Shown here: positions 1 to 64,000 of the stretch, in pieces
Layout of the letters: each line of letters opens with the position of its first letter
Position numbering within the stretch: the first letter of the stretch is position 1
Virus record (IMG/VR): IMGVR_UViG_3300029288_003766
Location: 89,787-153,786 of that record
Length of the DNA: 64,000 nucleotides
Reading direction: 5' to 3' (one strand)
Source of the DNA: a virus
Taxonomy: Duplodnaviria; Heunggongvirae; Uroviricota; Caudoviricetes
Position numbers and translations under genes: made by a program
The notes under the pieces: generated by a model
The model's database searches: none
What the model was told of the DNA's origin: nothing
Seen by the model: only the letters and a program-made list of their open reading frames with translations

Positions 1-1
1 G

Positions 2-2626
2 TTAACCAATATTCTAAATAAATTAAGATCCAAGGCCCCTAAAGAAGAATGGGTGAATGGGAAGGTCTGTTTATTAAACTTCCACGATGATATTGATTAT
101 GATAAGATAAAAGGATATGACCTAGCAGTTATTCATAAAACTCCTGTAGGAAGCAACTTAGGTACTTATACTTTTAGGGATGGGGTTAATTGGCGAAAAT
201 TATCTGCTCAAAATAAATTTGTTGCTTTTGCTCACATACACCAGATGCAGAAGTTAAGTGAAAACTGTTTTGTAATTGGATCGCCTATGCATCTTGGGTT
301 TGGTGACGAAGGCCGAAGAGGTGTGTGGATCATAGACACTGATACCGGCAAATGTAACTTCCATAAGTTGGATTACCCCGAGTTTATCACAGTGGATAGT
401 CAGGATAAGATAAAAGATGATGGTAACTATTATACATTATTGGGGGCAAGATCAAAGCTAGAAAATGATAATGTTATTTCTGTAGTAGTTCCTCAGGTAT
501 TTGATGAAAGAATTAAGGCACAAGACTTTAACGGTATAATTCGGGAATGGTTGGCCATAAATAACAAAGATGACACATATTTGGAACTGGTTAAGGATAT
601 ACTGGATGAGAAACTATCTTTGGTTAAAGATATTTATAAAGGTAGATTGACCGATGTTAAAATAAAGGACTTTCTTTCGGTAGGCGATGTAGAATATAAA
701 ATACCTGATAAGGGGTTTACTCTTGTATCAGGTGATTCTGACAGCTTTAGCAGTAACGGATCGGGGAAGAGCACAATAATTGGTGAATCTATTTGTTGGG
801 GGTTAACTGGTGAGACCACTAAAGGGTTAACCGGTGGTGATGTTGTTCGGCGGGGCCAAAATGATTGTAGTGTTGAGTTAACTATTTGTCTAGATAATGA
901 CAGCTATGTTATAAGGAGGACTGTATTAGATGGGTTATCGATTACACCTTATAAGCATGGATGCTCTGTTGGTAATATTACAAGCGGTATGCGTAAACCA
1001 GATCGTCAAGACTACTTGGAGAACTCTATTTTAGGCTTTGGCAAGAAATTACTTTTAGCTTCTGTATATTTTAGCCAGGAAAATGTGTTAATGCTGACGA
1101 AGATGACTGATACAGAAACTACTAATATGGTGACCGATTTGTTGGGTTTTGAGCAATATGATGATTTACAATCTATGGTGGATAAGAAGATAAAGAAGTT
1201 TGATGAAGACATATTGGTTAGAGATAGGGATAAAGTAAATTTTGACAGGGATTTGGCTGTAAAAAGGTCTGAACTTGCTTATTTAGATAAAGGTATTGAA
1301 GATAAGAAAAGACAAATACATGATTTTGGGCAGTCTGTGCAGTCATACCAAGAAGTGGTTACTGGGTTAACCGCTAAGCTACATGAAGAGGAAATTATTG
1401 ATAAGGTCGACTACAGTAGTCAGATAAAAGAGCTGAATGAGAAACAAGATTTGTTGGCTAATAAGATAGATGCTATAAGAGAGAGCAGGGAGGAGGCTCA
1501 GGAGGAATATAATAGGTTATATGCTAAAGTTACTACTTTGAGAATCGATGCTGATACTATTAGCAGGGAACGACAAAAGGTAGAGAAAGAGATTGATGAT
1601 CTTAAGTCAGTTAAGATAGATGTTAGGTGTGATAAATGTGGTGCTGTAATTACGGGAGAAAACATTGATTCATTTATAGAGGAGAAGAACTATAGGATAC
1701 TTGGGATAGACGCAGAATGGGTTGTTTCCGACGCTAAATTAAAATCACAAGAACTTATTTTGGAAAATGCCAAAGATCAACTGACTAAGTTGAATAGTAA
1801 GGAAAAGTCCTTTATTCTAGAACAATCTAATATTAAACCTCAACTACTTTCTTTGAACAGTCTCAACAACGCACAAAAAGAAAAGGAACAGGATTTGTTG
1901 TTTAAGGAAGAGCGAATACGGGGGGAAATAAACAAATATACTTCCTCGATAAAGGATTATTCAGATAGGATAGTTTTATTTGAGGAAGAACTCATCAAAT
2001 TAAAAAATGATCGAGTTGCTAAATCTATTGAAATAAAAATAGTGGAATCTTATATTTCTGACATTGACCATGTGGTTGATGAGTATAAGGTGTCAATAGA
2101 TAAACTAGGGTTCTGGAAGACAGCTTTCTCACCTAAAGGTATTAGATCTGTATTACTGGATCGTTTCTGCAATGATGCAAACTCTAAGTTGAATGAATAC
2201 TTGTCTACCATTAGCGGTGGTACAATGAGTATTATGATTACCCCCACAAAAACAATAAAATCGGGGGAGGAAAGAAATAAGATAGGTATGTCTATCCAGT
2301 TGAATGGCAACGAGGTTAAATATGATGCCCTTTCTGGAGGTGAGAAAAGGAGGGTTGATGTTTCAGTATGTTTTGGGCTAAATAAGTTTGTCTCAGAAAA
2401 ATACGGGGTGGTCAACGGGGTCCTCGGATTGGTTATCCTTGATGAAGTGTTTTCATTTCTTGACAAAGCAGGTGAGGAATCTGTGGCCGAGTTGCTTTGG
2501 AATGAGGGTAAAAATAAGAGTGTCTTTGTAATAGATCATGCGTTGAATTTAAGCAGTTACGCTAATAGCATTTGGGTTGTTCATAAGGATAAGGATATTA
2601 GCACCTTGGAGATACTAAAACAATAA
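2..2626 (+). CDS. SbcD/Mre11-type nuclease fused to SbcC/Rad50-type ATPase (T4 gp47-gp46-like), 5' end outside window
   Basis: Frame is open from base 2. N-terminal part has Mre11-like AHIHQ...GSPMHLGFGDEG. It is followed by Walker A NGSGKST, a long coiled coil with zinc hook CDKCG, signature LSGGEKRR and Walker B VILDEVF. Confidence 0.9.
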   Translation, partial: LTNILNKLRSKAPKEEWVNGKVCLLNFHDDIDYDKIKGYDLAVIHKTPVGSNLGTYTFRDGVNWRKLSAQNKFVAFAHIHQMQKLSENCFVIGSPMHLGFGDEGRRGVWIIDTDTGKCNFHKLDYPEFITVDSQDKIKDDGNYYTLLGARSKLENDNVISVVVPQVFDERIKAQDFNGIIREWLAINNKDDTYLELVKDILDEKLSLVKDIYKGRLTDVKIKDFLSVGDVEYKIPDKGFTLVSGDSDSFSSNGSGKSTIIGESICWGLTGETTKGLTGGDVVRRGQNDCSVELTICLDNDSYVIRRTVLDGLSITPYKHGCSVGNITSGMRKPDRQDYLENSILGFGKKLLLASVYFSQENVLMLTKMTDTETTNMVTDLLGFEQYDDLQSMVDKKIKKFDEDILVRDRDKVNFDRDLAVKRSELAYLDKGIEDKKRQIHDFGQSVQSYQEVVTGLTAKLHEEEIIDKVDYSSQIKELNEKQDLLANKIDAIRESREEAQEEYNRLYAKVTTLRIDADTISRERQKVEKEIDDLKSVKIDVRCDKCGAVITGENIDSFIEEKNYRILGIDAEWVVSDAKLKSQELILENAKDQLTKLNSKEKSFILEQSNIKPQLLSLNSLNNAQKEKEQDLLFKEERIRGEINKYTSSIKDYSDRIVLFEEELIKLKNDRVAKSIEIKIVESYISDIDHVVDEYKVSIDKLGFWKTAFSPKGIRSVLLDRFCNDANSKLNEYLSTISGGTMSIMITPTKTIKSGEERNKIGMSIQLNGNEVKYDALSGGEKRRVDVSVCFGLNKFVSEKYGVVNGVLGLVILDEVFSFLDKAGEESVAELLWNEGKNKSVFVIDHALNLSSYANSIWVVHKDKDISTLEILKQ

Positions 2627-2817
2627 TGAGCGGACTACTTCCAGAAGGTTGGACGCAGGAAAAAATTGATGATACGTTAGAGTTTCAAAGAGTGAATAAG
2701 ATTTATTATTGTAGAGAATGTAATGACTGGGTACAGGACTTACCTCAGAAGCATATTTGTGAACCTCTTAGACTAATGGTGGAAAAAAGTGGAAATAGAC
2801 ACAACAAGAGAAGTTAG
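2626..2817 (+). CDS. small hypothetical protein with CxxC/HxC motifs
   Basis: Coupled by TAATG overlap; CRECN...HICE. Confidence 0.6.
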   Translation: MSGLLPEGWTQEKIDDTLEFQRVNKIYYCRECNDWVQDLPQKHICEPLRLMVEKSGNRHNKRS

Positions 2818-2944
2818 CCCAGAGTTTCCTTTTTATTATACTTGGTATGAAGATGGTATGGTAAAGGGTTGTGTGCACGATGCAGAGTATGGGTGCAAAG
2901 AATGTGTTTGTAAATTGTTTTGTTTATGTAGAGGAGATAAATGA
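2789..2944 (+). CDS. small Cys-rich hypothetical protein (51 aa, not in ORF track)
   Basis: Own translation MEIDTTREVSPEF...GCKECVCKLFCLCRGDK; ends in ATGA overlap with the next gene. Confidence 0.5.
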   Translation: MEIDTTREVSPEFPFYYTWYEDGMVKGCVHDAEYGCKECVCKLFCLCRGDK

Positions 2945-3633
2945 TGCGAAGAACAGGAGTAATAAAAAATGAGGGATGGATACTGAATAAACATAGTATA
3001 GGTGCAAGGGCTTGTTTAAAGTCTTTGAAAAGATATTGTAAAGAAATATGGGCTGAATATGTAAAAGTAAGAGACAATTATACATGTCAAATATGCGGAA
3101 GAAAAGAGTATCTAAATTCACATCATATCATTACTGCTAAATGTATTTATACAAAATTTGATCCTGAAGTTGGAATAACCTTATGTTCCAAATGCCATAA
3201 ACTGGGAACAGTGTCAGCACATAGTACTCCTTGGATTATTTATGAGTGGTTAGCGAAAAATAAACCAGAACAATATGAGTGGTTCTTGAAAAATAAAGAT
3301 AAGGTATATCTTAAACCACTAGAATTGAACTCAGATGATTATAAACGAATACTTGATCAATTGCTTGTAAGATTCGAAAATGATTACCCAGCAATTCTAA
3401 AGAGAAGTAAATATTACAAATTTACTGAAAAAGAAGAAGATGTAATAATTAATAGATATATTTCTGAAAATCATAGCATAATATCTATTGCAGATGAATT
3501 TAAGTGTGGTGTGGGGACCATAAGAGGAATGTTTAGAAGAAGGGGGGTAAAAATTAAAAGAAATCCTAGTAAGCATTTTGGATTACAAGCTAATCAAAAA
3601 AGTGAACAGATAGATGGAGGCGTAGATAGATGA
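2941..3633 (+). CDS. NinG/Rap-like HNH endonuclease with C-terminal HTH
   Basis: VRDNYTCQICG...NSHHII...ITLCSKCHK; C-terminal SIISIADEFKCGVGTIRGMF helix-turn-helix. Confidence 0.75.
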   Translation: MMRRTGVIKNEGWILNKHSIGARACLKSLKRYCKEIWAEYVKVRDNYTCQICGRKEYLNSHHIITAKCIYTKFDPEVGITLCSKCHKLGTVSAHSTPWIIYEWLAKNKPEQYEWFLKNKDKVYLKPLELNSDDYKRILDQLLVRFENDYPAILKRSKYYKFTEKEEDVIINRYISENHSIISIADEFKCGVGTIRGMFRRRGVKIKRNPSKHFGLQANQKSEQIDGGVDR

Positions 3634-3869
3634 GTTATTCAAAGAGTTTGGAGATGCGAATTGTTAGGACAAAGCATGTAGTTAGTTTTTATAATGGAAC
3701 ATGCGCATCTGATTTATTAAAAGATTTGGGTCAGGTTCCGAAGGAAGCAAAGGTTATAAAATTTGAAGATGCTTGTGATAATGATCCGGCGGAATCAAAT
3801 CCTAATAGGCAGCATATGATAATTTTTGAACTAGAACAGAATGATAACAAAAACCAAAAGGAGGAGTAA
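3630..3869 (+). CDS. hypothetical protein
   Basis: ORF coupled by ATGA overlap. Confidence 0.6.
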   Translation: MSYSKSLEMRIVRTKHVVSFYNGTCASDLLKDLGQVPKEAKVIKFEDACDNDPAESNPNRQHMIIFELEQNDNKNQKEE

Positions 3870-3870
3870 A

Positions 3871-4161
3871 ATGTTACCAAATGATGTAAACGTTGATCGT
3901 GTATTGCTATCAGAGGAAGATGGTGGGGGTAATAAACTTGAGTCTTTAATAGAAGAAATGCAACGGGCAAACTGCTACCAGATTACCTGCACAATTTTGG
4001 AAAAGGGAGTTTTTAAAAGTCATTTAATTACTCAAAATTTTCCTCGTAATGTAATGTTGGAGAAGCATCATATAGACTGTGAGAATCTTATAATTGATGA
4101 ACTGAGAAAAATACCTAATACAACTCAAGCAGAGCCGGAAGTTATTGACGCTAAATCATAA
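3871..4161 (+). CDS. hypothetical protein
   Basis: GAGGAG SD before ATG at 3871. Confidence 0.6.
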   Translation: MLPNDVNVDRVLLSEEDGGGNKLESLIEEMQRANCYQITCTILEKGVFKSHLITQNFPRNVMLEKHHIDCENLIIDELRKIPNTTQAEPEVIDAKS

Positions 4162-4185
4162 TAACAATGAATAGGAGAATTATTA

Positions 4186-5655
4186 ATGAAAGAACCTAGA
4201 CCAGATATTATTGATGGCCATATTCAGAAGGTGAAGGTTGGATGTGGCACTCTTTTTATACCTGTTGGTATGGAAAAAGGTAAGATTACTGAGATATTTC
4301 TTAATGGATCTAAGCTTGGGGGCTGCTATGATGAGGATACAGATGTTTTAACTGATAACGGATGGAAGAAATTTAAAGAGATAAACCAAATTGCAGATAG
4401 AGTAGCTACTCTTAATTTAAAAACAGATGAGTTGGAATACCAACTGCCTCTGGCATACCAGCATTACTACTATGAAGGAGTAATGTATGAAATTACAGGA
4501 AAAGGTGTTAACTTATTAGTAACACCCGATCATCAATTGTTATATCGTAGAAATACAAAAAGTAAAAAACAGAAAGAATTTAGATTACAGGGAATTAAGG
4601 AAGTTTATTTAAAGGAAAGGGTATTAAATTATCCTAGTATAGAATTGAAAAAAAATTGTATCTGGAATAATATAGTAGATAATGATGTTTTTGTTTTACC
4701 TGCTTATAAAACTTCTGTTTTATCAAGCAAAAACAGAGTATTTTTTAGAACAAAGAAAGAACGAGTTTTTAATATGTCTGATTGGTTAACCTTTTTGGGT
4801 TACTATCTATCAGAAGGTTGTACAAAAGATGGTGATGTTTCCATTTTTCAGCATGTAGAAAGCCCTACTTTTAACAAAATAAAGGATGTAGTTGGGAGAC
4901 TGGGGTTAAATTATAATATTAGCATTAGAAAGGATAGAAATAACAACGCAAGAATAAGATTTTTTGACGTTCAGATTTCTAGTTACCTATCACAGCTGGG
5001 TAAATCTGAGGATAAATTTGTTCCAAGAGAGTTTCTTAATTTGAATAGAGAATATCTTGAGATTTTAATGCGGTCTCTTATGGAAGGTGACGGATCTCTT
5101 AATAACGGAAAGTTTAGGAGATACTCAACTATATCACAACGCCTCGCAAATGATGTTTCAGAGATTCTTGTGAAACTTGGGTATGGTGTAAGCATAAGCA
5201 AAGTTAAACAGCGGGATACTATTGTAGATGGTAGGAATATACATAGGCATCCCTTTGGATATGAAGTTTATGTTTCTCAAACCAACCTAACTCCAGAAAT
5301 TTCTAGTAAACAAATTAGAAGAGTAGATTATAAAGGATTTGTGTATTGTTGCACAGTTCCCAACTCAACTTTGTTAGTAAGAAGAAAAGGAAAAATTGTA
5401 TGGTGTGGTAATTGCCGGGCGAATCAGGAAGGAATTGGTAGACTATTATCCTTAGCCTTTCGTCATGACATACCAATAGAGGAGATCATAGATCAATTAC
5501 AATTAATTATATGCCCGGCTTGTACAAGGGCTAAGGCAAAACTGGCTGATCCAGATAAGATAAAAGTCTTTCCAACATCTTGCCCCGACGCTGTAGCTAA
5601 ATTTCTCCAAACAATTGTTGATACAAACAAGAAAGAAACAAAAAAAGAGGCCTAA
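4186..5655 (+). CDS. stand-alone TSCPD-domain protein (class II ribonucleotide reductase C-terminal / NrdJb-like) interrupted by an intein
   Basis: Exteins KVKVGCGTLFI...EIFLNGSKLGG|CRANQEGIGRLLSLAFR...IDQL...CPAC...TSCPDAVAK. Confidence 0.85.
   Translation: MKEPRPDIIDGHIQKVKVGCGTLFIPVGMEKGKITEIFLNGSKLGGCYDEDTDVLTDNGWKKFKEINQIADRVATLNLKTDELEYQLPLAYQHYYYEGVMYEITGKGVNLLVTPDHQLLYRRNTKSKKQKEFRLQGIKEVYLKERVLNYPSIELKKNCIWNNIVDNDVFVLPAYKTSVLSSKNRVFFRTKKERVFNMSDWLTFLGYYLSEGCTKDGDVSIFQHVESPTFNKIKDVVGRLGLNYNISIRKDRNNNARIRFFDVQISSYLSQLGKSEDKFVPREFLNLNREYLEILMRSLMEGDGSLNNGKFRRYSTISQRLANDVSEILVKLGYGVSISKVKQRDTIVDGRNIHRHPFGYEVYVSQTNLTPEISSKQIRRVDYKGFVYCCTVPNSTLLVRRKGKIVWCGNCRANQEGIGRLLSLAFRHDIPIEEIIDQLQLIICPACTRAKAKLADPDKIKVFPTSCPDAVAKFLQTIVDTNKKETKKEA
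4324..5412 (+). mobile_element. intein with LAGLIDADG homing endonuclease (363 aa)
   Basis: Starts CYDEDTDVLTDNGWK, has LGYYLSEG and LMEGDGS LAGLIDADG-like motifs, ends VRRKGKIVWCGN followed by Cys+1. Confidence 0.92.
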
Positions 5656-6405
5656 ATGCGAGAAGTAAGATCTTACAACAGATTGGTCAACGATATTATC
5701 AACCTCCAAATTCCATTTAGGGTCGATATTATAGGATATGTCCAATATGAGCATATTTACCCCATACTTATGATTAATCGTATATCAAAGATGGCAAAGA
5801 AGAGTGTTGTTATTTCTTCTGGCCAGCATGGTGATGAATATTTTGCTGTTCATGTTTTACTGAAATGGTTGCAGAAGTTTGACCCCAAATTATTAGATGA
5901 TTTCAATATTACAATATTCCCTGTTGTAAATCCTTTTGGTTACGCAACAAATAGCCGAAGAAATGGTCACCGGCAGGATACCAACAGTGATAAAAACTTC
6001 TTTAAAAACTCTCCTGTTGCAGAATTGAGTATATTGTTTGATAATTTTCCTACAAACCCTGATCTTATTATGGATGTACATGGGGAGACAGATAAAGATT
6101 TTGTCCACGCTTATGAGAGGAAGGCTGATGATCTTCCATCAATTGCTACCCAAGCTCTTATTGATAATGATTCTATTCTGCCTTATGCCAGAAATAAGAC
6201 TATATGGAAGGTTGCTATAGGAGATGGTGGAGTTATCAACACTCCTGACCAGGATGTTGGTATAGAGGGAGCTTTAGAGAAGATCGGAACAGAATATACG
6301 ATAGCTCTCGAGTTGCCGGGCAGATATAACGGTCAAAAGAGGACGGCTGGAGGTATAGCGATTTTAAACTCTATATTGACAAACTTTAAGGAAACAATAA
6401 AATGA
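5656..6405 (+). CDS. M14-family zinc carboxypeptidase / succinylglutamate desuccinylase-like protein
   Basis: SGQHGDE (HxxE), FPVVNPFGY...RRN, DVHG, and ELP near the C-terminus. Confidence 0.8.
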   Translation: MREVRSYNRLVNDIINLQIPFRVDIIGYVQYEHIYPILMINRISKMAKKSVVISSGQHGDEYFAVHVLLKWLQKFDPKLLDDFNITIFPVVNPFGYATNSRRNGHRQDTNSDKNFFKNSPVAELSILFDNFPTNPDLIMDVHGETDKDFVHAYERKADDLPSIATQALIDNDSILPYARNKTIWKVAIGDGGVINTPDQDVGIEGALEKIGTEYTIALELPGRYNGQKRTAGGIAILNSILTNFKETIK

Positions 6406-7422
6406 AAAAGAAGAGAGAAAATAGTAAATTCTGTAAGACTGTTGCTAAATGTGCTAAAGAAGTTTCTAAGTGGCCAAAGTGGAAACAAAGATATGTAATT
6501 ACTGCAGAAGCAGCTATGACAGGTAAGTTTATAAAATGAGCTCTATTCCTGAACTACGAACTATAGAAGTTTGGTACGATGATGAGTACCGATATGAGGT
6601 TGTTTTGGATACTATTACTCGTACACCATCTGATGAATTTGGAAGTGTGAGTGCAATATCATTAGATTACAAAGTCTTGACTCAAACAAAAAGAATTAAG
6701 AAAAAGGATGTAGAATGAAAAAGATAATCTTTGTATTTGTGTTGGGAGCAGTAGAACAATTTGGGTACACTCTTTACCTGATTGCTGTGAATAGATATAT
6801 GGTTGTTGTTTCATCTTTGTTAGCGGTTTCATATATGTTTGTGTACCTTTGGATTATTAACTACGCGGTAAAGGATAAGAATTCTGTTCCTTTACTAGTA
6901 TCATACGCTCTTGCAATAGGTTTAGGAAACTATCTTGCAATGGCTATGCATTTAATTAAATAACAAGGAGGTGATAAAATGTGGATTGTAACAGTTTATG
7001 ATAGTAATAGGGAAGAACAAGTTGAGGTGATTGCTTTTGATTTTGACGAGCTAATTAACATTTTGAACTACGTAAAAAATAATGAAGACCAGTTATTTCT
7101 TAATCACGTAGAGGAAAGATGGGTGTCCTGCGGATTGGATGGGTTGAGAGAAGTTGTGGAAGATCATAAAAACGATATACCAGACAAAATATAAGGGAGG
7201 AGTAAAATGGGAGGAAATAAATCAGTATTAGTTATTAGTAAAACGTTGAGTATTTTTGATAAAATCATTAAAGATCTAAATAAGGGACTATTACTGTGTG
7301 AAAAAGAAGTTCAGGAAATAGACACAGAAATAGTTAGAGTGCAGGAGAAAAGAAAAGAGATTATAGATGCATCAGATAAAGCAAAGAAAGCTATCCATAA
7401 ATTAGAAGAAATTGTTGGTTAA
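6402..7422 (+). other. run of five small hypothetical genes (6402-6539, 6536-6718, 6715-6963 membrane protein, 6979-7194, 7207-7422 coiled coil)
   Basis: Tightly packed ORFs with ATGA overlaps or strong SDs; 6715-6963 has hydrophobic helices. Confidence 0.6.
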
Positions 7423-7599
7423 GATGGGGGGAGTAAATGACACAGCTATTTAAAACTAGTTCTGCAGAGGAAGAAATTAAGAATGTTGAAGTTTGGGATA
7501 GTACAAATCCTTTGACGGAGGAAAAAAGCCAAGAAAAATGTTTGTAATAATAACTACTAACTACAGAGTGGTGAAAATAGATCTTTAAAGGAGGAGTAA

Positions 7600-7995
7600 A
7601 TGAAGGTAAAATTATCCACAATCCAAGCAGCAGAGCAAGGTTTTCTTGCTATTTTGAAAGCTTCGATGCCTGTTAAGCTTTCATATGCTATTGGTAAAAA
7701 TCTTAAGAAGATAGTTAGCAAAATGGATGATATTGAGAAATCACGGTTAGGGTTGGTATCAAAATATGGAACAACCAATGATAAGGGTTTAACACAAGTT
7801 ACCCCGGAAAATATGGATACGTTTAATAAAGAGTACGGAGATCTTCTCACTCAGGAAGTTGAACTTGATCTATGGAAAATTTCTCTTAATAAACTTTCAG
7901 ATGCTGGTGTGAGACTAACGCCGGAACAAGTGCTGTCTTTGGAAGAATTTATAGAGGATGATACAGTTCAGACAGAACAAATTCCCGCAAAATAA
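7600..7995 (+). CDS. phage protein, DUF1617-like
   Basis: MPVKLSYAIGKNLKKI...SRLGLVSKYG pattern; SD GGAGGAG. Confidence 0.55.
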   Translation: MKVKLSTIQAAEQGFLAILKASMPVKLSYAIGKNLKKIVSKMDDIEKSRLGLVSKYGTTNDKGLTQVTPENMDTFNKEYGDLLTQEVELDLWKISLNKLSDAGVRLTPEQVLSLEEFIEDDTVQTEQIPAK

Positions 7996-8514
7996 ATGAT
8001 AATAATTGATCGAGAAAAACTTAAAGTTAAGTGTCGAGAAACCACCATCGAAGAATGTAAGCAGCTGGAGATTTTTTCTAAACTTGAGAATGAGTTGCTG
8101 GATTCTGGAGTTGGGCTAGCAGCAAACCAGATTGGTTTTGACATCCGGGCTTGTATTATTAGGATGAAAGATCTAAAATTGAATATGATAAACCCGGTAA
8201 TAGACGACTGTTACAAGCTTATTATTAATCCTAACGAGGGATGTTTGAGCTTTCCGGGTATACGGGTGAATACAAACAGGTATTACCAGGTTAGGGTCTC
8301 ATGGTTAGACTTTGATACAGAGAGGATAACCCAGGCTGTATTTTACGCAGATAGCCCTAATCGTAATGAAAATATAGTGGTCCAACATGAGGTTGATCAT
8401 CTCAATGGAATCCTCATCGAAGACAGAAGATGTGTAGTTCCTCAGAAAGTTGGTAGGAATGATATATGTCCGTGTGGTTCTGGTAAAAAATATAAAAAGT
8501 GTTGTTTAAAATAG
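7996..8514 (+). CDS. def: peptide deformylase with C-terminal SEC-C zinc motif
   Basis: GVGLAANQIG, EGCLS, QHEVDHLNG; C-terminal GRNDICPCGSGKKYKKCC. Confidence 0.93.
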   Translation: MIIIDREKLKVKCRETTIEECKQLEIFSKLENELLDSGVGLAANQIGFDIRACIIRMKDLKLNMINPVIDDCYKLIINPNEGCLSFPGIRVNTNRYYQVRVSWLDFDTERITQAVFYADSPNRNENIVVQHEVDHLNGILIEDRRCVVPQKVGRNDICPCGSGKKYKKCCLK

Positions 8515-8523
8515 GAGTTATTA

Positions 8524-8661
8524 ATGACGATTCAGGATCTATGCAAACAAGCTCATAAGACAGCTGTAGAGAAAGGATTTTGGGGGTGCCAACCATATTT
8601 TGATGATAGAAATGATGGTGAGTTGATCGCTTTGATGCATTCAGAATTGGAAGATAAATAA
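8524..8661 (+). pseudogene. truncated MazG-like nucleotide pyrophosphohydrolase fragment (45 aa)
   Basis: MTIQDLCKQAHKTAVEKGFW...RNDGELIALMHSELEDK*; stops right after the first HSE motif. Confidence 0.55.
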
Positions 8662-8691
8662 CCCCAATAAAACTAGGAAGGAGTTCTAAGT

Positions 8692-9651
8692 ATGAGAGAA
8701 AAAGAATCTAACAGGCCTTGGGATGATCTTGAGCTTCGCATTTTAATAAAAGAGTGGCCGAGGAGCAGGGGTAAAGATCATCTAACTAAGCTTCTTCCGG
8801 GCAGAAGCTGGAAAGCTATTAATAACAAGGCATCCAATTTGGATATTAAGAAGATGGATATATCTTCGGTTCCCATTAAAAATGGTAATGTTGTTAAGGG
8901 AGATTTTAGTTCATTGGAGGGGAATAAATTTAGATTTGGCGTTGTTTCAGATACTCATTTTGGTAGTAGATACGCTCAGATAACTTGGTTGCATTCTTTC
9001 TATAAGATATTGGAACAGCGTGGGGTAAAGACTTGTTTTCATGCCGGAGATTTGTCTGATGGTAATGGTGATCACTATCTCGGGCAACTTCAAGAGATGC
9101 ATCTTGTGGGCGGCGATAATTTAAGAAACTTTGTTGTTGATCATTACCCAAGATTCAAGGGCGGGAAAACCTATGCTATCTCCGGTTGGCACGATTTGGA
9201 TTTATGGACTAGGGAGGGATATGATCTATTGGAAAATGTGGCAAAAGAGAGGGATGATATTGTGTATCTTGGGCAGAATGACGCAACTTTTATCTTAGGT
9301 GATAGGAAAGTATATCTACTTCATCCTGCTGGTGGAACTGCTTATGCTATGTCCTACCATATACAAAAACTTGTCGAAGGTTTTGATTCCGGGGAAAAGC
9401 CCCACATAGCTCTTGTTGGTCATTATCATAGGGCTGAATTTATTCCATTTTTAAGGAACGTATGTTGTTTCCAAACAGGTAATTTCCAATGGAAGACCCC
9501 CTTTGCTATCAGAAAGAAACTTCAATGGCAATACGGTGGCTGGATAGTCGAAATGATTACATCTAAAAATGGTATAATTAGCATTAAGCCTGAGTTTATA
9601 CCTTTTTATGCTCCAATAGATCGTGATTATCTAAACTACAAGGAGAGATAA
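8692..9651 (+). CDS. calcineurin-like metallophosphoesterase with N-terminal helical (Myb/HTH-like) domain
   Basis: SDTHFGS, HAGDLSDG, GWHD (normally GNHD), LLHP, GHYH. Confidence 0.8.
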   Translation: MREKESNRPWDDLELRILIKEWPRSRGKDHLTKLLPGRSWKAINNKASNLDIKKMDISSVPIKNGNVVKGDFSSLEGNKFRFGVVSDTHFGSRYAQITWLHSFYKILEQRGVKTCFHAGDLSDGNGDHYLGQLQEMHLVGGDNLRNFVVDHYPRFKGGKTYAISGWHDLDLWTREGYDLLENVAKERDDIVYLGQNDATFILGDRKVYLLHPAGGTAYAMSYHIQKLVEGFDSGEKPHIALVGHYHRAEFIPFLRNVCCFQTGNFQWKTPFAIRKKLQWQYGGWIVEMITSKNGIISIKPEFIPFYAPIDRDYLNYKER

Positions 9652-9652
9652 A

Positions 9653-10065
9653 ATGGCAAGAGATGACCAGATTGTAAAAGATAGAGTTGCTCAGGGGTTG
9701 TGCCCGATCTGCGGGAAAAAATCAGAAGGTAAAACCACGTTAGTTTTTGACGCGAAGTTTGGTGAAGTGTTTATTTGCGAAAGGCATATTGTCCAAGGAT
9801 CTAATAAACTAGAGGAATAACTATGAGTGAAGAAACTAGAGCTAAGAAAGAAATTGTAATTAAAAGAAGGACAACTCCTGTTAAGAAAAGAAGTGCTACT
9901 GTGTATAATAGGAAGGTGAATAAGATCACAAAATGGTATGAGATCTTAGAGAAAAACAGAGAAATACCTGTGAGAACTAACCCCAATAATAAAAGGCCAG
10001 TAGGTCGCAAAGAGCTAAAACCTCTTGAAGAATATATAACAAAGATAAAGAAGATAGAAAATTAG
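9653..10065 (+). other. two small hypothetical genes (9653-9820 Zn-finger-like CPICG...CERH; 9823-10065 basic)
   Basis: SD-preceded ORFs; the first is my own translation. Confidence 0.55.
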
Positions 10066-10075
10066 GAGGTAAGTA

Positions 10076-10548
10076 ATGCAGTGCCCTAAGTGCGGTTCTG
10101 AAGTAGAAGCCATAAAAGACGCTGATTTTGAAACAAATGGTATTACTCATTATTTTCCAGTAGATAAGAAGATGCAGGATAAGATAGATAAATACAATGT
10201 TCCTTTTACTTGTGCTATGTGTGGGTCGTTGGATTTTCCCTACCAGGCTTTAAACGGGATTGTAATGGTATGGCCAAAACCAATCTCGGAGAAACAAGGA
10301 TCTTTGTTTATACCTGATAAGGTAAAAGGGATATTTAAGACTTCTTGCGGTTTAGTTATGTCAAGTGGTAGAGGATGTATTGAAAAAAGAACTGGTAGAT
10401 TTACCCCATCTGAATTGAACCCGGGGATATATTATCGTATGATAGTAGTATACCTTGGCAGATTGAAGTTCCTGATTCTATGGGTGAAAAGCATATTATT
10501 GATATGATGAATGTCCTCGATGTACATGCTATTATAGAGGAGATTTAA
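10076..10548 (+). CDS. zinc-ribbon plus GroES-like co-chaperonin, split by a -1 frameshift at 10420-10426
   Basis: CPKC/CAMC N-terminus, then ALNGIVMVWP...GSLFIPD...GLVMSSGRG...P..LNPG. The -1 frame continues DILSYD...GEKHIIDMMNVLDVHAIIE, matching the GroES C-terminus, and stops 1 nt before the next ATG. Confidence 0.7.
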
Positions 10549-10549
10549 G

Positions 10550-10819
10550 ATGAAGGATCGGGGGGTACGCAGGACGCTGAACCAAAAAGTAATACAAAAG
10601 AGACTAAAGCTCCTGAAACAAAATGACAATACACACCCAGATATTACTGGTAAAACTTATTATGAAAAAATGGCGGAAGAACCCGGGAGACTACGAAAGA
10701 AACATCCCTATGATTGTGGAACTCCTGATTGTTTGTGTTGCCATTTAGAAAAAGTACAAGGTAAAAAGAAGATTAATGATAAGAAAAGAGAATTGGGGGG
10801 AATAGATGATGAAATCTGA
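10550..10819 (+). CDS. hypothetical basic protein with C-terminal CGTPDCLCC
   Basis: ORF track; SD GAGGAG. Confidence 0.6.
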   Translation: MKDRGVRRTLNQKVIQKRLKLLKQNDNTHPDITGKTYYEKMAEEPGRLRKKHPYDCGTPDCLCCHLEKVQGKKKINDKKRELGGIDDEI

Positions 10820-11516
10820 TCTTGATATTGATAAACAGAAACGGGCAGATGAATTGATACAGTATCTACCTAATATTAAAGGGGCCGACAAGCTTCCTAG
10901 TTTGTATTTTGTGGGAAAAGCTGGGTCAGGTAAGAGTTACTGCGCGAAGTTTATGACTGAAAAATACGGCTACAGGGTCGCTAAGTTTGCCTATTCTCTT
11001 TATATGATAGCTGAAAAGTATTTTGATATGCAAAGAAAAGATAGGAGATTGCTGCAGGTTATAGGGACTGATGCTGGCCGGGATATGATTGATCCTGATA
11101 TATGGGTTAATAGATTTGAAGAAGATATGAGGATGGTTCAGATCACATCAGCTAGATTAGGTATACCTTTACCTAAGTTTGTTATGGATGACTGCCGATT
11201 TACAAATGAACACAAAATTCTCCAGAAAATTGGATTTAGAGGTATCTATCTTAATGTTTCAGATGAGAAGAGAAAAGAAAGATTAGTAGGAAGGGACGGG
11301 CTATCCCAGGAGGATACTTTTAACCATAGATCTGAAACAATGGTTGATCTTTTCAAAGATGATCTTATCCAGTTAGACGCTTCTGGTGATATAGAGGATA
11401 CTTATAAAAAATTGAATATAATCTTAGAGTATTTGGCCGCTGTGCCGGAGGTTAGTTTTGCATCTGATATAGATAAAATATTAGGAGGAAATAATGGGTT
11501 GGGCATCGGGGAGTGA
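10806..11516 (+). CDS. deoxynucleoside monophosphate kinase (T4 gp1-like)
   Basis: P-loop GKAGSGKS, RRLLQVIGTD, DDCRFTNE. Confidence 0.85.
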   Translation: MMKSDLDIDKQKRADELIQYLPNIKGADKLPSLYFVGKAGSGKSYCAKFMTEKYGYRVAKFAYSLYMIAEKYFDMQRKDRRLLQVIGTDAGRDMIDPDIWVNRFEEDMRMVQITSARLGIPLPKFVMDDCRFTNEHKILQKIGFRGIYLNVSDEKRKERLVGRDGLSQEDTFNHRSETMVDLFKDDLIQLDASGDIEDTYKKLNIILEYLAAVPEVSFASDIDKILGGNNGLGIGE

Positions 11517-11654
11517 ATTAGCACAGAATTTGTGGGATGACATTAAAAAAATCTTAACAGATGAACAAAAGAAAAAGGTTAAGCAGGCCATTATTAAAAA
11601 TTTTGAAAATCAAGATTGTGATACTATGGAAGATGTTAACTGGTGAGGATATAA

Positions 11655-12242
11655 ATGAAAGAAACTTTCCCCAAAGAATTTTATGATGATGGTAATGTAA
11701 AGCAGTTGAAATGGGATATTTATTTTCTAAGGATAGCACGAGAGGTATCTGAGAATAGTAAATGCTTATCTCGAAAGATTGGAGCAGTTTTGGTGAGAGA
11801 CAATTCTATTATATCTACAGGGTATAATGGTCCTGCAAGGGGAGTTAGACACTGTAATGATAGGTGTATAGATTTTTACATAAATCTAGAAAGGGGCCCT
11901 AAAGGAACTCCATTTGAGTTTGATGACTCTAAAAAGTTAGATCAATGTCCTAGGAGACGCTTCGGCTATGAATCTGGAAAAGGTTTACACCTTTGCCAAG
12001 CTGGGCATGCTGAGAGAAATGCTTTGATACAAGCAGCTAGGAACGGCATATCAACTTTAGGAACAACCTTGTATGCCTATTGTGGGCAGATTTGCAAGGA
12101 TTGCGCGATAGAGCTCATAAATGCTGGGGTTAAAGAACTAGTATATTTAGAAGGTCCTGAATATGATGGTTATTCAGGGGCTATATTAACGGAAGGTGGA
12201 GTATTGGTGAGAAAAGTAAGAGAGGATTTATTATGCAAGTAG
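11655..12242 (+). CDS. dCMP deaminase
   Basis: SKCLSRKIGAVLV, STGYNG, HAERNAL, CKDC zinc motifs. Confidence 0.92.
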   Translation: MKETFPKEFYDDGNVKQLKWDIYFLRIAREVSENSKCLSRKIGAVLVRDNSIISTGYNGPARGVRHCNDRCIDFYINLERGPKGTPFEFDDSKKLDQCPRRRFGYESGKGLHLCQAGHAERNALIQAARNGISTLGTTLYAYCGQICKDCAIELINAGVKELVYLEGPEYDGYSGAILTEGGVLVRKVREDLLCK

Positions 12243-12733
12243 TTTTTGATCTAGATGGGGTATTACGTGATTTTAACACTATCTTCCATGATAGATTTGG
12301 GGTTCCTCATAGTAATGATTGGAATTTTAGATACAAAAATAAGGGAGTCTACGATTGGGTAAAAGAAGATTACTCTATACTGGTGGACGCTGAACCTACT
12401 CCTTATTTTCAAGTGATTAAAAAATGGGCTGGTAATAATAAGATTGATATTTGGTCTCACCAGCCGGATGACTGGGTGCCTTATACGGAAGATTGGCTAG
12501 CAAAATATCTGGGTGGTGAATACACAATAGAGTATTTAACACCAAATGAAAAATATTCAAAGCTATTAAATAATCCTGCTACTTACTTAGTTGATGATTA
12601 CCCACTGTTCCCCGATTATAGTAGGATCATTTTGGTAGATTATGAATATAATCAGGATTCTAAATCTGTAATACGAGTCCAGACTCCAGATCAGTTGAGG
12701 TTATTTCTTGGGAGAGTACATGCGAGAGCTTAA
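12233..12733 (+). CDS. HAD-family 5'(3')-deoxyribonucleotidase-like protein
   Basis: FDLDGVLRD motif I, LVDDYP motif, YEYNQ. Confidence 0.8.
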   Translation: MQVVFDLDGVLRDFNTIFHDRFGVPHSNDWNFRYKNKGVYDWVKEDYSILVDAEPTPYFQVIKKWAGNNKIDIWSHQPDDWVPYTEDWLAKYLGGEYTIEYLTPNEKYSKLLNNPATYLVDDYPLFPDYSRIILVDYEYNQDSKSVIRVQTPDQLRLFLGRVHARA

Positions 12734-13130
12734 ATTTAGGGTGTGGGATAAAGAGAATAAATTTATGTTGTATTCTGGACATGATATTCACAGTATTGGT
12801 TTAGGAACCAATGGTGTTTTATCGGTAGAAACGGTCGGAATAGATGGAATACACTCTTATATGGTTACTAATTTTGACCTTATGCAATTCACAGGTCTCA
12901 AAGACAAGAACGGCAGGGAGATTTATGAGGGTGACATAATTAAATTCTTTAACGGTGAGTGTATAGGAGAGGTTATTTGGGAGGATGACAAAGGATATTT
13001 TAGCATTAGGTCATTTTTTACTCATACTGGTTTCAAAAAAGAATTTACCACTTGTTGTTTGGGTGGACCAGATATTACGGAAATTATCGGCAACATCTAT
13101 GAGAATCCAGAGTTAATTAAAGGTATCTAA
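12720..13130 (+). CDS. YopX-family protein
   Basis: MRELKFRVWDK...LMQFTGLKDKNGREIYEGDII...EIIGNIYENPEL. Confidence 0.9.
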   Translation: MRELKFRVWDKENKFMLYSGHDIHSIGLGTNGVLSVETVGIDGIHSYMVTNFDLMQFTGLKDKNGREIYEGDIIKFFNGECIGEVIWEDDKGYFSIRSFFTHTGFKKEFTTCCLGGPDITEIIGNIYENPELIKGI

Positions 13131-13133
13131 TAT

Positions 13134-14705
13134 ATGGAAAAAGAACAAGGTTTCTTGTGTGAAAAATGTATTGAAGATCTGGGTAATACTGCTTATTCAA
13201 TATTTCTTATATCGGTATTTACTAAAGATTCTGCCAAAGCAATACTTTATGAAATAAAAGAAATAATTGAGATTTTGGATAACTGGATTAAGGCGCATCC
13301 TATTCACTTGTCGGCCACAGAATTGTTGCTAACTCGTTGTGATCAAGTTTTACTGGCATTAGAAGAAGAATTAAAGGTTGAGGTTTCTGGTTGGGGGTTT
13401 CGTTATCTTATAGTTTGCCAGAGTTGTTTTGATGAACATTGTAAGGACTATCCTTTGAGATGATAGAAGAGACTGCATTTGATGTTTTGTGCAAGCAAGC
13501 TATAAAAGAGTTGGAGTGCAAGTATTTGAATCGCTGGTTGATGTTCTCTTTTCGGAAGATGATTGCTATTATGGAATATTTATATTCTAACGATAAAGTT
13601 GCTCAGCAGTCTTTGCTCGCGGATCTGAAGTTTAGGATGAACCAAATAAAGGGTGAACAGGATGAAGATAATAAAAAAGGAAAAGGGTTCCATTGGCATT
13701 AAAGGGGAGAGATAAATGAAAATTAACAAGAAAATAGAAGAAAAAGCGGATGAGATAATACAGAAGGATTCGATTATAAATTGTTATCTCATGAAATGTA
13801 AGAAAGCGAGAATTTGCCCTGAATGTGGAGAATCTATTATTCACATGAGAGAGAGTTTTTTTGAATTTGGTGATAAGTGCTCTAAATGTAATTGGAATGA
13901 TATTGCAAATTATACAACGGAGGATTAATGAAAATTGTAATTAAAGTAAATACATATGAAGACAAAGAGGGTAAAGATTGTGGTGCATTGACAGATATGT
14001 TTGAGGTGGTTACTACTGGTGATAACCAAAAGTTTTTAGATTTAGTAGGCAAGATAATTTTACTTATATCTCCTGAAAAACCAGCTGATAAAACCGAAGA
14101 TAAACCTACAGACAGTAAAGAAACTAAGCCATTAGACACAGTAGTGGAGAAAAAAGATGAAACAGGACCAAAATAAATATATCAGCTCTGATATTGTTGA
14201 TAAATGGATGAATAAAAAACCAACTAAGTGGGATAATATTTATTGGTTTATGCGACATGGGCTTTGGCGATGGTTAGGTGATAGACCAATGAAGATTACT
14301 TCGTTCTTCCACCGTGGTTACAGAGGTTGGGCTGAGGAAGATGTGTGGGGTTTCTATTACTATCTATCTAAAATTATTCTAGACGGCCTGGAGTACCTAC
14401 AGGAACACAAACACGGGTATCCAGCTACTCTGGACGGTATGACTGGTAAATATGGATATGATATGGATCGCTGGGATAAGATTATGGATGATATGATTGA
14501 GGGTTTCACTCTGGTTAGGGAGTGCGCCAAGGGTGAAGATTTAGAGATTGGGTTTAACTATCATAGCGAAGAAGAAAAAGATAAAATGAACAAGCATATG
14601 CAAGAGAAATTTCCAAACTGGCGGCTTACAACAAAGGAGGAAGAGGAGAAGATAAATAGAGCGTTTGATCTTTTTAAAGAATACTTTTTTAATTTGTGGG
14701 ATTAA
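13134..14705 (+). other. run of five hypothetical genes (13134-13463, 13460-13702, 13716-13928 Zn ribbon, 13928-14176, 14157-14705)
   Basis: Packed, coupled ORFs; no recognisable catalytic motifs. Confidence 0.6.
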
Positions 14706-14716
14706 CAAGGAGAAAA

Positions 14717-15004
14717 ATGAATATTAAACCATTAAGAGATAATGTGATTGTTAAAGTAGACAAGGCTGAGGAAAAATCTGTGGGGGGTATTTTGATACCC
14801 GAAGCTACCCGGGAAAAACCATATGAGGGTGAGGTTATTGTTGTAGGACCCGGGAAGGTATTGGATAATGGTTTGATACAGCCTTTGACTGTTATTGCTG
14901 GTGATAAAGTGATATTTAGCAAGTATTTTACATCAGTTTCTATTCCAGATTGTGAAGACATGGTTGTAATGAACGAAGATAACATTTTAGCTATAATAAA
15001 ATAG
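14717..15004 (+). CDS. groS: co-chaperonin GroES
   Basis: MNIKPLRDNVIVK...GGILIPEATREKPYEGEVIVVGPG...GDKVIFSKY...MNEDNILAII. Confidence 0.95.
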   Translation: MNIKPLRDNVIVKVDKAEEKSVGGILIPEATREKPYEGEVIVVGPGKVLDNGLIQPLTVIAGDKVIFSKYFTSVSIPDCEDMVVMNEDNILAIIK

Positions 15005-15011
15005 AGGAAGA

Positions 15012-15161
15012 ATGAAAAAAAACCTAGAAGCAGTAGTTGAAATTATTAGAACTGACGATTTTCGTGTTGATGTTATAATTAAAAGACAAGGGAAAGTACC
15101 ATTGGAAAAGACTTTGTGTGTTGGGGACAAAATAAAAATAAACTCATTAAGGGAGGAATAA
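15012..15161 (+). CDS. 49-aa hypothetical protein between groES and groEL
   Basis: SD GAGGA, own translation [21 protein letters not shown]...; TAATG overlap with groEL start. Confidence 0.5.
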
Positions 15162-16783
15162 TGTCTAAGCAACTTTTGTTCAAAGAGGAAGGTCGTAGGA
15201 AGATTTTAAATGGTGTAGAGCAGTTGGCAGCAGCTGTAAAAGTGACCCTCGGTCCAAAAGGGCGTAATGTGGTCATTGGTAGGAAATATGGATCACCACT
15301 CATTACCAAAGACGGGGTTACTGTAGCTAAGGAAATTGAATTGGAAGATCCTTTTGAGAACGCTGGAGCACAAATGGTTAAAGAAGTAGCTGAGAAGACT
15401 TCAGACATTGCCGGCGATGGTACTACAACAGCTACTATATTGACTGAGATAATCTATAAGGAAGGCCTTAAAAGTGTTACCGCAGGATCAAACCCCATGG
15501 CTTTAAAAAGGGGCATAGAGAAGGCAGTTGATAAGGTTGTGGAAGAGTTAAAGAAGTTATCTACTCCTGTTAAGGATAAGAAAGAGATATCCCAAGTAGC
15601 CTCAATAGCTTCAAATTGTGATATAACTATCGGCAATCTTATTGCTGATGCTATGGAAAAGGTTGGCAAAGATGGTATTATTACTGTTGAGGAGGCTAAG
15701 TCTACTGCTACTACTTTAGATGTGGTGGAAGGTATGCAGTTTGAACAGGGGTATTTATCACCCTATTTTGCTACTGACAATGAGAGGATGGAGGCAACAT
15801 TAGAGGATGCTTATATAATGCTTTATGATAAGAAGATGAGCGCTCTGAAGGATTTACTTCCAATATTAGAAAAGATTGTTCAAGCTAGAAAGCCTCTGTT
15901 AATTATTGCTGAGGATGTAGAAGGTGAATCTTTGATGGCTCTTATTGTAAATAAGATCAAGGGAATACTACCAGTATGTATAGTTAAAGCACCTGGGTTT
16001 GGCAGTAGGAAGAAAGAGATTCTTGAGGATATTGCTGTCCTAACTGGTGGTAAAGTAATTTCTGAGGAAGCTGGGCTAACTTTGGCTAATGCTACGATAG
16101 CAGATATGGGTAAGGCGAAAAAGATTAAGGTTACTAAGGATCTTACAACTATAGTTGAGGGGGCGGGTACTACAGAAGCAATTGGTGTTAGGGTTGCTCA
16201 GATAAGACACCAGATAGAAGCTACCGAGTCAGATTATGATAAGGAGAAGATACAAGAAAGACTGGCCAAGCTATCGGGTGGTGTTGCAGTTATTGGTGTT
16301 GGTGCAACGACTGAGAGTGAGATGAAAGAAAAGAAGGCTAGAGTTGAGGATGCTCTGCACGCTACTAGAGCAGCTGTGGCCGAGGGTATAATTCCAGGTG
16401 GTGGCGTAGGGCTGTTAAGGACTATACCTAAACTTGCTGAGTTAAATCTTGAGGGTGATGAGAAGATAGGATTGAACATTGTAAAAAGGGCGCTAGAGGA
16501 ACCTATTAGGCAGCTGGCCAGCAACGCGGGTATAGATGGATCAGTGGTAATTATGAGTATAGCAAAAGCTGGTACTAATATTGGGTATGATGTTCTTAAT
16601 GATGCTTATGTTGATATGATTGAAGCGGGTATTGTCGACCCTACTAAAGTTACCAGATCAGCCTTACAAAATGCTTCATCAATTGCTGCTTTGATGCTTA
16701 CTACTGAGGCAGTTATTACTGATAAACCTGAGAAGGTGAATGCTCAACCCGATATGCCTCCTGCTGGAATGGGGATGTATTAG
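15161..16783 (+). CDS. groL: chaperonin GroEL
   Basis: [41 protein letters not shown], Gly/Met C-terminal tail. Confidence 0.98.
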
Positions 16784-16823
16784 AGGTGGTAAAGTAAATT
16801 AGGTCAGTTTAGGCTCTACAATG

Positions 16824-16848
16824 CCCTTATTTGGGGCGTAACCAGGCC
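16824..16848 (+). repeat. 25-bp direct repeat, copy 1 (CCCTTATTTGGGGCGTAACCAGGCC), downstream of groEL
   Basis: Identical to 46995-47019. Confidence 0.9.
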
Positions 16849-16910
16849 TAATTTGAATGATTTAAGCTAAAATGGTGAAAGATACTAACTACCTCATATA
16901 GGAGCTTATA

Positions 16911-17551
16911 ATGAAAAAGAATGTAGTTATTGATAAGAAGGACAATCTACCTGATTTAGAACAATTTGGTAAGTATAGAGAAGGTTTGACAAGTGAGGAA
17001 ATTGTAGAATATCTACGGCAAGTATACAATATTGTAGCTAAAAAGAAGAGGAAGATTTGCCCACCCAAAATTGTTAAACAGTTTAATGAAATTGCTGGAG
17101 TTAATACTTGCGCGGTTGGACCTGGTGGTGAATCTCTAATGTATCGTCATGATATACAGAGGTTCGCGGGGAAGTTATTTTTTAATCAGGAGACATATTT
17201 CGATTAGGAGGTAAAATGGATCTTAAAAAATTTTTAGGTAGGAGGGTAAAGAAGCTAAGAAATGAAAACAGTAAACTCGAGCTTGCTCAGTTTTCAGAAC
17301 CTATGACTATTTTTATAAATCAGGTTAAATCTATAGAGATGAGGGGCAATGTTCCAATGGTGAATATAGAGGTAACTAGTAAGGTGCTGAAATCTCTTAA
17401 AGACGCTGTAGAGCTTAATAGAATGGTTGTCAGGAGTGTGGAACGACGTTTGCACCCCCAAGTGGGTGATATTATTACTGTAATAGAAGACGATCCGACT
17501 GATGTTTACAAACAGATCTTATTTGAGTTAGCACGAAGAGGAAAGATATGA
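16911..17551 (+). other. two hypothetical genes (16911-17207, 17216-17551)
   Basis: SD-preceded ORFs. Confidence 0.6.
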
Positions 17552-18297
17552 AGAAGATTGATAGTGAAAACCCCATAAAACCTAACGGGCATTCTGATGT
17601 TTTACAAGATTCTTCTACAAATTATGTATACTGCTATTGTGATCCTAGAAAACCTTACAATAAAATAGTGTATCATAGTAAAGTAGCGTTTGAGCCATTT
17701 TATGTTGGGTGTGGTATACGAGGTCGTAGATTTCGTCATCTCACGTCAAATGATACTAATAAGCTCAAAGTAAATAAAATTCGTAGTATTCAAACAGAAG
17801 GTTTGAATCCTATTATTTTAATTTTGAAAGAAGGGTTGCCTCCAAGTCTGGCTCGTTCAATAGAGATGTTTGTTATAAAAGAGTTAGGTACTATAGCTAA
17901 TGTTTCAGGAGTCAGAAGAGGTATTTTAACTAATTTAACTCCTGGAGGTGATGGTGGTCCTACGTGGTTTGGACGTAAGCATACACCAGAGCAACTAAAA
18001 AAGATGAGTTTTGCTCAGATAGGTAAAAAACGATCTGACAGTGTACGTCAAGCTATGAGTTTAGCTCAACAGAAGAATACGTTTAGGTCACTAGAGCATT
18101 TAGAGAAGCTACACCTGGGACATAAAAATATGCCTGATGCCTCTAGAGAAAGAATAAGTAAAGCGACTAAAGGAACGAAATGGGTGTATAACCCCGTAAC
18201 GTTAGAAAGAGAACGTATTTTAATTGATTTATTAGATACTTATATGCAAAAAGGATGGAAACTTGGGCATCACGGGTTTCCAAAGGAGGAAAAATGA
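17548..18297 (+). mobile_element. free-standing GIY-YIG (LEM-3-like) homing endonuclease with NUMOD3 repeats
   Basis: YVYCYCDPRKP...PFYVGCG...LTNLTPGGDG, GRKHTPEQLKKMS. Confidence 0.8.
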
Positions 18298-18985
18298 AAA
18301 ATAAAAGCTTAATTGAATCTTTTGAAAATATTAAAGTTTTTACTAATGTGGAGCCTAAGGTTACAAAGACTTCTCAAGGCCTTGTCTACGATTTTTCAGA
18401 TGTCTTATCTCTTATCCGTAGTAAATCTATTTCGGCAGAGAACGCTAGCTCGGATGATATAAAGAAATTTTGTGGTAAGAGAGGATTGAAGATTACTAAG
18501 GGTAGCAAGCAGGAACAACTTAAATTCCCGTTTGGAGAATGATAATGTATAATTACAAAATTGGTTATGGTAGCTATGAAGAGTCAAGTTATAGAGAGCT
18601 TCAGCATGAGAAAAAATTTATTGATGAAGAGATTACTGAGATGATAGCTGAGGCTGTAGTAGATACAATCAAGAAAATGAAGATGGACACTAGATATTAC
18701 ACTCATAATTTTCAGGATGTTTTTGAGGGTTGTTATAAAAAAGATTGCCCCGATGTATGCAAATATTTAATAGAAAAGTTTGGGTTTAAACCAATAGAAT
18801 ATGAGCTATTTTGGAGTGTATTTGGATGGCCATCAATTTTTGATAAAACAGATTGGGAAGGTGGTAGAGACAGCCAAAATGACCATTTGAATAAGATTAC
18901 TGAAGCTGTAAATAAGGCAGGTTTTACTAGAGAAGATGATTCACATCTTTCGATGATGAATGATTATAGTAAAAAGGAAGAATAA
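18294..18985 (+). other. two hypothetical genes (18294-18542, 18539-18985)
   Basis: Coupled ORFs. Confidence 0.6.
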
Positions 18986-19686
18986 TGGATGAAAAAGTCA
19001 GATTGGAAGAATGGAAAGTACTTGAGAGAATAAAAATTTCTTATTTAAAGCATAGGGGGCAAACTTTAGATATTGCTGAAGAAACTAATCTTCCTATTGA
19101 ATATGTTAAGAAACAAGTAGAGAAGATTGAGAAGAAAGAATCTAGGGATGTTTCTACTCGTATTGCTAATAACCTTACCTCTATTATTTTGCAGGGAATT
19201 CAAAGCAGGACAATTAGATTTATGGAAGAGCTTAAAAGTTTAGAAGGTAGAGAACAAAATCTATTATCTGCCTGTTGTAGCTATCCGGTAAGGGAATCTA
19301 TAGTGGATAATCTAACCTTATATACATGTTTGAAGTGTGACAAACAATGTAATGCTGTATTAGCTGACAAGATAACTATTTATGAGATGAAAAACCAGAT
19401 TCTAGTGCAACTTAGGGAAGAGGATCGGTTTATAATTGAAATGGCCGAGAGGATGGGTTATACCAATAAGCCTATAGAGGGGCCCTCTACTATTATCCAG
19501 GTAAAGCAACAAAATCTTGTTTTAAATACTGATGAAGATAAGAAAATTGCAGCAGATTACTCTCAGCTTAAACCTATGGATAGGGAACTACTGATAGAGA
19601 AGCTAAGGAAGGAAATTTTAAAAATTGATGAGCAAATTAAACGAGAAGAAACAACGCCGGCAGGGGATTCAAACCCACTACGATAA
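18985..19686 (+). CDS. candidate terminase small subunit (N-terminal HTH, central Cys cluster)
   Basis: Directly upstream of and overlapping terL; TLDIAEETNLPIEYVKK HTH-like; CC...CLKC...C. Confidence 0.45.
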   Translation: MDEKVRLEEWKVLERIKISYLKHRGQTLDIAEETNLPIEYVKKQVEKIEKKESRDVSTRIANNLTSIILQGIQSRTIRFMEELKSLEGREQNLLSACCSYPVRESIVDNLTLYTCLKCDKQCNAVLADKITIYEMKNQILVQLREEDRFIIEMAERMGYTNKPIEGPSTIIQVKQQNLVLNTDEDKKIAADYSQLKPMDRELLIEKLRKEILKIDEQIKREETTPAGDSNPLR

Positions 19687-21583
19687 TTTAATAGCACAGA
19701 ATTACAAAGAACCGCCTGTTGATATTTGGAAATTCTTGTGTGATGATCAGTTTTTGGGAGTGAGTACTCACCAAGGGGATGATATATTTCCTATATGGAA
19801 AGATGCGCTCATCAAAGTGTTTGATGATATGTCTAAACTAGTGGTGGTTCTTACAGGATCTGTCCGTACCGGCAAGACTACTATTGCGGTTTATGGTTTG
19901 GCCTATATAATGTATCGGCTGCTTATTACACATGATCCTTGGAAGTATTTTAAAGCAACAAAATCAAGCAAGATGGCTATCATATTTTTTAACCTAAGCA
20001 AGACTTTGGGTGGATCAAGAGGTTACGCAAAACTTCAATCTTGTTTGGTTAACTCACCTTGGTTTAGGAGTCATGCAAGTTATATTAAACAGACAAAAGG
20101 TGAAGAAGAGTTGGGGTTTTCGTTATTTGAATTTTTGTTAGCGTCCCCGCTCAGCCAAGGATATGGTATAGTTGGATCTGATGTGGTTGCTGGTATTTTG
20201 GATGAGGTTGATTCGGAAGACGCCCCCCTATCCCAAAAAAGACGAGTTCTTAATGTCTATAACGCAGCTGAGATTAGGTTTAAGACTACTTTTGCTCCTA
20301 CAGGGACAAGCTTAGGAAAGTTATTTATTGTTTCATCAAAACAAGATGAACTTTCATTTATGGATGCTTTTATAGCGGAGAGGAAGAAATTTCCTGAGGT
20401 GATTATATTTGATATTCCTCTGTGGGAGGCTCAGCCTCAGAGTAGGTTCTGCGGTGATATGTTTTTGGTAGCTGTTGGAGATTCCTATAACCCGCCCCAG
20501 ATTATTGAAAACAACCAGGAAGAAGAATTTAGAAGTAAGGGCTACTCAGTAATAAGAGTTCCTATAGAGTTTAGGAACAATTTTAATACTGATTTGATTA
20601 GGGCCTTAAGAGATATTGCTGGTATAACTGTGGCTGGATTGAGGAAATCAAAGCTATTTGCCTCTAAACAAGATATCCTGAATTGTATGAATGATTCTAC
20701 TAAACTTAACCCCGTCAAAGTTCAGGAAATAGAAACTGGATTAAATGACCCCGATGAGTTTATTAAGTATTTTGATTTAAGCAAGATTCGCCTACCTAAG
20801 AGTATACCAAGATATATACATTATGATATTGCCTTCTCAGGTGCCGGGGATGCAGCAGCAATATCTATGGCTGGGGTAAAAAAATGGAAGACATCTGATG
20901 TTCAAAATGATGATGGAACTTATCGTAAGGATTTAGTTCCTGTTATTGAAACTGATTTTACATTAAGAGTTAAAGCACATTCTGGAGATAGGATTCCTTT
21001 TTGGAAAGTTAGAAAATTGGTGTTAGATCTCAGGGCCGCGGGGTATTTTATTGCTCTATTTACAGCTGATTTGAAGAATATGTCTGAGGATACACAACAG
21101 TTGCTTACCCAGGCTGGGATAACTACTGATGATTTAAGTATGGATAAGACTCCTCAACCCTATTTTTCGTTTCGTGATCTTGTTCAGGAAGGTAGGTGGG
21201 TTTGTCATCATCTTCCTCTGTTGATTACTGAATTAGATAATTTGGAACATAATAAAATTGACGGAAAAATTGATCATCCTGATAAATTTATTGATACAGA
21301 ATCTGGAGATGAGGAAAAAGTTTTAATCGGATCCAAAGATTTAGCTGATGCTACAGCAGGAGCTGTTTATGATTGTATTAAGTCAGCCAAGAAACCGATG
21401 GATATGGAGTTAATGTCTAGTTTATTAAATAAAACCGCAAGTAAACCGTTGGCTAATGAGGAGGATATGACAAAAATACTTGCACCAAAAGAAGGTGAAC
21501 GTGTTATAGGTACTAAAAAAGCAGACGGAAGTATCGATAAAATCAACGACATATTCAAAAGGATCCATAACCGAGGCGGGTAA
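19628..21583 (+). CDS. terminase large subunit
   Basis: Walker A TGSVRTGKTT, Walker B ILDEVD, motif III FIVSS, nuclease YIHYDIAFSG..DAAAI and KDLADATAG. Confidence 0.9.
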   Translation: MSKLNEKKQRRQGIQTHYDNLIAQNYKEPPVDIWKFLCDDQFLGVSTHQGDDIFPIWKDALIKVFDDMSKLVVVLTGSVRTGKTTIAVYGLAYIMYRLLITHDPWKYFKATKSSKMAIIFFNLSKTLGGSRGYAKLQSCLVNSPWFRSHASYIKQTKGEEELGFSLFEFLLASPLSQGYGIVGSDVVAGILDEVDSEDAPLSQKRRVLNVYNAAEIRFKTTFAPTGTSLGKLFIVSSKQDELSFMDAFIAERKKFPEVIIFDIPLWEAQPQSRFCGDMFLVAVGDSYNPPQIIENNQEEEFRSKGYSVIRVPIEFRNNFNTDLIRALRDIAGITVAGLRKSKLFASKQDILNCMNDSTKLNPVKVQEIETGLNDPDEFIKYFDLSKIRLPKSIPRYIHYDIAFSGAGDAAAISMAGVKKWKTSDVQNDDGTYRKDLVPVIETDFTLRVKAHSGDRIPFWKVRKLVLDLRAAGYFIALFTADLKNMSEDTQQLLTQAGITTDDLSMDKTPQPYFSFRDLVQEGRWVCHHLPLLITELDNLEHNKIDGKIDHPDKFIDTESGDEEKVLIGSKDLADATAGAVYDCIKSAKKPMDMELMSSLLNKTASKPLANEEDMTKILAPKEGERVIGTKKADGSIDKINDIFKRIHNRGG

Positions 21584-21638
21584 TATGATGAATAAACACA
21601 AGAGTTCAGACAGCTAAAGATACGACTAGGAGCAACTT

Positions 21639-22205
21639 ATGCAGCATGATGATTTTACATCCTGGACACCAGAACATTGTAAGAGGATTATACACGAGTA
21701 TCAACATACTAAAAATAAGGAATTGTTTAATTTGCTATTGGCTAGGTATGATAAGTATTTGGTAAAGCTAGCATGGCACTACCAAAAACATTTTATATCT
21801 GTACCGCTAGAGGATCTATACCACTCTGCAATAGTGGGATTTGGAGAATTTTTAGTTCAGTTTAAACAACAGGCACCATCAAGATTAATAATGGCTGTAA
21901 TAAAAGCGTATGTTAAAACAGAAATAGAGGCCCGATATAGGAGTAAACAGGAATACGAAATCAGTAATTTTAAGAGTAATAATGAGGATGAACATAGCTT
22001 AGACGATATAATGGACGCGCACTCTATCCTAGGCTCTTCTTTCTTATCTGAAAAAGAAAAGAATCTATTAATGTTACGGTTTGAAGAAAATATGACTTTC
22101 AGAGAAGTTGGCAAAAAGTTTGGTATTACCGAACAGGGGGCTTGGCAGAGATTTAAAAAGATTGTGGGGAAGATTCGTAGAGTAATGAGGAAGGAGGAAA
22201 GATGA
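21639..22205 (+). CDS. sigma-70-family RNA polymerase sigma factor
   Basis: Region 2-like LLARYDKYLVKLA...LEDLYHSAIVG; region 4 LSEKEKNLLMLRFEENMTFREVGKKFGITEQGAWQR. Confidence 0.8.
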   Translation: MQHDDFTSWTPEHCKRIIHEYQHTKNKELFNLLLARYDKYLVKLAWHYQKHFISVPLEDLYHSAIVGFGEFLVQFKQQAPSRLIMAVIKAYVKTEIEARYRSKQEYEISNFKSNNEDEHSLDDIMDAHSILGSSFLSEKEKNLLMLRFEENMTFREVGKKFGITEQGAWQRFKKIVGKIRRVMRKEER

Positions 22206-22456
22206 CGAAAATTTTAGGTTTCTTAATGGTTGTTGGCGGAGTTGTTCTTGGTATATGGTTAGGTGTATTTGTTTGTCTTATAGGTGGGATTGTTCAGATT
22301 TTAAATAGTTTACCACACCAGGCATTGGGAGGATATATTAATACCAACGCCTTAGGAATTGCTTATGGAATTGTTAGAATATTGTTTTCAGGAGCAATTG
22401 GATGGTTGGTGGGTACTTGTGTTGTGGGTTTGGGTTTGGCATTAATGGCTGATTAA
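22202..22456 (+). CDS. small membrane protein (2-3 TM helices)
   Basis: Gly-rich hydrophobic stretches. Confidence 0.65.
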   Translation: MTKILGFLMVVGGVVLGIWLGVFVCLIGGIVQILNSLPHQALGGYINTNALGIAYGIVRILFSGAIGWLVGTCVVGLGLALMAD

Positions 22457-22663
22457 ATGAGATTGTATCCTGTAGTATTCAAAGCAGCTACCAAAGAACA
22501 GATTGCACGAAGACCTAATCCTATGAGACCAAATTTTACTTGGAGTGTTACAATTGATTTAGAAAGGGTCCATAGTATTAACCTAGAAAATGAATTGGCA
22601 AGGTTTTTGGGCAATGAAGCAAGAGTTGCTATGGATCAACTAGCTATTGATTTCCTGGTTTAA
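22457..22663 (+). CDS. FKAA-tagged minigene carrying a copy of the MCP spine-helix region
   Basis: VVFKAATKEQIARRP + RPNFTWSVTIDLERVHSINLENELARFLGNEARVAMDQLAIDF; 21/45 identical to MCP at about 63768-63900. Confidence 0.85.
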   Translation: MRLYPVVFKAATKEQIARRPNPMRPNFTWSVTIDLERVHSINLENELARFLGNEARVAMDQLAIDFLV

Positions 22664-22675
22664 GGTGGATTATTA

Positions 22676-22900
22676 ATGGAAACAAATGATATTGTAGTAT
22701 TCAAAGCAGCTACTAAAGAACAGATAGCTAGAAGACCTAAGCATAATCTGAATAATCGTGATGCTCTTATAACTACTTGGTCACCTTATATTGAGAGCGT
22801 TCGTAATTATATGCGTAATCAAGGACATCCTTTAACTGAAGATAATGAGAGAAATATAGCTCGTTGCTTGGAAAATTCTTTGAATAGGTATATTGAATGA
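22676..22900 (+). CDS. FKAA-tagged minigene carrying a copy of the MCP N-terminal propeptide
   Basis: VVFKAATKEQIARRP + WSPYIESVRNYM...LTEDNERNIARCLEN vs MCP WNPYITSVRNYM...LTENDERNIARCLEN. Confidence 0.9.
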   Translation: METNDIVVFKAATKEQIARRPKHNLNNRDALITTWSPYIESVRNYMRNQGHPLTEDNERNIARCLENSLNRYIE

Positions 22901-23076
22901 AACCAATATTTAAAGCAGCAACATCAGAACAGATTGCCAAACGGCCAAAATCTACGTCGAATTATCTTAATGCGGGATTTATTTATGCTCCTTATACTCC
23001 TGTGTATGGAACACCAAGAATTATTATGGATGAACTTCGTGTAAGGGCATCAATTAGGAAACTGCAGGATGAATAA
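22897..23076 (+). CDS. FKAA-tagged minigene (59 aa, not in ORF track) carrying a gp23-type C-terminal motif
   Basis: MKPIFKAATSEQIAKRP + NYLNAGFIYAPYTPVYGTP, resembling the AG(Y/I)xYAPYxP motif of gp23-type MCPs; ATGA-coupled. Confidence 0.75.
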   Translation: MKPIFKAATSEQIAKRPKSTSNYLNAGFIYAPYTPVYGTPRIIMDELRVRASIRKLQDE

Positions 23077-25220
23077 AATTAATTTATGCCCACAATGTAA
23101 AACTGGAATATTAGTATGTTGTCCGTCTAAGGATCAAGTAGATGAATGGACTACATATTGTTTGCAGTGTGATTACAAAGGTCTGCACAAAAGAATTAAA
23201 CAAACACTCATAGATTTCCCAGATAGGAGGGAGGAGTAATGGAAGAAATTGATTTTGTAAAATCACTAGATAAAGACGGGATTTACATAGTGGGATTTTC
23301 AAAGACTTGGAGTATGGATCAAATAAAAGAGTTCTTCGAGATAACTCGTGGTCTGGGATTACAGATTATGGGTGTCTACTCAGATGGGTTTACTCTAATG
23401 GAGCCAATTGGAGTTGATAAAGAGAAACTGAGGGAATTATTAAAATGAAAATAAAAACAGTTATTTACGGAAGAAGTAATACGATACATCGCACTAAACT
23501 TTTAAATATAGAAGTAGACGCAAAAACAGGAGAAGTGGTATCTGTTTGGTTTAGATGTTTAGCATTGCCTTTCAACATAACTAAAACAGATAAAGAAAGA
23601 ACAGCGGAAATGAAAAGAATGTATAAAGAAAACAAGCCAAATGAAATTAACGCTATTGAGATATTGAATGAAAACTAAACTATTCTTCATACTTATATTG
23701 CCTTTATTGATGCTAGGATGTGCTAAGCAAGATCCTGATGAAATAAATTTAAGAAGTATCTATATAAAGTTGGCTCAGAACAACGCTTTACTAAAAGAGC
23801 AGAATGATAATTTAGGAAAAATTTTAAATATTTTAACTGCCAATAGGGAAGATGATTTAAAACAAAAAGCCTCATGGGGGACTTCTACTTCTAAAAAGTA
23901 AAGGGATGTATAGATAATAATGGTGAATAAAACGGAGGATGAATACTATGGACAAAGCCCAAAGGTTGGCGATAATACTTTTGGTTTTCTGTGGATGTTT
24001 TATAGGCTTACTGGGAAAAATAGAGGGAGTTGCTTTGATGTGTTTGGGTATTTGGCTTATGCAACTAATGCATGAAACATAATTGGAGGTATTAGTATGG
24101 GAAAGTTTGAAACCAAAACATATTTTCTAAGCCCGAAGGATGTTGAAATAATTTGGTTGGATAAGAAAGGTGATGTAATAACCGATTCAAACAAAGTTTG
24201 TATTTCTTATCTTTGGGAAGCTAAATTTACAGGAGCAGGAGTAAACATAGATCCTTTTCTAGTCCAAAGGATAAAATTTCCTGAGTTGAAAAATGATTTT
24301 AGTAGTAGTGAAAGAGAGGATTATTTGGTAGAAGTAGAGGTTATTACTGACCAGAGAGTAATAGAATGTCATGAGAAGATAAAGAAGATGGATAAATAAC
24401 TGGGGAGGATAAAATGATTAATGATAGTGGTTGTGACCAGACTAAAAGAAAACCGACACAAATAGAAGAACAAATAGATTGTTGTGAGAAAGGTATATGT
24501 AATTTAGAAACTTCAATAAATACTTTAGAAAATAGGTTGGGGGGAGTGCTGACAAAATTTCTTGATTGTAAAAAAACTGAAGGAAATGTTGAAATAGAAT
24601 TAGTTCCCCTAGCTAGTGTATTAAGAACTTTTGCTAATAGGATAAATAAAGCTGTGGGGAAAATTAATGATATAGAAGGTAGAATAGAGATATAGAAGAT
24701 TAATGTAAAATGATGGGGGCTGGTATGAAACCAATTGATTTTAAACAATCTAATGTTGTATTCGCTAAGGATCAAGCACCATATCTTCCTTTACCTGCTT
24801 ATAGAGACGATATTCAAGGAGGAAGGATTTTCCATTGTTGGGAGTTAACTATTAAAGAGAGGTTTAAAGTTTTATTTACAGGTAAGCTTTGGGTAAATGT
24901 TTTAAATTTCGGAAAGCCACCTCAGCCTTTAAAGCTTATGGTGGATAGTCCATTTAAAGACAGGAGGCTTAATGGATACAAGAACAGGTGATATAGTAAA
25001 TATGGATACGGTAGAAAAGTTGAAACTTGATCCAAAGACAGCTCCGCAAGCTAAATGGTATAAAGAGATCCCACCGGAGTTATTACCACAGTTGGAAGGA
25101 ATGAATAGAAAGCAACGGCGAGCTTGGTATTCACAGAATAAACATTTATTTAAGAAAATCTCACTTGAAGATATTGTGCCAATAAAAACAGTAGAGGAAA
25201 GTTTTAAGGAGAATATATGA
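23069..25220 (+). other. run of small hypothetical genes (23069-23239 Zn ribbon, 23239-23448, 23445-23678, 23668-23901, 23948-24082 membrane, 24097-24399, 24414-24695, 24710-24991, 24972-25220)
   Basis: Packed, coupled ORFs on + strand. Confidence 0.55.
23668..23901 (+). CDS. putative lipoprotein
   Basis: MKTKLFFILILPLLMLG-C signal peptide with lipobox. Confidence 0.55.
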   Translation: MKTKLFFILILPLLMLGCAKQDPDEINLRSIYIKLAQNNALLKEQNDNLGKILNILTANREDDLKQKASWGTSTSKK

Positions 25221-25780
25221 AATACAGAAAGAAACCTGTAGTAATCGAAGCAACGCGGTGGTTCAAGAATGGTGATCATCCGCAGGATAATTGCTTCAGG
25301 CCGTTTGAGGATACAGGTGCTTACCCAACAGAACCAAGAGAAGGAGCGGTTGTTAGGTATTATCGGCACCCTAGTATAAGTGGAGTATCTATCTGCTCAA
25401 AGTGTGGGCATATGATGCATGGACATGGATGGATAGATACTCTTGAAGATGGTCATAATGTCTGCCCAGGAGATTGGATCATTACAGGAATCTTGGGCGA
25501 ATATTACCCCTGCAAGCCAGATGTGTTTGAGAAAACATATGAAGAGGTTAATAACACCCTAACTAATATTAATGAAGTTCTGCAGAGATTAAAATATCCT
25601 ATTGATTTAGACGGGATTTCTGTTCCAGAAGCTATAGCAGCTATAAAAGATATTTTGATTAGTGGACTGCCAAAAGAAAGAGATGTTAACCTACCTCCAT
25701 TTGGGCATTATGAGCATGCGTTCAAAGAAGGTTACAATTGGTGTCTTAAAGACGTTATTAAGACAATAGAGGAGGCTTAA
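25217..25780 (+). CDS. conserved phage protein (MKYRKKPVVIEA / PGDWII...YPCKPDVFEKTY family)
   Basis: Characteristic N-terminus and PGDWIITG motif. Confidence 0.75.
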   Translation: MKYRKKPVVIEATRWFKNGDHPQDNCFRPFEDTGAYPTEPREGAVVRYYRHPSISGVSICSKCGHMMHGHGWIDTLEDGHNVCPGDWIITGILGEYYPCKPDVFEKTYEEVNNTLTNINEVLQRLKYPIDLDGISVPEAIAAIKDILISGLPKERDVNLPPFGHYEHAFKEGYNWCLKDVIKTIEEA

Positions 25781-26343
25781 TGGATTATATTCCGCAAACA
25801 GGTGATGTGTTTTTAGTAGACAGCAGTAAAATAGGTCCAAAGATTGTTAAGTTTCTGCAGACTGCGCCTACGCTTTGGCAATATATTTGGAGGGCTATTA
25901 GAGGCACACAGCAGACGGTTAGATACTTTCATGCTGGTATGGTTTTAAACTCTACACAGGTCATAGAGCAGCAATGGAAGGTCCAATATGGCCAAGTATC
26001 TAAGTTTTTGGGCAAAAGAGTGATTGTTTACAGATTTAAGCATATAACACCGAGTATACAAAACGCTTTGTCTATAGCAGCTTTAGAGGATCTTGGCAAG
26101 GCTTATGATATTCCTTTGGTAATCGGCAGGACCATAACTTGGTTGACAGGTATTATGTGGTTTACAGACTTTTTGGGAAGGATCACGAAGGAAGAAGAAT
26201 GGTGCGTGACCAGGCTGGCCGAATGGTGGTGGCCATGGTGTAAGTTTGGGATCGGGGACCATAGTGAGATAACAACTAAGGTCATAGATGAATATTATTC
26301 AAAACATTCTGATGAATGGGAGGTGGTATACCAAAATGGCTGA
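25780..26343 (+). CDS. permuted papain-like NlpC/P60 (YiiX/YebB-like) enzyme
   Basis: GDVFLV, YFHAGMV (His), GKAYD, EEWCVTRLAE (Cys). Confidence 0.65.
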   Translation: MDYIPQTGDVFLVDSSKIGPKIVKFLQTAPTLWQYIWRAIRGTQQTVRYFHAGMVLNSTQVIEQQWKVQYGQVSKFLGKRVIVYRFKHITPSIQNALSIAALEDLGKAYDIPLVIGRTITWLTGIMWFTDFLGRITKEEEWCVTRLAEWWWPWCKFGIGDHSEITTKVIDEYYSKHSDEWEVVYQNG

Positions 26344-26860
26344 TCCAATTTCTCAGGACTATAAGGACGGGTATAAAGACGGATATGAAAGGTGTGAATT
26401 AGCGAAGATACATACATTGAAAACAGCTAAAGCTATACGCGAACAATGTGATAAGGATATAAAGAAACTACAGAAGATTTGTAAGCATCCTAAGGTTACT
26501 AATGATGTGTTTGAATCTTACGGTCCGGGTCATTTCACAGGAAGGGTGTTAAAGATATGTGCTATTTGTGAAAAGGTACTTGAAACTAGAGGAGGCTATC
26601 CCGATCTTGGATCTAATTTTGGTAAGGTGCAAGATCCTAAGTTTGGTGTAAATCAAAAGCCGCAGGTTCCCAGGCCGAAGGATCCTCCAAAAGGTCAAAA
26701 ACCTAAGGATGAGTGCTCAAACTGCCGAGGAACTGGCCAGGTTCCTTGGGATGCTATAGGAAGTGGATATGAGGGAGATCTATTTGGTTGTAAGATCCCT
26801 GATCATATTGAGTGTGATAAATGTAAAGGAACAGGGAAGTTAGATAAGAGAAGTAAATAA
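26336..26860 (+). CDS. Cys-rich protein with DnaJ-type CxxCxGxG zinc-finger repeats
   Basis: CSNCRGTG and CDKCKGTG, plus CKHP/CAIC. Confidence 0.6.
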   Translation: MADPISQDYKDGYKDGYERCELAKIHTLKTAKAIREQCDKDIKKLQKICKHPKVTNDVFESYGPGHFTGRVLKICAICEKVLETRGGYPDLGSNFGKVQDPKFGVNQKPQVPRPKDPPKGQKPKDECSNCRGTGQVPWDAIGSGYEGDLFGCKIPDHIECDKCKGTGKLDKRSK

Positions 26861-26861
26861 A

Positions 26862-27581
26862 ATGAAAAATAAAGCAATAGCAATAATCGGAATAGTATTT
26901 TATATGTTAGGAGTTATACTGTCTGCTGAAGATTTACAAGGAAGTCCCAGATTCCCACCAATGTTAATATTGATTTCTGGAACAGGAATGTTGATGTTCA
27001 TCATTATGGCAACGATTCACCTCTGGAAAGATAAGAGATACCTATCAGTAATTCTAACATTATCAACCATCCTTTTTGGTGTATTAACAGTAATTTGCGA
27101 TTATGTAAAATTAAATGTAATTATCTTAACTAATATAACTTCGGTGGTTTGGATCATCGCATACTTTTGGACAATAGTAACACTCTTTAGGAAGAGAGAC
27201 TATGAAACGCTAAAGGAGAAATAATATGAAACAAGATTGGATGAAAAAAAGAACAAGAAAGATAATACCGATAGGCGGTTATGATGTGGTTGAAATAGCA
27301 AATATTGTTACTAATGGTCCACAAAGTAGTAAAGACGGACAAGAATATCGCCCTGCAAGGCCTCTGCCCTATTATTGTCTTTTAGATAGGATTAGGCTGG
27401 CTGTAGATGTTTTAAGATATAAAGCAGATGTTATATATTGGAGCGAATAAAATTAAGGAGGATTAGAATGGACATTATATGCCCTTTTTGTGGTTCAGAT
27501 AATTGCGTAAAAAGCCCGGATGTGGGTGATTTTATCTGTGATGATTGCGGAGAGTATTTTACGGAAGCGGATCTGTTATAA
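26862..27581 (+). other. membrane protein (26862-27224), hypothetical (27226-27450), 37-aa Zn ribbon (27468-27581)
   Basis: Four hydrophobic helices in the first; CPFCG...CDDCG in the last. Confidence 0.55.
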
Positions 27582-27826
27582 TGAATGATCTACCAGTTGT
27601 AGTATTCAAAGCAGCCACCCAGGAACAGATAGCTAAAAGGCCACGGCCCAAAAACTCTAATGATTTCGGATCATTCTCTGAGGTGCAAATGAGGATGGTT
27701 GTATTACGTTGGAAGCCTTATATAGATGCGGTTAATGACTATCTTCATCAGAACCTTTACAACCATCCAGATTATAGGGAGGAGTTTGGTAAGGTCTTAT
27801 CAGAATTTAGGGAGCGGAATAGGTAG
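27581..27826 (+). CDS. FKAA-tagged minigene with a diverged MCP-propeptide-like segment
   Basis: VVFKAATQEQIAKRP + RWKPYIDAVNDYL (MCP has SWNPYITSVRNYM); true start at 27581 by TAATG overlap. Confidence 0.7.
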   Translation: MNDLPVVVFKAATQEQIAKRPRPKNSNDFGSFSEVQMRMVVLRWKPYIDAVNDYLHQNLYNHPDYREEFGKVLSEFRERNR

Positions 27827-27854
27827 TTAGGTTAAAAATTTAGATCAAAATCAG

Positions 27855-27897
27855 AGCGTAGTAGGAGGGATAACATTTCCTTTTACTACGCTTTTTT
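27855..27897 (+). terminator. rho-independent terminator
   Basis: Stem AGCGTAGTAGGAGGGA / TTTCCTTTTACTACGCT followed by a T-run, before a ~115-bp AT-rich gap. Confidence 0.85.
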
Positions 27898-28013
27898 GTT
27901 AATTCTTCTAACATTTTTGTTTAGTTTAACTTAGGTAGACTTATATATATTATTGGTAGGGATAAAATGTGTTGGGGGAAAACTGACCATATTTTCATAT
28001 TTAGAGGGCATAA

Positions 28014-28334
28014 TTGCTTCCATATAACCAAAACGAATACGATAAAAGATCTAAAGAACTCTTCTCCAAAGTTGCGGGAAGAGATCATTTATATATAGAG
28101 ATTTGTGGGGAGTGTAAGATGCCTTTTATTCAATCTCTTTCCTTTACATCTAACTACCCATTCTGTGTAACCTGTAGAAAGCAGGCTAAAAAAGACCAGA
28201 AGTGGAAGAACAGGGTAAAAGAGCTCCAATCAGCAGACTTTCCCATCTCAGATAGTTTAACTCTCACGCCAACTAATCGCCAACTGAAAGACATATCCGA
28301 TTTAACAGTAGATTTAATTAAGAAGGGGAATTAA
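28014..28334 (+). CDS. hypothetical zinc-finger protein
   Basis: CGEC...CVTC. Confidence 0.55.
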   Translation: MLPYNQNEYDKRSKELFSKVAGRDHLYIEICGECKMPFIQSLSFTSNYPFCVTCRKQAKKDQKWKNRVKELQSADFPISDSLTLTPTNRQLKDISDLTVDLIKKGN

Positions 28335-28339
28335 TCTAT

Positions 28340-29239
28340 ATGAATAACCCCTATGGCTACATTTATGAAACAACTAACTTACTGAATAATAAGAAGTATA
28401 TTGGTCAAAAGAAGGGTAAATTTAATGGCTGCTACTATGGTAGTGGCCTTATTCTTAAAAAAGCTATTCAGAAGCATGGCATAGGTAGTTTTAATATCAA
28501 AGTGTTGACAAGTGCTGAAAACAAGGCCAAACTTGATGAATTAGAACGATCTTACATAGCTGAATACAGAAGGATATTTGGGCGTAGGGGGTTATATAAC
28601 ATTGCCAACGGTGGTATCAATGGTGATGTTTTGGATATTAGAGATAAAACTTATGAAGAAGTATATGGTAAAAAGAAAGCAGCCGAGATAAAGAAGAAGA
28701 TTGGTGAAGCCAGCAGGGGGCATATATTGTCACAAGAGGGTAAAGATAAGATCAGTAAGGCCTTATCTGGTAAACCAAAATCAGAAGAACATAGGGCAAA
28801 GTTACGTGTTTTGATAGCTCCTAGGGAAACTAGAAAATGTCAATGTTCTTCTGAGTGTACTGAAACATTTGTTTGCAAAGTAACATCTGAGAAAAGATTT
28901 ATTCAGAAACACATAAACAGGGGTGAAAATAACCCGTCTTTTGGTATGGACAGATCTGGTGAAAATGGTCCAACTTATGGGCATAAGTGGATGCATAAAG
29001 ATATTGATGAAAAATTAGTAAAGGCAGATGACATCTTAAAATATGAACAACTGGGGTGGGTTTTTGGTCGTATATCTGACACTATAGAGCATAGGGATAA
29101 ACTGCATCAAGCTCAAACAGGAAGAAGATATATTTATAATAAAGAAATAAATAAATCTATGAGAGTTAAGGAAAAAGATGCTCCAACATATATTAATAAT
29201 GGTTGGATATTTGGGAGGGGATTAAAATTAACATATTAA
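28340..29239 (+). mobile_element. Seg-like GIY-YIG homing endonuclease with NUMOD3
   Basis: YGYIYETTNLLNNKKYIGQ, YYGSG, GLYNIANGG, GKPKSEEHRAKL. Confidence 0.88.
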
Positions 29240-32200
29240 AATTCCTGCGGGGAAAACTTGTTCCACCAAGGACTCCAGTAACTCCTGCTGAGGTCAAAGC
29301 AGTAGTGGGGAATAAAGATAATTCAGAGCTATTCAGGACCTATGGTATTACGAATGATGCGCTGAGACAGGTTATAGCTGATCAAAATTTAATTATATAT
29401 GAAAGATCAAGCATTTATCAGGTTGTGGACCGTTCTCTTTGTTTTACTGGTGATACAAAAGTGGCCTTGCTGGATGGTAGAGATATAGAGATTAAACAAT
29501 TAGTAGAAGAGTTTAATCAAGGAAAAGTTAATTATGTATACTCTATTGATAATGTGGGAAGAAGATTAGTCCGTAGTCCAATTAAATGGGTGGGTAAGAC
29601 TGGAACTAAAGAAATTATAAAAGTTGTTTTAGATGATGGTTCAGAGATTAAATGTACTCCGAACCATCTTTTTATGTTAAGAGATGGTAGCTATAAAGAA
29701 GCTAAGGATCTCCAGCATGATGAATCTTTAATGCCTTTATATAGATATATAGATAACTATAAACGTAAGGGATACTGGAGGATATATAATCCGTTTAATC
29801 AGCATATAAATAAAGAAAAAGAATATTGTGTCCAGTATTTATATTTTAATAAGGATAGGCCAAAAGGAACTATTGTTCATCATGCCTTCAAAAACTTCTA
29901 TGATTTTAACCAGAATAAGCTAGATGATACTCCTGATAATCACCAAATAATTACAAAGTCTGAACACAACTCAATTCACGCTGATTTACACCCAAAACAA
30001 AGTTGGATGATTATTTTGAAAACTACTAATTATGCTAAATATCTTGAGTGGTGCAGGAATATAAGTATTAGCCGGATAGCTAAAAAGATCCCTACTTGGC
30101 AAACAGGTTTGACTAAAGAAACAGATGAAAGGTTATCTAAACTATCTAAAAAGATGACTGGAGTGAAGTATCCAGAAGAGCGTACTTTCAATTCTGTTGT
30201 TACCCAATTACAGAATAAAAGGGGTATTAGTAGAGAAGAAGCTATTAAGATTTACCAATTTAATAGGACTAATATTCTATGTCCTATTTGCGGTAAATTA
30301 ATGGACCCTCATAGGAAAACTTGTTCTTACGAATGCAAGTATGAAAAACAAAGAATTGATAAAATTACTCCTTGGAATAAAGGTTTAAAGAATCATAAAG
30401 TTAAAGAAATAATCCAACTAGATGTTGTTGAAGATGTTTATGATCTTACTGTGGAACCTTATCATAACTTTGCTTTAACAGCAGGAGTTTTTGTTCATAA
30501 TTGCCATGCTTTGATGTCTGCGGCCTGCGTAGCCTTTGCCGATTGTGCAACTATTAGGTCCCCACTCCACGGATCTACAGTCTGGGTTACATCAGATAAC
30601 AAAGAATATAGATATCAGCTGGAGAAGATGCTTGATGTCATTAATATAGAAGAAGTTATATATGATTGGGCGTGGACCTGTGCCGCATTTGGGGATATGT
30701 TTGTAGAAATCTTCGGTGAGCCTGGCGTGGGCATCGTCTGTGTGAATGATGACAACCACCCGATTAATGTAAGCCGCGTGGATCATAATGGTAGGCTTGT
30801 AGGCTTCTTCCAGACACCGCTTGGTTATGCTACATCTGATACACGTAAGCTTCTTGCTCCTTGGGACCAAGTTCATTTCAGATTACTAGGTGCCAAAAAG
30901 CGAAGACCACTTTACCAAGACCAGCAATATTCGGAATTTAGAACTATATCAATTATGACACCCGACGCTCGACGCTTGACCTCCAAGTACGGAACTTCCA
31001 TTTTAGCCGACGCCCTCCCGGTATGGAAGCGATTGCGACTCGCTGAGGATTCTATTATGATTGCACGTATCATGAAGAGTCCTCAGCGTTTTCTTTTTAA
31101 GGTGGTAATACCAGATGATAACTCTAATGCTGAGGCAGTAGCTAACCTTGTCGACCAATATCAAGCGGAGATAAAACGCTGTTTGGTTGGTGACACAAAA
31201 ATAGCCTTGTTGAACAATACGAATCCAACAATTAGGGAAATGGCGGAGAACAAAGAGAAATACATCGGAAAATATGTTTATAGTATAAACCCAATTACTA
31301 AAGCTATTGAGCCGGATAAAATTGTAGATGTGGTGAAGACAGTTGTTGATGCTACTGTCATGAGGGTTCACTTGGACAATGAGGAGTATGTCGACTGTAC
31401 TCCGGACCATAGGTTTATGATGCGAGACGGTAGTTTCAAGGAAGCCAAGGATTTAACTCGGGGTTACAGTTTGATGCCTCTATACATGAGGATTAATGAC
31501 GAAAGAAGACGAAAAGTATTTAATCCGAAGACTGGCAAGTTCTCATTGGTTTACAAACTAGTTTCTGAGTGTATTGACGGTAAGACTCCTACGGATTGTG
31601 TGGTTCACCACGAAAACGAGAATAAGCTGGACGATGATCCATCTAATCTAAAAATTGTTACTAAACACGACCACATGTCGATTCATCATCTGTTCAAGGA
31701 TAAGATAATAACTAAACATGGAACGAATGAGGCTTGGAATAAAGGATTAACTAAAGAGACCGATGAACGTGTTGCTAAATACGCAAAGACTGTTGGAGAA
31801 GTTCAAAGAGACTTGTATGCTCTTGGGTTAAAGAAGGTTTGGAACAAGGGTCTAACGAAAGAGGAGGACCCGAGGATGCGTATTATCTCGGAGAAGGTTA
31901 AGGAAAGCAATCCTATGGGTCGTCCAGAGGTTCGTGCCAACGCTTCTAAGTCTAAGATGGGCAACCATAATAAGCCTCGAGTTCTGAGAGAAACTAGAAT
32001 TTGTCAGTGCGGTTGCGACGGAACATTTGAATGCAAGTCAAACTCTGAGCAGACGTATATACATAATCACCACAGGAAGAACAAAAGAAACAGCCTTGAT
32101 CATAACCAGAAGATTGCGTTCGCACATTCTAAGCACGAACATGCCGTTGTAAACCACAAAGTCGTCAGAGTTGAAGTCCTTCCATATACAATAGACACTT

Positions 32201-33162
32201 ATGATATATCAACTGAGAAGAACCATAACTTTGCATTAAGTTGTGGTATTTTTGTTCATAACTCTAGGGCATTGAATTTAGATTCCACGGCTCCTAATTA
32301 TCTTGATCGGTTCAATGCTATGGCCGGGGCGGAAGACCTCATATTCCCGGTTTGGGGAGATGCAAATAATCTGACAGTAGAAACTCTTGGTGGAGAAACC
32401 GATATTCGTTGGATTGCTGACGTTAACAAATTAGAGGATCAGCTTATCACTGCTCTTAAGGTACCAAAACAACTTTTGGCTGGTTTCTCAGGTGAGGGCG
32501 GAGGCGGATTTGAAGGAGGTACAGCTCTTGAGCGTATGGATATTAGGTTCTCTAGACAAGCACGTAGAGTACAGCGATCTATAATCAGTGGCCTAACCCG
32601 TATGGCTCAGATTCATTTGGCCTACCAGGGTATGGATCCAGATCTTAGCCTTTTCCAGATCCATATGGCCGAGACCTCAAGTGCAGAGGAAGTGGAACTA
32701 CAGGATTCTCTTGGCAAATCAGTTGATGCTACTAGAGCCTTTTATGATATGTTGGTTGAGATGATAGGAGTAGATCTGGACAAAAAGACCTTGGTCAAAT
32801 ACATGAATGAGAAGTTTTGGAAGCTATCAGACCTCGATATTGAAACATTATATTTAGAGGGGGATGCTGCAGCTCTCCAACCAGATCAGCGGGATATGCC
32901 TGTTGCGGGTGTTGAGGGTCCTGGTGCTGGTGAAGAAATTCCACCAGAGGAAGGAGAGGCTCCTCCTGAGACACCCGAAGTAGGAGCAGAAGAAGCCCCC
33001 GCAGGGGCACCTGCAGCTCCTAACCCATTTAGGGAAAATTTGTCTATAAGTGATTTAAAGAGTCCTTTGCCTTGCCATAAGTCTGGCCAGATATGGGAAA
33101 GTACGTGGAAGGATATTCCGATTAATATAATAAATACTCCGTTGAACGAAGGCTCTAAATAA
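29203..33162 (+). CDS. portal protein (T4 gp20-like) with two inteins
   Basis: Position between terL and head genes; exteins with FGDMFVEI, WDQVHFRL, YGTSILADALPVWKRLRLAEDSIMIARI, DLIFPV, ETLGG, LKVPKQLL, DIRFSRQARRVQ. Confidence 0.85.
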   Translation: MDIWEGIKINILKFLRGKLVPPRTPVTPAEVKAVVGNKDNSELFRTYGITNDALRQVIADQNLIIYERSSIYQVVDRSLCFTGDTKVALLDGRDIEIKQLVEEFNQGKVNYVYSIDNVGRRLVRSPIKWVGKTGTKEIIKVVLDDGSEIKCTPNHLFMLRDGSYKEAKDLQHDESLMPLYRYIDNYKRKGYWRIYNPFNQHINKEKEYCVQYLYFNKDRPKGTIVHHAFKNFYDFNQNKLDDTPDNHQIITKSEHNSIHADLHPKQSWMIILKTTNYAKYLEWCRNISISRIAKKIPTWQTGLTKETDERLSKLSKKMTGVKYPEERTFNSVVTQLQNKRGISREEAIKIYQFNRTNILCPICGKLMDPHRKTCSYECKYEKQRIDKITPWNKGLKNHKVKEIIQLDVVEDVYDLTVEPYHNFALTAGVFVHNCHALMSAACVAFADCATIRSPLHGSTVWVTSDNKEYRYQLEKMLDVINIEEVIYDWAWTCAAFGDMFVEIFGEPGVGIVCVNDDNHPINVSRVDHNGRLVGFFQTPLGYATSDTRKLLAPWDQVHFRLLGAKKRRPLYQDQQYSEFRTISIMTPDARRLTSKYGTSILADALPVWKRLRLAEDSIMIARIMKSPQRFLFKVVIPDDNSNAEAVANLVDQYQAEIKRCLVGDTKIALLNNTNPTIREMAENKEKYIGKYVYSINPITKAIEPDKIVDVVKTVVDATVMRVHLDNEEYVDCTPDHRFMMRDGSFKEAKDLTRGYSLMPLYMRINDERRRKVFNPKTGKFSLVYKLVSECIDGKTPTDCVVHHENENKLDDDPSNLKIVTKHDHMSIHHLFKDKIITKHGTNEAWNKGLTKETDERVAKYAKTVGEVQRDLYALGLKKVWNKGLTKEEDPRMRIISEKVKESNPMGRPEVRANASKSKMGNHNKPRVLRETRICQCGCDGTFECKSNSEQTYIHNHHRKNKRNSLDHNQKIAFAHSKHEHAVVNHKVVRVEVLPYTIDTYDISTEKNHNFALSCGIFVHNSRALNLDSTAPNYLDRFNAMAGAEDLIFPVWGDANNLTVETLGGETDIRWIADVNKLEDQLITALKVPKQLLAGFSGEGGGGFEGGTALERMDIRFSRQARRVQRSIISGLTRMAQIHLAYQGMDPDLSLFQIHMAETSSAEEVELQDSLGKSVDATRAFYDMLVEMIGVDLDKKTLVKYMNEKFWKLSDLDIETLYLEGDAAALQPDQRDMPVAGVEGPGAGEEIPPEEGEAPPETPEVGAEEAPAGAPAAPNPFRENLSISDLKSPLPCHKSGQIWESTWKDIPINIINTPLNEGSK
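29440..30501 (+). mobile_element. portal intein 1 with HNH endonuclease (354 aa)
   Basis: CFTGDTKVALLDG start, CTPNHLF block B, IVHH...NKLDDTPDNHQIITKSEHNSIH, ends VYDLTVEPYHNFALTAGVFVHN/C. Confidence 0.93.
31180..32262 (+). mobile_element. portal intein 2 with HNH endonuclease (361 aa)
   Basis: CLVGDTKIALL start, CTPDHRF block B, VVHHENENKLDDDPSNL...HMSIH, ends TYDISTEKNHNFALSCGIFVHN/S. Confidence 0.93.
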
Positions 33163-33878
33163 TGCCTAATCATGTTATTAACATATTAACCTTAGAAGGT
33201 CCTTTGTCTAGGGTGAAAGAGATTTTCCGGGCCATCTCACCAGGTCCCTCCCAAGAAGAATTGGCTACTGAGGTCGATAGTCCTACAGAGCCTGGTGGGC
33301 CTTTATTCAAACCAGCTACGAAAGCTAACCTTGCTAAAAGAAGAGAAGGCCGCTATGAGATTGATTTTGAAAAGATAATACCAATGCCTAAAAACATATA
33401 TAGAGGGGATGTAGGTAGCCGGGAAGAAGAGATATATGGTAGAGATAATTGGTACCATTGGAACACTAACAATTGGGGAACAAAGTGGAACGCCTATGAT
33501 ATGTCAAAGATTGATGACTATACTATGACATTTAACACGGCTTGGGCAATGCCAGAGCGGGTGATCAAAGCATTAAGCAAGATGTTTCCTGATGTTGTGG
33601 TAAAGATAAAATGGGCTGATGAGGATATAGGAAGCAACTGTGGTGAGATTCATTATAGAAATGGTGGAGAGATATTTGAGGATACTCCAGAAGATCGAAG
33701 CAAAGAGGCATATGAATTAGCTTTTGAAATAAACGGTGGAGGGGAATATTATACATATGATAAAGACAAAGGCACATATATTTACAAGGAAAATGAATCA
33801 AGAGTGAGCATATATCAAGCTACAGCGGATTTGAAGAATATTTTTGAGCGAATATCTGATTTGAATGAGGCTAAATGA
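33162..33878 (+). CDS. YubB/DUF1281-like ferredoxin-fold protein with an internal FKPA tag and a vestigial C-terminal leader copy
   Basis: MPNHVINILTLEG...IDFEKIIPMP...NWYHWNTNNWGTKWNAYD...FNTAW; insert GGPLFKPATKANLAKRRE. Confidence 0.75.
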   Translation: MPNHVINILTLEGPLSRVKEIFRAISPGPSQEELATEVDSPTEPGGPLFKPATKANLAKRREGRYEIDFEKIIPMPKNIYRGDVGSREEEIYGRDNWYHWNTNNWGTKWNAYDMSKIDDYTMTFNTAWAMPERVIKALSKMFPDVVVKIKWADEDIGSNCGEIHYRNGGEIFEDTPEDRSKEAYELAFEINGGGEYYTYDKDKGTYIYKENESRVSIYQATADLKNIFERISDLNEAK

Positions 33879-34576
33879 GCATATACCAAGACACCGTAGA
33901 GTTGAAGAAAATGTTTGAACAAGGTGTGATGCCTTATTCTCCCGATGAAAATCTTATCAGCCATGAAACATTGGCTGGTACCTCTTTAAAGAATAAGCCT
34001 ATAGAAACTGATGTTGATGAGGCAGAAGAAATTATATTCAAAGCTGCTAGTGCTGATAACTTGTTTAATCGTGGAATGGGTGGCGATGACACAGTTTCAC
34101 TATATAATGATGGTATTGTTGTTGCAGTAGTAAGAAACGAGAGATTGATTAAATACTATCTTAGGGCAATTCGTCGTAAATATTTTATACCACTAAGTAA
34201 GGAAGAAATATCTAAAATTAATGTACTTCCTACTGATATAAATAGAAAATTTTTTAAATCTTCCGATAAAGAAGCAAAAGCAGTTATTGCACTTCCAATT
34301 AAAATGTTTAAATTAGTTAATGAAGCTGAAGAAGCTAATCCTATTTTTAAAACAGCTTCTAAAGAAAATCTTGCTAAAAGAAAAGAACAGCGTGAGTTGC
34401 GAAGATATTATTTTAGTATAACTTTAAATGGTGTAGGATTTGATCCCGATGAAGCTTGGGAAGAAGCTTTAGAGGGTTTTGCACAAGATCCTGGTGGATT
34501 CGGTCCTGATGAGATAACTAAATCAGTTAAGGTTGACCCAGATACGTTTGAAGATTTGCCTGAAAGAAAAATATGA
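33875..34576 (+). CDS. leader-family protein with two internal tags
   Basis: MSIYQDTVELKKMFE; EAEEIIFKAAS; EANPIFKTASKENLAKR. Confidence 0.8.
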   Translation: MSIYQDTVELKKMFEQGVMPYSPDENLISHETLAGTSLKNKPIETDVDEAEEIIFKAASADNLFNRGMGGDDTVSLYNDGIVVAVVRNERLIKYYLRAIRRKYFIPLSKEEISKINVLPTDINRKFFKSSDKEAKAVIALPIKMFKLVNEAEEANPIFKTASKENLAKRKEQRELRRYYFSITLNGVGFDPDEAWEEALEGFAQDPGGFGPDEITKSVKVDPDTFEDLPERKI

Positions 34577-35028
34577 GCTTAGATAAAGATATAACAGAGA
34601 TTAAGAAAGTATTTAAAGATATTGAAACATACACGCGTTTCCCGGCTCGGTTTATTAAAAATCCGATAAAGGAAAATATTCTTGTGCAAAATGTTATAAG
34701 TAAGTCACATGACTATCCAATTGGTTTATTCTGGTATGACATTGAAAATGATTCATTGGACTATGAGCCATTCGTAAAGGGCATGTACCACACAGATACT
34801 AAAGGGTATGAGAAGAACGCTAAAAATCCTTTAGTGTTAAGGGGCCGAGTATTTAAAGATGGAGATAAAAACTACATCATTGTTTATCCAAGTGACTTCA
34901 AATCATTTAATTTTGCTATACCAAAACTTCCATCGCTACTTAATAAAGTATCAGCAGATTCCAATTTACTCATAAGCGGTATTGTAGATGAGGGTGGGTC
35001 TAATCTCTTAGAGCGAAAGAAAATATGA
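34573..35028 (+). CDS. leader-family protein (leader only)
   Basis: MSLDKDITEIKKVF. Confidence 0.8.
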   Translation: MSLDKDITEIKKVFKDIETYTRFPARFIKNPIKENILVQNVISKSHDYPIGLFWYDIENDSLDYEPFVKGMYHTDTKGYEKNAKNPLVLRGRVFKDGDKNYIIVYPSDFKSFNFAIPKLPSLLNKVSADSNLLISGIVDEGGSNLLERKKI

Positions 35029-35396
35029 GTCTATCTAAAGACATAACAGAGATCAAAAAAGTATTTGAAGCTGATGAACCTATCTTTAAACCAGCCAGTC
35101 CAGAAAATATAGGCAAGAGAAAAGAAGAACGTGAGAGAGAACTGGCTAAACAACCTATTATTCCTGTTGATCAGGAAGCATATGATTTGGATGTGAAGGC
35201 TTGGGAGTCATTAAATAAGTTGAAGCGCAGGATAGAATATCTACGAGCTCATTATAATGTAGACCAATGCAAGTGTAGTTGGGAACGTATAGAACTGGCT
35301 GGTGAGGATATAGAGCAATGTGATATACCAGGAGAGAGTGGATGTGCTGATAGATATTGTTTGCGATGTGGTGGTTGGGTAGATACTACTTATTAA
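35025..35396 (+). CDS. leader-family protein with Cys-rich payload
   Basis: MSLSKDITEIKKVFEADEPIFKPASPENIGKR; CKC...CADRYCLRC. Confidence 0.8.
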   Translation: MSLSKDITEIKKVFEADEPIFKPASPENIGKRKEERERELAKQPIIPVDQEAYDLDVKAWESLNKLKRRIEYLRAHYNVDQCKCSWERIELAGEDIEQCDIPGESGCADRYCLRCGGWVDTTY

Positions 35397-35401
35397 TGAC
35401 T

Positions 35402-35875
35402 ATGAGCCTAGAGACTGACATTACGATTATTAAGCGATTGATTGAAACAAATGAACCTGTGTTCAAGGCGGCTACCCCGGAGCAACAGGCAAAGCGTAAA
35501 GAAGAACTGCTTAGCAGGCCTATGTATAAATATGGGCAAGATCTACTTTGGATGGTGAGGAAAAATTTTCGTAATCTTATTATATTCTCAGAGATAAATG
35601 AAGAGGGAGACTTTGTTATAGAGGGGCGTGTAATTGGTGAGCCACATAAAAAGGTTACGGGCCCAATTTGGCAGGAGGAGAATGGAGTTCGCAAACCTAT
35701 ACGCTATGTACCTTTTGCAATATGGCTACATACAGATGGTATGCTTATGATTCTTACCGATGTGTATAGTTATAAAGAGGGGATACTATGTTCATATGAT
35801 GATTTTAACTGGCCGCCAAAAGAAAATATAATTGATAGGCTTAAAAATTTTATGTCTACTCAGGAGTATAAATGA
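35402..35875 (+). CDS. leader-family protein
   Basis: MSLETDITIIKRLIETNEPVFKAATPEQQAKR (start re-called at 35402). Confidence 0.8.
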   Translation: MSLETDITIIKRLIETNEPVFKAATPEQQAKRKEELLSRPMYKYGQDLLWMVRKNFRNLIIFSEINEEGDFVIEGRVIGEPHKKVTGPIWQEENGVRKPIRYVPFAIWLHTDGMLMILTDVYSYKEGILCSYDDFNWPPKENIIDRLKNFMSTQEYK

Positions 35876-36621
35876 GTTTGGAAAAAGACACATCAGAGAT
35901 CAAGAAGCTTGTAGAGGCTAAACCAATTTTCAAAGCCGCTACATCTCAGCAGATAGCTAAAAGGCCGGCTCCCGCAACACGGCCGTTTTATATTGACTTT
36001 GAAACTTGGGTGATCCAGGCTAAGGATGAGAGTGATGCTTTTTTTAGAGCTCGTAAATATATTGCTGCCGGGGTAGTTCCCGATATTGCACAAGCCTCAG
36101 ATGCCTCTGATATGGATATTACTGATGATCGTCTGGGTGATTTTATAAAACTTAGAGTCTCAGGTAAGCCTGAGTTGGGTGGTATGGGTGAGATCCCAGT
36201 GATTGAAGCTAAGCCAGTATTTAAGGCCGCTAGCTCACATAATCTCGCTAAAAGAAAAGAAGAGCGAGATAAAATTTCTCCAACAGATGATACTGTGATT
36301 ACTATCGAAACTGAGTACGGTATACCCATCAGTTTTCTTATAGAAGAATGTTTGAACAAGACTTATTTAGATGCTCAGGGAGATGAAGAAAAAGTAGAGC
36401 GTATGTTTGTTACATCAGGTTTTCATTTGGTTAAAAGAGAGATCAAATCACTAATTGGTGAACTGCCTATACAGCTATTATTAGTTAAGTTTAATGGTAC
36501 CGACAGCGGTAATTGGTCGCATGGTTTTGCTCTCTATTATGTTAAGTTGATGGGAAAGGTAAAAGACTTGAAACAGATTGCTAACGAGGACCAGAATATG
36601 TACTACGATTGGGAAGAATAA
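35872..36621 (+). CDS. leader-family protein, two tagged units
   Basis: MSLEKDTSEIKKLVEAKPIFKAAT; internal VIEAKPVFKAAS. Confidence 0.8.
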   Translation: MSLEKDTSEIKKLVEAKPIFKAATSQQIAKRPAPATRPFYIDFETWVIQAKDESDAFFRARKYIAAGVVPDIAQASDASDMDITDDRLGDFIKLRVSGKPELGGMGEIPVIEAKPVFKAASSHNLAKRKEERDKISPTDDTVITIETEYGIPISFLIEECLNKTYLDAQGDEEKVERMFVTSGFHLVKREIKSLIGELPIQLLLVKFNGTDSGNWSHGFALYYVKLMGKVKDLKQIANEDQNMYYDWEE

Positions 36622-36947
36622 TGAGCATAGAACGAGACACATCAGAATTGAAGAGAATGTTTGAACAAGAAGTACCGTTTAGCGGTAGCCTTTGGGGGCC
36701 TCACCCTCCAAGTAAAACTATGGTTAAGCAGGATACTGCCAAGAGGATCCCGATTGTTAAAAGCAATTGGGATTATGAGGTTACACCAGCGCCAGTTGGC
36801 AATTATGGCTATACGTTGGCTATTTATAAAAACGGCTACCAGGTATTCAAACAGTCTGGCTTTGGTGCAGAAAGCTCGGCTGCTGTTGCAGCCCGAGATT
36901 ATGTTCTGGGAAAAGAGTTTGGTATAGAACAAGAAGACCAAGAATGA
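36621..36947 (+). CDS. leader-family protein (leader only)
   Basis: MSIERDTSELKRMFEQ (start re-called at 36621). Confidence 0.75.
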   Translation: MSIERDTSELKRMFEQEVPFSGSLWGPHPPSKTMVKQDTAKRIPIVKSNWDYEVTPAPVGNYGYTLAIYKNGYQVFKQSGFGAESSAAVAARDYVLGKEFGIEQEDQE

Positions 36948-37705
36948 GCCTAGAAACCGATATTACAATTATTAAGCGATTAGTTGAGGCCCAGCCGATA
37001 TTCAAATCAGCTAGCCCTCAGCAAATACAGAACAGATATGCTGAGAGGATCAGGCAAGAAGAGGAAGCTAAGAGGAGACGTGAACAAGAACGGTTAGATA
37101 AAGAAGAAAGAGCTGCTAGAGCAAAGGTAGAGGCCAAAGACAAAATGATGAGAGCTTTAAGACTTCTGGGTATGACTAAGGTTGAACATAATCCAGATGA
37201 TTGGACTGTTCGTTGCACAGGTAGTAATCAAGCAGGGGAACAGATATCTATGCAGTTATATGGTGATCGTATAACTGTAAATGGAAGATATCCATATAGC
37301 AGCAGAGAGCATTATACTGGTGATGTATACGACCCTGAGAATAATAACAATAAACTTGAACGGCCGGAGATAACTATCTCAGCTGGGAAAACACCTGAGC
37401 AAATGGTTAGGGATATTCAGCGAAGGTTTACTCCTTTTCATCAGAGATATCATACATTGGCCAAGAAGAAAGCTGAGGCTGATGATGCTTATGAGTATGA
37501 AACTACTTCAAATTTGGCGGCTATAAAAGGTTCTAAGCTTAGCGAGTATGAGGAAAAAGAAAGAAGGATTTCGATTAGTTCTAGAGATGATGGAGTTTAC
37601 GGCCATGTTAAAGTAAGTGGATCTTCTGTAAGTATGGAGATTAATGGCCTTACAGTAGATCAGGCTAAGAGAATAACGGCAGTAATAAAAGGAAGAGTAA
37701 GATGA
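36944..37705 (+). CDS. leader-family protein
   Basis: MSLETDITIIKRLVEAQPIFKSASPQQIQNR. Confidence 0.8.
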   Translation: MSLETDITIIKRLVEAQPIFKSASPQQIQNRYAERIRQEEEAKRRREQERLDKEERAARAKVEAKDKMMRALRLLGMTKVEHNPDDWTVRCTGSNQAGEQISMQLYGDRITVNGRYPYSSREHYTGDVYDPENNNNKLERPEITISAGKTPEQMVRDIQRRFTPFHQRYHTLAKKKAEADDAYEYETTSNLAAIKGSKLSEYEEKERRISISSRDDGVYGHVKVSGSSVSMEINGLTVDQAKRITAVIKGRVR

Positions 37706-37986
37706 GTATATATGATGATACCCAAGCGTTGAAGAAGATATTAGAGAGAGATTCTAATATTGGAGCTATTAAGTTTTCAGATCTGTCTGGTCCAGATAAT
37801 AAAAGCCGGTGTTGGTCAGTTGGTCGCGGGCTGCGTAAGTGTCATAAGTGTGATAAATATGCTAAATGTGATAGTAAGATAGTCAACCCTAAGTATGATG
37901 ATCTGATGGCCAGAAGAGCCGCGGCCTTAGAGAAACATCGCCAAGAGCTTGAAGCCTTGGATAATGAAATTGGCGGGATAGATTAA
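37702..37986 (+). CDS. leader-family protein (leader only) with Cys-rich payload
   Basis: MSIYDDTQALKKILE; CHKCDKYAKC. Confidence 0.75.
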   Translation: MSIYDDTQALKKILERDSNIGAIKFSDLSGPDNKSRCWSVGRGLRKCHKCDKYAKCDSKIVNPKYDDLMARRAAALEKHRQELEALDNEIGGID

Positions 37987-39089
37987 TGAGCCTTGAAGTC
38001 GACATCACAGCTATCAAAACATTATTAGAACAAGAAGAGCTTACATTTAAGCCAGCTACCTGGGGCCAAAGACAGAAGCGACAGGTTTTGGTTAATGATA
38101 ATCTTAAAAAAGAAATGGCTAAATATGGAGCAAGGTTTCCTATAGGTAGTGATGTTGTACTAAGGCTTGTTGATTCAGAAGGAGAACCACGCAGCCTAAT
38201 ACCTAAAGTAGGTAAGATAGATTTTTGGTTTATTGGACGGGATAGGATGGAAAGGGAACAAATGGTTTTTATGGATGTGGCGTGGAATAAAGAAAGTCAG
38301 GTACCGAATAATCCTATCTGGAACTCATCTCTAGGAGCAAATGTATTTGAGTATTGGCTATCTACTGGTGAGCTTATTATAACTCCTCCTAAGGTTCAGG
38401 AAGCCGGACAACCTATATTTAAAGCGGCCACACCCGAGCAGATAGCTAAAAGAGGAAACAATCCTATGCTTGAACCCAAGTGGAGTCCTTGGGGTGAGGT
38501 AGATGGCTGCACGACTATTACAACTGGAGTTTATTGGGTTTCCACTCCTAGCCATGGCGGGCTAATGATAGACAATAGGATTATTGGTGGGCTCCTAACT
38601 CCCGAGGCTATAAAAGAAGGAAGTTATTTTGGGGATAATGAGCGTCATTGGACTACCTATGAAGAAGATGAACAGTGCAATGTTGCTTTCTATGAACTTC
38701 AGGAGCGGGGAGTAAGCTTGATTCGGATATTTGGTAATGTCGACACTAAAGACAGTAGGATAAAAAGTCTTTCTAGGTGGCGCCCTGATTATCTTCGGTC
38801 TAGGGGCATAGAACCAGATCCTAAAGAAGTGGCTCAGCATGACACAATGGCCGAAGAAGATAAGATGCGCAAAGATAAACACCCGGATTTGATCACAGCA
38901 GCTCTAAGAGTAGAAGATAATCCAGATCAAACTCAGGTGTGGACAGCAGATGGGAAAAAATATATTGTTACAGGATATGATAGGGAGTTAAGGAATAGTC
39001 ATATAATATGGAGGGGCCCACGCTTGTCTAATGTTAAGATAATCAAGGATTTAGGTATGCGTGAAAGTAGGATAAATAAAGTATTATGA
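37986..39089 (+). CDS. leader-family protein, two units; second payload DUF7007-like (polyvalent-protein-associated)
   Basis: MSLEVDITAIKTLLE..LTFKPAT; VQEAGQPIFKAATPEQIAKR; WSPWGEVD...GVYWVSTPSHGG...YEEDEQ. Confidence 0.75.
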   Translation: MSLEVDITAIKTLLEQEELTFKPATWGQRQKRQVLVNDNLKKEMAKYGARFPIGSDVVLRLVDSEGEPRSLIPKVGKIDFWFIGRDRMEREQMVFMDVAWNKESQVPNNPIWNSSLGANVFEYWLSTGELIITPPKVQEAGQPIFKAATPEQIAKRGNNPMLEPKWSPWGEVDGCTTITTGVYWVSTPSHGGLMIDNRIIGGLLTPEAIKEGSYFGDNERHWTTYEEDEQCNVAFYELQERGVSLIRIFGNVDTKDSRIKSLSRWRPDYLRSRGIEPDPKEVAQHDTMAEEDKMRKDKHPDLITAALRVEDNPDQTQVWTADGKKYIVTGYDRELRNSHIIWRGPRLSNVKIIKDLGMRESRINKVL

Positions 39090-39409
39090 GTATAGACAAA
39101 GATGCTACAGAGATTAAGAAGTTGGTTGAGGCCATACCTGTGTTCAAAGCTGCGTCTCCAGAGCAGATAGCTGCTAGGCCAAAGGATACTGGTTGGGATT
39201 ATGAAAGCTTAAAAGCTAAACTACCTGATGATGTGCAATATATGCAAGATCTTGGTTTTATGGTAGAAATTGACCCCGGTGATGGTCATAGATTAGGTTT
39301 TTTCATCGGGGAAGATATATTTATGGTTGAAGATCTTCCTCATTTATTTAGAGGCATAATGGAATCAGCTCGTAAGTTATCTGATATGGTTAGAGGTCCA
39401 AAAATATGA
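39086..39409 (+). CDS. leader-family protein
   Basis: MSIDKDATEIKKLVEAIPVFKAASPEQIAARP. Confidence 0.8.
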   Translation: MSIDKDATEIKKLVEAIPVFKAASPEQIAARPKDTGWDYESLKAKLPDDVQYMQDLGFMVEIDPGDGHRLGFFIGEDIFMVEDLPHLFRGIMESARKLSDMVRGPKI

Positions 39410-39807
39410 GTCTAGAAAATGATATCACCCATATTAAAAATTCACTCTCAGAACAAGAAAACCCGGTGTTTAAGGCCGCTAGTCCAGAGCAGCTATCGAA
39501 AAGAGAGGAAGCTCGTAAAGCTGATATCCAGAGGCGGATTGCTGCCAATAAGCTTAAAGGTCCTCCTTGGGTAGGACACGAGAAAGGTATATGTCCACGA
39601 TGTGGTAGTGATAATATAGATTATACTGATACAGACGAAGATAGTAATTTTATATTTCACGAATTTACTTGTAGTGATTGTGGGGCTGATGGATATGAAG
39701 AATCTGTTGTAAGGTATAAAAGTAGTGTTATAGAAGAAGACCCAGATAAGAGAAATGTTTTAACATATGATGAGCACGGTAAACTTTTAAAACCACCATA
39801 CAGATGA
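39406..39807 (+). CDS. leader-family protein with Zn-ribbon payload
   Basis: MSLENDITHIKNSLSEQENPVFKAAS; CPRCGS...CSDCG. Confidence 0.8.
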   Translation: MSLENDITHIKNSLSEQENPVFKAASPEQLSKREEARKADIQRRIAANKLKGPPWVGHEKGICPRCGSDNIDYTDTDEDSNFIFHEFTCSDCGADGYEESVVRYKSSVIEEDPDKRNVLTYDEHGKLLKPPYR

Positions 39808-40145
39808 GCCTAGAAAAAGACATAACGATGATTAAGAGTATGCTTGAAGCTAAACCTATTTTTAAGCCTGCTTCCCAGAAACAAATAGCTAAGAGGCATG
39901 AAGGTACCCCTATTCTTACTGTTATCAGTGTTGCTTATTATGCTAGCGATGACCCATCTGATTTTACGCTTAAAGACATAACTGACCCGCAAGAAATGAA
40001 AGAGATGATTTTAGGCGGTGAAGAAGTATTGATAACGTACATTGATAGTAATGAACAAGGTGGCCGTAATTCTGATGTTCTTTCTGATCTTATGGATTAC
40101 GGTTTTAGAGTAGGTAGAGAAGTAATTTACCCGGAACAAGTATGA
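39804..40145 (+). CDS. leader-family protein
   Basis: MSLEKDITMIKSMLEAKPIFKPASQKQIAKR. Confidence 0.8.
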   Translation: MSLEKDITMIKSMLEAKPIFKPASQKQIAKRHEGTPILTVISVAYYASDDPSDFTLKDITDPQEMKEMILGGEEVLITYIDSNEQGGRNSDVLSDLMDYGFRVGREVIYPEQV

Positions 40146-43100
40146 GTCTAGAAAAAGATATTACACAAATTAAAAAATTGGTAGAAGAGAAACCTATATT
40201 TAAAGCCGCTAGCAAGCAAGAATTGATGCAGAGGAAAAAGATTTGTCCATTTTGCGGAAACGGAATTCTTAAGCTAGCTCCTAAAGATTCAGGGGTGGAC
40301 ATCTATTGCCCGAAGTGCGGGTTTGCTGGGGACAGTTATGATTCTCAAATGGATTTGCTCAGAGAAGCGCAGCCGGTGTTCAAACCAGCATCAGATCAGA
40401 ATATCCAAGCTAGAGAAGAGCAGAAGCGTACTGAACTAGAAAAGAAATTTGGGAGTGTTGAGAAAGTTGCGGAAGGTGGGCAACCTGTTAAATTTGGACC
40501 GGGTGAATACTTCCTTGGTGATATCTGTTATGCATTAGATGATGACATTTATGATAAGGTTTGGGGTAGTATGTTTAACTATGATGATGGGGCCTATAAA
40601 GTCAGAGGCTATGTATTTGCGGTATCTTCCACAGCTTACGGAGATGGGGCTTATTCTGGTACAGATGGAGTAACATATGGAGTAGATGCCGGGGTTATAG
40701 GTATAGTCCCCAAAGAACTTTCACAACTTGATAGTCATGGTGGTAGATGGATCAAAGTTAAAACATCTCTTACTTTCCAAGCTGGAGACGGAATATTTAA
40801 TATTTATATAGATAGGGGAGAAATTGTTGAAATAGATACAAAAAATGATCCAAATAGAGAAGAAGATGAAACAACTGATGAATCTAAGATGACAGAGGAA
40901 AAAGATGTAGTATTCAAAGCTGCTAGTAAGAAACAAATAAATAAGCGCCCTAAGCCTGAGGCATTTTTTACATATCATGTGTTTAGTTGGGATGATGAAA
41001 ATAATCATACAGATCAGTGGATTGATAGTTTACCTGAGGCCGAGGAATATGCTAAGAGGTTGGTGCGTGCCGGTTGGAGTAGGGTTAGGATAGAAGAGAT
41101 TGCGGAAGATGATGATGATGGAGAAATAATTTGGTTTGGCGGGGATGAAGACTCTCCTGATTATAGTTTGAAGGATGCTGAAACAGATATAAAGGCAGGG
41201 GCCTCGGTAGATGCCAGCCTTATTGAAGCAAATAATCCTATATTCAAAGCGGCTTCAAAGAGTCAGCTTGCTAAAAGAAAAGAAGAGTATGACCGGGGTT
41301 ATGCCCAGCGTTTAAAAGCTACGGAGACAATGAACAAAATGTTAGAGATGCAGCCTGAGAATGCTGAACCTTTTTTGTCAATATATTTTGATGTAATAGA
41401 GGATGATGAGAGGAAAGATGTTTTTAGAGAGTTTGTTGATGTTCTTTACAAGGAAGATAAAATAAAGCTTACAGATTTATATAATAAGTATATTAGAAAT
41501 GCTCCTGAAGGTGAGGCAAATGAAATTGAGTTCTGTGAAAAGGCTGCTGAAAGAATTGCTGCAGCTGGCTTGTTTGTGTATAACGGAGATACATATTTTG
41601 AAGTGTACACTCCTGAGGAAATAGCTAACGCTATTATCTATGAATCTAATGAACCAGTGTTTAAGGCAGCTACTCCCCAACAAATAGCAGCTAGACCTCA
41701 ACAAGCTCCGAGAAAGAGAAAGCTAGAAGATCTTTACCGGATAGCAGGAGAAATTGGTTTACCCATAGATAAGACTCAATTGTTTGTATCTTACATAACT
41801 CGGCGTTGGCCTGATGTGGATTATGGATATGCTAAGGAATGGGCGAAGAGATTTTTGAAAGGTGATGAATGGGTAGCCTCAGATCTTAGTGGTCGGAGTC
41901 TCCTTAGAAGTTTAAAGCCTGATCTGTACCCTGATGACCTTTACGGAAGTATGAGAAGAAGCACATTTGAATCAGAAAATCCTGTGTTTAAACCGGCTAC
42001 TCCTGAACAGATAGCGGCCCGTCCTAACCTTGGTTACAAAATTCCATATGAAGAATGGTATGAGGTCTATGAGGACAAAGGTGATGATGGTGGGACAGAA
42101 ACTTGGCACTCAACTCAGACTTACCGCCATGCATTAGAAATTAAATCAGTTCTTGAGAAAGATTGGCCAGAAAAAGAGTTTGGTATAGATAAGTGGCGTA
42201 GGGCGCCTAATGGTGATTCAGAACCTATTGATGATTGGAGACCTGAACAGGAACCTGTAGTAGAAGCTAAGCCTATATTCAAAGCTGCTTCTCAGGAACA
42301 GATTGCAAGTAGACCAAAACCAGCACCTGCATATAAAATAGTTGAGTATCCTACGGGTAGAATTGTAAAAGTCAGTAAATCAGCTCTCGAAGTTTTAAAA
42401 TTATCAGCTTTGGTTAGTTGGGATGAAGAAGGAGAAGGTCAGTGGCAATTTGATGATAGTGATTGGGAGAAGATAGATCAATATCTTAGAGGTAATCCTA
42501 TTGTAGAAGCTAAACCTATATTTAAGGCAGCTACTCCAGAGCAGATTTCTAAAAGACATCAACTACGACCACTAAGTGATGACCGAGATGATTACTTGGG
42601 TAGGAAGATACAAGATCTTAATGATGAAGATGTAAATCATATAAGTGATCTTGAATTGAACTCCTGTGATAGATGTGGAAGGATAGAATTTTCTAATGAT
42701 CTATGTTGGGTTGAATTCTACTATGAGGGTCAGGAAATACCAAAGAAGATGCGTAAGTACACAGCCATTTGTCAAAATTGCCAGAGTGATCTGTTGTCCG
42801 ATGAAGTAAATGAAGCTAAGCCTATATTCAAGGCGGCTACTGCAGCAAATCTTAGAGCTCGTAACTCAAGACCTGAGAAGATCCCACCTCCAGGCGGCTT
42901 TGAATATAGATTTCTGAGGTTCATAGAAGATCCAGATCCTGAGGCTAAAACTTGGAAACTTACCGGTATGGGATCTTATATTGATATGGATGATAGTGAG
43001 ATTTGGTTTCATACTGATGATGATATAGATATCAGTATTTATATAGATACCAATTCGGCCATCAATGATCATCTTAATAGAGATGATGCATTAACTAAAG

Positions 43101-43594
43101 AATGTCAAGAACATTTTGAGAAGAGTGGAGCAATAGGTTTTGCAGGAAAGATATCTGAGTGGGTAAAATCACGAGGCTGGGAAGTTATAGAATCTGCTAA
43201 TACATCTTCCTTTGACAATTCCTATTTCTTAGGTTCAGTATTTGAGTATACAACATTTGAAGACGCATACGATGATAGGGGTATTGTTATCATGATGTAT
43301 CTGGGCGGGGATGTTAGAGGAAATTATGCTTATCCAATTGTATATTTTGGGGATGTGGAGGATTTTTTTAGTTCTCACTGGATAAGTGATTATAAGGAAG
43401 ATACAGCCAACTTTTTTGGATATCAATATTACGATGATCTTATTTGGGATATTAAAAAATATCGCGGCTCAATCCCTGAGGGTGAAAATCGTCCTCATGA
43501 AGTAGAATCTCCTGGCCAGATAAGATGGAAAATGAATAATGAGAATCCTGCTGAGACTTATACTGAGGCAAAAGAAGTTGTGAGTGTGAAATAA
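40142..43594 (+). CDS. leader-family polyprotein with nine tagged units (1150 aa)
   Basis: Leader plus nine hydrophobic-x-E...[PD][IV]FK[AP]A[ST] repeats separating unrelated small domains. Confidence 0.9.
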   Translation: MSLEKDITQIKKLVEEKPIFKAASKQELMQRKKICPFCGNGILKLAPKDSGVDIYCPKCGFAGDSYDSQMDLLREAQPVFKPASDQNIQAREEQKRTELEKKFGSVEKVAEGGQPVKFGPGEYFLGDICYALDDDIYDKVWGSMFNYDDGAYKVRGYVFAVSSTAYGDGAYSGTDGVTYGVDAGVIGIVPKELSQLDSHGGRWIKVKTSLTFQAGDGIFNIYIDRGEIVEIDTKNDPNREEDETTDESKMTEEKDVVFKAASKKQINKRPKPEAFFTYHVFSWDDENNHTDQWIDSLPEAEEYAKRLVRAGWSRVRIEEIAEDDDDGEIIWFGGDEDSPDYSLKDAETDIKAGASVDASLIEANNPIFKAASKSQLAKRKEEYDRGYAQRLKATETMNKMLEMQPENAEPFLSIYFDVIEDDERKDVFREFVDVLYKEDKIKLTDLYNKYIRNAPEGEANEIEFCEKAAERIAAAGLFVYNGDTYFEVYTPEEIANAIIYESNEPVFKAATPQQIAARPQQAPRKRKLEDLYRIAGEIGLPIDKTQLFVSYITRRWPDVDYGYAKEWAKRFLKGDEWVASDLSGRSLLRSLKPDLYPDDLYGSMRRSTFESENPVFKPATPEQIAARPNLGYKIPYEEWYEVYEDKGDDGGTETWHSTQTYRHALEIKSVLEKDWPEKEFGIDKWRRAPNGDSEPIDDWRPEQEPVVEAKPIFKAASQEQIASRPKPAPAYKIVEYPTGRIVKVSKSALEVLKLSALVSWDEEGEGQWQFDDSDWEKIDQYLRGNPIVEAKPIFKAATPEQISKRHQLRPLSDDRDDYLGRKIQDLNDEDVNHISDLELNSCDRCGRIEFSNDLCWVEFYYEGQEIPKKMRKYTAICQNCQSDLLSDEVNEAKPIFKAATAANLRARNSRPEKIPPPGGFEYRFLRFIEDPDPEAKTWKLTGMGSYIDMDDSEIWFHTDDDIDISIYIDTNSAINDHLNRDDALTKECQEHFEKSGAIGFAGKISEWVKSRGWEVIESANTSSFDNSYFLGSVFEYTTFEDAYDDRGIVIMMYLGGDVRGNYAYPIVYFGDVEDFFSSHWISDYKEDTANFFGYQYYDDLIWDIKKYRGSIPEGENRPHEVESPGQIRWKMNNENPAETYTEAKEVVSVK

Positions 43595-43965
43595 TGGACC
43601 TTAGTTCAGAGATATACCAAACTTTGTTGTTAGAACCTGGAGTTGCAAATATGAGTGATGAAAAACATTATATTGATGAGATTGGCACAGATGTGATTGT
43701 GGATTGCGGGCAAGATATCAGCACAGCTACTGTCCATAAATTAGAAGTTAGAAAGCCCGATGGTACGACAGATGAGTGGGATGCTGAACCCTATACGATA
43801 GATGATGAACCAAACTACCTTATATATACTACAATAAGTGGGGACTTCGATCAGGCTGGTTTATATTCTATCCAGTCTTATATTGAAATGGATGGTTGGG
43901 AAGGAAGAGGACAAACAGTGACTTTTGAAGTGTTTAATAACTATGATCTGGACCCCGAAATATGA
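43594..43965 (+). CDS. acidic beta-rich protein, BppU-N-like / possible virion protein (no leader)
   Basis: DCGQDISTATVHKLEVRKPDG...YTTISGDFDQAGLYSIQSYIE pattern. Confidence 0.5.
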   Translation: MDLSSEIYQTLLLEPGVANMSDEKHYIDEIGTDVIVDCGQDISTATVHKLEVRKPDGTTDEWDAEPYTIDDEPNYLIYTTISGDFDQAGLYSIQSYIEMDGWEGRGQTVTFEVFNNYDLDPEI

Positions 43966-44318
43966 GCTTAGAGAAAGACACAGTAGAGATTAAGAAATTG
44001 TTTGAGCAGGATGATCTTTTATTCAAACCGGCATTACCTGAGAATCTTGCTAAGAGAATAGAGCAACGTGTTAGTAACCGTAAGCCTACTGAGGATTTTT
44101 GCCCTCATTGTAAAGCTGATTTACGTAGTGAAACTATTGGGGTGTATTCAAAAGAAATAGAGGAGTCTACTGTTGGAATATATTGGAATTCTAGATCTGG
44201 TATGTGGGAATGGGGTGATAGGAATTATGGTAATGGTGAAATTACGGGTTTTTTCTGTGGCAAATGTGATGGAAAAGTGAAGAGAGAAAAAGACTTTGAC
44301 CTTGAGGATTCATTATGA
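43962..44318 (+). CDS. leader-family protein with Zn-ribbon payload
   Basis: MSLEKDTVEIKKLFEQDDLLFKPALPENLAKR; CPHC...CGKC. Confidence 0.8.
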   Translation: MSLEKDTVEIKKLFEQDDLLFKPALPENLAKRIEQRVSNRKPTEDFCPHCKADLRSETIGVYSKEIEESTVGIYWNSRSGMWEWGDRNYGNGEITGFFCGKCDGKVKREKDFDLEDSL

Positions 44319-44725
44319 GCCTAGAAAAAGATATTACGATTATTAAGCAACTAGTGGAAGCACAGCCGGTATTCAAAGCGGCTAGTTCTGAGAATCTTGC
44401 TAAGAGAGAGGAGCAACTTCTTAATAGTGACAGACTACAGAGAGAAGCATTATCAAACGCACTAGACAAAAAGGATCCAGATATTATATGGTTGGTTCAT
44501 TATATTGGTCATCATTATAATGGTTGGGAAAAAGATGAGGTTAACAAACTTTCCCTTCCAGCAAATGTTTATGAAGATGGTGTTGTTGCTTATACATGTG
44601 ATGGAAACGCATATATTGTTACAGGATATGGTGAAGAGTATGACGCAGCATTCCTTCGGGGGGAGCATGAACTACCTCATTTATCTAATGTTACAGTAAT
44701 AAAAAAGTTAAATAGGAAAAGATGA
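44315..44725 (+). CDS. leader-family protein; payload paralogous to the C-terminus of 37986-39089
   Basis: MSLEKDITIIKQLVEAQPVFKAAS; DGNAYIVTGY...HLSNVTVIKKL. Confidence 0.8.
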   Translation: MSLEKDITIIKQLVEAQPVFKAASSENLAKREEQLLNSDRLQREALSNALDKKDPDIIWLVHYIGHHYNGWEKDEVNKLSLPANVYEDGVVAYTCDGNAYIVTGYGEEYDAAFLRGEHELPHLSNVTVIKKLNRKR

Positions 44726-45312
44726 GCCTAGAAAAAGATATTACGATGATTAAGCAACTAGTTGAGCAGAATGATAATCTAGTGTTCAAACCAGCTTCAC
44801 CTGAGAATATTACTAATCGTGAAGAAATAATGAGGCAGAAAGAAGAAGATGCAAAGAAAGCACACGCTGCGGCATTATATGACAATGCTGAGATGCACCT
44901 TCCCGGTTGTGTTGAAAAGTTGAGACAAAGATTTGGTAATGAAGCTTTGGTCCAGACAGCAATTGCTTATGCTGATAGTGAGGAACCTCAAATGTTACTC
45001 GGGGTGTCAAAAACACTAAGTATACGTGATATAGATTGGGATGGAGTGTGGACAGATGCTAAGACTTTTTTAGATCAATGCAAGATAGTTGGGGGGTATA
45101 ACGGGTTTAATATTGATGTTGCTAATGATTTAGTGTTTTACTTCAAAGGTAAGGAGTTTAGACTAGCTAGAGAAGGTTCAGTGGCTGTTTATATTAGGCC
45201 TGTTGAACAACAGAAGTTTAATTATCTGAATAGTGAGACAGGTGCCCGAACTTATAAATTTGATGAAGCAAGTCTTGAGGGTGGAAACACAGTACGATTA
45301 TGGTGGGATTAG
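44722..45312 (+). CDS. leader-family protein; payload paralogous to the C-terminal domain of 56437-60228
   Basis: MSLEKDITMIKQLVEQNDNLVFKPAS; TAIAYADS...FRLAREGS...RLWWD. Confidence 0.8.
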   Translation: MSLEKDITMIKQLVEQNDNLVFKPASPENITNREEIMRQKEEDAKKAHAAALYDNAEMHLPGCVEKLRQRFGNEALVQTAIAYADSEEPQMLLGVSKTLSIRDIDWDGVWTDAKTFLDQCKIVGGYNGFNIDVANDLVFYFKGKEFRLAREGSVAVYIRPVEQQKFNYLNSETGARTYKFDEASLEGGNTVRLWWD

Positions 45313-45315
45313 ACT

Positions 45316-45849
45316 ATGAGCCTAGAGAACGATATTACACAAATTAAAACTTTAATGGAAACCAAAGATGAGTTTAAAGACTATGAAGATCTTAGCCCCG
45401 AGAGGCAGATAAAGAAACACATCGAGCAGGTAGAAACTTTTATGAACAAACTGTCTGCAGAGATCAAAGAGCGGGGCAGGAAGCACGATGCCAGCAAGCT
45501 GGGTGATCAGGAGCTTCCTAAGTGGGAAGATTATCTTCCCAAACTAGCTGGTATGAAATATGGAACGCTTGATTATAAGAAGGCCTCGGAAGCTATGGGA
45601 GATGTTATAAAAATACACCACAAGGCCAACCGTCACCATCCTGAATATTTTAGTGATGGTATGAAAGGTATGAACCTTGTAGATCTTTGCGAGTTATGCG
45701 CGGATTGGGCAAGTGCTGCTCTTAGAACTAATGGCGGTAATATTGAAAAGTCAATTGATGATAATAAGAAAAGATTTAATTATGATAATACTTTGGCGTC
45801 TATTTTGAAAAATACAGTTAAATTATTTAAGGAAAATAATAATGAGTGA
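45316..45849 (+). CDS. leader-family protein with DUF5662-like (HD-related) payload
   Basis: MSLENDITQIKTLME; HDASKL...HHKANRHHPEYF...MNLVDLCELCADW. Confidence 0.75.
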   Translation: MSLENDITQIKTLMETKDEFKDYEDLSPERQIKKHIEQVETFMNKLSAEIKERGRKHDASKLGDQELPKWEDYLPKLAGMKYGTLDYKKASEAMGDVIKIHHKANRHHPEYFSDGMKGMNLVDLCELCADWASAALRTNGGNIEKSIDDNKKRFNYDNTLASILKNTVKLFKENNNE

Positions 45850-46687
45850 ATTATGTAGCTTTGGATGCGGAAATATTGCTGTAGTCCAATTCAAGAGCAG
45901 TGGTAAATTTTGTTGTAGTAAGAGTGCTAATTCTTGCTTCGCTCAGCGTCAGAAGAATAGTTTAGGAAATAAAGATCGTAAGTTTTCTAAAGAATCTATA
46001 GAGAAAATGAAGCAAACTAAAGCCGAACACCCTCAGAAACCTTGGAACAAAGGTCTGACTAAGGAAACTGACGAACGGGTTAGAAGGTATGGAGAAAACG
46101 TTAGTAAATCGTTACAGGCAAATGATAAAATTAGAGGAGAGAATGCTTCTAATTATATAGATGGAAGGTCTTATAAACCTAATTTTTGTGTAGATTGCGG
46201 TGATCAAATTGAACCAAGAACAGAAAGATGTATGGAATGTAAAGCAATACATCAATCAAAATTAATGAAAAATGGTGCGCATAAATTAGATTGTAGTTGT
46301 CCATTTTGTAGAACTAAGCGTGGTGAATGTTGGGGGGAAGAAAATTCGCAGTATATAGATGGGAGAACACCTTTACGTAATTTGATAAGAAATTTAGATG
46401 AATCTTCTCAATGGCGTGAGGAAGTTTTTAAGCGAGATAACTATATTTGTCAAGAATGCTATAGATGTGGTATTAAATTAAATGCTCACCATATAAAAGA
46501 ATTTAATAAAATCTTAACTGAATTCTTACAGGAATATTCTCAGTTTAGTCCAATAGAAGATAAAGAAACGCTAGTTCGCTTGGCACTAATGTATGAACCT
46601 TTTTGGGAATTAAGCAACGGCAAGACGCTATGTGAAGAATGTCATGATAAAACAAAAGGTCGAAAGAAGCTTTTAGAAAAGGAATAA
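45842..46687 (+). mobile_element. free-standing HNH endonuclease with NUMOD-type DNA-binding modules
   Basis: WNKGLTKETDERV; WREEVFKRDNYICQEC...NAHHIK...NGKTLCEECH. Confidence 0.85.
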
Positions 46688-46744
46688 GAAACGGAATGGT
46701 TCCGGTTCAAGTAACAAGCAGTATAACAGAAGGAGTAACAAGAA

Positions 46745-46990
46745 ATGGCAAGAGGTAAAGTGAAATGGTTCAGTAATCAGAAGGGCTACGGGTTCATAAC
46801 CGCGGCAGACGGGAAAGACGTTTTTGTGCATTTCAGTGCAATCCAGGGAGAAGGATATAAGAGTTTAACAGAAGGACAGGAAGTGGAGTTTGAGGTTACG
46901 GATGGTCTAAAAGGTCAACAAGCTGTTAACGTTAGAAAGATTGTGCCTATAAACGAAGTAAAGGTAGAAACGCCTGCTGTACAGGCCTAG
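46745..46990 (+). CDS. cspA: cold-shock protein
   Basis: [16 protein letters not shown] (RNP1), [17 protein letters not shown] (RNP2). Confidence 0.95.
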
Positions 46991-46994
46991 AATA

Positions 46995-47019
46995 CCCTTA
47001 TTTGGGGCGTAACCAGGCC
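46995..47019 (+). repeat. 25-bp direct repeat, copy 2, downstream of csp
   Basis: Identical to 16824-16848. Confidence 0.9.
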
Positions 47020-47047
47020 AAGGTTCAATTATAAGGAGATAAAAGGT

Positions 47048-47332
47048 ATGTTGAGTTGCCCAAGGTGTAAAAAGTCGCTGGTAGCAATGGATAACCATCA
47101 GTTTGCTTATTGCCCAAAGAGGATTATTGCTACTAAATCCGGACCACCTTATGATCGTAAGATTAGGGTGGAAACAGCTCCTGATTCGGGGTGTGGAGTG
47201 CTAGTGCAAATACCTCAAAGTGAACATGACTATTTGCATGACTTGGATCTCAAGTATAGGCCTTGGGAAGATAAGACTGAGTGCAGCGGGGTTAAGAACG
47301 ATCTCAATTCTCGTACAACTGTTAATGGATAA
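47048..47332 (+). CDS. hypothetical Zn-binding protein
   Basis: CPRC...CP...CG. Confidence 0.55.
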   Translation: MLSCPRCKKSLVAMDNHQFAYCPKRIIATKSGPPYDRKIRVETAPDSGCGVLVQIPQSEHDYLHDLDLKYRPWEDKTECSGVKNDLNSRTTVNG

Positions 47333-47403
47333 TTTTCCACAAAGGGAGCTCTTGAAGATTTTCTTTAACGCTGTACTCGGTCAACTTATAATTAGAGGAA
47401 TAA

Positions 47404-48108
47404 ATGCTATGTAAATGTGGATGTGGAAAATATACGAAAGAAGAACATAATGAATATTGTCGTGGGCATCATCCGCACTCACGTATTAATACAGCGGGGG
47501 AAAATAACGGAATGTGGGGTAAACATCCTACTAAAGAAACGAAAAATAAATGGAAAAACAGGTCGGTTTGGAACAAAGGGTTAACTAAAGAAACAGATGA
47601 GCGTGTAGCTAAATATGCTATATCACGTAAACATCCTATTTCTTGTAAGTGCCCTTGCTGTAAAGGTGAGCGCGGAGAATTAACAAAAGAAGAAAAAAAT
47701 AAATGCGGTCAGAGAAGTGGTGAAGGTAGACGTGGTAAACATCTATCTGATACTCATATTCGCAACGTTTTAAGAGCTGGGTGTGAACACCCTAATAAGT
47801 TTGAAACTAACGCTTTGCATTATATAAATACTATTTATAATAATAAATTTACGTATACCGGTGATGGTTCTTTAATTATTAATCACAGATCAGCAGACGC
47901 ATATTCAAAAGAATTAAATACAATAGCACTTTTCCATGGTGTGTACTGGCATTTAAGAAAAAAAGGATTGGATATTACAGAAGAGAACAAACGGGTTGTG
48001 GAAAAAGTAGATTCTCTTCCTTTTACATCAGCTGGCTACAAAGTAATTTTTATTTGGGAAGATGAACTATACAAATTATTGGAGAAGAAATGTCAGATGA
48101 CAAATTAG
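47404..48108 (+). mobile_element. putative homing endonuclease: NUMOD modules plus Vsr/DUF559-like PD-(D/E)xK domain
   Basis: CKCGCG, WNKGLTKETDERV, FHGVYWH, GYKVIFIWEDE. Confidence 0.75.
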
Positions 48109-48458
48109 AGAGTTTTGGTTCATTACTTGAGAGAACTCTAATAAACAGAGGCCAAGAAGAGATTAAGCCAGTAGACTCTCCTATTGAACTTAGCGATTCC
48201 GAACGAAGCGAGATTTTAGAACGTTTATCACAAACGCGGGATAAAGGTCCGTTACAACCCCCTTCTAGCGGACCAGAAAGTGGAAGTGATCAAGATTTGT
48301 CCACTGCTTCGTTCGGCTCGCTTTTAGAAAAAACCATAGAACTGCAAGAGAAATTGAAGAAGGATGAATCCTCAGAAAATGATGAGATCCGTGAAGCGGT
48401 AATAGAAAAGTCCAACATTGATATGGTCAATGATTTACTTAAACGGTTTATAAGATGA
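48090..48458 (+). CDS. acidic hypothetical protein with internal repeat SFGSLLE[RK]T
   Basis: ESFGSLLERTL and ASFGSLLEKTI. Confidence 0.6.
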   Translation: MSDDKLESFGSLLERTLINRGQEEIKPVDSPIELSDSERSEILERLSQTRDKGPLQPPSSGPESGSDQDLSTASFGSLLEKTIELQEKLKKDESSENDEIREAVIEKSNIDMVNDLLKRFIR

Positions 48459-48877
48459 GCTTAGAGAAAGATATAACAGAAGTTAGGAGATTGGTTGAAC
48501 AGGATGAACCAGTGTTCAAGGCCGCTAGTCCCGAGCAGATAGATAAACGTAGAACAGAAGCCGATAAAAAACATATAGCTTGGGTAAGATCTCTGCCGAG
48601 AGTTAAACTTTACGCATTATGCTCGGATCAGATGGATGCTTGGGTTGATAAAAATGTTGGGGAGTTTTATTATGATGATGAAAATGATGGTTATTTTGAT
48701 GACGCGGGAGTTGAGGTGACTAGAGATGATATAAGAGATGAGTACGCAGAGGCTAACTCTGTTAGTATGCACGGTAGCTGTGAGATATTCGACCGTGAAT
48801 CTCTTGAGTCATTGGGAAAATCTATAAATGACGTGCTTATGGTAGCACCTCTGCCTCCTGGAAGGAATAGACCATAA
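48455..48877 (+). CDS. leader-family protein, acidic payload
   Basis: MSLEKDITEVRRLVEQDEPVFKAASPEQIDKR. Confidence 0.8.
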   Translation: MSLEKDITEVRRLVEQDEPVFKAASPEQIDKRRTEADKKHIAWVRSLPRVKLYALCSDQMDAWVDKNVGEFYYDDENDGYFDDAGVEVTRDDIRDEYAEANSVSMHGSCEIFDRESLESLGKSINDVLMVAPLPPGRNRP

Positions 48878-48888
48878 AAAGTATAACT

Positions 48889-49782
48889 ATGAGCTTAGAA
48901 AAAGACATTACAATTATAAAAGAGTTGGTGGAAGCAAATCCAGTATTCAAAGCCGCTAGCCCAGCTAATCTTAATAAGAGGCAAGAGTATATGGAGATAG
49001 AGCAGGCTAAAGAAAGAGAACGTCTTGCGATAGAACGAGCCAAAGAAGAAAAAAGACTAGCAAGAGAACGAGCTGATCGGTTTAAGGAGTTAGGACCAAA
49101 ATTGTACAACATAATGCAGCTTATGCCGACTGTTAAAAGTCTTGATGACGAATATATAGAGTTATCAGATAGTGAGTTCAAAGGTAACTATGGTAAGATT
49201 GGAGAATATGACCATCCTACGCAGGTTTCCTTTAATATAAAAATTTATGGGCAAAGTATTCCTGATGATGTCCGTGATAAGTTGGAGAAGTATGGTCTCG
49301 AGAACTCTGCCTATGAGATTATGAATGAAGATATGAGTTTATATGCTACAGATTTCTTTGATAATCTCCAAAGTCAATATTCTTTTATAAGCAATTGGTA
49401 TCAGGAGGGAAGATCAAGCGGCTGGGTAGTCTTTGAGATTGATGATGTGGCAGGAACAGATGATGCGCAGCAATTGATGTATTATTTTCAGGATGCTGAC
49501 ACTGCTGTAAGAAATACAGAAGATTGGAATGATAATGATTTTGAAGCTGCATACATCCAATTAAAATCATATGCAGTAAATCTGAAAAAGCGTATTAGTA
49601 ATTTAGAGAAAATCGAAAAGAAGATTCTGAAAGGTAAAAGAGATCTTATAGCTTGGCAAAGTTCAAAAGAATATTGGGATACATTTTTTTCTAATTATGA
49701 AGATGATATTGCAGAACAGGACGCAAAGGAACAAACTGAAAGAGAAGAGCAAATACAATCCGAAGTTGGGGAGGCTGGATAA
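48889..49782 (+). CDS. leader-family protein; payload paralogous to first unit of 51205-52764
   Basis: MSLEKDITIIKELVEANPVFKAAS; YQEGRSSGWV. Confidence 0.8.
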   Translation: MSLEKDITIIKELVEANPVFKAASPANLNKRQEYMEIEQAKERERLAIERAKEEKRLARERADRFKELGPKLYNIMQLMPTVKSLDDEYIELSDSEFKGNYGKIGEYDHPTQVSFNIKIYGQSIPDDVRDKLEKYGLENSAYEIMNEDMSLYATDFFDNLQSQYSFISNWYQEGRSSGWVVFEIDDVAGTDDAQQLMYYFQDADTAVRNTEDWNDNDFEAAYIQLKSYAVNLKKRISNLEKIEKKILKGKRDLIAWQSSKEYWDTFFSNYEDDIAEQDAKEQTEREEQIQSEVGEAG

Positions 49783-49783
49783 A

Positions 49784-51208
49784 ATGTCATTCGAGAAAGA
49801 TATTACAGAAATCAAACGATTAGTGGAACAGAGCTACAAGGAACAATTAGAGACCCAGGCTGGAGTAGAAGTAGAAACAGAGACTAAACCTACTGAGGTT
49901 CCTGTTATTACTCCATCAGTTCCAGAGCAGAAACCTAAGAAGCCTATATCACCTATAAAACCGGTTCCGGGTATCCATCCCAAACCAAAAGCGTTGCTAA
50001 ACGCGGATGTATTATTATTCCTTAAAAAAAGGAATCTATTGGGTAAACTTAAAGGTAATAAAGTGGTAGAGGCCGCTCCAGGAGAACCTGAAAAAGAATA
50101 TGATCTAAATGTAGTCCCACCTGAAAAACAGGAGTGGATACAAACAGGTGATGAGACCCTGAACCAAATATTGCCGGGCCTGCCACCGGAGCAAAGGGAT
50201 TATCTTATTAAGATAAGCAGCGATAGCTATACTGAACTTGTAGATAAGGTAGAGGAATTTACAGGGTTGAGGGTTACAACACATAATGTTCCGCAGCTTG
50301 TGGGTTTGGTATTGGAGGCCCTACAAGAAGTCACAGCTATAGAAAGTAGAAATAAGAATATTTTTGAAGCTATGGCGTTACAATTAGTATTTAGTGTCCC
50401 TGAGTTTAAGATCGTAGAACAGGCCTATAAAGATGGTGAGATAATAATTGATGCTAAGATTGGACCTGCTGATCTAACAAGATTGACCAAACCTGAGGAG
50501 GAAGAAGAAAAAGAAACAGAGGAGCTTGAGGGCTTGACCAAAGATGAAGAGCTTAATCTTAAGATGACTGAGTTCTTAGAAGGGTCTTCTGATGATGATA
50601 TTAGGAGAAGATTCTCCAATCTTATGATCTCAGGCGGGGCAGTCGGAAAACTATATCTGTTTAATATGGTTTCTGACAAATTGAAGAAGATGGATCCTAA
50701 GCTTCCTGCTTTATACGCTCTTTTGTCATCGATGGTTCATCTCGGATACTGGATCTCTCCCATGGGTGTTGAGCAAATAGCTGCTGGCAGAGAAAATATG
50801 AGTATGGGGTCTGAAGAAGTTATACCTCAGGGTGATAAATATATAATCAAAGCTAGGGGTGTAACATTCCCATTTTTGGTCCATGAGCTGACTAAAGGAA
50901 TATATGAGTATCTATCACTAGATCCTAACCTCCAGATTTCTATGGGTAAAGAAAAGGTTGAGGATGAGACAAGAGACTTTATGGCTGGTCCTGGTGTACA
51001 CAAAACTGTGATTTCTTACATACCTGATGATAAACAGGAGCTTATTCCTATAGTGCAAAAGAAACTTGTGGCTATGGGGCCTGCTGAGATAAGAGATGTA
51101 CTGGCCAAGAATGCACGTGGGCAGCAGATAATGGCAGGTCTGATTGACGCGGCTGAGAAAGAGTGGAGCGGTTATAAAAAGTCTAAAGCAGATTATGAGA
51201 AGATATGA
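49784..51208 (+). CDS. leader-family protein (leader only) with Pro-rich linker and large helical domain
   Basis: MSFEKDITEIKRLVEQ (start re-called at 49784); IKARGVTFPFLVHELTKGIYE. Confidence 0.8.
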   Translation: MSFEKDITEIKRLVEQSYKEQLETQAGVEVETETKPTEVPVITPSVPEQKPKKPISPIKPVPGIHPKPKALLNADVLLFLKKRNLLGKLKGNKVVEAAPGEPEKEYDLNVVPPEKQEWIQTGDETLNQILPGLPPEQRDYLIKISSDSYTELVDKVEEFTGLRVTTHNVPQLVGLVLEALQEVTAIESRNKNIFEAMALQLVFSVPEFKIVEQAYKDGEIIIDAKIGPADLTRLTKPEEEEEKETEELEGLTKDEELNLKMTEFLEGSSDDDIRRRFSNLMISGGAVGKLYLFNMVSDKLKKMDPKLPALYALLSSMVHLGYWISPMGVEQIAAGRENMSMGSEEVIPQGDKYIIKARGVTFPFLVHELTKGIYEYLSLDPNLQISMGKEKVEDETRDFMAGPGVHKTVISYIPDDKQELIPIVQKKLVAMGPAEIRDVLAKNARGQQIMAGLIDAAEKEWSGYKKSKADYEKI

Positions 51209-52764
51209 GCTTAGAACAAGATATTACAATGATTAAAAGTTTAGTTGAGGCCCAGCCGGTGTTCAAACCAGCTACTCCTGAGAACCTGACTAATAGGATT
51301 GAATACCAAAGGAAAGAAGAGGAAAGGTTAAAGGCTGAGAGAGCTGAGAAGCTTGGTCCTCTGTTCAAAAAACTTGCTGATAAGGTTGTTTTGACGAGGA
51401 AGTGGCTAAATATCTATGAGCAGACTTTGGAAAGATTTAGGCATCATTCTGATAGGAGTGTAGAGTATCATGCAGGAAATTATCCTACTACAGTATCTTA
51501 TAGGATTAAGGTTCATGCTTGGCCATCCGACGAATTTGTAAGACGAATGGAAGAAGAACATGATATAGATAGGGAGGAGATATACAATTATATGTATGAG
51601 GAGTTTAGGAGAGAGCTAGAAGGTTTTGTGGGCATAGAGCAAAGATATGACCCTCAAACCAAAAAAGAAGTTAATCAGCTAACTGGTGGGGGACTGGCAG
51701 CTGATTATCCAAATCTTATTGAAGATTTTCACCAATCAGGGCGATCTGGTGGGTGGCTTACTTTAGAGCTTACTGATCTGGGGTTTGAAGATTTTGATAG
51801 TATCGAATACGATGTTAATAATGGTGAATATGCTAAAACTCCTACCTATAGTAGTGGATCCGGCACAGAATCTATCGAGGGTGATATTGAATTTGTTGAT
51901 GGGTTTAGGGCCGATTTGAAGAACAGAATAGATGCTTTGCACGAGATAGATATGAAGGTGCACAAAGGTGTTAAGGCCATAGAGAAATACATAGAATCTA
52001 CCCAATTTGAGGAAGATTTTAAGACAGCTTATGATATTGCGGAATCTATAGGGATAGTTGAACAAGAGGGTTTTGTATTTAAACCAGCTACACCTGATCA
52101 ACAGGCAACGAGGTTATTCCCCAATAATCCAAAATACAAAGAGAAATACTTAAAAGCCTTGGTTAATAAAGAAGACCAAAATAAGCTCTGGAAGTTGAGA
52201 CAACAGGCTAAATATGAAGCTGATAGGCCAAGAAGAGAAGCCGAGACAGCACGTGTTAGGGCTTTCTATGCATCACTTCCTTATACTTATGAAGATATTA
52301 TCAAGCTGCCTGCTTACGAGAAAATTATGGATCTGCAGGGTGTGAAAGATGTTACTGGTCCTATTATGAAGGAACATAAATCAACCACTTTCAGAATAAC
52401 AGTGGGTGAATTTTTTAATGAGTATACAGTACATGCTAATGGAACTATAAGAACATCTGTTCATGAAAACCCAAGCGTTCTAAAAAGAAATCCTCCTGCT
52501 ATGACGTTGGAAGCTTACAACGCTCTTTTGAATAGGCTATATGATACAATGTATAAATTTTACGCTTACAGAGGTGGCAGCGCCTTATACAGGTATGGTG
52601 TTTATCTTAATGATCCTTTTAGGCAAGTTGACACAGTATACTACAGGAGAAAAAAAGATCGTGATTATGTTAGACGATCATTAATAGATGACGGATACAA
52701 TCCAGACATATTTGTAATTTTTACGGGAATAAAGAAAGGGGAATTGGTTCGTGAAAACAGATAA
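51205..52764 (+). CDS. leader-family protein, two tagged units
   Basis: MSLEQDITMIKSLVEAQPVFKPAT; internal IVEQEGFVFKPATPDQQATR. Confidence 0.8.
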   Translation: MSLEQDITMIKSLVEAQPVFKPATPENLTNRIEYQRKEEERLKAERAEKLGPLFKKLADKVVLTRKWLNIYEQTLERFRHHSDRSVEYHAGNYPTTVSYRIKVHAWPSDEFVRRMEEEHDIDREEIYNYMYEEFRRELEGFVGIEQRYDPQTKKEVNQLTGGGLAADYPNLIEDFHQSGRSGGWLTLELTDLGFEDFDSIEYDVNNGEYAKTPTYSSGSGTESIEGDIEFVDGFRADLKNRIDALHEIDMKVHKGVKAIEKYIESTQFEEDFKTAYDIAESIGIVEQEGFVFKPATPDQQATRLFPNNPKYKEKYLKALVNKEDQNKLWKLRQQAKYEADRPRREAETARVRAFYASLPYTYEDIIKLPAYEKIMDLQGVKDVTGPIMKEHKSTTFRITVGEFFNEYTVHANGTIRTSVHENPSVLKRNPPAMTLEAYNALLNRLYDTMYKFYAYRGGSALYRYGVYLNDPFRQVDTVYYRRKKDRDYVRRSLIDDGYNPDIFVIFTGIKKGELVRENR

Positions 52765-53300
52765 GTATTATAGTCAGAAAATACTGGAGCTAGCCAGAGG
52801 TGAGCATACTGGCAAAGATTGTATTTTGGTCACTGATGCTATGCAAGCATACGTCCAGAGAAACTATAGGAAGGTCGACGAGATATTAGAAAAGTTGAGT
52901 GATGACTATCAATTATTAGAGAAATTGATTGAGAAGCTAAAAGGAAAGTCAACATATACGGGATTACGCCAACTGCTTGAGGGCAAAGACCAGTCAAATG
53001 AGCAGGCAATTATATCAACTAGTTCCTTGATCTGCCACGCGGCTATAGAAATGAAAGAGCATAAGGAATACAAAAGGCTGCTTCCGGGTCTCTATAAAAA
53101 GTTAGGGGTATTGATCAATGGAAACAGCTAACGTTATTAAATGTGATAAGTGTGGTAGTGAAAATTTGGAGAAGACAATATGGAGATCTCCAAGATCATA
53201 CTTTTCTAGGGAAGTTGAAATAACGATGGCTAAATATAATTTAAACCAGATTCCTGTATATAAATGTTTAGATTGCGGTTCTGAGATGCGAAGATGGTAA
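52751..53300 (+). other. two hypothetical genes without leader (52751-53131 helical; 53118-53300 Zn ribbon)
   Basis: ORF track; CDKCGS...CLDCG in the second. Confidence 0.6.
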
Positions 53301-53364
53301 AAAAGAATAAGAAGAAGCTGATCAAAAAGAAGAGAGTCCCAACGATTAAATGGGGAGAGGTTAA

Positions 53365-54216
53365 ATGAGTTTAGAATATGACGTTACTGAGATAAAAGAG
53401 AGTGTTGAACTAAGAGAGATGATGCTTGCTGAAGGATTTGCTAGAGCAAAGGAATTGTATGTTGACACAAAAAAGATGCCTCTTATGGTTTTAAAGAGAC
53501 TAGCATCTAAAGACCCCACTGAGCAGAAGAAGTATATAGAATGGATGGCTAGAGTATATCTTACACAAAGAAGCTCAAGAGGATTTGAGGCCATTGCTAA
53601 GTTTGATGATCTATGCAACAGAGGTAAGATCCAGCAAAAAGATATTAACCAGTACAGGACTTTGGAAGATGTTGATGATGCTATAAGCCAGGTATTTGCT
53701 AAGGAAGAAACATCAAAGAAGTCAAAAGAGCAAGAATTTAGGGAGACAGTAAAAATAGATACAGAAGTGTTAAAGATGATAGATAAGACTCCTAATGAGG
53801 TTAACCCCGATGGATCAAGAGGTGATCTGTTTTTTGAGAATGACAAAATAGTTATTGCCTGCCCCAGTTCCCAGGCCAAGAGTGAACTATATGGCAGGAA
53901 TCCAGATCCGGCATGCCGCGGGGATAAACCTTCTTATTGGTGCACCGCTACTCCCGGGCAAAGATATTTTGATTCTTATTGGGGCAGCCAAGGTAATGTT
54001 TTATATTATATTTTGCCTAAGACCCCAGATGCTGTTCTTTATGACCCAGAGCCTGGTCACGCTGATAGGTTCTCCAAAGTAGCCATACGTATTCAATCAG
54101 ATGGAGGTGTTGCTGAGATCAGGGATAGGTTTAATATACTTGTTCCAGATGATAAATGGGCGCAATTGTGTAGGTTATGGGGGATTTCCCCTAAGGTATC
54201 AAAGTCAACTAAGTGA
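53365..54216 (+). CDS. leader-family protein (leader only); payload seen in large phages, possibly PcfJ-like
   Basis: MSLEYDVTEIKESVE; KDPTEQKKYIEWM...KDINQY...LYG...WCTA. Confidence 0.7.
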   Translation: MSLEYDVTEIKESVELREMMLAEGFARAKELYVDTKKMPLMVLKRLASKDPTEQKKYIEWMARVYLTQRSSRGFEAIAKFDDLCNRGKIQQKDINQYRTLEDVDDAISQVFAKEETSKKSKEQEFRETVKIDTEVLKMIDKTPNEVNPDGSRGDLFFENDKIVIACPSSQAKSELYGRNPDPACRGDKPSYWCTATPGQRYFDSYWGSQGNVLYYILPKTPDAVLYDPEPGHADRFSKVAIRIQSDGGVAEIRDRFNILVPDDKWAQLCRLWGISPKVSKSTK

Positions 54217-54225
54217 GGAGTTTAA

Positions 54226-54519
54226 ATGGATAAAACAATATTCGAAAGAGTGTTTGATTTTGTAAATCCCGCAAATAAAAAAATAGATGAAGATTCAGCA
54301 TTAGGTCCTTCTTTTCGTAAGAGCAGATGGAGCCATAAACCTAGAAAGAACAGTCCTTGGAGGAAATTCAGTTTTAAGAATAAAGAAAAAGGCAGGATGA
54401 AGAGTGATGTTCTTAGTATAAGCAAAGCTGAGTCTCAGAGGGGGGCAAAGCATGATTTACTAACTGGTAAGCTCAGAGGCAGAGAAGAAATGGATAATGA
54501 GACGTTAACTACCCAATAA
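54226..54519 (+). CDS. basic hypothetical protein
   Basis: SD GAGGAG; K/R-rich. Confidence 0.55.
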   Translation: MDKTIFERVFDFVNPANKKIDEDSALGPSFRKSRWSHKPRKNSPWRKFSFKNKEKGRMKSDVLSISKAESQRGAKHDLLTGKLRGREEMDNETLTTQ

Positions 54520-54523
54520 GATT

Positions 54524-55621
54524 ATGAGCTTAGAAAAAGACATTACGATTATTAAGCAACTGGTAGAAGCCAAACCAATATTTAAAGCAGCTTCTAACGA
54601 TCAGCTAAAGGCTCGCGGGTATACGGGCAAGGAATATTCTATTTTTATTGGTGATATGTATGATGGCACTGTCAGTGATAAAGATACAGCTATAAGAATA
54701 GCTAGAGGTTATAAATATCCGGGCGTAAGAGTATATGAAGTTCCAGTGGGTTCTGGTATGGCCAGAAGTGTTAATGGTCGTTTGCCTGTTATAGTATTCC
54801 CAGTCTTACCCGAGATTGTAGCAGAGGCTAAGCCGATCTTTAAAGCAGCATCACCAGAGCAATTGGCTATTAGAAAATCTATACGTGATAAAGATTTGGC
54901 AGCAATGCACGCGGGTTGGGCAGAGACAGCAAGATTAGAACTATCTCAATTATTAGCAGTTGAGATTACTTATAGGGAATATGAATACTATGAGGGTCTC
55001 GACGCAGTAGCTATGGAAGTAGTTAATGGCAAAGGAAGTAATGGCGAGAGCGCGTGGATAGTATTTGCAAGCTTAGAAGAAGCTGAGATGGCTGCTTATC
55101 GCAAAGTTGGAGACGATTTAAGAATGGAGCCTGGAATATTTGAACAATCTTGGCTACAGAACTTTATAGAAATTAGTGCTACAGATAAGAGTATGCTTGC
55201 TGGGGAAGAAGCTGATGACTATGTTGATAATGTATTAAGTGATGAAGAAATCCTTGAAGAGGCCGGCGTGAAATATGAATATGATGAGCTACAGGAACAG
55301 CTGGATAATCTTGACACCGAAGCTGATGATGCGGAAATATTAGATAAACAAGCGGAAATATTAGATAATGCCAAAGAAACTATTCGTAGTAGAAAACAAG
55401 AGGAAATTGAACGAGCACTTGAAGATCCTGTTGAATACTTTGTAAATGAACGGGGTATATATACTATTGAAGATTTATTTAAAGCAGCTTTTATACAAAT
55501 TAATGTTGATGATGCCGCTGAGGATGCGGTGGCTACGGATGGAATTGATAAGTGGCTTGATAACTATGATTCTGCAGGTGTTGAACTTCCATCAGGTGCA
55601 ATAGCTTATGGGACAAACTAG
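54524..55621 (+). CDS. leader-family protein, two tagged units, second highly acidic
   Basis: MSLEKDITIIKQLVEAKPIFKAAS; internal VAEAKPIFKAASPEQLAIR. Confidence 0.8.
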   Translation: MSLEKDITIIKQLVEAKPIFKAASNDQLKARGYTGKEYSIFIGDMYDGTVSDKDTAIRIARGYKYPGVRVYEVPVGSGMARSVNGRLPVIVFPVLPEIVAEAKPIFKAASPEQLAIRKSIRDKDLAAMHAGWAETARLELSQLLAVEITYREYEYYEGLDAVAMEVVNGKGSNGESAWIVFASLEEAEMAAYRKVGDDLRMEPGIFEQSWLQNFIEISATDKSMLAGEEADDYVDNVLSDEEILEEAGVKYEYDELQEQLDNLDTEADDAEILDKQAEILDNAKETIRSRKQEEIERALEDPVEYFVNERGIYTIEDLFKAAFIQINVDDAAEDAVATDGIDKWLDNYDSAGVELPSGAIAYGTN

Positions 55622-55624
55622 ACT

Positions 55625-56440
55625 ATGTTAAAGAATTGTTTTCATTGCTGTAAAGAGATAAAAATAAGACCTTGTTATATTAAGGATAAAAATTTTTGTT
55701 CTAAAGAATGCTATAAGGAATATTTAGCTTCTATACGATATATAGATAGGGTTTGCGTGGTGTGTGGTAAGAAGTTTAGGGCTTTATCTACAGAGGTGGG
55801 AAGAGGCAAAGGCACCTGTTGTTCTGTTAAATGCGCTTCAAAGCTTAGTTCTGCAACTAAGAAAAAACTGGCTACTGTAAGAGTGTGCCAGTCATGTGGT
55901 AAGCAATTTGAAGCAAGAACAGATCAAATAAAGTTGGGAAAGGCTAAATATTGTTCAAATAAATGTTTTGGTCAATATCTAAAAACAATATTTTCTGGCC
56001 AGGTTCGTTCTCTCAGGATAAAGAAAAATTGTAAAATATGCGGAGAAACATTTGAGGTTACTCCTTATTTTAAAGATAGGGAAATATGCTCAGCACAATG
56101 CCGAGCTCTTAATGGTAGCAGGCACAATAAGTATAGTGATAGTAGTATAGAGAGAAAGATAAAGAGTTGGTTAATAGAAAATAAGATTAAATTTAATTTT
56201 CAATATCGTGTTCCTGGTGTAGCTTTTCCTGATTTCTTTGTTGAAGACAGATTATGTATTTTTGCTGATGGTGATTACTGGCATAATTATCCTAACGGAC
56301 TTGATAAAGACAGACACCAGGATATTGAGTTGTCTAAGAAAGGTTTTAAAATTTTGCGATTTTGGGAACATGATATTAATGATAATTTTGAATCTGTTAC
56401 TAGTAAGATTAATTTAGAACTAACGGGAGAAAACAAATGA
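55625..56440 (+). mobile_element. multi-zinc-finger plus DUF559/Vsr-like endonuclease (putative homing endonuclease)
   Basis: Four CxxC...F/YCSxxC repeats; PDFFV...FADGDYWH...GFKILRFWEHDI. Confidence 0.8.
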
Positions 56441-59400
56441 GCTTAGAAAATGATATTTCAAACATAAAACGTGGATGTGGTAGTGAAGAAGTATCTGAGA
56501 GGATGAAATGTAGGATTTGTGGTAAACCAGATGATAGTGGGGAATGCGATAACTGTATAAAGAAGAGATCTGGGAAGAAAGAGCCTAAGGATAAGAAATG
56601 CAGGACATGTGGCAAGCCAGATTCTAGCGGTGAGTGTGATGGTTGTATAAAGAAAAGATCTGGAAAGAATGAGCCTAAAGTAACTAAAAAAGTAAAGGAA
56701 TCGGATGAGATAAAACAGCCTGAAACATTAAAGATCGATCAATCTACTGTAGTGTTTAAGAAAGATAATGGTTTTGTGGCTAGAGAATCAGTTGATTTCA
56801 GATCTATCATAGACGGGGTGAACAAAGATATAAGAGAGGGGTATGGTGAAACTTGCGGGGTTCTTCCGGGTGAAGATGAAGAAATCGTGGTGGAAGATCC
56901 TAAAAATGATATTGAAATAACAGATGATGAAACTGTAGAAAAACCGGAAGAAGTAATACAGGTACCTACTACTGACATTCAAGGCCAAGATCAGAATATT
57001 AGCCAAGAAATGGATCAATCGGCTGCCAGAAACGCGGAGGTGGTGGCCAAAGAAGAAGCTTTGAAACAAGAAGTTGGCCAGAATAATGCTCAAGAACAAG
57101 CGGATGAGAAACAACCTACTACTCAACCTCAGGCTTGTGAAACAGAGAAAATAGCTATTGTAGAAGAACCTAAAGAGGAATTGGTTGTTGAGGAACCTAA
57201 CGGTGAGATAGCTATTGAATCTAATGTTGGTGAAGGAAAAGAAGAGCGTGGTAAGCGTGATGGAACAGGGCCTTATAAGTATTCACGTATTAGACAAGAA
57301 GGATTTACCAAAGGTAGACGGAGAATGGCTGGAAAAAAATGTGTAATAAATAAAGAATCAAAAGAAGATTTGGGTAAGTTAATAAGCTGTAGTAGCAGTG
57401 ATAGTTCAGCGGATAGGTCAATAATTGAATCAAAATATAAAGATCAAGAAGCTCCAGATACTGATCAAGAAGCTGCTTTAAGACACGCTAACAAAGGTGA
57501 AGAAGATATAAAAAATAAAAAAGCAGCCAAAAAGAAAGTTAATGAACTGAATATTGCTGATACAGAAGCTACAAAGCATGAACTAGAGAGAATTAAGAAT
57601 AAGGGTGTTAAAAAAAGAAAAGGATCTAAGAACAAAAGCCTTTTTTCCTACCCCACAGATTTGGGAGTAGTTAAACTATCTCCCACTGAGTCTAAAACAA
57701 ACGAAGCAGGCGCCTACGATGTAATGAGAGGACAAGCTGGTCCTAATAGAGTAGTAATCAGATGGAAATACGCAGATTCCTCGGGAACTATGTCAAGTCA
57801 TTTTGCTTCTGTCGAGGAGTTCCTAACTCAGAACGCAGATGGCCATAGAAAAATAGAATGGTATCAGGTAGGTAATGGTGAGAAAGTTGCGATGACAGAA
57901 TCTAAGTTAGTTGGTATAAACGAATCAACAGAAGAAATAATCCAGGCAATTACAAATGGCACTGATCCATATTTTGGCTATGCACACTTCCACTCATCTA
58001 ATATGGCAGATTATACTTTGATGTCTTCAACGATTTCAGATATGGTTAATGTTTATGGTATTAATGAGGTAGAGGCAGCTGATATAGTGCAGGCGTTGAC
58101 TCACGGAGATAATGAATCTAAGACATATCCGTTTGGTGTATCAGAGCTTTCGGATTTTCGCAGTATATTTGAGGGAATTAATAAAGAATCTAAAGTTAAT
58201 GAACGAAATAATATGGAATGTTTAAAATGTGGATTTGAGTTTGCGGGTTCTATAGGAGACGAATGCTCTAAATGTGGAGCTAAAAATGTTCATGTTGTTG
58301 ATAAGAAAGAAAATTTAGAACCTAGACGCAGAGGTAATCGTTATAATAGAAAAAGATTTGGCGGGGATACAGGAGTAGATGCTGATTTTAGAGAGTCTAA
58401 AATTAATGAAGAAGAGGCATTGGCAGGTCCCAATGCTACTGTTGCTCCTGACGCTGGGGCACTTCCTCCAACTAATGATGAACCAAAAATAGACCCGGCT
58501 CAAAATCCTGAAACACATGATAATAACGATCAACAGCCCGATGCTGAAGAACACGGTGAAAAAGAATATTTAGGTAAGAAAGGTGATGACGAATATTATT
58601 ACCTAATGGCTACATCTGATGAGGGAGATGGATCAACAGGTGGAGTAGCTACAGAGAGTAGAGTAAATGAGAAAAAAACTAAATGTAATGCTTGTGGAGC
58701 TGTAGGTAACGATATTCCTGGTGGGCTTTGTCATGCTTGCCAGAAGGGTACTATGGAAGAAATAAAGGAAGGAACACTATTTGTAGACGCTAGCGATGAT
58801 GATTACCGTAATACAGAGAAAAAACTTAGGAACGCCCAGGAATTAGATGCTAAGGACAAAGATTTAATAGCTAAGATGTCTAAGGCCAAGAAAGAAACCG
58901 ACGAACTTGAGAAGATGTATAAGATGGACAACTCTAAAGTTCCCAATGAATCTAAGATTCATGAGGGTTATTCATCGCTTCAGATTGTAGATGCGGAAGG
59001 AAAAGTAGTTGCGGATGCTGAAGAGCAGGAAATTGACCCTAATAATATTAAAGATTTCCTCTTGAAGAATATGGATGATCTCGAATTAACGGAGATTACC
59101 CCGGATATTGTGAAGAAATATTTATTAGTGGATGAGGAAAGCACAGAGGATGAAGATATGACACGTACACCGGAAGAAGGAAACCGTATGAAAGTTCAAG
59201 GGCAGCCTCCGTTTAAGGATGAGGAAGTTATACCAGGGCAGAGTGTGGCAAGTGAGTCAGTAGTTATGGGGTTGCTTGATAAATTTAAACTTAATGAAAC
59301 GGTAGTGGTTGAAGAACTTGGTGTTGATTCTTTGCTGGAAAAGTTTGGATTGGCCGAAAGAGATCTGACAAATTATGTTTCCTGCAATTGTGGGTGGGAA

Positions 59401-60228
59401 GGTGATGTAGATTTTGGTAAACCAAAATGTCCAGAGTGCGGGTGTGAATATAGACTAGATCAATATGATAATTGGGTACCTGTGAAAGAACCTGATGTAA
59501 TTGAATCTTTGTTGAATAAGTTTCAGTTGAGCGAGGCCACACCGGTAGAATTCAAAGGCAGGCCAAAAGAAGATATACGAGATAGAGATTTGACTGGTCA
59601 GGCAGTTACTCCTGAACAAGTAGATCCTTCTAAAGCAGCACCGGAAGTTTCAGCTTCAGCAACCCCGGTTGAACCTGTTTCTGAACCAGGAGCAGAAGCT
59701 CCTATTGGCGCAGGTACAGAAGCAGGTCCAGGTCCAGGTGTTACTGGAGCTACAGGTGGTGGAGTCCCCGGCGGGGCAGCTGAGCCTATTGCTCCTGTGC
59801 AAGCACAGGATATGAGCAACCCAGAAAGTGCAAAGGCCTATATACAATCTGAGTATCCTGAGGAACCATTTACAAGCACGGCTATAGCCTATGCTGATTC
59901 TATGATTGCAGATCCAAAGGTTTATGGAGCAGTTAGACAAATGAATTGGGGTGGGATCTGGGGTGATTCAGATACATTTTTGAAGCAGGCAAAAATAGTT
60001 GGAGAATACAAACCTTTTTCTCCAGACGCAGCTAAAGCTCTTGTGGATAAGTTTGGCAACAGCGCTAAGTATAAATTAGCTAGGGAGACACGTCCTGTTG
60101 TTTATGTTGTTTTGAGGGATGTAGGAGCCGGCGTAGAACCTGTTTCATTAAGTGAGCTAAAAGGAATGACTGGAGCTAGGGAAGTACAGGCAACGGAAAA
60201 CCAAGGTGAAGTTAAGATCATATATTAA
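56437..60228 (+). CDS. giant acidic leader-bearing head-associated polyprotein (1263 aa), scaffold/core- or cargo-like
   Basis: MSLENDISNIK leader; several Zn ribbons; repeated ESKxNE linkers; directly upstream of the prohead protease. Confidence 0.7.
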   Translation: MSLENDISNIKRGCGSEEVSERMKCRICGKPDDSGECDNCIKKRSGKKEPKDKKCRTCGKPDSSGECDGCIKKRSGKNEPKVTKKVKESDEIKQPETLKIDQSTVVFKKDNGFVARESVDFRSIIDGVNKDIREGYGETCGVLPGEDEEIVVEDPKNDIEITDDETVEKPEEVIQVPTTDIQGQDQNISQEMDQSAARNAEVVAKEEALKQEVGQNNAQEQADEKQPTTQPQACETEKIAIVEEPKEELVVEEPNGEIAIESNVGEGKEERGKRDGTGPYKYSRIRQEGFTKGRRRMAGKKCVINKESKEDLGKLISCSSSDSSADRSIIESKYKDQEAPDTDQEAALRHANKGEEDIKNKKAAKKKVNELNIADTEATKHELERIKNKGVKKRKGSKNKSLFSYPTDLGVVKLSPTESKTNEAGAYDVMRGQAGPNRVVIRWKYADSSGTMSSHFASVEEFLTQNADGHRKIEWYQVGNGEKVAMTESKLVGINESTEEIIQAITNGTDPYFGYAHFHSSNMADYTLMSSTISDMVNVYGINEVEAADIVQALTHGDNESKTYPFGVSELSDFRSIFEGINKESKVNERNNMECLKCGFEFAGSIGDECSKCGAKNVHVVDKKENLEPRRRGNRYNRKRFGGDTGVDADFRESKINEEEALAGPNATVAPDAGALPPTNDEPKIDPAQNPETHDNNDQQPDAEEHGEKEYLGKKGDDEYYYLMATSDEGDGSTGGVATESRVNEKKTKCNACGAVGNDIPGGLCHACQKGTMEEIKEGTLFVDASDDDYRNTEKKLRNAQELDAKDKDLIAKMSKAKKETDELEKMYKMDNSKVPNESKIHEGYSSLQIVDAEGKVVADAEEQEIDPNNIKDFLLKNMDDLELTEITPDIVKKYLLVDEESTEDEDMTRTPEEGNRMKVQGQPPFKDEEVIPGQSVASESVVMGLLDKFKLNETVVVEELGVDSLLEKFGLAERDLTNYVSCNCGWEGDVDFGKPKCPECGCEYRLDQYDNWVPVKEPDVIESLLNKFQLSEATPVEFKGRPKEDIRDRDLTGQAVTPEQVDPSKAAPEVSASATPVEPVSEPGAEAPIGAGTEAGPGPGVTGATGGGVPGGAAEPIAPVQAQDMSNPESAKAYIQSEYPEEPFTSTAIAYADSMIADPKVYGAVRQMNWGGIWGDSDTFLKQAKIVGEYKPFSPDAAKALVDKFGNSAKYKLARETRPVVYVVLRDVGAGVEPVSLSELKGMTGAREVQATENQGEVKIIY
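56509..56680 (+). repeat. 90-bp tandem duplication encoding CxxCGKPDxSGECDxCIKKRSGKxEPK twice
   Basis: Copies start at 56509 and 56599. Confidence 0.85.
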
Positions 60229-60240
60229 GGAGAAATAAAA

Positions 60241-60636
60241 ATGCCACAATACCAAAATACAACAAGAACATTGATCATGTTAGGATCAGAAAGAGTAGAA
60301 CCAGGAGCAACAATATTGTCTGGGGTTTGGTACAAGACTTTACCGGTAGGTATAACACAAACTGCCAATACTCCTGTCTTTAACAATATTCTTACATCAA
60401 GTGCAATTAGTGGAGCTCAGACATATACAGTTCCTAGCACTATAACAGATAACTACTTAGTCAGGATATATGTAGCAGCTGGTGGTGCCGCAGCTTATAA
60501 ACTTAATGATACTAGCTCGGCTGCAGATAATATAGGTCCGGGAGATGTGCGTGAATTCCGTTGTAGCGAGAGATATGTAGATAACATTATATTCTCATCA
60601 GCTACTTCAGTTTATATAACTATCTTTGCTGTATAG
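60241..60636 (+). CDS. small Thr/Ser-rich beta protein, possible virion/decoration protein
   Basis: SD AGGAG; composition and position in head module. Confidence 0.5.
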   Translation: MPQYQNTTRTLIMLGSERVEPGATILSGVWYKTLPVGITQTANTPVFNNILTSSAISGAQTYTVPSTITDNYLVRIYVAAGGAAAYKLNDTSSAADNIGPGDVREFRCSERYVDNIIFSSATSVYITIFAV

Positions 60637-60638
60637 GA

Positions 60639-62939
60639 GTGGATAAAATGAAAGCAACCCCAATAAATGAACATCTAGTAGAAAAATGCGAACTTGTAGA
60701 GAGAGATTCATCTAAGCTGCCTAAAGGTATACTTGCCCGTGTTTGGTATCCTATAATGCGTTTCAATGTTAAGAACGCTAACAACAGAAAATATTCTAAG
60801 GCCGTTGCTGAGGCAATTCTTAATGATGATGATGTTAAGAAAAAGTTAGAGACAAGGACTTTATACGGGAACCAAGAACATCCTGCTGAATCAGCACTTA
60901 AATTGAATTGGCAAGAGACCTCACACATTCTTTCAGAATTTAAGATGGATGAAAATATATTGCATGCTGCATTTGATATTTTACCCACTGAACCAGGTAA
61001 GTTTATAAATATCTTGTTAGAGGCTGGTTGTTTGGTAGGTGTATCAACAAGAGCAGATGGAGAGCTAGAAGAAGCTATTGATGAGGATGGCAGCACTTAC
61101 CATAATGTTGTGCCTAAGGCCTATAGGTTCAAAGTAGCTGATTTTACAGGTGATCCAAGCACTCCTGATACCGTTCCAGAATCAATTATTAGCTCTGTCC
61201 AGAACCATTATGAAGCACATGATATTAACAAGAATGTGGCTATTGCTCTACTTGAGCGTGTCCAGACAGAAGCATCTAGAGCGTTAGAAAAGATCATCAA
61301 GGAAGATAAGCAGCACAAAGATTGTAAATGTAAGCTTGGTGATAAGAAATGCGGAAAAGGTTGTGAACATTCAATAAAAGAAAATGATGACCCTAGAGAA
61401 ATACTTCTTAAAAGACTAGTTGACTTAGGTGTTAATGATCAAAAAGCTTATATGTTTGCTTTGGATGTTGGTGGTAACTTGGGCTGGCCGGATGATTATG
61501 AAGATCAACAAGCAATGCTTGAGGAATACGAGATTAGTTCCCCTCAAGGTGTTGATGCAATTATTGAAATTGTTGACGAGATCTTTGGTAATTATATGGG
61601 TGAATCAAAGTTAATAGAAAGAATCAAGAAAATAGGTCCTAAGCAATGGAGGTTGTATTCTAAAGATGGATCAAAGAACTTAGGCACATTTGGAAGTTTA
61701 GCAGCTGCAAAAAAGCATGAAGGAGAAGTTCAGTATTTTAAGACCCATGAAGCAAAGACAAATGAGGAGCTTACTACAAGTTCAGATACTTCCGGTCAAC
61801 CTGCTAACTTAGCGGCGTCTAAAGAAGATATGGAAAATTCTAAGAAAAGAGGCGAGGAAGTAGATCGTAAGCTGGATGATGTATCAGATCAACCTGTAGA
61901 ATCGAAAATGGAGGAAGTTGTGAATAACGCAGATATAAGTTTAAAGATAAAAGCATTTTTAGATGACAACTGGAGCCTGTTTTTGAGGGATGTTGATTTG
62001 TTACCTAATGGTGATCCTAACTCTAAGAAAATGGATGCTATTAAGAATGTTTCTAAAGTGTTTAAACTACCTATAGAGACAGCTACTCAATATGTTAATC
62101 AGTTGGCGCCACAATCTAATAAGCTCTCGGCAGTACGCGCAATGAGCAACGAGAAGGTCGAACCTTCGGACAGTCCTATCTTGGACCAGTCAACAAGGCT
62201 TGCCGCTGTTATTGCCGAGAAGGAACTAATAGCAGAGCAGTTAAAGCAGATAAAAGAAAGCTACTCTAATGATGCTATCCGCTTTGCTAATGAAATAGAT
62301 AGTTTAACTAATTCTATTAAAGCTCTAAAAGAAGATAGAGATACAATAGTTAAACATTACAGTAATGATTCAATACATTTTGCTAAAGAGACTTCATCTT
62401 TGAAAGAAAAGATTAGTAAGTTAGATGAGAGCGTAGATGTTAAGAGGAATCTCCTAGACAATGCTGTGCAGAAAACTCTTGAGCAATATAATAAAGTAAG
62501 AAAACTGACTGAGGAGAAAGATAAAATAGTAGGAGAGTTAAATGAAAAACTTGTTAAACTTTCTAAAGAAATTATTGCCAAAGAAAGCGCAATCAGAGGA
62601 AATGAAAAAGAAATCAAGTTGCTCCAAGAAAACTATGAAAAAGAAATAAAGGTTTTAAATGAAGCACATTCGAAAGAGAAAATAAACTTATATGTCGATT
62701 ACCGAGTAAAAAGTATGGGCTTGAAGCTGCACGAGAATGTCTTAACACTTTTAAGACAGTCTAAGAGCAACAATCAGGTCGATATTCTTATCAGGGAAAC
62801 TCAGGACGCTTTGAGGGAAGGGTTAACACAATCTGTTAACAAGATCTCAGAAGTAGTTGTTGAGCGACCTATTGACAAGACCCAGGCCGACATAAACGAT
62901 AAAGTGGGAATCGCCTTGAAACACTTTACCGGTCTTTAA
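60639..62939 (+). CDS. prohead core protease (T4 gp21 / Peptidase_S77-type) fused to scaffold-like coiled-coil region
   Basis: NANNRKYS, LYGNQEHP, ETSH, LPTEPG, GVSTRADG, DFTGDPSTPD; long C-terminal coiled coil; precedes MCP. Confidence 0.88.
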   Translation: MDKMKATPINEHLVEKCELVERDSSKLPKGILARVWYPIMRFNVKNANNRKYSKAVAEAILNDDDVKKKLETRTLYGNQEHPAESALKLNWQETSHILSEFKMDENILHAAFDILPTEPGKFINILLEAGCLVGVSTRADGELEEAIDEDGSTYHNVVPKAYRFKVADFTGDPSTPDTVPESIISSVQNHYEAHDINKNVAIALLERVQTEASRALEKIIKEDKQHKDCKCKLGDKKCGKGCEHSIKENDDPREILLKRLVDLGVNDQKAYMFALDVGGNLGWPDDYEDQQAMLEEYEISSPQGVDAIIEIVDEIFGNYMGESKLIERIKKIGPKQWRLYSKDGSKNLGTFGSLAAAKKHEGEVQYFKTHEAKTNEELTTSSDTSGQPANLAASKEDMENSKKRGEEVDRKLDDVSDQPVESKMEEVVNNADISLKIKAFLDDNWSLFLRDVDLLPNGDPNSKKMDAIKNVSKVFKLPIETATQYVNQLAPQSNKLSAVRAMSNEKVEPSDSPILDQSTRLAAVIAEKELIAEQLKQIKESYSNDAIRFANEIDSLTNSIKALKEDRDTIVKHYSNDSIHFAKETSSLKEKISKLDESVDVKRNLLDNAVQKTLEQYNKVRKLTEEKDKIVGELNEKLVKLSKEIIAKESAIRGNEKEIKLLQENYEKEIKVLNEAHSKEKINLYVDYRVKSMGLKLHENVLTLLRQSKSNNQVDILIRETQDALREGLTQSVNKISEVVVERPIDKTQADINDKVGIALKHFTGL

Positions 62940-62963
62940 TACAAGGCAAAAGGAGAAATATAA

Positions 62964-64000
62964 ATGAGTAAAGAATTAAACAGCCTAGTCGAATCTAGAT
63001 TAGCTGCTCTTCATTCAGAGCGTGATAGGTTAACCAAGTCTTGGAATCCATACATTACATCAGTTCGTAATTATATGACAAAGCAAGGCAAAACGTTGAC
63101 CGAAAACGACGAGAGAAATATAGCTCGTTGCTTGGAAAACGCTCTGTTGGAAAGTGGTGTGAGATCTAGATCATCGATATTTGAAACAACTGATTCATCT
63201 GCTATCAGCTTCTTAGGTATTCAGTTGCCTGTTATCTCAGCATTACTTCCTAGCTTGGTGTTAAACAAGCTGGCAGTAACCCAGGCATTGGATCGTAGAT
63301 CTGGTGCAGTGTTCTATATGAACGTGAAGTATGGAACAACCAAAGGTACAGTTACGACTGCTGATACAATGATCAGTCCTCTGACTGGACAGAATGCTAC
63401 CGCAGGTGGCAGACAATTTGCATCTGTGAGAGTCAATTCAGAAACATTGACCAGCTCTGGTGGTACTTTAACATATACACCTGTAGTCCTTGGTTCTGTG
63501 GTTGTTACAAACGGAACTGAAACACTGATTGACTACGCTACACCTGGTATCTTGTATGAGATGACCAGTTATGCTTCTCCGCTCGCAGGTACAGTTACCA
63601 CAGGTGGTGTGGTTACAATTACAGGTGGTACAATGAGTGGAACAGTTACATGTACCTACCAGTATGATTGGCAGACCTTCAATGGTACTACCACTAATAC
63701 TGAGAGCGTTCCAGAAGTTAATATCTCTGTTACATCTTCGACTATCACGGCCGAAGACTTCCCATTAAGAGCATACTTTACTCTAGGTGCTGCAATTGAC
63801 TTGGAGAAAGCACATGGTCTTAACTTGGAAGATGAGTTAGTGAAATATTTAGGTGGTGAGGTAAAGTTCACAATGGACCACTTAGGTATTGATCTGATGA
63901 TGCAGGCTGCTAACAACACATTGCCTGGCCAGATCGCAGTAGCAGCAACCTCACCTGGTACTTATACAGCTACACCAACCTCAGGTGAAACTTGGGTATG
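62964..64000 (+). CDS. major capsid protein (T4 gp23-like), truncated by window end (absent from ORF track)
   Basis: SD AGGAG; MSKELNSLVES...QLPVISALLPSLVLNKLAVTQALDRRSGAVFY...PEVNISVTSSTITAEDFPLRAYFTLGAAIDLEKAHGLNLEDELVKYLGGEV; frame open to 64000. Confidence 0.93.
   Translation, partial: MSKELNSLVESRLAALHSERDRLTKSWNPYITSVRNYMTKQGKTLTENDERNIARCLENALLESGVRSRSSIFETTDSSAISFLGIQLPVISALLPSLVLNKLAVTQALDRRSGAVFYMNVKYGTTKGTVTTADTMISPLTGQNATAGGRQFASVRVNSETLTSSGGTLTYTPVVLGSVVVTNGTETLIDYATPGILYEMTSYASPLAGTVTTGGVVTITGGTMSGTVTCTYQYDWQTFNGTTTNTESVPEVNISVTSSTITAEDFPLRAYFTLGAAIDLEKAHGLNLEDELVKYLGGEVKFTMDHLGIDLMMQAANNTLPGQIAVAATSPGTYTATPTSGETWV

Follow-up and report, generated by a model that had tools for sequence, protein, structure and literature searches.

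Three adjacent small genes of an uncultured phage each encode a common peptide tag, FKAATxEQIAxRP, joined to a different fragment of the phage's own major capsid protein (MCP). We regard it as firmly established that their products, here called m1, m2 and m3, are real small proteins, m1 and m2 under selection, each combining the tag with a capsid assembly element, and that this design recurs in other phages. The window analysed is a stretch of 64,000 nucleotides (positions 89,787 to 153,786) of a virus record of 214,968 bp with 37% G+C (IMGVR_UViG_3300029288_003766). The features concerned, in the coordinates of the window, are these:

14696-15004, + strand: GroES gene (Pfam Cpn10, E 3e-26)
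15116-16783, + strand: GroEL gene (Pfam Cpn60, E 8e-80)
16911..27894, + strand: putative single transcription unit, from the list of intergenic gaps and a terminator scan
17548-18297 and 28340-29239: homing-endonuclease genes
19625..21583, + strand: terL (tblastn to annotated terminases, ~30% identity, E down to 6e-59)
21639..22205, + strand: sigma-70-like factor, region 4 (Pfam PF04545, E 1.9e-8)
22202-22456, + strand: small membrane protein of 84 aa
22457..22663, + strand: m1, 68 aa, with the tag FKAATKEQIARRP at 22478-22516
22676..22900, + strand: m2, 74 aa, with the tag at 22700-22738 and the payload at 22751-22882
22897..23076, + strand: m3, 59 aa, with the tag at 22909-22947 and the payload at 22960-23046
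27581..27826, + strand: m4, with the tag at 27605-27643 and a diverged payload resembling the MCP propeptide
27853-27894: strong terminator (terminator scan)
29203-33162: intein-bearing portal gene
33162..55621, + strand: head-module genes with the same tag, the family lending the tag (motif counts)
60639..62939, + strand: gp21-type prohead protease (Pfam PF03420, S77 domain at residues 39-178)
62964..64000, + strand: gp23-type MCP gene, parent of the payloads, cut by the end of the window

A preliminary description, made from the sequence alone, had placed three minigenes here on the + strand, just downstream of terL and the sigma factor and 40 kb from the capsid gene; the ORFs of 68, 74 and 59 aa and their setting are as it stated. 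The interval between terL and the portal gene consists of tightly packed + strand genes, running from the sigma factor through the membrane protein to m1, m2 and m3. The start codon of m1 abuts the preceding stop codon (TAAATG), m2 has a ribosome-binding site (AAGGTGG) 8 nt upstream, and m3 overlaps m2 via ATGA and is itself overlapped by the downstream gene; all three are in frame, intact and translationally coupled. Between 16911 and 27224 no intergenic gap exceeds 55 nt. After 27224 comes a stretch of 320 nt without any ORF of 90 aa or more, and then m4, the final gene ahead of the strong terminator. The gaps being so short and a strong terminator following at 27853-27894, m1-m3 probably ride on the terL transcript in this genome, within a unit that would hold terL, the sigma factor, the membrane protein, the three minigenes, some 20 small unassigned ORFs and m4. 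Pfam and PHROGs scans produced no family matches for the neighbours of the minigenes.

The parent protein is readily recognised. The MCP, which has 490 aa in the whole genome, matches the Pfam Gp23 family (E 9e-14) and the solved T4 gp23 (E 1e-17; structures 6uzc, 5vf3, 8t9r). Each payload leads back to this gene in tblastn searches of the 215-kb genome: that of m1 to MCP 267-313 (41% identity, E 1e-13; the reciprocal search matched MCP 250-313), that of m2 to MCP 18-61 (66% identity, E 5e-17) and that of m3 to MCP 435-463 (41% identity, E 2e-6). Nor does the similarity vanish under shuffled-sequence statistics, the z values being 24.7, 29.3 and 13.5, respectively, and none of 2000 shuffles reaching the observed score. 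Both results bear out the derivation from the MCP originally proposed. There is also a fourth tagged gene beyond the three first described, the propeptide-like m4 (27581-27826), whose payload is weaker (z 7.2 against MCP 27-52). No second full capsid gene was found in the whole genome, and m1-m3 match no Pfam family up to E 0.1. The payloads of 29-52 residues are arranged in the non-collinear order middle, N-terminal, near-C-terminal and each has a separate tag, showing that the array did not arise by decay of a full-length paralogue. Directly after the MCP gene, beside an endonuclease-like gene, there is a partial duplicate of the MCP C terminus. In the ESM Atlas, the look-alikes of m1 are clusters of Gp23-domain proteins of 69-89 aa (score 0.89, the line being drawn at 0.9), which may be truncated gene calls, and m3 has no named look-alike there.

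The position of the pieces in the capsid was read from the HMMER alignment of the MCP to solved T4 gp23, a distant relationship (E 1e-17), together with the literature. This route was taken because an AlphaFold2 model of the MCP, built on a 10-sequence alignment, proved unusable (mean pLDDT 40.5), only the helical propeptide being usable; a complex prediction combining m3, m2 and m1 scored 0.01, against a mark of 0.32, a value that argues neither way. The register of the alignment agrees with residues named in PMC9546572 (H282, M284, G292, V306 and V307). On this basis m1 corresponds to T4 265-311, so that the spine helix named in the preliminary description is present but is accompanied by a P-domain strand and a short acidic helix. 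The changes in m1 affect small and hydrophobic positions; the acidic and polar residues of that helix (IDLE..H..NLE.EL) are retained. The identification of m2 with the N-terminal propeptide stands (MCP 18-61, z 29.3), and the protein runs ~3 residues past the point that aligns with E65, where T4 gp23 is cut during maturation, the cut in this MCP being predicted at ALLE63/S. The payload of m3 is indeed an MCP fragment but, rather than the C-terminal YAPY strand, it is a P-domain beta hairpin with the P loop (T4 442-470), lying ~30 residues before the C terminus.

These are well-studied parts of the T4 shell. At the quasi-threefold axes capsomers are joined by P-loop contacts, to which the short acidic helix adds charge contacts with P-domain strands, and all well-characterised T4 head-length mutations fall into three groups: near the acidic helix (A268, A275, D285, D287), in the P loop (T457, R460, G461) and in the N terminus, probably facing the scaffolding core (A66, A94, G97) (PMC9546572). 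Mutations that bypass gp31 map to the spine helix (G292, V306, V307) and to the P-domain sheet (A455) (PMC9546572). Given the coverage of T4 265-311 and 442-470, the helix and P-loop groups and all of the bypass sites lie inside m1 and m3. The third head-length group begins 1 residue past the cut where the homology of m2 ends. The MCP segments copied are, at the same time, the best conserved, showing no difference across five capsid proteins whose overall identity to the MCP of this phage is 70-82%, so the overlap with the T4 mutation clusters may partly follow from conservation alone.

Selection was assessed with the help of L006, a metagenome contig of 1227 bp that takes in the last part of m1, the whole of m2 (84% identical) and genes downstream of it. 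The two m2 alleles differ by 18 synonymous and 14 non-synonymous changes, giving a dN/dS of 0.155 at a dS of 0.54, and the neighbours of m2 in the same comparison have dN/dS values of 0.14-0.15. When compared with the MCP gene, m1 has a pS of 0.86, which is saturated, and a pN of only 0.30, as expected of an old copy kept at the protein level. The values for m2 are a pS of 0.63 and a pN of 0.25, and those for m3 a pS of 0.48 and a pN of 0.35, that is a pN/pS of ~0.7 over 29 codons, which indicates no clear constraint. Neutral decay, which the preliminary description had named as a refuting outcome, is thus contradicted for m2 and m1 but not for m3.

Part of m2 may also have exchanged sequence with its parent. 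Its nucleotides 22847..22875 (+ strand) are identical, over 29 nt, to 63111-63139 of the MCP gene, and a second exact run, of 15 nt, begins at 22799 in m2 and 63063 in the MCP gene; elsewhere in the alignment synonymous sites are near-saturated. Since a rough estimate from codon usage puts the chance of a 29-nt run at ~2e-4, and given the near-saturation of the remainder, the patch probably arose, to judge from the sequences, by gene conversion between m2 and the MCP gene. The m2 payload scores 156 against the resident MCP and 107 and 86 against other minigene homologues, and by these alignment scores it tracks the resident capsid protein.

The tag belongs to a much larger system. It begins 4-8 residues past the start codon in each of m1-m3, and all three match 11 of the 11 positions of the consensus F-K-[AP]-A-[TS]-x-E-Q-[IV]-A-x-R-P. 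The shared tag without a MSLEKD-type leader, as first described, is confirmed for each of them, and no L/I/V-x-E site lies ahead of it. Across the whole genome the FKAA motif occurs in ~37 copies: 15 lie directly behind a 15-residue leader of the type MSLEKDITxIKxLVE, which closes with an L/I/V-x-E site such as T4 gp21 cleaves; 14 lie at internal junctions of multi-unit proteins; and eight stand at the extreme N terminus of proteins that lack a leader and are encoded at scattered sites beyond the head module. The leaderless tags are closest to the consensus, matching on average 10.75 of the 11 positions versus 7.7-8.1 for leader-bearing and internal copies (p 9e-5), and leaderless tags in other phages also retain the extension RPKP. 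At the DNA level, the tags of m1 and m2 agree over 31 nt without a mismatch. For the leaderless tagged ORFs 64589+, 64248+ and 24836-, no convincing parent was found among the virion proteins.

The motif is also found in the relatives G001 and L127-L135. It is not present in two complete 125-kb relatives whose MCP is ~52% identical to that of this phage, and in these same two genomes no capsid fragments were found. The tag most likely docks proteins to a common receptor in the assembling head. The long C-terminal part of the prohead protease was considered as a candidate receptor specific to the tagged phages and rejected, as tag-poor relatives have the same part; the arrangement of protease and scaffold, an S77 domain followed by a long scaffold-like C-terminal part, is conserved in relatives. 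An origin of the tag from the MCP N terminus was likewise rejected, a position matrix of the 37 tags scoring negative on all 13 capsid proteins.

Turning to other phages, homologues of m2 (P0004, P0007 and P0009) are found on at least three other phage contigs. An exhaustive HMMER search with m2 yielded P0007, of 72 aa and 59% identical to m2, and P0009, of 67 aa and 53% identical; their payloads reach z values of 21 and 14, respectively, against the MCP of the phage studied here. The m2 family as a whole thus spans at least four phage lineages, at 53-84% identity, with tag and boundaries unchanged, and all four of its members stop 6-10 residues past a conserved CLEN motif. P0009 is encoded on a contig of 20.6 kb (L014) between genes for a primase and a helicase of the DnaB type, not far from Endonuclease_7 genes, and an Endonuclease_7 gene also adjoins the homologue in the P0007 contig. 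The next gene on L014, at 5894-6241, joins the tag to a further piece, MCP 83-127 (z 14.7), comprising the N-arm and a P-domain strand, and the third T4 head-length group falls within it. The Gol segment of T4 gp23, ~93-122, presumably corresponds to MCP ~86-116, a region that none of m1-m3 overlaps and that only this L014 product does.

In the otherwise syntenic L006, m3 is absent and m2 abuts a zinc-ribbon gene, while in the present genome m3 is flanked by two ATGAA repeats; together these point to clean gain or loss of a cassette. In a relative whose terL is 70% identical to that of this phage, the syntenic site comprises the genes for terL, the sigma factor and the membrane protein but none of the minigenes. 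On a further contig, L134, an untagged ORF of 90 aa matches MCP 25-110 (z 8.5); a tagged ORF of 134 aa on the same contig, entertained as propeptide-like, was dropped at z 1.1 against this MCP. Word-based homologue searches returned only the queries themselves for m1 and m3 and one relative for m2. Nothing was found in locus searches of viral contigs with m2, or of viral and metagenome contigs with the m2-family alignment, and tblastn of m1 and m2 against cultured phages gave no match. DNA sequencing runs containing this sequence come from landfill, groundwater and freshwater metagenomes, with no RNA run among those listed, and contigs from four of these runs yielded the same strain and further tag copies, with no useful new alleles.

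What the minigenes do is a matter of graded likelihood. Our leading interpretation, which we put forward tentatively and at less than an even chance, is that m1-m3, docked by way of their tag, mimic the interfaces through which the capsid assembles and so modulate head assembly. The tag, such as ~30 head-module proteins expose after removal of their leader, would dock the minigene products to a receptor in the head, where the payload would act as a copy, 30-50 residues long, of one MCP contact element. As the T4 propeptide faces the scaffolding core, m2 would occupy the scaffold site that the propeptide normally binds; m1 and m3 would occupy the P domain of a neighbouring capsomer. Occupying these sites would adjust the time, place or curvature at which capsomers join the growing head. 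We rank this interpretation first because the pieces fit the junction and scaffold contacts of T4, because the tag is that of the head system, because fragments and tag co-occur and because of the apparent placement on the terL transcript. Of the functions offered in the preliminary description, that of an assembly or size modulator gains most, the pieces holding or adjoining, by alignment, the three T4 head-length clusters. Against an assembly role stand the location of the minigenes among variable small ORFs, away from the head module, and their inconstancy, m3 being missing in L006 and all three at the syntenic site of the relative with the 70% identical terL. Such variable occurrence, along with the helicase and primase setting in L014, is what one sees in accessory or conflict genes more often than in factors central to assembly.

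The payloads might instead face the host. Capsid proteins are common triggers of defence systems, among them CapRel, CmdTAC, Thoeris and CBASS (PMC13728456), and for CmdTAC the trigger is a capsid protein (PMC11618068), so that fragments presenting the relevant epitopes could bind a sensor without activating it, or soak it up early, and thereby act as decoys or blockers of capsid-sensing immunity. We judge this unlikely, if still a credible competitor. It sits well with the variable accessory block and the presence or absence of m3, with the homologues placed among replication genes in L014, which suggests expression before late capsid synthesis, with the second L014 fragment covering the region aligned with the T4 Gol segment, and with a payload that tracks the resident capsid protein in score (156) and in the 29-nt patch. 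In the present genome, however, the genes appear to be co-transcribed with terL and not early, and for this uncultured phage, as for its host, no sensor has been described. Moreover, isolated fragments may trigger a sensor more strongly than the folded protein does and could therefore backfire; residues 1-78 of lambda gpV are a stronger trigger of HigBAC than the folded protein. A decoy role also leaves unexplained why every fragment has a head-cargo tag and why the tag-less relatives are free of fragments. Another proposal is that the payloads, as the segments on which the chaperonin dependence of the MCP turns, are aimed at chaperonins, engaging the phage GroEL and GroES or the host GroEL and so priming, regulating or competing for folding. 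Here too the link of the tag to head cargo is unaccounted for, and we hold this proposal to be improbable. In its favour, the phage GroES and GroEL genes lie ~6 kb upstream, the N terminus of T4 gp23 targets fusion proteins to GroEL (PMC3012670) and the T4 gp31-bypass sites lie in segments copied by m1 and m3 (PMC9546572). Bypass mutations, though, mark regions that limit folding and not demonstrated GroEL-binding sites, and what m1 conserves is charged surface residues, not the hydrophobic ones that a chaperonin would bind.

Two further explanations have still less to recommend them. That the fragments are weapons, dominant-negative pieces that poison the shell assembly of co-infecting relatives or of capsid-hijacking satellites, seems very improbable, even though they are assembly-interface elements and the locus is variable, with homing-endonuclease genes frequent nearby and Endonuclease_7 genes beside the L014 and P0007 homologues. 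Over the m1 and m3 segments, as over the P-loop strand, which would be one of the binding sites, the resident MCP does not differ from that of relatives, so no basis is seen for sparing self, and the suggestion of interference with relatives made in the preliminary description is weakened accordingly. Furthermore, m1 is at most 41% identical to any known MCP of the group, and tblastn with m1 and m2 revealed no closer donor among cultured phages. Least probable of all is that the genes are functionless and simply tolerated by-products, formed when a tag prone to recombination picked up parts of the capsid gene or when homing endonucleases drove a partial duplication. The 31 nt of identical tag DNA in m1 and m2, the partial duplicate of the MCP C terminus beside an endonuclease-like gene, and the weakly constrained m3, dispensable in a relative, speak for such an origin. 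On the other hand, m2 is under purifying selection (dN/dS 0.155), m1, though ancient, shows conservation of the protein, the m2 family keeps its tag and boundaries in at least four lineages at 53-84% identity, and every copy is in frame, intact and translationally coupled. Neutral debris is contradicted for m1 and m2, though not for m3.

The nearest known parallels to the minigenes include those of T4, where the internal proteins IPI, IPII, IPIII and Alt likewise put a short N-terminal address, the CTS, on unrelated small proteins. The likeness extends to the gp23-type shell and gp21-type protease of this phage (Pfam Gp23 and Peptidase_S77) and to the fact that the minigene tag is common to head-module proteins with a cleavable CTS-like leader. 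It ends with the minigenes themselves, since m1-m3 have neither leader nor L/I-x-E cut site and their address is a second, retained motif. They are, besides, encoded outside the head module, any packaging of them is putative, and the payload is a piece of MCP, not an anti-restriction or enzyme domain. The gp24 and gp23 paralogues of T4 (PF07068) resemble the minigenes in deriving by duplication from a T4-type MCP gene but, unlike m1-m3, gp24 forms pentamers and has the HK97 fold in full; m1-m3 comprise only MCP 267-313, 18-61 and 435-463, with no Pfam match, and so fall outside the gp23/gp24 family. With no leader to make them CTS cargo and no fold to make them paralogues, we class the design as new.

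Other systems are more remote. Small satellite proteins, namely P4 Sid, SaPI CpmB and the PICI scaffolds, alter the capsomer contacts or scaffold use of the helper phage, and the minigenes may, by analogy, work like these. The size-redirecting satellite proteins are, however, parasite-encoded alternative scaffolds that are not derived from MCP, and no homology to them was seen. Recognition of a short segment or nascent chain of the capsid protein is also a feature of Gol/Lit/EF-Tu, CapRel and CmdTAC, with the difference that Lit, CapRel and CmdTAC are host sensors of the full capsid protein and involve no phage-encoded free fragment. The giant phages SPN3US and phiKZ are reported to load many extra head proteins by means of propeptides cut by a T4-like protease (PMC5694885, PMC10052503); no capsid-protein fragments are described among their ejection (E) proteins and other propeptide-bearing head proteins, and motif and cleavage rules differ from those found here. 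More generally, the literature on capsid fragments as decoys, mimics or tagged cargo that was consulted, consisting of reviews and of work on head assembly in T4, SPN3US and phiKZ, describes no capsid-fragment genes, in line with the preliminary description, whose author knew of no family of this kind.

One unsolved problem in the biology of very large capsids is how their size is fixed and how unchecked polymerisation of the coat protein is prevented. In T4, genetics points to the quasi-threefold junction and the N terminus as control points, and it is pieces holding or adjoining these that this phage has copied. It is possible, but on balance doubtful, that huge phages possess a whole class of tag-addressed, MCP-derived mini-proteins that either mimic the quasi-threefold junction and scaffold contact or blind capsid-sensing immunity; that the pieces deployed by such a class are the propeptide, the acidic P-domain helix with the spine helix, the P loop and the N-arm is a conjecture of the same tentative standing. 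Such a class would give a trans-acting handle on the nucleation, curvature and size of the shell. If the fragments face the host instead, they would be the first phage-encoded capsid-fragment decoys against capsid-sensing defences. Either way, the tag offers a handle on the cargo-docking receptor in the head, and capsid-derived peptides that bind capsomers could serve the engineering of phage heads.

A cargo protein encoded at window 44722-45312, which bears both leader and tag, is a copy of the domain at the C-terminus of the 1263-aa head-module protein (56437-60228). The two share 37% identity across 117 aa (E = 7e-18), and this indicates that tagged copies of head-protein pieces are a wider habit of the phage. 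N-terminal pieces of the capsid protein can be present without the tag too, since an untagged ORF of 90 aa in a different phage, sitting in a block of small ORFs (L134 1157-1429, - strand), matches MCP (major capsid protein) residues 25-110 with a z-score of 8.5 against shuffled sequences.

Across the whole genome, four additional genes outside the head module carry the FKAATxEQIAxRP tag without its leader:
genome 24552-24848, - strand, leaderless tagged gene
genome 35194-35780, - strand, leaderless tagged gene
genome 64236-64397, + strand, leaderless tagged gene
genome 64568-64819, + strand, leaderless tagged gene

A search for parent proteins of these four payloads found none. Two membrane helices are predicted after the tag in one of the four, a serine-rich product is encoded by one, and the 77-aa product of one probably has an orthologue in the tag-bearing relative G001 (contig L004, ~3740). 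The capsid-fragment minigenes m1 and m2 share an identical run of 31 nt in their tag-coding DNA (window 22472-22502 and 22694-22724), suggesting recent duplication or conversion between the tags.

Mobile endonucleases are abundant in this region:
window 4186-5655, TSCPD-domain gene with an intein bearing a LAGLIDADG domain
window 17548-18297, GIY-YIG/NUMOD3 endonuclease gene
window 28340-29239, GIY-YIG/NUMOD3 endonuclease gene
window 29203-33162, portal gene with intein and HNH signatures

Behind the MCP gene, a 434-bp spacer holds a partial copy of the MCP C-terminus (18 residues, 78% identical). Next comes a putative endonuclease gene, in whose product inspection by eye suggests zinc-finger motifs and basic repeats:
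genome 154473-154526 (window 64687-64740, just past the window end), MCP C-terminus copy
genome 154654-155535, 294-aa gene with a MSLEVDITEIK leader

Together these look like the footprint of a mobile insertion. In three more distant relatives, insertions measuring about 0.3-1.1 kb split the capsid gene itself at sites close to residues 286-329 and 441-447:
L145 10001-13348, interrupted capsid gene
L146 10001-12536, interrupted capsid gene
L147 3788-6173, interrupted capsid gene

The insertion sites lie within or adjoining the segments copied by m1 and by the third minigene, m3, and the inserted DNA could represent introns, inteins or endonuclease genes.

A 511-aa protein encoded outside the window (genome 182663-184195), apparently in the tail or baseplate region to judge by the neighbouring genes, contains a stretch with 49% identity (E = 2e-13) to the insertion domain of the MCP (residues 157-234). 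One surface domain appears to be common to head and tail proteins.

Phage proteins of 36-71 aa that begin with MSR-FKPASxEELAARG and have lysine-rich, AT-hook-like tails form a very common family (IMG/VR contigs L015-L126); this start fits the same tag pattern, a motif for which the search pattern was itself selective. In one example (L047 11661-11849), which has a GroES-like gene nearby, the major head protein gene lies ~400 nt upstream, and no + strand ORF of at least 80 aa separates the two. This family and the position of its L047 member suggest, with that selection as a caveat, that FKAA/FKPA is an old head-associated N-terminal signal.

Follow-up and report, generated by a model that had tools for sequence, protein, structure and literature searches.

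How did a small phage gene, coding for 74 amino acids, come to share 29 consecutive identical nucleotides with the MCP gene, the capsid gene of gp23 type, 40 kb away on the same strand? We analyzed a 64,000-nt stretch (the window), corresponding to bases 89787-153786 of a single virus contig of 214,968 bp. A sequence-only reading of the window had reported this identity together with a second one of 15 nt, had assigned the copied part to the MCP propeptide, and had proposed recent capture or ongoing gene conversion from the MCP gene. Both identities were found as exact matches, the longer one with two copies in the window (Table 1). With a probability of roughly 0.55, we favor short-tract gene conversion as the best reading of the 29-nt patch, because a young patch inside an old, saturated paralogue is the signature of such an event. 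We refer to the small gene as minigene 2, as it lies in a row of similarly built genes that join a common tag to a piece of the MCP.

Table 1. Features of the window discussed in the text (positions are those of the window).
Feature	Position	Strand	Basis
Sigma-70 family factor gene	21639..22205	+	Sigma70_r4 1.9e-8; 250 nt upstream of minigene row
Minigene 1, tag and MCP residues about 268-313 (strand and spine helix)	22457..22663	+	E 9e-12
Minigene 2, 74 aa, N-terminal FKAAT tag and MCP propeptide copy	22676..22900	+	ORF
Minigene 2, tag part, residues 1-22, core VVFKAATKEQIARRPK	22676..22741	+	motif on >20 genome ORFs
Minigene 2, payload (MCP residues 18-61)	22751..22882	+	29/44 residues identical, E 6e-15
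15-nt exact match (VRNYM), minigene 2	22799..22813	+	= 63063-63077
29-nt exact patch, minigene 2, codons E58-E66 + AA	22847..22875	+	exact match
Minigene 3, tag and MCP residues 435-463	22897..23076	+	E 1e-4
Minigene 4, tag and propeptide-like segment, diverged minigene 2 paralogue	27581..27826	+	36% identity/75 aa, E 5e-9
Open frame of 784 codons, prohead protease domain and scaffold-like coiled C-terminal part	60585..62939	+	PF03420 (Peptidase_S77) 1.7e-9, window 60753-61172
MCP gene, gp23 type	62964..64000, runs off window	+	Pfam PF07068 9e-14; T4 gp23 structures 1e-17
15-nt exact match (VRNYM), MCP gene	63063..63077	+	= 22799-22813
29-nt exact patch, MCP gene, codons E50-E58 + AA	63111..63139	+	exact match
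Predicted prohead-protease cut site L61-L62-E63 / S64	63144..63155	+	alignment to T4 gp23 L-T-E65 / A66

The capsid locus

Read from the genome, the full MCP has 490 residues and its gene ends at the window-equivalent position 64436. The phage GenBank collection gave no DNA match and no cultured-phage MCP more than 27% identical to that of the window; since no cultured MCP comes closer, the phage, judged by its capsid protein, is of an uncultured lineage with a T4-type head. The protease-scaffold frame directly upstream of the MCP gene encodes about 763 aa counted from its first ATG, and the same order, with an orthologue of this frame ahead of the MCP gene, is conserved in five related loci. 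The genome also has a RecA/UvsX-family recombinase gene (3.5e-38).

In T4, the gp21 prohead protease removes the 65 N-terminal residues of gp23 by cutting after residue 65 (PMC9958956). The HMMER alignment places ...FLTE/AEIGG of T4 gp23 on ...ALLE/SGVR of the window MCP, from which the latter is predicted to be cut after E63, at an L-x-E site. The propeptide defined in this way is variable across 100 related MCPs (0.36-0.51 identity to the reference per ten residues), and its sole conserved island in this set, MCP residues 51-60, has a score of 0.81. The 29-nt patch sits in this island.

Minigene 2 and its protein

The ORF of minigene 2 has a good ribosome-binding site, AAGGTGGA, upstream. 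Its N-terminal part carries the tag motif VVFKAATKEQIARRPK (FKAAT), which is common to more than 20 ORFs of the genome, and exact runs of 15-21 nt are common to the tag-coding segments of different genes. The payload follows: residues 26-69 of minigene 2 align without a gap to MCP residues 18-61, which bears out the protein-level match reported in the sequence-only reading (29/44 residues identical, E 6e-15). By the alignment to T4 gp23, all of this MCP segment precedes the predicted cleavage point behind E63, in agreement with the earlier assignment of the copied part to the propeptide. Minigene 2 starts with METNDIVVFKAAT, with neither a leader nor a cut site ahead of the tag, and the LLE cut site of the MCP is replaced by LNR. 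No Pfam or PHROGs family was found for any of the minigenes.

The gene is also present, with its tag, payload and neighbours, on L001, a contig assembled independently from another sample. Between the two alleles, whose proteins are 84% identical, dS is 0.54 and dN is 0.084 (dN/dS 0.15), and dN is 0 in the tag; we regard minigene 2 as a real gene under purifying selection. Eleven columns are invariant in the minigene (W35, Y38, V42, M46, L53, T54, R59, R63, C64, L65 and N67), all of which pair with identical MCP residues in the 44-codon alignment, and several of the matching MCP positions show little or no variation in a set of 60 MCPs. The AlphaFold model of minigene 2 is a helical hairpin with a mean pLDDT of 80.7 (88-94 in the payload). 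Its helices span residues 26-34, 36-49 and 55-73 and those of the modeled MCP propeptide residues 2-26, 28-40 and 47-69, so that the payload and the propeptide are predicted to have the same helices. A complex prediction of minigene 2 with the 763-aa protease-scaffold protein scored 0.00 and is used here neither for nor against binding.

The 29-nt patch and codon usage

The 29-mer occurs exactly twice in the window, with 0 occurrences expected in shuffles, and is the longest exact repeat between the minigene cluster and the whole 215-kb genome, in which a search allowing up to 7 mismatches gave no third copy. It sits in an alignment of 62-67% identity. For the codon-based null models, we kept the amino acids fixed and redrew the codons at the identical-residue positions. 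With genome codon usage, the mean longest run was 9.6 nt and the probability of a run of at least 29 nt was 1.8e-4; with position-specific frequencies taken from 12 MCP genes, this probability was 3.4e-4 (8e-5 without the window gene), and the nine codons under the MCP’s own codon usage gave P = 5.6e-4. Peptide conservation and codon bias together leave the patch unexplained (P about 1e-4 to 6e-4). A stricter run test confined to the synonymous-capable codons gave a weak p = 0.05. The 15-nt match is likewise weak alone, as the chance of identical codons there is 0.03.

Codon identity is concentrated in the block. In minigene 2, 18/27 degenerate codons for identical residues are the same as in the MCP gene, against 10.9 +/- 2.4 expected, and outside the block the count is 9/18, about the level of chance. 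Synonymous divergence from the MCP gene (overall dS 1.4) is likewise uneven, with pS > 0.75 outside the block and dS 0 inside. The excess is confined to minigene 2 and does not reflect a bias of the whole genome, because the other minigenes lack it: minigene 1 is fully re-coded relative to the MCP (9/25 identical codons, 10.6 expected), and the counts are 7/12 (4.6 expected) for minigene 3 and 5/12 (5.2 expected) for minigene 4. Compared with the window MCP gene, each of the 11 orthologues has 3-10 mismatches in the 29 positions, and minigene 2 has none. This evidence is good, yet it is based on nine codons, one patch and one genome.

An explanation with no DNA exchange at all is retained ancestry or coincidence, in which the best-conserved peptide, an AT-rich codon preference and slow synonymous change together would leave the two sequences alike. 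We keep it as an unlikely explanation because the MCP genes hardly vary at GCT-CGT: 10-11 of the 12 have GCT and CGT there, and the DNA of this portion may change slowly. The p = 0.05 of the stricter run test is in its favor, as is CGT-TGY-TTG-GAA, which is common to all three minigene alleles. The three codon-based nulls, at 1e-4 to 6e-4, argue against it, as do the saturated synonymous flanks and the MCP orthologues with 82-91% identical proteins, which already differ from the window MCP at 3-6/29 nt.

If instead the 29 nt served both genes as a signal in RNA or DNA (a regulator site, a small-RNA target or a structure), selection on the nucleotides themselves would preserve the block. In each context a hairpin of 7 bp can be placed across the block, and a 19-nt core recurs in the relatives L017 and L021, but folding is no better than that of shuffles (z = +0.78 and -1.26). 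Since orthologous MCP genes vary freely at the synonymous sites of the block, we see no universal nucleotide constraint on it; moreover, the L001 minigene has three changes in the block, one of them non-synonymous, and the genome holds no third copy. We consider such a signal improbable.

Relatives and the age of minigene 2

When 1.8 billion representative proteins were searched exhaustively, without a profile, for homologues of minigene 2, two diverged proteins of the same build were found, P0123 (72 aa, 59% identity) and P0125 (67 aa, 53%). P0125 is encoded on L017, a contig syntenic with the replication module of the window genome at about 63-64% protein identity, where its gene adjoins a DnaB helicase gene; the minigene after it is also tagged and carries the MCP island FLGIQLPV...LPSLV as its payload. 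The minigene-2 family consists of only four clusters among 5.8 billion proteins, none of which shares a contig with an MCP gene. IMG/VR searches with minigene 2 and with the sigma factor gave no match, and the four MCP-bearing IMG/VR records are fragments that do not reach any minigene cluster. The sole terminase relative found, L002 (70% identity), has the sigma factor and the membrane protein with no minigenes there, and its 83.6-kb record gave no match to minigene 2. We rejected P0130 as a fifth member of the family, as it is the untagged N-terminal exon of a split MCP gene, and, at 55% nucleotide identity, we also rejected the derivation of the 5’ half of minigene 2 from a P0130-type allele.

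Minigene 2 is by all appearances old rather than newly captured, because its synonymous flanks are saturated and the tag-and-propeptide design recurs in the diverged P0123 and P0125. The recent capture proposed in the sequence-only reading is not upheld on these grounds. A history in which the whole payload was captured recently from the resident MCP gene and then diverged very fast, with the block alone spared, would agree with the payload being closer to the near MCP clade (27-30/44 residues) than to the other minigenes, and with its E50, R35 and N36, which are as in the MCP clade of the window. Saturation of the flanking synonymous sites, however, requires long time and not selection, homologous tagged minigenes occur in phages at only about 64% proteome identity, and minigene 2 is under purifying selection; we hold this history to be improbable as well. 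A nearest-neighbour comparison of the payload with 120 MCPs did not separate concerted evolution from slow MCP evolution. An assembly artefact, that is, a chimeric join via a shared k-mer, has a negligible probability, since the identity covers only 29 nt with in-frame, minigene-specific flanks on both sides and the gene recurs with its tag, payload and neighbours on the L001 contig, which derives from a different sample; the check for misassembly raised earlier is answered by this independent contig.

Alleles, direction and age of the patch

Short-tract gene conversion also makes a prediction about alleles, in that the copy would track the MCP of its own phage, and we tested this on putative same-sample pairs of minigene and MCP only. 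First, L017, with its minigene, and L021, with MCP P0006, come from one JGI sample, have GC contents of 36.8% and 37.4%, and are about equally related to the window genome (63% and 65% protein identity); we infer that the two are linked. This putative pair has a 19-nt run at the same ARCLEN core as the window patch (P 0.004 with local codon usage, 0.02 with MCP codon usage). Second, the Cys codon of the block is TGC in both window genes and TGT in L017, L021, L001 and L006, so that the choice of TGC or TGT agrees within 3/3 pairs, the putative pairs L017/L021 and L001/L006 included. Third, L006 is doubtful as the source of the cognate MCP of L001 despite the shared sample, as it appears to be a more distant phage: its MCP is 73% identical to that of the window genome, versus 84-95% for the proteins of L001, and the blocks of L006 and L001 mismatch at four sites. 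The MCP gene of L001 itself was not found. The L001 block is only 2 nt from the block of the L020/L021-type MCP and would fit tracking if the MCP of L001 were of that type. Taken as they are, the putative pairs are consistent with tracking of the cognate allele, and are not decisive. Of the earlier proposal, gene conversion is retained as the best explanation of the patch, and the word ‘ongoing’ is consistent with the putative pairs and goes no further than that.

The hints at the direction of transfer conflict. The codon ATA, which makes up 2/24 Ile codons in the MCP, is unique to the window MCP among 12 MCP genes and is present in both minigene alleles, which suggests flow from the minigene to the MCP. 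Conversely, L001 and P0123 carry V where the window minigene and all MCPs carry A, which suggests that the patch was copied from the MCP to the window minigene. At all three block sites where the L001 minigene differs, the window minigene is the same as the window MCP; two of these are two-state sites. The alleles of the minigene differ by a dS of 0.54 and the blocks of the window minigene and MCP by nothing, so by a rough estimate the patch would be younger than the split of the window and L001 minigene alleles.

A possible mechanism and function

In the explanation that we propose, minigene 2 would be an old, translated paralogue that combines the 22-residue FKAAT tag with a helical-hairpin copy of the propeptide lacking the L-L-E site. 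Short-tract non-reciprocal homologous recombination (ectopic gene conversion) would have acted between it and the MCP gene. Purifying selection on the conserved island peptide would preserve enough DNA similarity for strand invasion, which the phage’s own RecA/UvsX-type recombinase could carry out. The product of minigene 2 could be a non-cleavable propeptide mimic with a head-cargo tag that acts in prohead assembly or maturation and engages whatever the MCP propeptide engages during assembly; we read it in this way because it keeps the conserved propeptide residues, lacks the cut site, and carries the tag with no cleavable leader. Conversion would then keep the mimic matched to the resident MCP allele. 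That conversion simply serves this matching is a tentative idea, which we hold with clearly less confidence than conversion as such. We infer the conversion event, its recurrence and any function of minigene 2 from comparison of the sequences.

Should the patch prove to be a conversion tract, the evolution of the capsid gene and that of its tagged fragment copy are linked. Minigene 2 would then stay near the resident propeptide, as a mimic or a competitor would need, and an essential capsid gene could receive or donate sequence within the genome.

A more far-reaching and quite improbable version is that the tagged minigenes are expressed ‘spare parts’, re-coded conserved MCP islands that swap short tracts with the MCP gene. 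We mention it because inserts break two related MCP genes at islands also used as minigene payloads, L006 (AAIDL/EKAHG) and L018 (around FET/TDSSAISFLG/IQLPV), and because the rare ATA codon hints at flow from minigene to MCP. If it were true, the phage could re-code or vary segments targeted by defences, the segments at issue being targets of nucleases, homing-endonuclease introns, CRISPR spacers and capsid-sensing defences.

Relation to known systems

Neisseria (pilE/pilS) and Borrelia (vlsE cassettes) are known examples of ectopic gene conversion between a gene and partial copies of it. As in those systems, the genome has several partial copies of one structural gene elsewhere, an identity patch in a diverged alignment, and a RecA-type recombinase available. 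Unlike in those systems, the minigene copies are translated, joined to a common tag and under purifying selection, and only 1/4 copies has a patch; in particular, and unlike the silent pilS donors, minigene 2 has a ribosome-binding site, a start codon, a conserved tag and a dN/dS of 0.15.

Several known proteins resemble minigene 2 in part. Its payload is homologous to the segment upstream of the cut site in the T4 gp23 propeptide, and its predicted helices match the MCP propeptide model; in contrast to the gp23 propeptide, minigene 2 is a free-standing, tagged protein of 74 aa that lacks both the HK97-fold body and the L-x-E site. With the T4 internal proteins that carry a capsid-targeting sequence (IPI-III and Alt), it has in common a short N-terminal motif shared with many head-module proteins, but it lacks their cleavable leader (about 10-15 residues with an L/I-x-E end) and starts almost directly with a retained tag. 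Like microProteins, it is small and consists of a conserved helical part of a larger parent, with the conserved residues kept; unlike them, it is found in a phage and has an added tag, and its action as a binder or inhibitor is putative. The Gol region of T4 gp23 takes part in Gol-Lit-EF-Tu exclusion (PMC3014915). Like the Gol peptide, the payload is a conserved stretch of a gp23-type protein, short and conceivably active by itself; the Gol peptide, however, belongs to the first quarter of mature gp23. The Gol-equivalent island lies at about residues 78-110 of the MCP, beyond the end of the payload at residue 61. This island is the payload of another minigene in L017.

In the literature searched we found neither tagged capsid fragments nor gene conversion in an MCP propeptide described, and the tag and capsid-fragment design in huge phages appears to be undescribed in the literature and the family libraries searched. 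Gene conversion itself is known; what is new here is the evidence that one tagged capsid-fragment copy exchanges sequence with the capsid gene. In a review of the field, the recruitment of T4-type capsid proteins and cargo to the scaffolding core is still called “mysterious”, and the interactions between core and capsid proteins are described as unsettled (PMC9958956); a natural, free-standing, tagged propeptide would be a ready-made probe for this recruitment question.

Neighbouring minigenes, other tagged sites and interrupted genes

Minigene 1 has 55% nucleotide identity to the MCP gene with a longest run of 7 nt and is, by this measure, too diverged for recombination with it. Between the window (22457-22663) and L001 (2-136), minigene 1 is nearly identical, with a dS of 0.075, whereas dS is 0.37-0.82 for minigene 2 and the genes that follow, which suggests a mosaic boundary between minigenes 1 and 2. 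Minigene 3 (22897-23076) is missing from L001 (alignment at L001:360-380), and both of its junctions in the window carry ATGAA, a stop/start overlap; from these two observations, minigene 3 behaves as a cassette gained or lost at microhomology. Directly after minigene 4, a strong terminator-like hairpin (27853-27894; 18 pairs and a T run) closes a co-directional block whose first gene is the terminase.

Two MCP genes of relatives and one gene downstream of an MCP gene carry insertions. In L006 (1289-2413), the MCP gene is broken exactly between ...FTLGAAIDL and EKAHGLNLEDEL... by an insert of about 1.05 kb that encodes a 296-aa ORF with a weak ROS_MUCR match, after which the MCP frame resumes at nt 2355. 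The insert is probably an intron or an insert with a homing-type gene, and its site falls inside the MCP segment that is copied in minigene 1. In L018 (126-900), the MCP gene is in at least three pieces, ...LFET, TDSSAISFLG (about nt 573) and IQLPVIAALLPS (about nt 853), with inserts of about 250 nt each inside the most conserved, Gol-equivalent island of the MCP. In L021 (8828-10915), a 695-aa gene downstream of the MCP gene contains an intein (Intein_splicing) and is adjoined by a SegE-like GIY-YIG gene.

A second site of tagged minigenes was observed beside the DnaB helicase gene, both in this genome (64215-64822 of the genome, before the start of the window) and in L017 (5694-6241). In this genome the site consists of a pair of tagged minigenes immediately upstream of DnaB, with payloads that are not from the MCP; in L017 it is a pair immediately downstream of DnaB, with MCP payloads.

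Follow-up and report, generated by a model that had tools for sequence, protein, structure and literature searches.

The window, the whole 64,000-bp stretch of DNA that was analysed, comes from the 214,968-bp (215-kb) genome of an uncultured phage with a T4-type head. Its head module contains an array of at least 25 neighbouring genes, about 27 kb long, that share an N-terminal leader. The array fills the interval from a T4-type portal gene to the gene for a protease of the gp21 family (S77) that carries a scaffold-like tail (Table 1). From the portal through the capsid gene, the gene overlaps are 1 to 4 nt, mostly 4 nt, in an operon-like packing, and the capsid gene begins 24 nt 3′ of the protease gene. 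The T4 gene order is 20-67-68-21-22-23, and therefore the array occupies the gp67/gp68 slot. The protease has its S77 domain in residues 1 to 225, with His81 and Ser136 invariant among the 49 homologues compared, and the remaining ~540 residues form a largely helical tail that is probably the scaffold. No scaffold gene separate from the protease was found ahead of the capsid gene, and the scaffold would here be part of the protease protein. The capsid protein, of gp23 type, also starts with MS and has LVE at residues 8 to 10; a conserved IFE/TT site marks its expected propeptide boundary, where [IL]-[FM]-E is kept by every relative seen. The head-gene context claimed in the original prediction was thus confirmed.

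Table 1. Features of the head module in window coordinates; gene numbers refer to the leader-bearing genes.
Feature	Coordinates	Strand	Evidence
Three leaderless minigenes, tag 2 fused to differing capsid-protein fragments (aa 250-313, 18-61, 435-463)	22457..23076	+	blastp E 3e-16, 5e-20, 2e-8
Leaderless gene, tag 2 + weak copy of capsid-protein propeptide	27581..27826	+	
Portal, T4 gp20 type, 1319 aa, intein + HNH insertions	29203..33162	+	Pfam Portal_T4 9.6e-24, Intein_splicing 5e-40 (2 stretches), HNH_3; PHROG portal
Api92-like/DUF1281_C protein, leaderless, first after portal	33162..33878	+	Pfam PF18406 2.8e-17
Gene 1, 233 aa, MSIYQD-type leader, inserted conserved module, tag 2 at aa 54	33875..34576	+	
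Gene 2, 151 aa, leader only	34573..35028	+	
Gene 3, 123 aa, leader + tag 2, Cys-rich cargo	35025..35396	+	
Gene 4, 157 aa, leader + tag 2	35402..35875	+	
Gene 5, 249 aa, leader + tag 2, second VIE/tag-2 junction aa 112-116, two modules	35872..36621	+	
Gene 6, 108 aa, leader + FSGSLWGP module, no tag 2	36621..36947	+	
Gene 7, 253 aa, leader + tag 2 + long Glu/Arg/Lys-rich helix	36944..37705	+	
Gene 8, 94 aa, leader only, small Cys-rich cargo	37702..37986	+	
Gene 9, 367 aa, leader + degenerate tag 2, second junction aa 139-144, DUF7007	37986..39089	+	Pfam 3.5e-13
Gene 10, 107 aa, leader + tag 2	39086..39409	+	
Gene 11, 133 aa, leader (cut site shifted: LSE 14-16) + tag 2, zinc ribbon	39406..39807	+	
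Gene 12, 113 aa, leader + tag 2	39804..40145	+	
Gene 13, 1150 aa, predicted polyprotein	40142..43594	+	
Gene 14, 118 aa, leader + tag 2, zinc ribbon	43962..44318	+	
Gene 15, 136 aa, leader + tag 2	44315..44725	+	
Gene 16, 196 aa, leader + tag 2, cargo paralogous to gene 24 C-terminus	44722..45312	+	
Gene 17, 177 aa, leader only, DUF5662	45316..45849	+	Pfam 8.4e-28
HNH homing endonuclease, located among the array genes	45842..46687	+	
Gene 18, 140 aa, leader + tag 2	48455..48877	+	
Gene 19, 297 aa, leader + tag 2 + charged helix, paralogue of gene 21	48889..49782	+	
Gene 20, 474 aa, leader only, conserved core cargo	49784..51208	+	
Gene 21, 519 aa, leader + tag 2, second junction aa 286-291	51205..52764	+	
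Gene 22, 283 aa, leader only, conserved core cargo	53365..54216	+	
Gene 23, 365 aa, leader + tag 2, second junction aa 101-105, acidic domain	54524..55621	+	
Second homing endonuclease, HNH plus Vsr/DUF559	55625-56440		
Gene 24, 1263 aa, leader truncated and lacking LVE, conserved core cargo with nine CxxC pairs	56437..60228	+	
Small conserved leaderless gene, immediately 5′ of protease	60241..60636	+	
Prohead protease, 766 aa, S77 (gp21-type)	60639..62939	+	Pfam S77 above cut-off; PHROG 207 9.2e-25
Major capsid protein, gp23 type, 490 aa, extends to 64436	62964..64000 (window end)	+	

The 24 leader genes originally listed all start with ATG, encode proteins of 94 to 1263 residues, and begin with MS[LIF]xxD[ITVA]xx[ILV][KR]. 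The leader is an amphipathic sequence of 15 residues (consensus MSLEKDITxIKxLVE) in which Met1, Ser2 and Asp6 are present in all 24 genes, Lys11 in 23, Glu15 in 21 and Ile10 in 20, and position 13 is Leu, Met or Val in 20. Its C-terminal end is hydrophobic-x-Glu, a gp21-type cut site, as had been proposed. Two of the 24 leaders (genes 2 and 24) have no canonical site at residues 13 to 16, gene 2 because position 15 is Lys. No sequence similarity was found between the leader and the T4 targeting sequence.

A regular-expression scan of all six frames of the whole genome gave 25 matches to the leader, all on the + strand, all at ORF starts and all in one 31-kb stretch, with none elsewhere in the 214,968 bp. 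The 25th leader gene starts at window coordinate 64868, beyond the window end and 3′ of the capsid gene. It was found that the peptide is conserved and that its codons vary: at identical residues the same-codon fraction was 0.49 in the leader and 0.45 in the second tag described below (tag 2), and six codons are used for Arg. Within the leader, Asp is GAT in 13 and GAC in 11 copies, Lys is AAG in 13 and AAA in 10, and Leu uses four codons, with a mean nucleotide identity of 66%. The sequences upstream of the leader starts share no similarity.

Tag 2 is a 14-residue element, [IVL]-F-K-[AP]-A-[ST]-x-x-[QEN]-[ILV]-x-x-R. The original count of 17 genes with a leader followed by tag 2 was correct, but that account of tag 2 was incomplete, as there are 38 copies genome-wide. 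Sixteen immediately follow a leader (Phe at residue 19 to 22), one lies at residue 54 of gene 1, beyond an inserted module, 12 are found within long proteins that have a leader, one is in the Api92-like protein, and eight are at the extreme N-termini of small leaderless genes outside the array, on both strands. Four of these eight are located in the interval from the large terminase gene to the portal, and the other four are in replication-like or other non-structural regions, with neighbours that include a DnaB-like helicase and a radical-SAM gene. In the Api92-like protein, tag 2 is in an internal loop (aa 48) with no cut site before it, and is retained in homologues (P0043, P0061, L016:4843). 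Several proteins have a long charged helix after tag 2, in the arrangement of an anchor plus a spacer. The structural matches of the DUF5662 protein, which has an HD-like fold, begin at residue 26, and in an AlphaFold model of the gene 23 module tag residues 1 to 9 are coil and the remainder begins a helix; on these models, the tags appear to lie outside the cargo folds.

Hydrophobic-x-Glu sites also precede the internal tag-2 copies, which indicates that the long genes encode polyproteins. A site of the form [LIVMFYT]-x-E ends 1 to 7 residues N-terminal of tag 2 in 143 of 155 internal copies (92%, compared to a background of 21%) and in 114 of 126 N-terminal copies, and the residue following the predicted cut is mainly Ala or Asp. 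Gene 13 has one leader and nine tag-2 junctions (nine stretches, E 1.6e-68), and its product is predicted from the sequence to yield nine modules of 60 to 259 residues.

As stated in the original prediction, the cargo parts are mutually unrelated; the exceptions are the tag itself and three paralogue pairs. The DUF7007, DUF5662, CxxC zinc-ribbon and mostly acidic domains reported among them were all recovered. Residues 117 to 242 of gene 13 are homologous to a hypothetical protein that T4-like Acinetobacter phages encode in their early region, and another module is common in other phage proteins, where it has no tags. The 264-residue acidic domain of gene 23 (net charge −40) gave a confident fold with no structural match, and no cargo domain matched known anti-defence or effector families. 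Gene 20 cargo is present in every related array, and the ancestral 5′ end of gene 24 appears to have been displaced by an inserted cassette.

When protein clusters were searched with a leader-plus-tag profile, 213 metagenomic clusters matched at E≤1e-3 and 65 at ≤1e-10; the matches mostly begin at residue 1, with up to nine tag copies per protein. None of these related proteins came from cultured phages or cellular genomes, and the motifs were found in no cultured phage. Related arrays lie after the portal or before the protease/capsid genes in G001/L003/L004, L012, L016, L020 and L023, so that on five other contigs the arrays are linked to head genes and are not in early regions. The gene 20 orthologue of a more distant phage (L007) has the leader MFKNLLNILME, compared to MSFEKDITEIKRLVE in this phage; both end in hydrophobic-x-Glu, an instance of leader swapping. 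In the L009/L010 lineage, where the polyprotein genes are located around baseplate-hub genes, the N-terminal leaders are short and variable (4 to 12 residues) and the cut site and tag 2 are constant; elsewhere in the family the shortest leaders have 2 residues (P0143). Tag 2 is the sole constant N-terminal element in some lineages; it predates the leader and has a wider distribution.

In T4, the prohead core contains IPI-III, Alt, gp67 and gp68, gp21 cuts off short N-terminal peptides, the capsid-targeting sequence takes foreign proteins into heads, and injected IPI blocks GmrSD (PMC9958956, PMC3012670, PMC5694885). Compared to T4, the array looks like a much enlarged, two-signal version of capsid protein loading. 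We consider it probable that the leader is a lineage-specific, removable capsid-targeting propeptide. The cut site, context, synteny and leader swapping agree with the original proposal of a capsid-targeting leader cut by the gp21-type protease, which had overlooked tag 2. Every computational test able to count against capsid targeting gave an outcome favourable to it, and the proposal is partly supported.

Because tag 2 is older, more widespread and present on leaderless proteins, the leader may not be the sole, or even the main, address signal. It is possible, although we favour it less, that tag 2 is the main capsid address, which would dock cargo to the protease-scaffold core or inner capsid wall in the manner of an encapsulin cargo-loading peptide. 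On that view, the position of the protease next to the docked tag would account for cleavage at the adjacent hydrophobic-x-Glu site, and the leader would serve either as a cleavable cap particular to the lineage or as an additional helix that binds the core; leaderless tag-2 proteins, capsid-fragment minigenes included, would be packaged too. This is consistent with the occurrence of tag 2 behind diverse or near-absent leaders across lineages (MEDIFKPAG, MLNEDVFKPAG, MRELIEAIQEADVFKPAS), as in L009/L010, where tag 2 may be the real address. It is also consistent with the cut site being always on the N-terminal side of tag 2 at a distance of 2 to 5 residues, with the conserved loop tag of the leaderless Api92-like first gene, with the four leaderless genes between terminase and portal, and with the anchor-plus-spacer layout. 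However, the conserved head proteins of genes 20, 22 and 24 and the DUF5662 protein have a leader and no tag 2, so that the leader alone seems sufficient for them; capsid protein cleavage is predicted with no tag 2 nearby, the spacing between cut site and tag ranges from 2 to 7 residues, and four leaderless tag-2 genes are in the non-structural regions.

It is rather unlikely that the packaged proteins are mainly structural. They would in that case form an enlarged and mostly acidic inner core for organising assembly or DNA, comparable to the phiKZ-like inner body, and would be degraded or kept in the head instead of being delivered as host-directed effectors. The pI is below 6 for 26 of the 37 predicted mature parts, the slot is that of T4 gp67/gp68, which are degraded (PMC9958956), no effector domains were recognised, and genes 20, 22 and 24 and the gene at 52751 are conserved throughout related arrays. 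Against this, the tag-2 modules are folded, unrelated small domains that mostly differ between close relatives, which fits arms-race cargo better than scaffold, and two modules have the early-region accessory and widespread untagged homologues noted above.

We consider it improbable that tag 2, or the leader, is instead a site for a modifying enzyme or for cytoplasmic sorting or degradation, such as by a radical-SAM maturase or a host unfoldase. One leaderless tag-2 gene is immediately downstream of the radical-SAM gene, and tag 2 would be near the N-terminus of every mature product. However, that gene adjoins just 1 of the 38 copies, its match in the nearest relative is weak (33% over 88 aa) with no tag gene adjoining, and ClpP is absent from the genome. 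Furthermore, the fifth tag position is S, T, G or D depending on lineage, as expected of a helix cap but not of a modified residue, and the tight linkage to gp21-type sites and head modules would be left unexplained. The shared 5′ ends could be a nucleic-acid element, that is, a translational-regulator binding site or recombination site, given that every leader copy is at a translation start, that the operon is translationally coupled and that a cassette-plus-endonuclease insertion gave gene 24 a new leader-type start (so that the shared sequence may also aid cassette exchange), but the free synonymous variation, low nucleotide identity and unrelated upstream sequences, together with internal tag copies away from starts, make this highly improbable.

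On the favoured reading of the leader as a targeting propeptide, the region would be an expanded locus for the internal (prohead-core) proteins of a jumbo phage whose head is of T4 type. Each product would be made with a 15-residue propeptide, the lineage's own capsid-targeting sequence, that recruits the protein into the scaffolding core assembling on the portal. After shell closure, the S77 protease would cleave behind the Glu of hydrophobic-x-Glu, with loss of the leader, and would also cleave such sites within the long polyproteins of up to nine modules, which would give about 40 mature proteins. Most variable modules would then start with tag 2, which is 2 to 5 residues past the cut and would be kept as a separate, older docking peptide whose candidate partners are the protease/core, the inner capsid wall or DNA. 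From the T4 precedent, the mature proteins would probably exit the head along with the DNA. What is new in this system is the second tag, which each mature module would retain, together with the leaderless proteins that carry it, including those fused to capsid-protein fragments.

All 24 of the genes that the original prediction grouped by a common N-terminal leader were found to begin at the ATG of an open reading frame, to encode proteins of 94 to 1263 aa, and to start with MS[LIF]xxD[ITVA]xx[ILV][KR]. Leader residues M1, S2 and D6 were present in 24 of 24 copies, K11 in 23 and E15 in 21, and position 13 was L, M or V in 20 of the 24, giving the leader an ending of the gp21 type, (L/I)-x-E. 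A search of the complete 214,968-bp genome, in all six frames, for the leader pattern gave 25 matches, all at plus-strand ORF starts within one 31-kb stretch and none outside it. The 25th gene lies directly past the capsid gene. Chance is not an issue as the source of this repetition.

The possibility that the shared 5′ ends are an RNA or DNA element was rejected on the basis of synonymous-codon variation. Identical residues in different copies used the same codon in 49% of cases for the leader and in 45% for tag 2, the second shared peptide (FK[AP]A[ST]..[QEN][ILV]..R). The leader Asp is encoded by GAT in 13 copies and GAC in 11, the Lys by AAG in 13 and AAA in 10, and six codons are in use for the invariant Arg of tag 2; the sequences upstream of the leader copies are unrelated to one another. 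Selection acts on the peptide rather than the nucleic acid, for both leader and tag 2.

The array of leader genes starts where a gp20-type portal gene ends, at its stop codon, and runs up to a 766-aa protein, the first 225 residues of which are an S77 (T4 gp21-type) prohead protease, with the gp23-type capsid gene 24 nt farther on. Membership of the protease in this family was indicated by Pfam S77 (31.5 bits; cut-off 27) and PHROG 207 (9.2e-25), and His81 and Ser136 were invariant in an alignment of 49 protease homologues. The portal and capsid proteins matched the Portal_T4 and Gp23 profiles, completing the gp20/gp21/gp23 gene set. No separate scaffold gene is present, and the protease has a long tail, largely helical, that is likely the scaffold. 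Between the portal and capsid genes, most neighbours overlap by 4 nt or 1 nt, and therefore the array would be expressed together with the head genes; the T4 late promoter TATAAATA was not enriched on the coding strand. The gene order in T4 is 20-67-68-21-22-23, and so the array occupies the place that gp67 and gp68, two core proteins, have there. In a close relative, a single 1236-aa gene starting MSADKTIFE matches window 54226-60228, a stretch that here looks like a cassette insertion tied to a homing endonuclease.

Coordinates of features in and around the array (window positions unless stated otherwise; leader genes are named by their start in the window)
Feature	Position	Observation
Window	G000:C1:89787-153786	Location in the whole genome under study
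Chaperonin pair	14696-16783	GroES-like and GroEL-like, upstream of packaging/head genes; read from translations only
Capsid-fragment minigenes	22457-23076	Three adjacent in-frame fusions with tag 2; the aa 18-61 fusion is 66% identical to the phage's own major capsid protein
Fourth capsid-fragment minigene	27581-27826	In-frame fusion with tag 2, near the other three
Portal	29203-33162	1319 aa owing to intein-type insertions: two Intein_splicing stretches, Hint module, HNH endonuclease
Leader-free block inside array	45842-48108	HNH endonuclease, small zinc-ribbon protein, 234-aa Cys/His-rich protein; similar block in the relative G001
CspA-like cold-shock protein	46745-46990	In the leader-free block
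Gene remnant	54226	97-aa remnant of a MSADKTIFE-type gene start
Leader cassette	54524	Follows the remnant
HNH/Vsr-type endonuclease	55625	Follows the remnant and cassette
Leader gene	56437	Rest of the split 1236-aa-type gene, restarting with an MS-type leader
Protease	60639-62939	At aa ~335-375, a ~40-residue module (WRLYSKDGSKNLGTF..L.AAKKHE) common to otherwise unrelated proteins at 75-84% identity, including acetyltransferase-domain and cytidylyltransferase-like ones (clusters P0200-P0203)
25th leader gene	64868-65752	Beyond the window end; product Cys/His-rich; counterpart in a relative has a weak TnsA-like endonuclease match; in locus L007 the capsid gene is interrupted by a TnsA-like gene
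Locus L028, with a leaderless tag-2 gene	genome 24549-26904, minus strand	Tag-2 product with hydrophobic segment; immediately upstream of its gene are a MoaA/SPASM-like radical-SAM gene and three small unknown ones, one Cys-rich
Papain-like (Peptidase_C1) gene of G001	L004 1263-2096	No leader; within the relative's array; absent from the window

T4 gp21 cuts after Glu in (L/I)-x-E, trimming short N-terminal peptides from internal proteins and Alt (PMC9958956, PMC5694885). Candidate cut sites were counted at 281 tag-2 copies in the best 150 family members, with random positions in the same proteins as background. It was found that [LIVMFYT]-x-E ended 1-7 residues upstream of tag 2 in 114 of 126 N-terminal copies and in 143 of 155 internal copies, the latter relative to a background of 21%, and that the residue following the junction Glu was mostly Ala or Asp. 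Therefore, given the sites before internal tag-2 copies, the long genes are read as encoding polyproteins. The predicted yield of 25 genes in the window is ~37 mature parts of at least 35 aa (about 40 products overall), nine of them from a 1150-aa polyprotein alone. In every relative examined, the capsid protein has [IL]-[FM]-E where its propeptide is expected to end, a site that fits the same protease specificity. The leader is probably a cleavable capsid-targeting propeptide.

The second tag was borne out in the 17 leader genes credited with it, directly after the leader in 16 and past an inserted module in one. The Phe, Lys, Ala and Arg of tag 2 are invariant; at the fifth position lineages differ in having S, T, G or D, each a good helix cap, and a short helix comes next. 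In an AlphaFold model of the 54524 module (pLDDT 90), the nine first residues are coil and the remainder begins a helix. Several proteins have a long charged helix straight after tag 2, in an anchor-plus-spacer layout. If the cut falls at the upstream Glu, tag 2 would be kept on the mature protein.

Tag 2 was also found in proteins that have no leader. In the leaderless Api92-like first gene it lies in a loop with no cut site, and homologues retain this loop tag. Eight leaderless small genes have it at the very N terminus: four in the terminase-portal interval, two beside a DnaB-like helicase gene, one after a radical-SAM gene, and one in another minus-strand region. A leaderless protein beside the helicase gene had no homologues, and a link between tag 2 and the radical-SAM gene was set aside, as it is a single adjacency and the match in the nearest relative, the one checked, was weak. 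Three of the eight genes join tag 2 to fragments of the capsid protein (aa 250-313, 18-61 and 435-463; E 3e-16, 5e-20 and 2e-8), and such minigenes could be decoys, assembly regulators or recombination relics. In loci L009 and L010, polyproteins with variable leaders of 4-12 residues and constant E-D-[IV]-FKPA junctions surround baseplate-hub genes. As judged from these arrangements, tag 2 is a module separate from the leader and older than it, and together these observations show that it has a function of its own.

A docking peptide for a head component (the protease-scaffold, the inner capsid wall or DNA) ranks first among the roles that tag 2 might have, ahead of a handle acting after delivery and, lastly, an enzyme recognition site; the idea of a degradation tag, in a genome that has no ClpP, is speculative. 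We suggest only tentatively that tag 2 itself serves as an address or docking code. It is similarly possible, although doubtful, that tag 2 is a second, pan-lineage address code kept on the mature protein, which alone would dock any protein inside the head, at the protease-scaffold or inner capsid wall, or label it to leave together with the DNA. Complex prediction for the full protease-scaffold and a leader-plus-tag peptide gave a score of 0.00, which has no bearing either way.

The distribution of the family was evaluated by searching 1.84 billion representative proteins with a 40-position leader-plus-tag profile, which yielded 213 clusters at E ≤ 1e-3, of which 65 reached ≤ 1e-10. The matches mostly begin at residue 1, with up to nine tag copies per protein. 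Among cultured phages, no leader or tag was detected by tblastn in 50,697 phage records, where a single cargo domain was matched, and a scan of 185,579 cellular genomes gave no motif; a literature search for the leader and tag motifs found none. The same layout is present in five other contigs: IMGVR_UViG_3300009502_002976 (28 matches; also seen as L004 and L012), L016, L020 and L023. In all five, the leader genes start directly after the portal gene or extend as far as the protease and capsid genes, and leader genes in early regions of relatives, the outcome that the original prediction had named as speaking against it, were not seen. Genes 49784, 53365, 56437 and 52751 and the Api92-like gene form a recurrent core set of these arrays, and the tag-2 modules vary from array to array. 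Both motifs were absent from the stretches examined of L001, L005 and L006, which hold more distant protease relatives.

In the more distant contig L007, with a protease of 42% identity, cargo 49784 has an orthologue that begins MFKNLLNILME, and other proteins begin ML[IN]ELYN.LKEQDRFSD followed by a diverged tag 2. The leaders before the tag in further lineages are MRELIEAIQE, MSIKKLFE, MLNE and even ME. The leader is lineage-specific, and differing leaders on one cargo, all ending in hydrophobic-x-Glu, would look like what is expected of a removable propeptide co-evolving with its own core.

The claim that the cargo is unrelated from gene to gene held after removal of the tags, except for three pairs of paralogues, and the DUF7007 and DUF5662 assignments were confirmed by Pfam. 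Across all leader genes, Pfam and PHROGs gave only these two families, phrog_20074 (unknown function) and weak zinc-ribbon matches, and PDB sequence searches with 56437, 49784 and 40142 gave no matches. The DUF5662 protein is HD-like, with structural matches that begin at residue 26, beyond the leader. One polyprotein module is homologous to an early-region hypothetical protein of T4-like Acinetobacter phages and also occurs in Lak megaphages. Among the 37 predicted mature parts, 26 are acidic, one with a net charge of -40. The acidic 54524 module is widespread in other phage proteins that lack the tag; its fold, modelled with confidence, had no match in PDB or AlphaFold DB, and a role as a DNA mimic could not be assigned. 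In T4, IPI is injected and blocks GmrSD (PMC3012670). No search identified a cargo function, and therefore the reading of the cargo as an effector arsenal is extrapolated from the precedent of T4.

Among known systems the capsid-targeting sequence of T4 comes closest, and the testable defining features of that system were found here except for homology of the leader. The T4 sequence is described on IPI, IPII, IPIII and Alt, from which the prohead protease gp21 cleaves it off (Mullaney and Black 1996, reviewed in PMC9958956, PMC3012670, PMC5694885). As in T4, a short N-terminal leader ending in hydrophobic-x-Glu is common to unrelated proteins, the head genes are of the gp20, gp21 and gp23 types, and the cargo is polymorphic, that of T4 being injected against host defence. 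In contrast, the leader here has 15 residues rather than 10 and no sequence similarity to the T4 leader MKTYQEFIAE, the common features on direct reading being only the amphipathic pattern and the terminal x-E; it is an analogue, not a homologue. There are 25 genes and about 40 predicted products compared with 3-4 in T4, the genes lie within the head operon in the portal-protease interval, many products are polyproteins, a second tag retained after the cut site is predicted, and the probable scaffold is fused to the protease.

The ejection or inner-body proteins of phiKZ, 201phi2-1 and SPN3US are processed by a gp21-related protease (PMC5694885, PMC10052503). These phages also have many head-internal proteins, cut after Glu by an S77-related protease; their propeptides are thought to target the prohead, and the SPN3US paralogues gp53 and gp54 have identical N-termini. 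Their motif is (S/A/G)-x-E and their propeptides are mostly >100 residues, whereas the leaders here are not of this kind, having 15 aa with L, I, V or M at P3. Neither a common short leader over unrelated proteins nor a repeated junction tag is reported for the phiKZ type.

Polyvalent proteins of phages and conjugative elements (Iyer, Burroughs, Anand, de Souza, Aravind 2017; PMC5512222) similarly combine several unrelated small domains in one polypeptide encoded beside virion genes; packaging, delivery along with the DNA and, in some cases, proteolytic processing are predicted for them. The multi-module proteins here have 2-9 modules each, none matching a catalogued polyvalent-protein conflict domain, and no built-in peptidase domain (zincin-like MPTase or similar) was found in them. 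They differ in having regular cut-site-plus-tag junctions between domains and in a processing that we assign to the prohead protease. In encapsulins, a short linear cargo-loading peptide, usually C-terminal, docks diverse cargo inside an HK97-fold shell. The resemblance to tag 2 would be a functional analogy only, as the sequence differs and a protease and scaffold are also involved here.

What is new in this system is its scale, the construction of polyproteins through regular cut-site-plus-tag junctions, the second tag predicted to be retained, and the occurrence of that tag outside the array. If our reading holds, about 13% of the genome would be devoted to pre-made proteins that travel in the capsid, sorted by a peptide code of two parts, found again in at least 213 protein clusters of uncultured phages, and the array would be a natural example of effector polyproteins processed by a head protease. 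A retained tag would pose a question absent in T4, namely what holds or guides the cargo once the targeting leader is removed. Were tag 2 an address code, a single phage could package about 40 interchangeable modules, leaderless proteins and decoy pieces of its own capsid protein among them, and the tag would be a ready-made handle for bringing foreign cargo into large capsids. On our main reading, both short peptides would be candidate handles for the same purpose, and virion-delivered proteins in metagenomes could be listed from sequence only. Almost all of the modules here are without a known fold or family, and it is among virion-delivered proteins of this kind that new functions in anti-defence and host takeover would likely be found.

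Follow-up and report, generated by a model that had tools for sequence, protein, structure and literature searches.

The putative cargo array and the surrounding head genes

We analysed a 64-kb stretch (the window) of IMGVR_UViG_3300029288_003766, the 215-kb genome of an uncultured phage. All features described below lie on the plus strand. A gene for a T4-type portal (gp20 family, Pfam Portal_T4; 29203..33162), interrupted by an intein/HNH element (Intein_splicing, HNH_3), is followed by an array of putative cargo cassettes (33162..60228). The array comprises 24 leader genes, 16 of them carrying leader plus tag and six carrying internal tags. The leader consensus, MSLEKDITxIKxLVE, is common to all 24 genes, which lie between the portal and an S77 prohead protease, and M1, S2, D6 and E15 are invariant in an alignment of the 16 leader-plus-tag genes. 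Across the whole genome, leaders outside the array were limited to a single gene immediately 3' of the major capsid protein (MCP) gene. The latter (gp23 family; phrog_138, E 6e-34) occupies 62964..64000 and continues to 64436, past the window.

The protease gene (60639..62939) encodes an S77 domain at aa 1 to about 230 and, fused behind it, a long C-terminal coiled coil resembling scaffold. It matched Pfam PF03420 (31.5 bits, cut-off 27) and phrog_207 (E 9e-25). A phmmer search of PDB sequences with the single protease sequence missed gp21, which was later matched by a profile of 43 protease homologues (T4 gp21, 5JBL; E 3.7e-6). H78 (in EHP) and S133 (in GVSTRA) were invariant in the 43 homologues and both aligned to gp21 motifs. 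Judged by these matches, the phage encodes a gp21-family (MEROPS S77) protease with catalytic His and Ser.

Within the array, the open reading frame at 40142..43594 (stop codon counted) had been described as a 1150-aa polyprotein of nine tagged units. We found that the frame is open over 1150 aa and that F-K-[AP]-A-[ST] occurs at nine positions, aa 20, 80, 258, 368, 507, 616, 713, 794 and 896, every tag being 3-6 residues downstream of a Glu. The P3-P1 residues of the junctions are, in order, LVE, LRE, MTE, LIE, IYE, TFE, VVE, IVE and VNE; seven match [LIV]-x-E, and the remaining two have M or T at P3. The flanking residues in the translation agree with the junction sequences quoted in the preliminary description. 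A word-indexed search for proteins of similar length among 5.8 billion returned the polyprotein itself as the sole full-length match.

The N-terminal leader MSLEKDITQIKKLVE (aa 1-15; 40142..40186), delimited in the alignment of the 16 leader-plus-tag genes, is CTS-like and terminates in L-V-E. Unit 1 (aa 16-75, 60 aa; 40187..40366) consists of the tag and a 4-Cys zinc ribbon and ends in LRE. It gave a weak Pfam match to Lar_restr_allev (E 0.0067, under the Pfam cut-off), and nothing beyond this sub-threshold zinc ribbon was found in the polyprotein by Pfam at E <= 0.01. Unit 2 (aa 76-252, 177 aa; 40367..40897) joins the tag to a YFLGDICY beta domain, ending in MTE; this domain accounts for the only PHROG match in the polyprotein, phrog_20074, whose function is not annotated. 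Unit 3 (aa 253-362, 110 aa; 40898..41227) carries the tag and an acidic domain and ends in LIE. It is followed by unit 4 (aa 363-501, 139 aa; 41228..41644; C-terminal IYE), unit 5 (aa 502-610, 109 aa; 41645..41971; TFE), unit 6 (aa 611-708, 98 aa; 41972..42265; VVE) and unit 7 (aa 709-789, 81 aa; 42266..42508; IVE). Unit 8 (aa 790-891, 102 aa; 42509..42814) has a Cys-rich, zinc-ribbon-like domain behind its tag and ends in VNE, and unit 9 (aa 892-1150, 259 aa; 42815..43591) a 230-aa alpha/beta domain. The units had been called unrelated and about 60-250 aa long; the measured range is 60-259 aa, and once stripped of their tags the nine showed no similarity to each other (all pairwise E > 0.6) or to other ORFs of the genome. 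The two-unit genes reported at 33875, 35872, 37986, 51205 and 54524 were all found.

Junction glutamates and a conserved tag

Of the leader, an internal joint retains just the three final residues, ahead of the tag; it contains neither a Met nor a start codon, so that separate translation of the units is impossible. Two other origins for the joints were considered and rejected. The first 11-12 leader residues are missing from them, which speaks against read-through fusion of adjacent genes. As for 2A-like ribosome skipping at E-x-N-P, N-P is present in few joints only, and 2A is a eukaryotic mechanism.

In the window, Glu precedes the tag in 30/30 copies that have upstream polypeptide, leader and internal tags taken together, while of the eight native N-terminal tags in the whole genome only one has it (Fisher p = 6e-7). 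This difference is not due to chance and suggests that Glu is kept only where an upstream part awaits removal. Poor conservation of the junction Glu in homologues had been named beforehand as grounds for abandoning the processing model. Of 61 internal joints from this genome and its relatives, 59 carry Glu, 55 have V, L or I at P3 and 33 have a P1' Ala; of 64 further internal joints, 60 carry Glu and 49 have L, I, V or M at P3. Taken over the junctions of genome and relatives, P3 is L, I, V or M in about 90%, P1' is usually Ala, and 3-7 residues separate Glu from tag at the internal joints. T4 gp21 cuts after L/I-x-E and was first observed to do so at a Glu-Ala bond (PMC9026906); by sequence, the junctions fit this rule.

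The tripeptide by itself is insufficient to define sites, since the polyprotein has 21 copies of [LIV]-x-E against about 19.5 expected by chance. Fourteen of these copies lie away from junctions, where folding would need to shield them if the sites are cut. The probable maturation site of the MCP, IFE73↓T, is without a tag. Modelling the protease N-domain together with a junction peptide of 36 residues, run without controls, gave a score of 0.00 against a mark of 0.32, which speaks neither for nor against binding.

The preliminary description had noted an FKAA tag at the P' side of each cut site. The tag is indeed present in all units, but the motif is longer and is more than a P' side: in full it reads P-[IV]-F-K-[AP]-A-[ST]-x-x-[QN]-[IL]-x-x-R, 14 residues, and none of the 38 copies in the genome departs from it at F, K, A or R. 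At the conserved positions Phe is encoded by TTC or TTT, Lys by AAA or AAG, Ala by any of its four codons and Ser by codons of both families, and the tags average 59% nucleotide identity. This free synonymous variation shows that the tag is conserved as protein and not as a DNA repeat. Diverged dialects (FKAAS, FKGAS, FKGP[SD], FKPAS and FQPAS) were found in independent metagenomes.

The tag also occurs without anything upstream of it. Three tag-first minigenes (22457..23076) lack both leader and cleavage Glu, and each has an MCP fragment after the tag; the fourth tag-only minigene of the window (27581..27826) likewise begins with the tag. With a free N-terminus the tag peptide reads AKPIFKAASPEQIAKRPKP. 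The genome holds eight tag-first genes, all outside the head module and none with a leader: two lie directly upstream of a DnaB-like helicase gene, three adjoin terL, and one encodes a two-TM membrane protein with a V-V-E↓G site downstream of the tag. These native N-terminal copies are the nearest to consensus. Seven genes have a leader and no tag, and together with the eight tag genes without a leader they indicate that the two elements are modules independent of each other. The conservation of as many as 14 residues past the predicted cut argues for selection on something besides cleavage, and we know of no precedent for it among gp21-type sites. On this sequence evidence, the tag is more than a cleavage determinant.

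Related phages, unit shuffling and predicted folds

Relatives were obtained by exhaustive HMMER search, by MCP search and with a leader-plus-tag profile. Searching IMG/VR with an exact degenerate DNA pattern for PIFKAA[ST]PEQIAKR gave no match, and single-sequence locus searches with the polyprotein or the protease recovered no relatives. Related uncultured phages possess the system too, and chains bearing 3, 6 or 9 tags were found repeatedly among metagenomic proteins. The closest relative, G001, has an MCP 82% identical to that of our phage and a polyprotein at the syntenic position, which has only units 4, 5 and 9 in common with ours, in the same order but among different units. Unit 4 also has homologues in P0073 and P0007, the latter holding a homologue of unit 6 as well, and unit 7 shares a 63% identical stretch with P0017. 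Homologues of unit 3 were found in second place in a two-unit gene (P0020/L003) and inside P0004. Unit 9 is a stand-alone leader-plus-tag gene in L005/P0005, and in another relative its domain is embedded in a protease-scaffold protein (P0062), where it is therefore physically part of a prohead core protein. The comparison of unit number and order proposed earlier thus yielded 3-9 tags per chain, with units shuffled, split off or standing alone. The evolving unit would be the cleavage Glu, the tag, a short linker and the domain, and between relatives these units have been freely fused, split and reordered.

The AF2 model of unit 2 had a pLDDT of 93 and that of unit 9 a pLDDT of 84 overall, falling to 54-57 in the tag region; a poorly ordered tag and linker ahead of a confidently modelled domain are as expected of an exposed joint. 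Foldseek comparison of both models with the PDB gave no match at E <= 0.001. For unit 2 the top VIA-align Z was 3.1, with no clear PDB fold match. All ESM-Atlas shape matches of unit 9 had TM < 0.31, and an ESM-Atlas feature search returned zero results. The absence of fold matches for these two models is no proof of new folds.

Putative loading and processing of the polyprotein

From the observed motifs, their conservation, the protease family, gene order and modular shuffling we infer packaging, cleavage, ejection and a role for the tag. At the level of sequence, all predictions of the processing model put forward earlier were borne out. The polyprotein is probably T4-like capsid-targeted cargo in which the head protease cuts every joint. 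The 15-residue leader, like the capsid-targeting sequence (CTS) of T4, would carry all nine units together into the core of the prohead. Next, the phage's own serine protease of gp21 type, a scaffold fusion whose gene lies 17 kb downstream, would cut after the Glu of the [LIV]-x-E joints, stripping the leader and freeing nine small, mostly acidic proteins. Mature products would begin 3-5 residues ahead of the P-[IV]-F-K-A-A-[ST]...R tag, which would persist on them as a second, independent signal. Our conjecture is that the most likely docking partner of the tag is a component of the prohead or capsid, by which acidic cargo would be retained or positioned after loss of leader and scaffold; the cargo is presumably ejected together with the DNA. 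Tag-only genes outside the head module, in replication and further modules, fit poorly with a role confined to the capsid interior.

Extending this, we tentatively propose a two-signal code, as one possibility. A removable CTS-like leader would load the cargo, and a persistent N-proximal x-K-P-I-F-K-A-A-S/T...R tag, close to a free N-terminus that is either native or made by the protease, would serve for docking to some component of the prohead, the capsid or membrane assembly. In this way one leader might bring in up to nine tagged effectors in stoichiometric amounts as a polyprotein, and the tag might also draw proteins that are not cargo, the products of the MCP-fragment minigenes and the membrane anchor, to the head under assembly.

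Several features of the tag can be read otherwise. It is somewhat unlikely, in our estimation, that the joints are cleaved as proposed and the tag acts only after delivery, as a linear motif for a host or early phage factor in localisation, turnover or chaperoning. The eight tag-only genes, made in the cell from outside the head module, would suit such a role, as would the seven leader genes without a tag, from which it follows that the tag is not required for packaging. However, the MCP-fragment minigenes and the membrane anchor with its V-V-E↓G site suit a role in assembly at least equally, and in T4 it is normal for internal proteins to be encoded far from the head genes. That the tag is a mere extended P' recognition element, an exosite for efficient cutting by the head protease, appears quite improbable. 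Its fixed short distance of 3-7 residues from Glu would be explained, and with 14 other such tripeptides in the polyprotein, [LIV]-x-E alone would be too unspecific; the tag-first genes with nothing to cleave, the tagless leader genes, the tagless MCP site and the closeness to consensus of the native N-terminal copies would all be left unexplained.

Cleavage itself could also be doubted. The chain might be packaged whole, its tags serving as multivalent docking linkers to many capsid or scaffold subunits and the Glu being part of the docking motif. Tag conservation far exceeding the needs of gp21-type sites and the presence of tags at native, uncleaved N-termini are consistent with this, and large virion proteins can go in unprocessed, as in the case of N4 vRNAP cited in PMC5512222. 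We nevertheless consider it unlikely: Glu and the hydrophobic P3 are dispensable for the tag, being missing in 7/8 native N-terminal copies, yet hardly any of the roughly 125 joints with upstream polypeptide is without Glu. Moreover, relatives carry a unit domain behind its own removable leader, so that the separate mature unit is evidently functional. Lastly, the repeats could be DNA recombination joints or assembly artefacts devoid of protein function, recalling the T-even phages, where conserved leaders flank polymorphic internal-protein loci. This has almost no chance of being correct. It is effectively refuted by the codon data (about 59% nucleotide identity, with synonymous variation at invariant residues), and proteins of the same build, with tags in diverged dialects, come from independent metagenomes.

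With cleavage at the joints as the preferred reading, the system is a variant of the T4 CTS/internal-protein system. IPI, IPII, IPIII and Alt of T4 likewise bear a conserved N-terminal leader with a hydrophobic-x-Glu end on unrelated, fast-evolving proteins; the S77 protease gene likewise lies beside scaffold and MCP genes, and the cuts, predicted ones in our case, fall after Glu, often Glu-Ala; and the cargo is likewise expected to leave with the DNA (PMC9026906, PMC3012670). The T4 CTS, MKTYQEFIAE, has 10 residues where the present leader has 15, and the two sequences are unrelated but for the terminal hydrophobic-x-Glu. We would therefore call the leader an analogue of the CTS, homology being not demonstrable from sequence. 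Where T4 has a handful of leader genes, this phage has 24 in one 27-kb array. Unlike in T4, up to nine cargo domains share a chain with a cut site ahead of each, a 14-residue tag would be kept on the mature products and is also found on leaderless proteins, and most of the cargo is acidic, in contrast to the basic internal proteins of T4.

phiKZ-like giant phages, which package dozens of head proteins with their DNA, also use a gp21-related protease (phiKZ gp175, with equivalents in 201phi2-1 and SPN3US, gp245, substrates such as gp53/gp54) that cuts individual head proteins several times after Glu (PMC10052503, PMC9026906). Their motif is A/S/G-x-E, whereas P3 is V, L or I in 55/59 internal joints here. 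Their cuts shred long N-terminal propeptides, which are discarded, leaving one mature fragment; the segments between sites in our polyprotein are instead distinct domains with separate-gene homologues, each tagged.

The likeness to polyvalent proteins suggested earlier extends to architecture and stops short of content. Polyvalent proteins join 2-15 unrelated domains in one phage polypeptide, are predicted to be packaged and injected, and are shuffled between relatives (Iyer, Burroughs, Anand, de Souza and Aravind 2017; PMC5512222). The present chain has nine mutually unrelated units and is encoded between portal and protease, but Pfam found none of the signature domains (MPTase/zincin peptidase, ART, ParB-like, PBECR, MuF) in it. 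Autoproteolysis by the MPTase domain has been proposed for polyvalent proteins, at undefined sites (PMC5512222), in contrast to the explicit, repeated joints seen here, which match a separate head protease. For the tag only, the cargo-loading peptides of encapsulins offer an analogy, a short conserved peptide being the sole element common to unrelated cargo. Encapsulins form HK97-fold shells, and their cargo peptides are usually C-terminal and bind the shell interior directly, with no protease involved. We found no published description of a jointed leader/tag cargo polyprotein in the literature.

If the proposed cleavage is true, giant T4-related phages deliver into the host protein sets far larger and more modular than the three or four internal proteins of the textbooks. 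The means would be a simple grammar of a leader followed by repeated cut site, tag and domain, through which the cargo repertoire would become readable straight from metagenomes. This genome would yield about 38 mature products, mostly acidic and nearly all without assigned function, which would be natural candidates for anti-defence or host takeover. The arrangement would also provide a natural one-gene, multi-protein loading design for the engineering of T4-style delivery, and the persistent tag points to an interaction in head assembly or early infection.

A predicted cargo array between the portal and protease genes

The window comes from an IMG/VR phage record of 214,968 bp. Its T4-type portal gene (29203-33162, + strand) is interrupted by an intein (Pfam Intein_splicing, E 5e-40, with an HNH_3 endonuclease). 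The ORF layout places a run of + strand genes, ~27 kb long, between the portal and a 766-aa protease-scaffold-like protein (60639-62939, +), in which an S77 (gp21-type) prohead protease occupies residues 1 to ~230 and the rest of the chain is charged and coiled-coil-like. The gp23-family major capsid protein (MCP; P0002), identified by sequence match, is encoded from 62964 on the same strand. The polyprotein ORF (40142-43594, +) lies in the middle of the run, is open for 1150 aa and overlaps its neighbours by 4 nt (ATGA type). We consider it fairly probable that its product is targeted to the head and that the S77 protease cuts it at each of the nine joints; the preliminary description had proposed one leader and nine released cargoes, and sequence comparison lends this interpretation good support.

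The 15-residue leader, MSLEKDITxIKxLVE or a close variant, forms the N-terminus of 24 genes in the portal-to-protease interval; when 16 of these were aligned, M1, S2, D6 and E15 proved invariant. In 16 genes it is followed by the tag, P-[IV]-F-K-[AP]-A-[ST]-x-x-[QN]-[IL]-x-x-R, which also occurs internally. F, K, A and R are invariant in all 38 copies genome-wide. Synonymous codons vary freely at these residues and nucleotide identity is ~59%, so the tag is selected as a peptide and not as a DNA repeat.

Nine tags were found in the polyprotein (F at aa 20, 80, 258, 368, 507, 616, 713, 794 and 896), preceded by LVE, LRE, MTE, LIE, IYE, TFE, VVE, IVE and VNE; this confirmed the nine tagged units, each with a Glu before it, as first quoted. 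Cutting after every junction Glu would yield the leader plus nine units measuring 60-259 aa. Of these units, seven are acidic (net charge -2 to -21) and two are zinc-ribbon-like. When stripped of their tags, the units were similar neither to one another nor to other ORFs in the genome. In AF2 models, the tag of unit 9 is a short low-confidence helix before a confidently predicted domain, while that of unit 2 runs into a long N-terminal helix.

Pfam families identified within the cargo array were limited to three of unknown function, DUF1281_C (an Api92-like ferredoxin-like domain), DUF7007 and DUF5662 (33162-33878, 37986-39089, 45316-45849). Directly 3' of the polyprotein lies a leaderless 123-aa gene (43594-43965), found at the same position in the closest related contig, G001 (60% identity), with a paralogue at genome positions 200527-200844 (49%). 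The array also holds a leaderless HNH homing-endonuclease-like gene (55625-56440), and GIY-YIG or other endonuclease-like genes are present in the equivalent arrays of G001 and L002. Such genes possibly drive cassette turnover.

The junction glutamate as a candidate cut site

T4 gp21 cleaves after L/I-x-E, and the first bond mapped was Glu-Ala (PMC9026906). Judged by sequence, the junctions match this rule. In the window, Glu is present in 30/30 tags preceded by the leader or another unit. Among internal joints of the genome and its relatives it is found in 59/61, with V, L or I at P3 in 55 and Ala at P1' in 33; a leader+tag profile search added 64 joints, 60 with Glu and 49 with L, I, V or M at P3. 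Lack of conservation of the junction Glu in homologues, named in the preliminary description as evidence against its reading, was thus not observed. In contrast, 7 of the 8 tag-only genes elsewhere in the genome (M-x(1-6)-P-I-F-K-A-A-T...) lack it. This difference (30/30 with an upstream polypeptide vs 1/8 at native N-termini, p = 6e-7) indicates that the Glu goes with a removable upstream polypeptide and is not part of the tag. The predicted cuts would leave the tag 3-6 residues from the new N-terminus, near its place in tag-only genes. Of the leader, internal joints keep just the final three residues. They also lack a start codon, which means that no unit could be translated on its own.

The tripeptide by itself does not define sites, as the 21 occurrences of [LIV]-x-E in the polyprotein are close to chance expectation. 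The 14 copies outside junctions would have to be buried in folded domains for the right sites to be chosen; hiding of off-target copies by folding is the usual account of gp21 specificity.

The S77 domain matched its Pfam family above the cut-off, and a profile of 43 homologues matched T4 gp21 (5JBL) with E 3.7e-6. His78 (EHP) and Ser133 (GVSTRA) are invariant across these homologues and align opposite two Ala positions in the 5JBL chain, which we take to be engineered inactive residues. The metagenomic protein P0062 (1309 aa) combines the protease domain (1-243), a unit-9-type domain (407-604) and a scaffold-like C-terminus (1099-1280), placing the unit-9 domain inside a prohead core component. 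Several further protease homologues are 1100-1300 aa long, some with zinc-ribbon insertions.

Regrouping of units in related phages

No close relative was found among the GenBank phages searched. An exhaustive HMMER search with the polyprotein gave 1480 matches, mostly to units 2 and 9; unit 2 is a widespread domain (phrog_20074) that also stands alone at 125-250 aa. Modularity was seen directly in homologues with the same leader and tag, where units are split or regrouped: P0005 (locus L005) is a separate gene for leader, tag and unit 9, P0020 (L003) reads leader, tag, X, joint, tag and unit 3, P0017 carries unit 7, and P0007 carries units 4 and 6.

An MCP search found four related contigs (69-82% identity), G001 being the closest. 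Its polyproteins have 5, 6 and 3 tags. The one syntenic with 40142-43594, followed by the same leaderless gene (111-123 aa), has units 4, 5 and 9 in common with it and in unchanged order, while the other units differ. The leader+tag profile found 75 proteins, every one unnamed or 'hypothetical', from contigs as long as 216 kb; four chains have 6 tags and P0196 (1364 aa) has 9. More distant lineages use tag dialects (E-K-D-I-F-K-G-A-S, E-D-V-F-K-G-P-S/D, E-A-x-x-P-F-Q-P-A-S), all retaining Glu, Phe and the distal Arg.

Possible roles of the tag

Seven genes have the leader without the tag and eight the tag without the leader, so the two are separable. The likely maturation site of the MCP, I-F-E73↓T, lies before the conserved core and has no tag. 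Together, these observations show that the tag is more than the P' half of a cleavage site. The MCP N-terminus, MSKELNSLVE, is itself a shortened cargo leader ending in L-V-E, with I-F-E73↓T as a second candidate site.

Three adjacent tag-only minigenes (22457-23076, +) join the tag to segments matching MCP aa 267-313, 18-61 (66% identical) and 435-463; the tag of the second minigene takes the place of the leader-like MCP N-terminus. A fourth (27581-27826, +) also starts with the tag and has no leader. Outside the window, a 99-aa tag-only protein (G000:C1:24549-24848, - strand) has a consensus tag, I-V-V-E↓G and two hydrophobic segments that, by eye, look like a membrane anchor. Speculatively, it may link the membrane to an assembly component that binds the tag, and then be freed by the protease. 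Two small tag-only ORFs (genome G000:C1:64227-64400 and 64565-64822; L015 3228-3823) separate the gene for a DnaC-like loader from that for a DnaB-like helicase and are directly upstream of the latter; the PHROG match of this helicase lacks the first ~186 profile positions.

We favour docking of the tag on a prohead or capsid component. Head assembly would readily accommodate both the MCP fragments and the putative membrane anchor. Docking would serve loading, or retention of acidic cargo once leader and scaffold are gone. A serious alternative is that the tag acts after ejection, where a host or early phage factor would recognise it.

The T4 capsid-targeting sequence (CTS) and internal proteins (PMC3012670, PMC9026906) follow the same logic as this leader and cargo array, although the CTS has no sequence kinship with the leader. 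Unlike the T4 internal proteins, the domains here are chained with a predicted cut site ahead of each, on a much larger scale, and the tag is predicted to stay on the mature products. Head proteins of phiKZ-like phages are cut several times at A/S/G-x-E, but those cuts destroy propeptides (PMC10052503), whereas the cuts predicted here free separate domains. The likeness to polyvalent proteins (PMC5512222) drawn in the preliminary description holds for the plan of many domains in one chain; however, none of their signature domains was found in the 1150-aa polyprotein, and the processing proposed for them is autoproteolytic, unlike that predicted for the joints here. Full-text literature searches covering prohead-protease polyproteins and the CTS found no account of jointed cargo polyproteins. 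The predicted system is a T4-type capsid-targeted cargo plan in a new form; none of its features is as original, or as little understood, as the conserved tag that is predicted to persist after cleavage.
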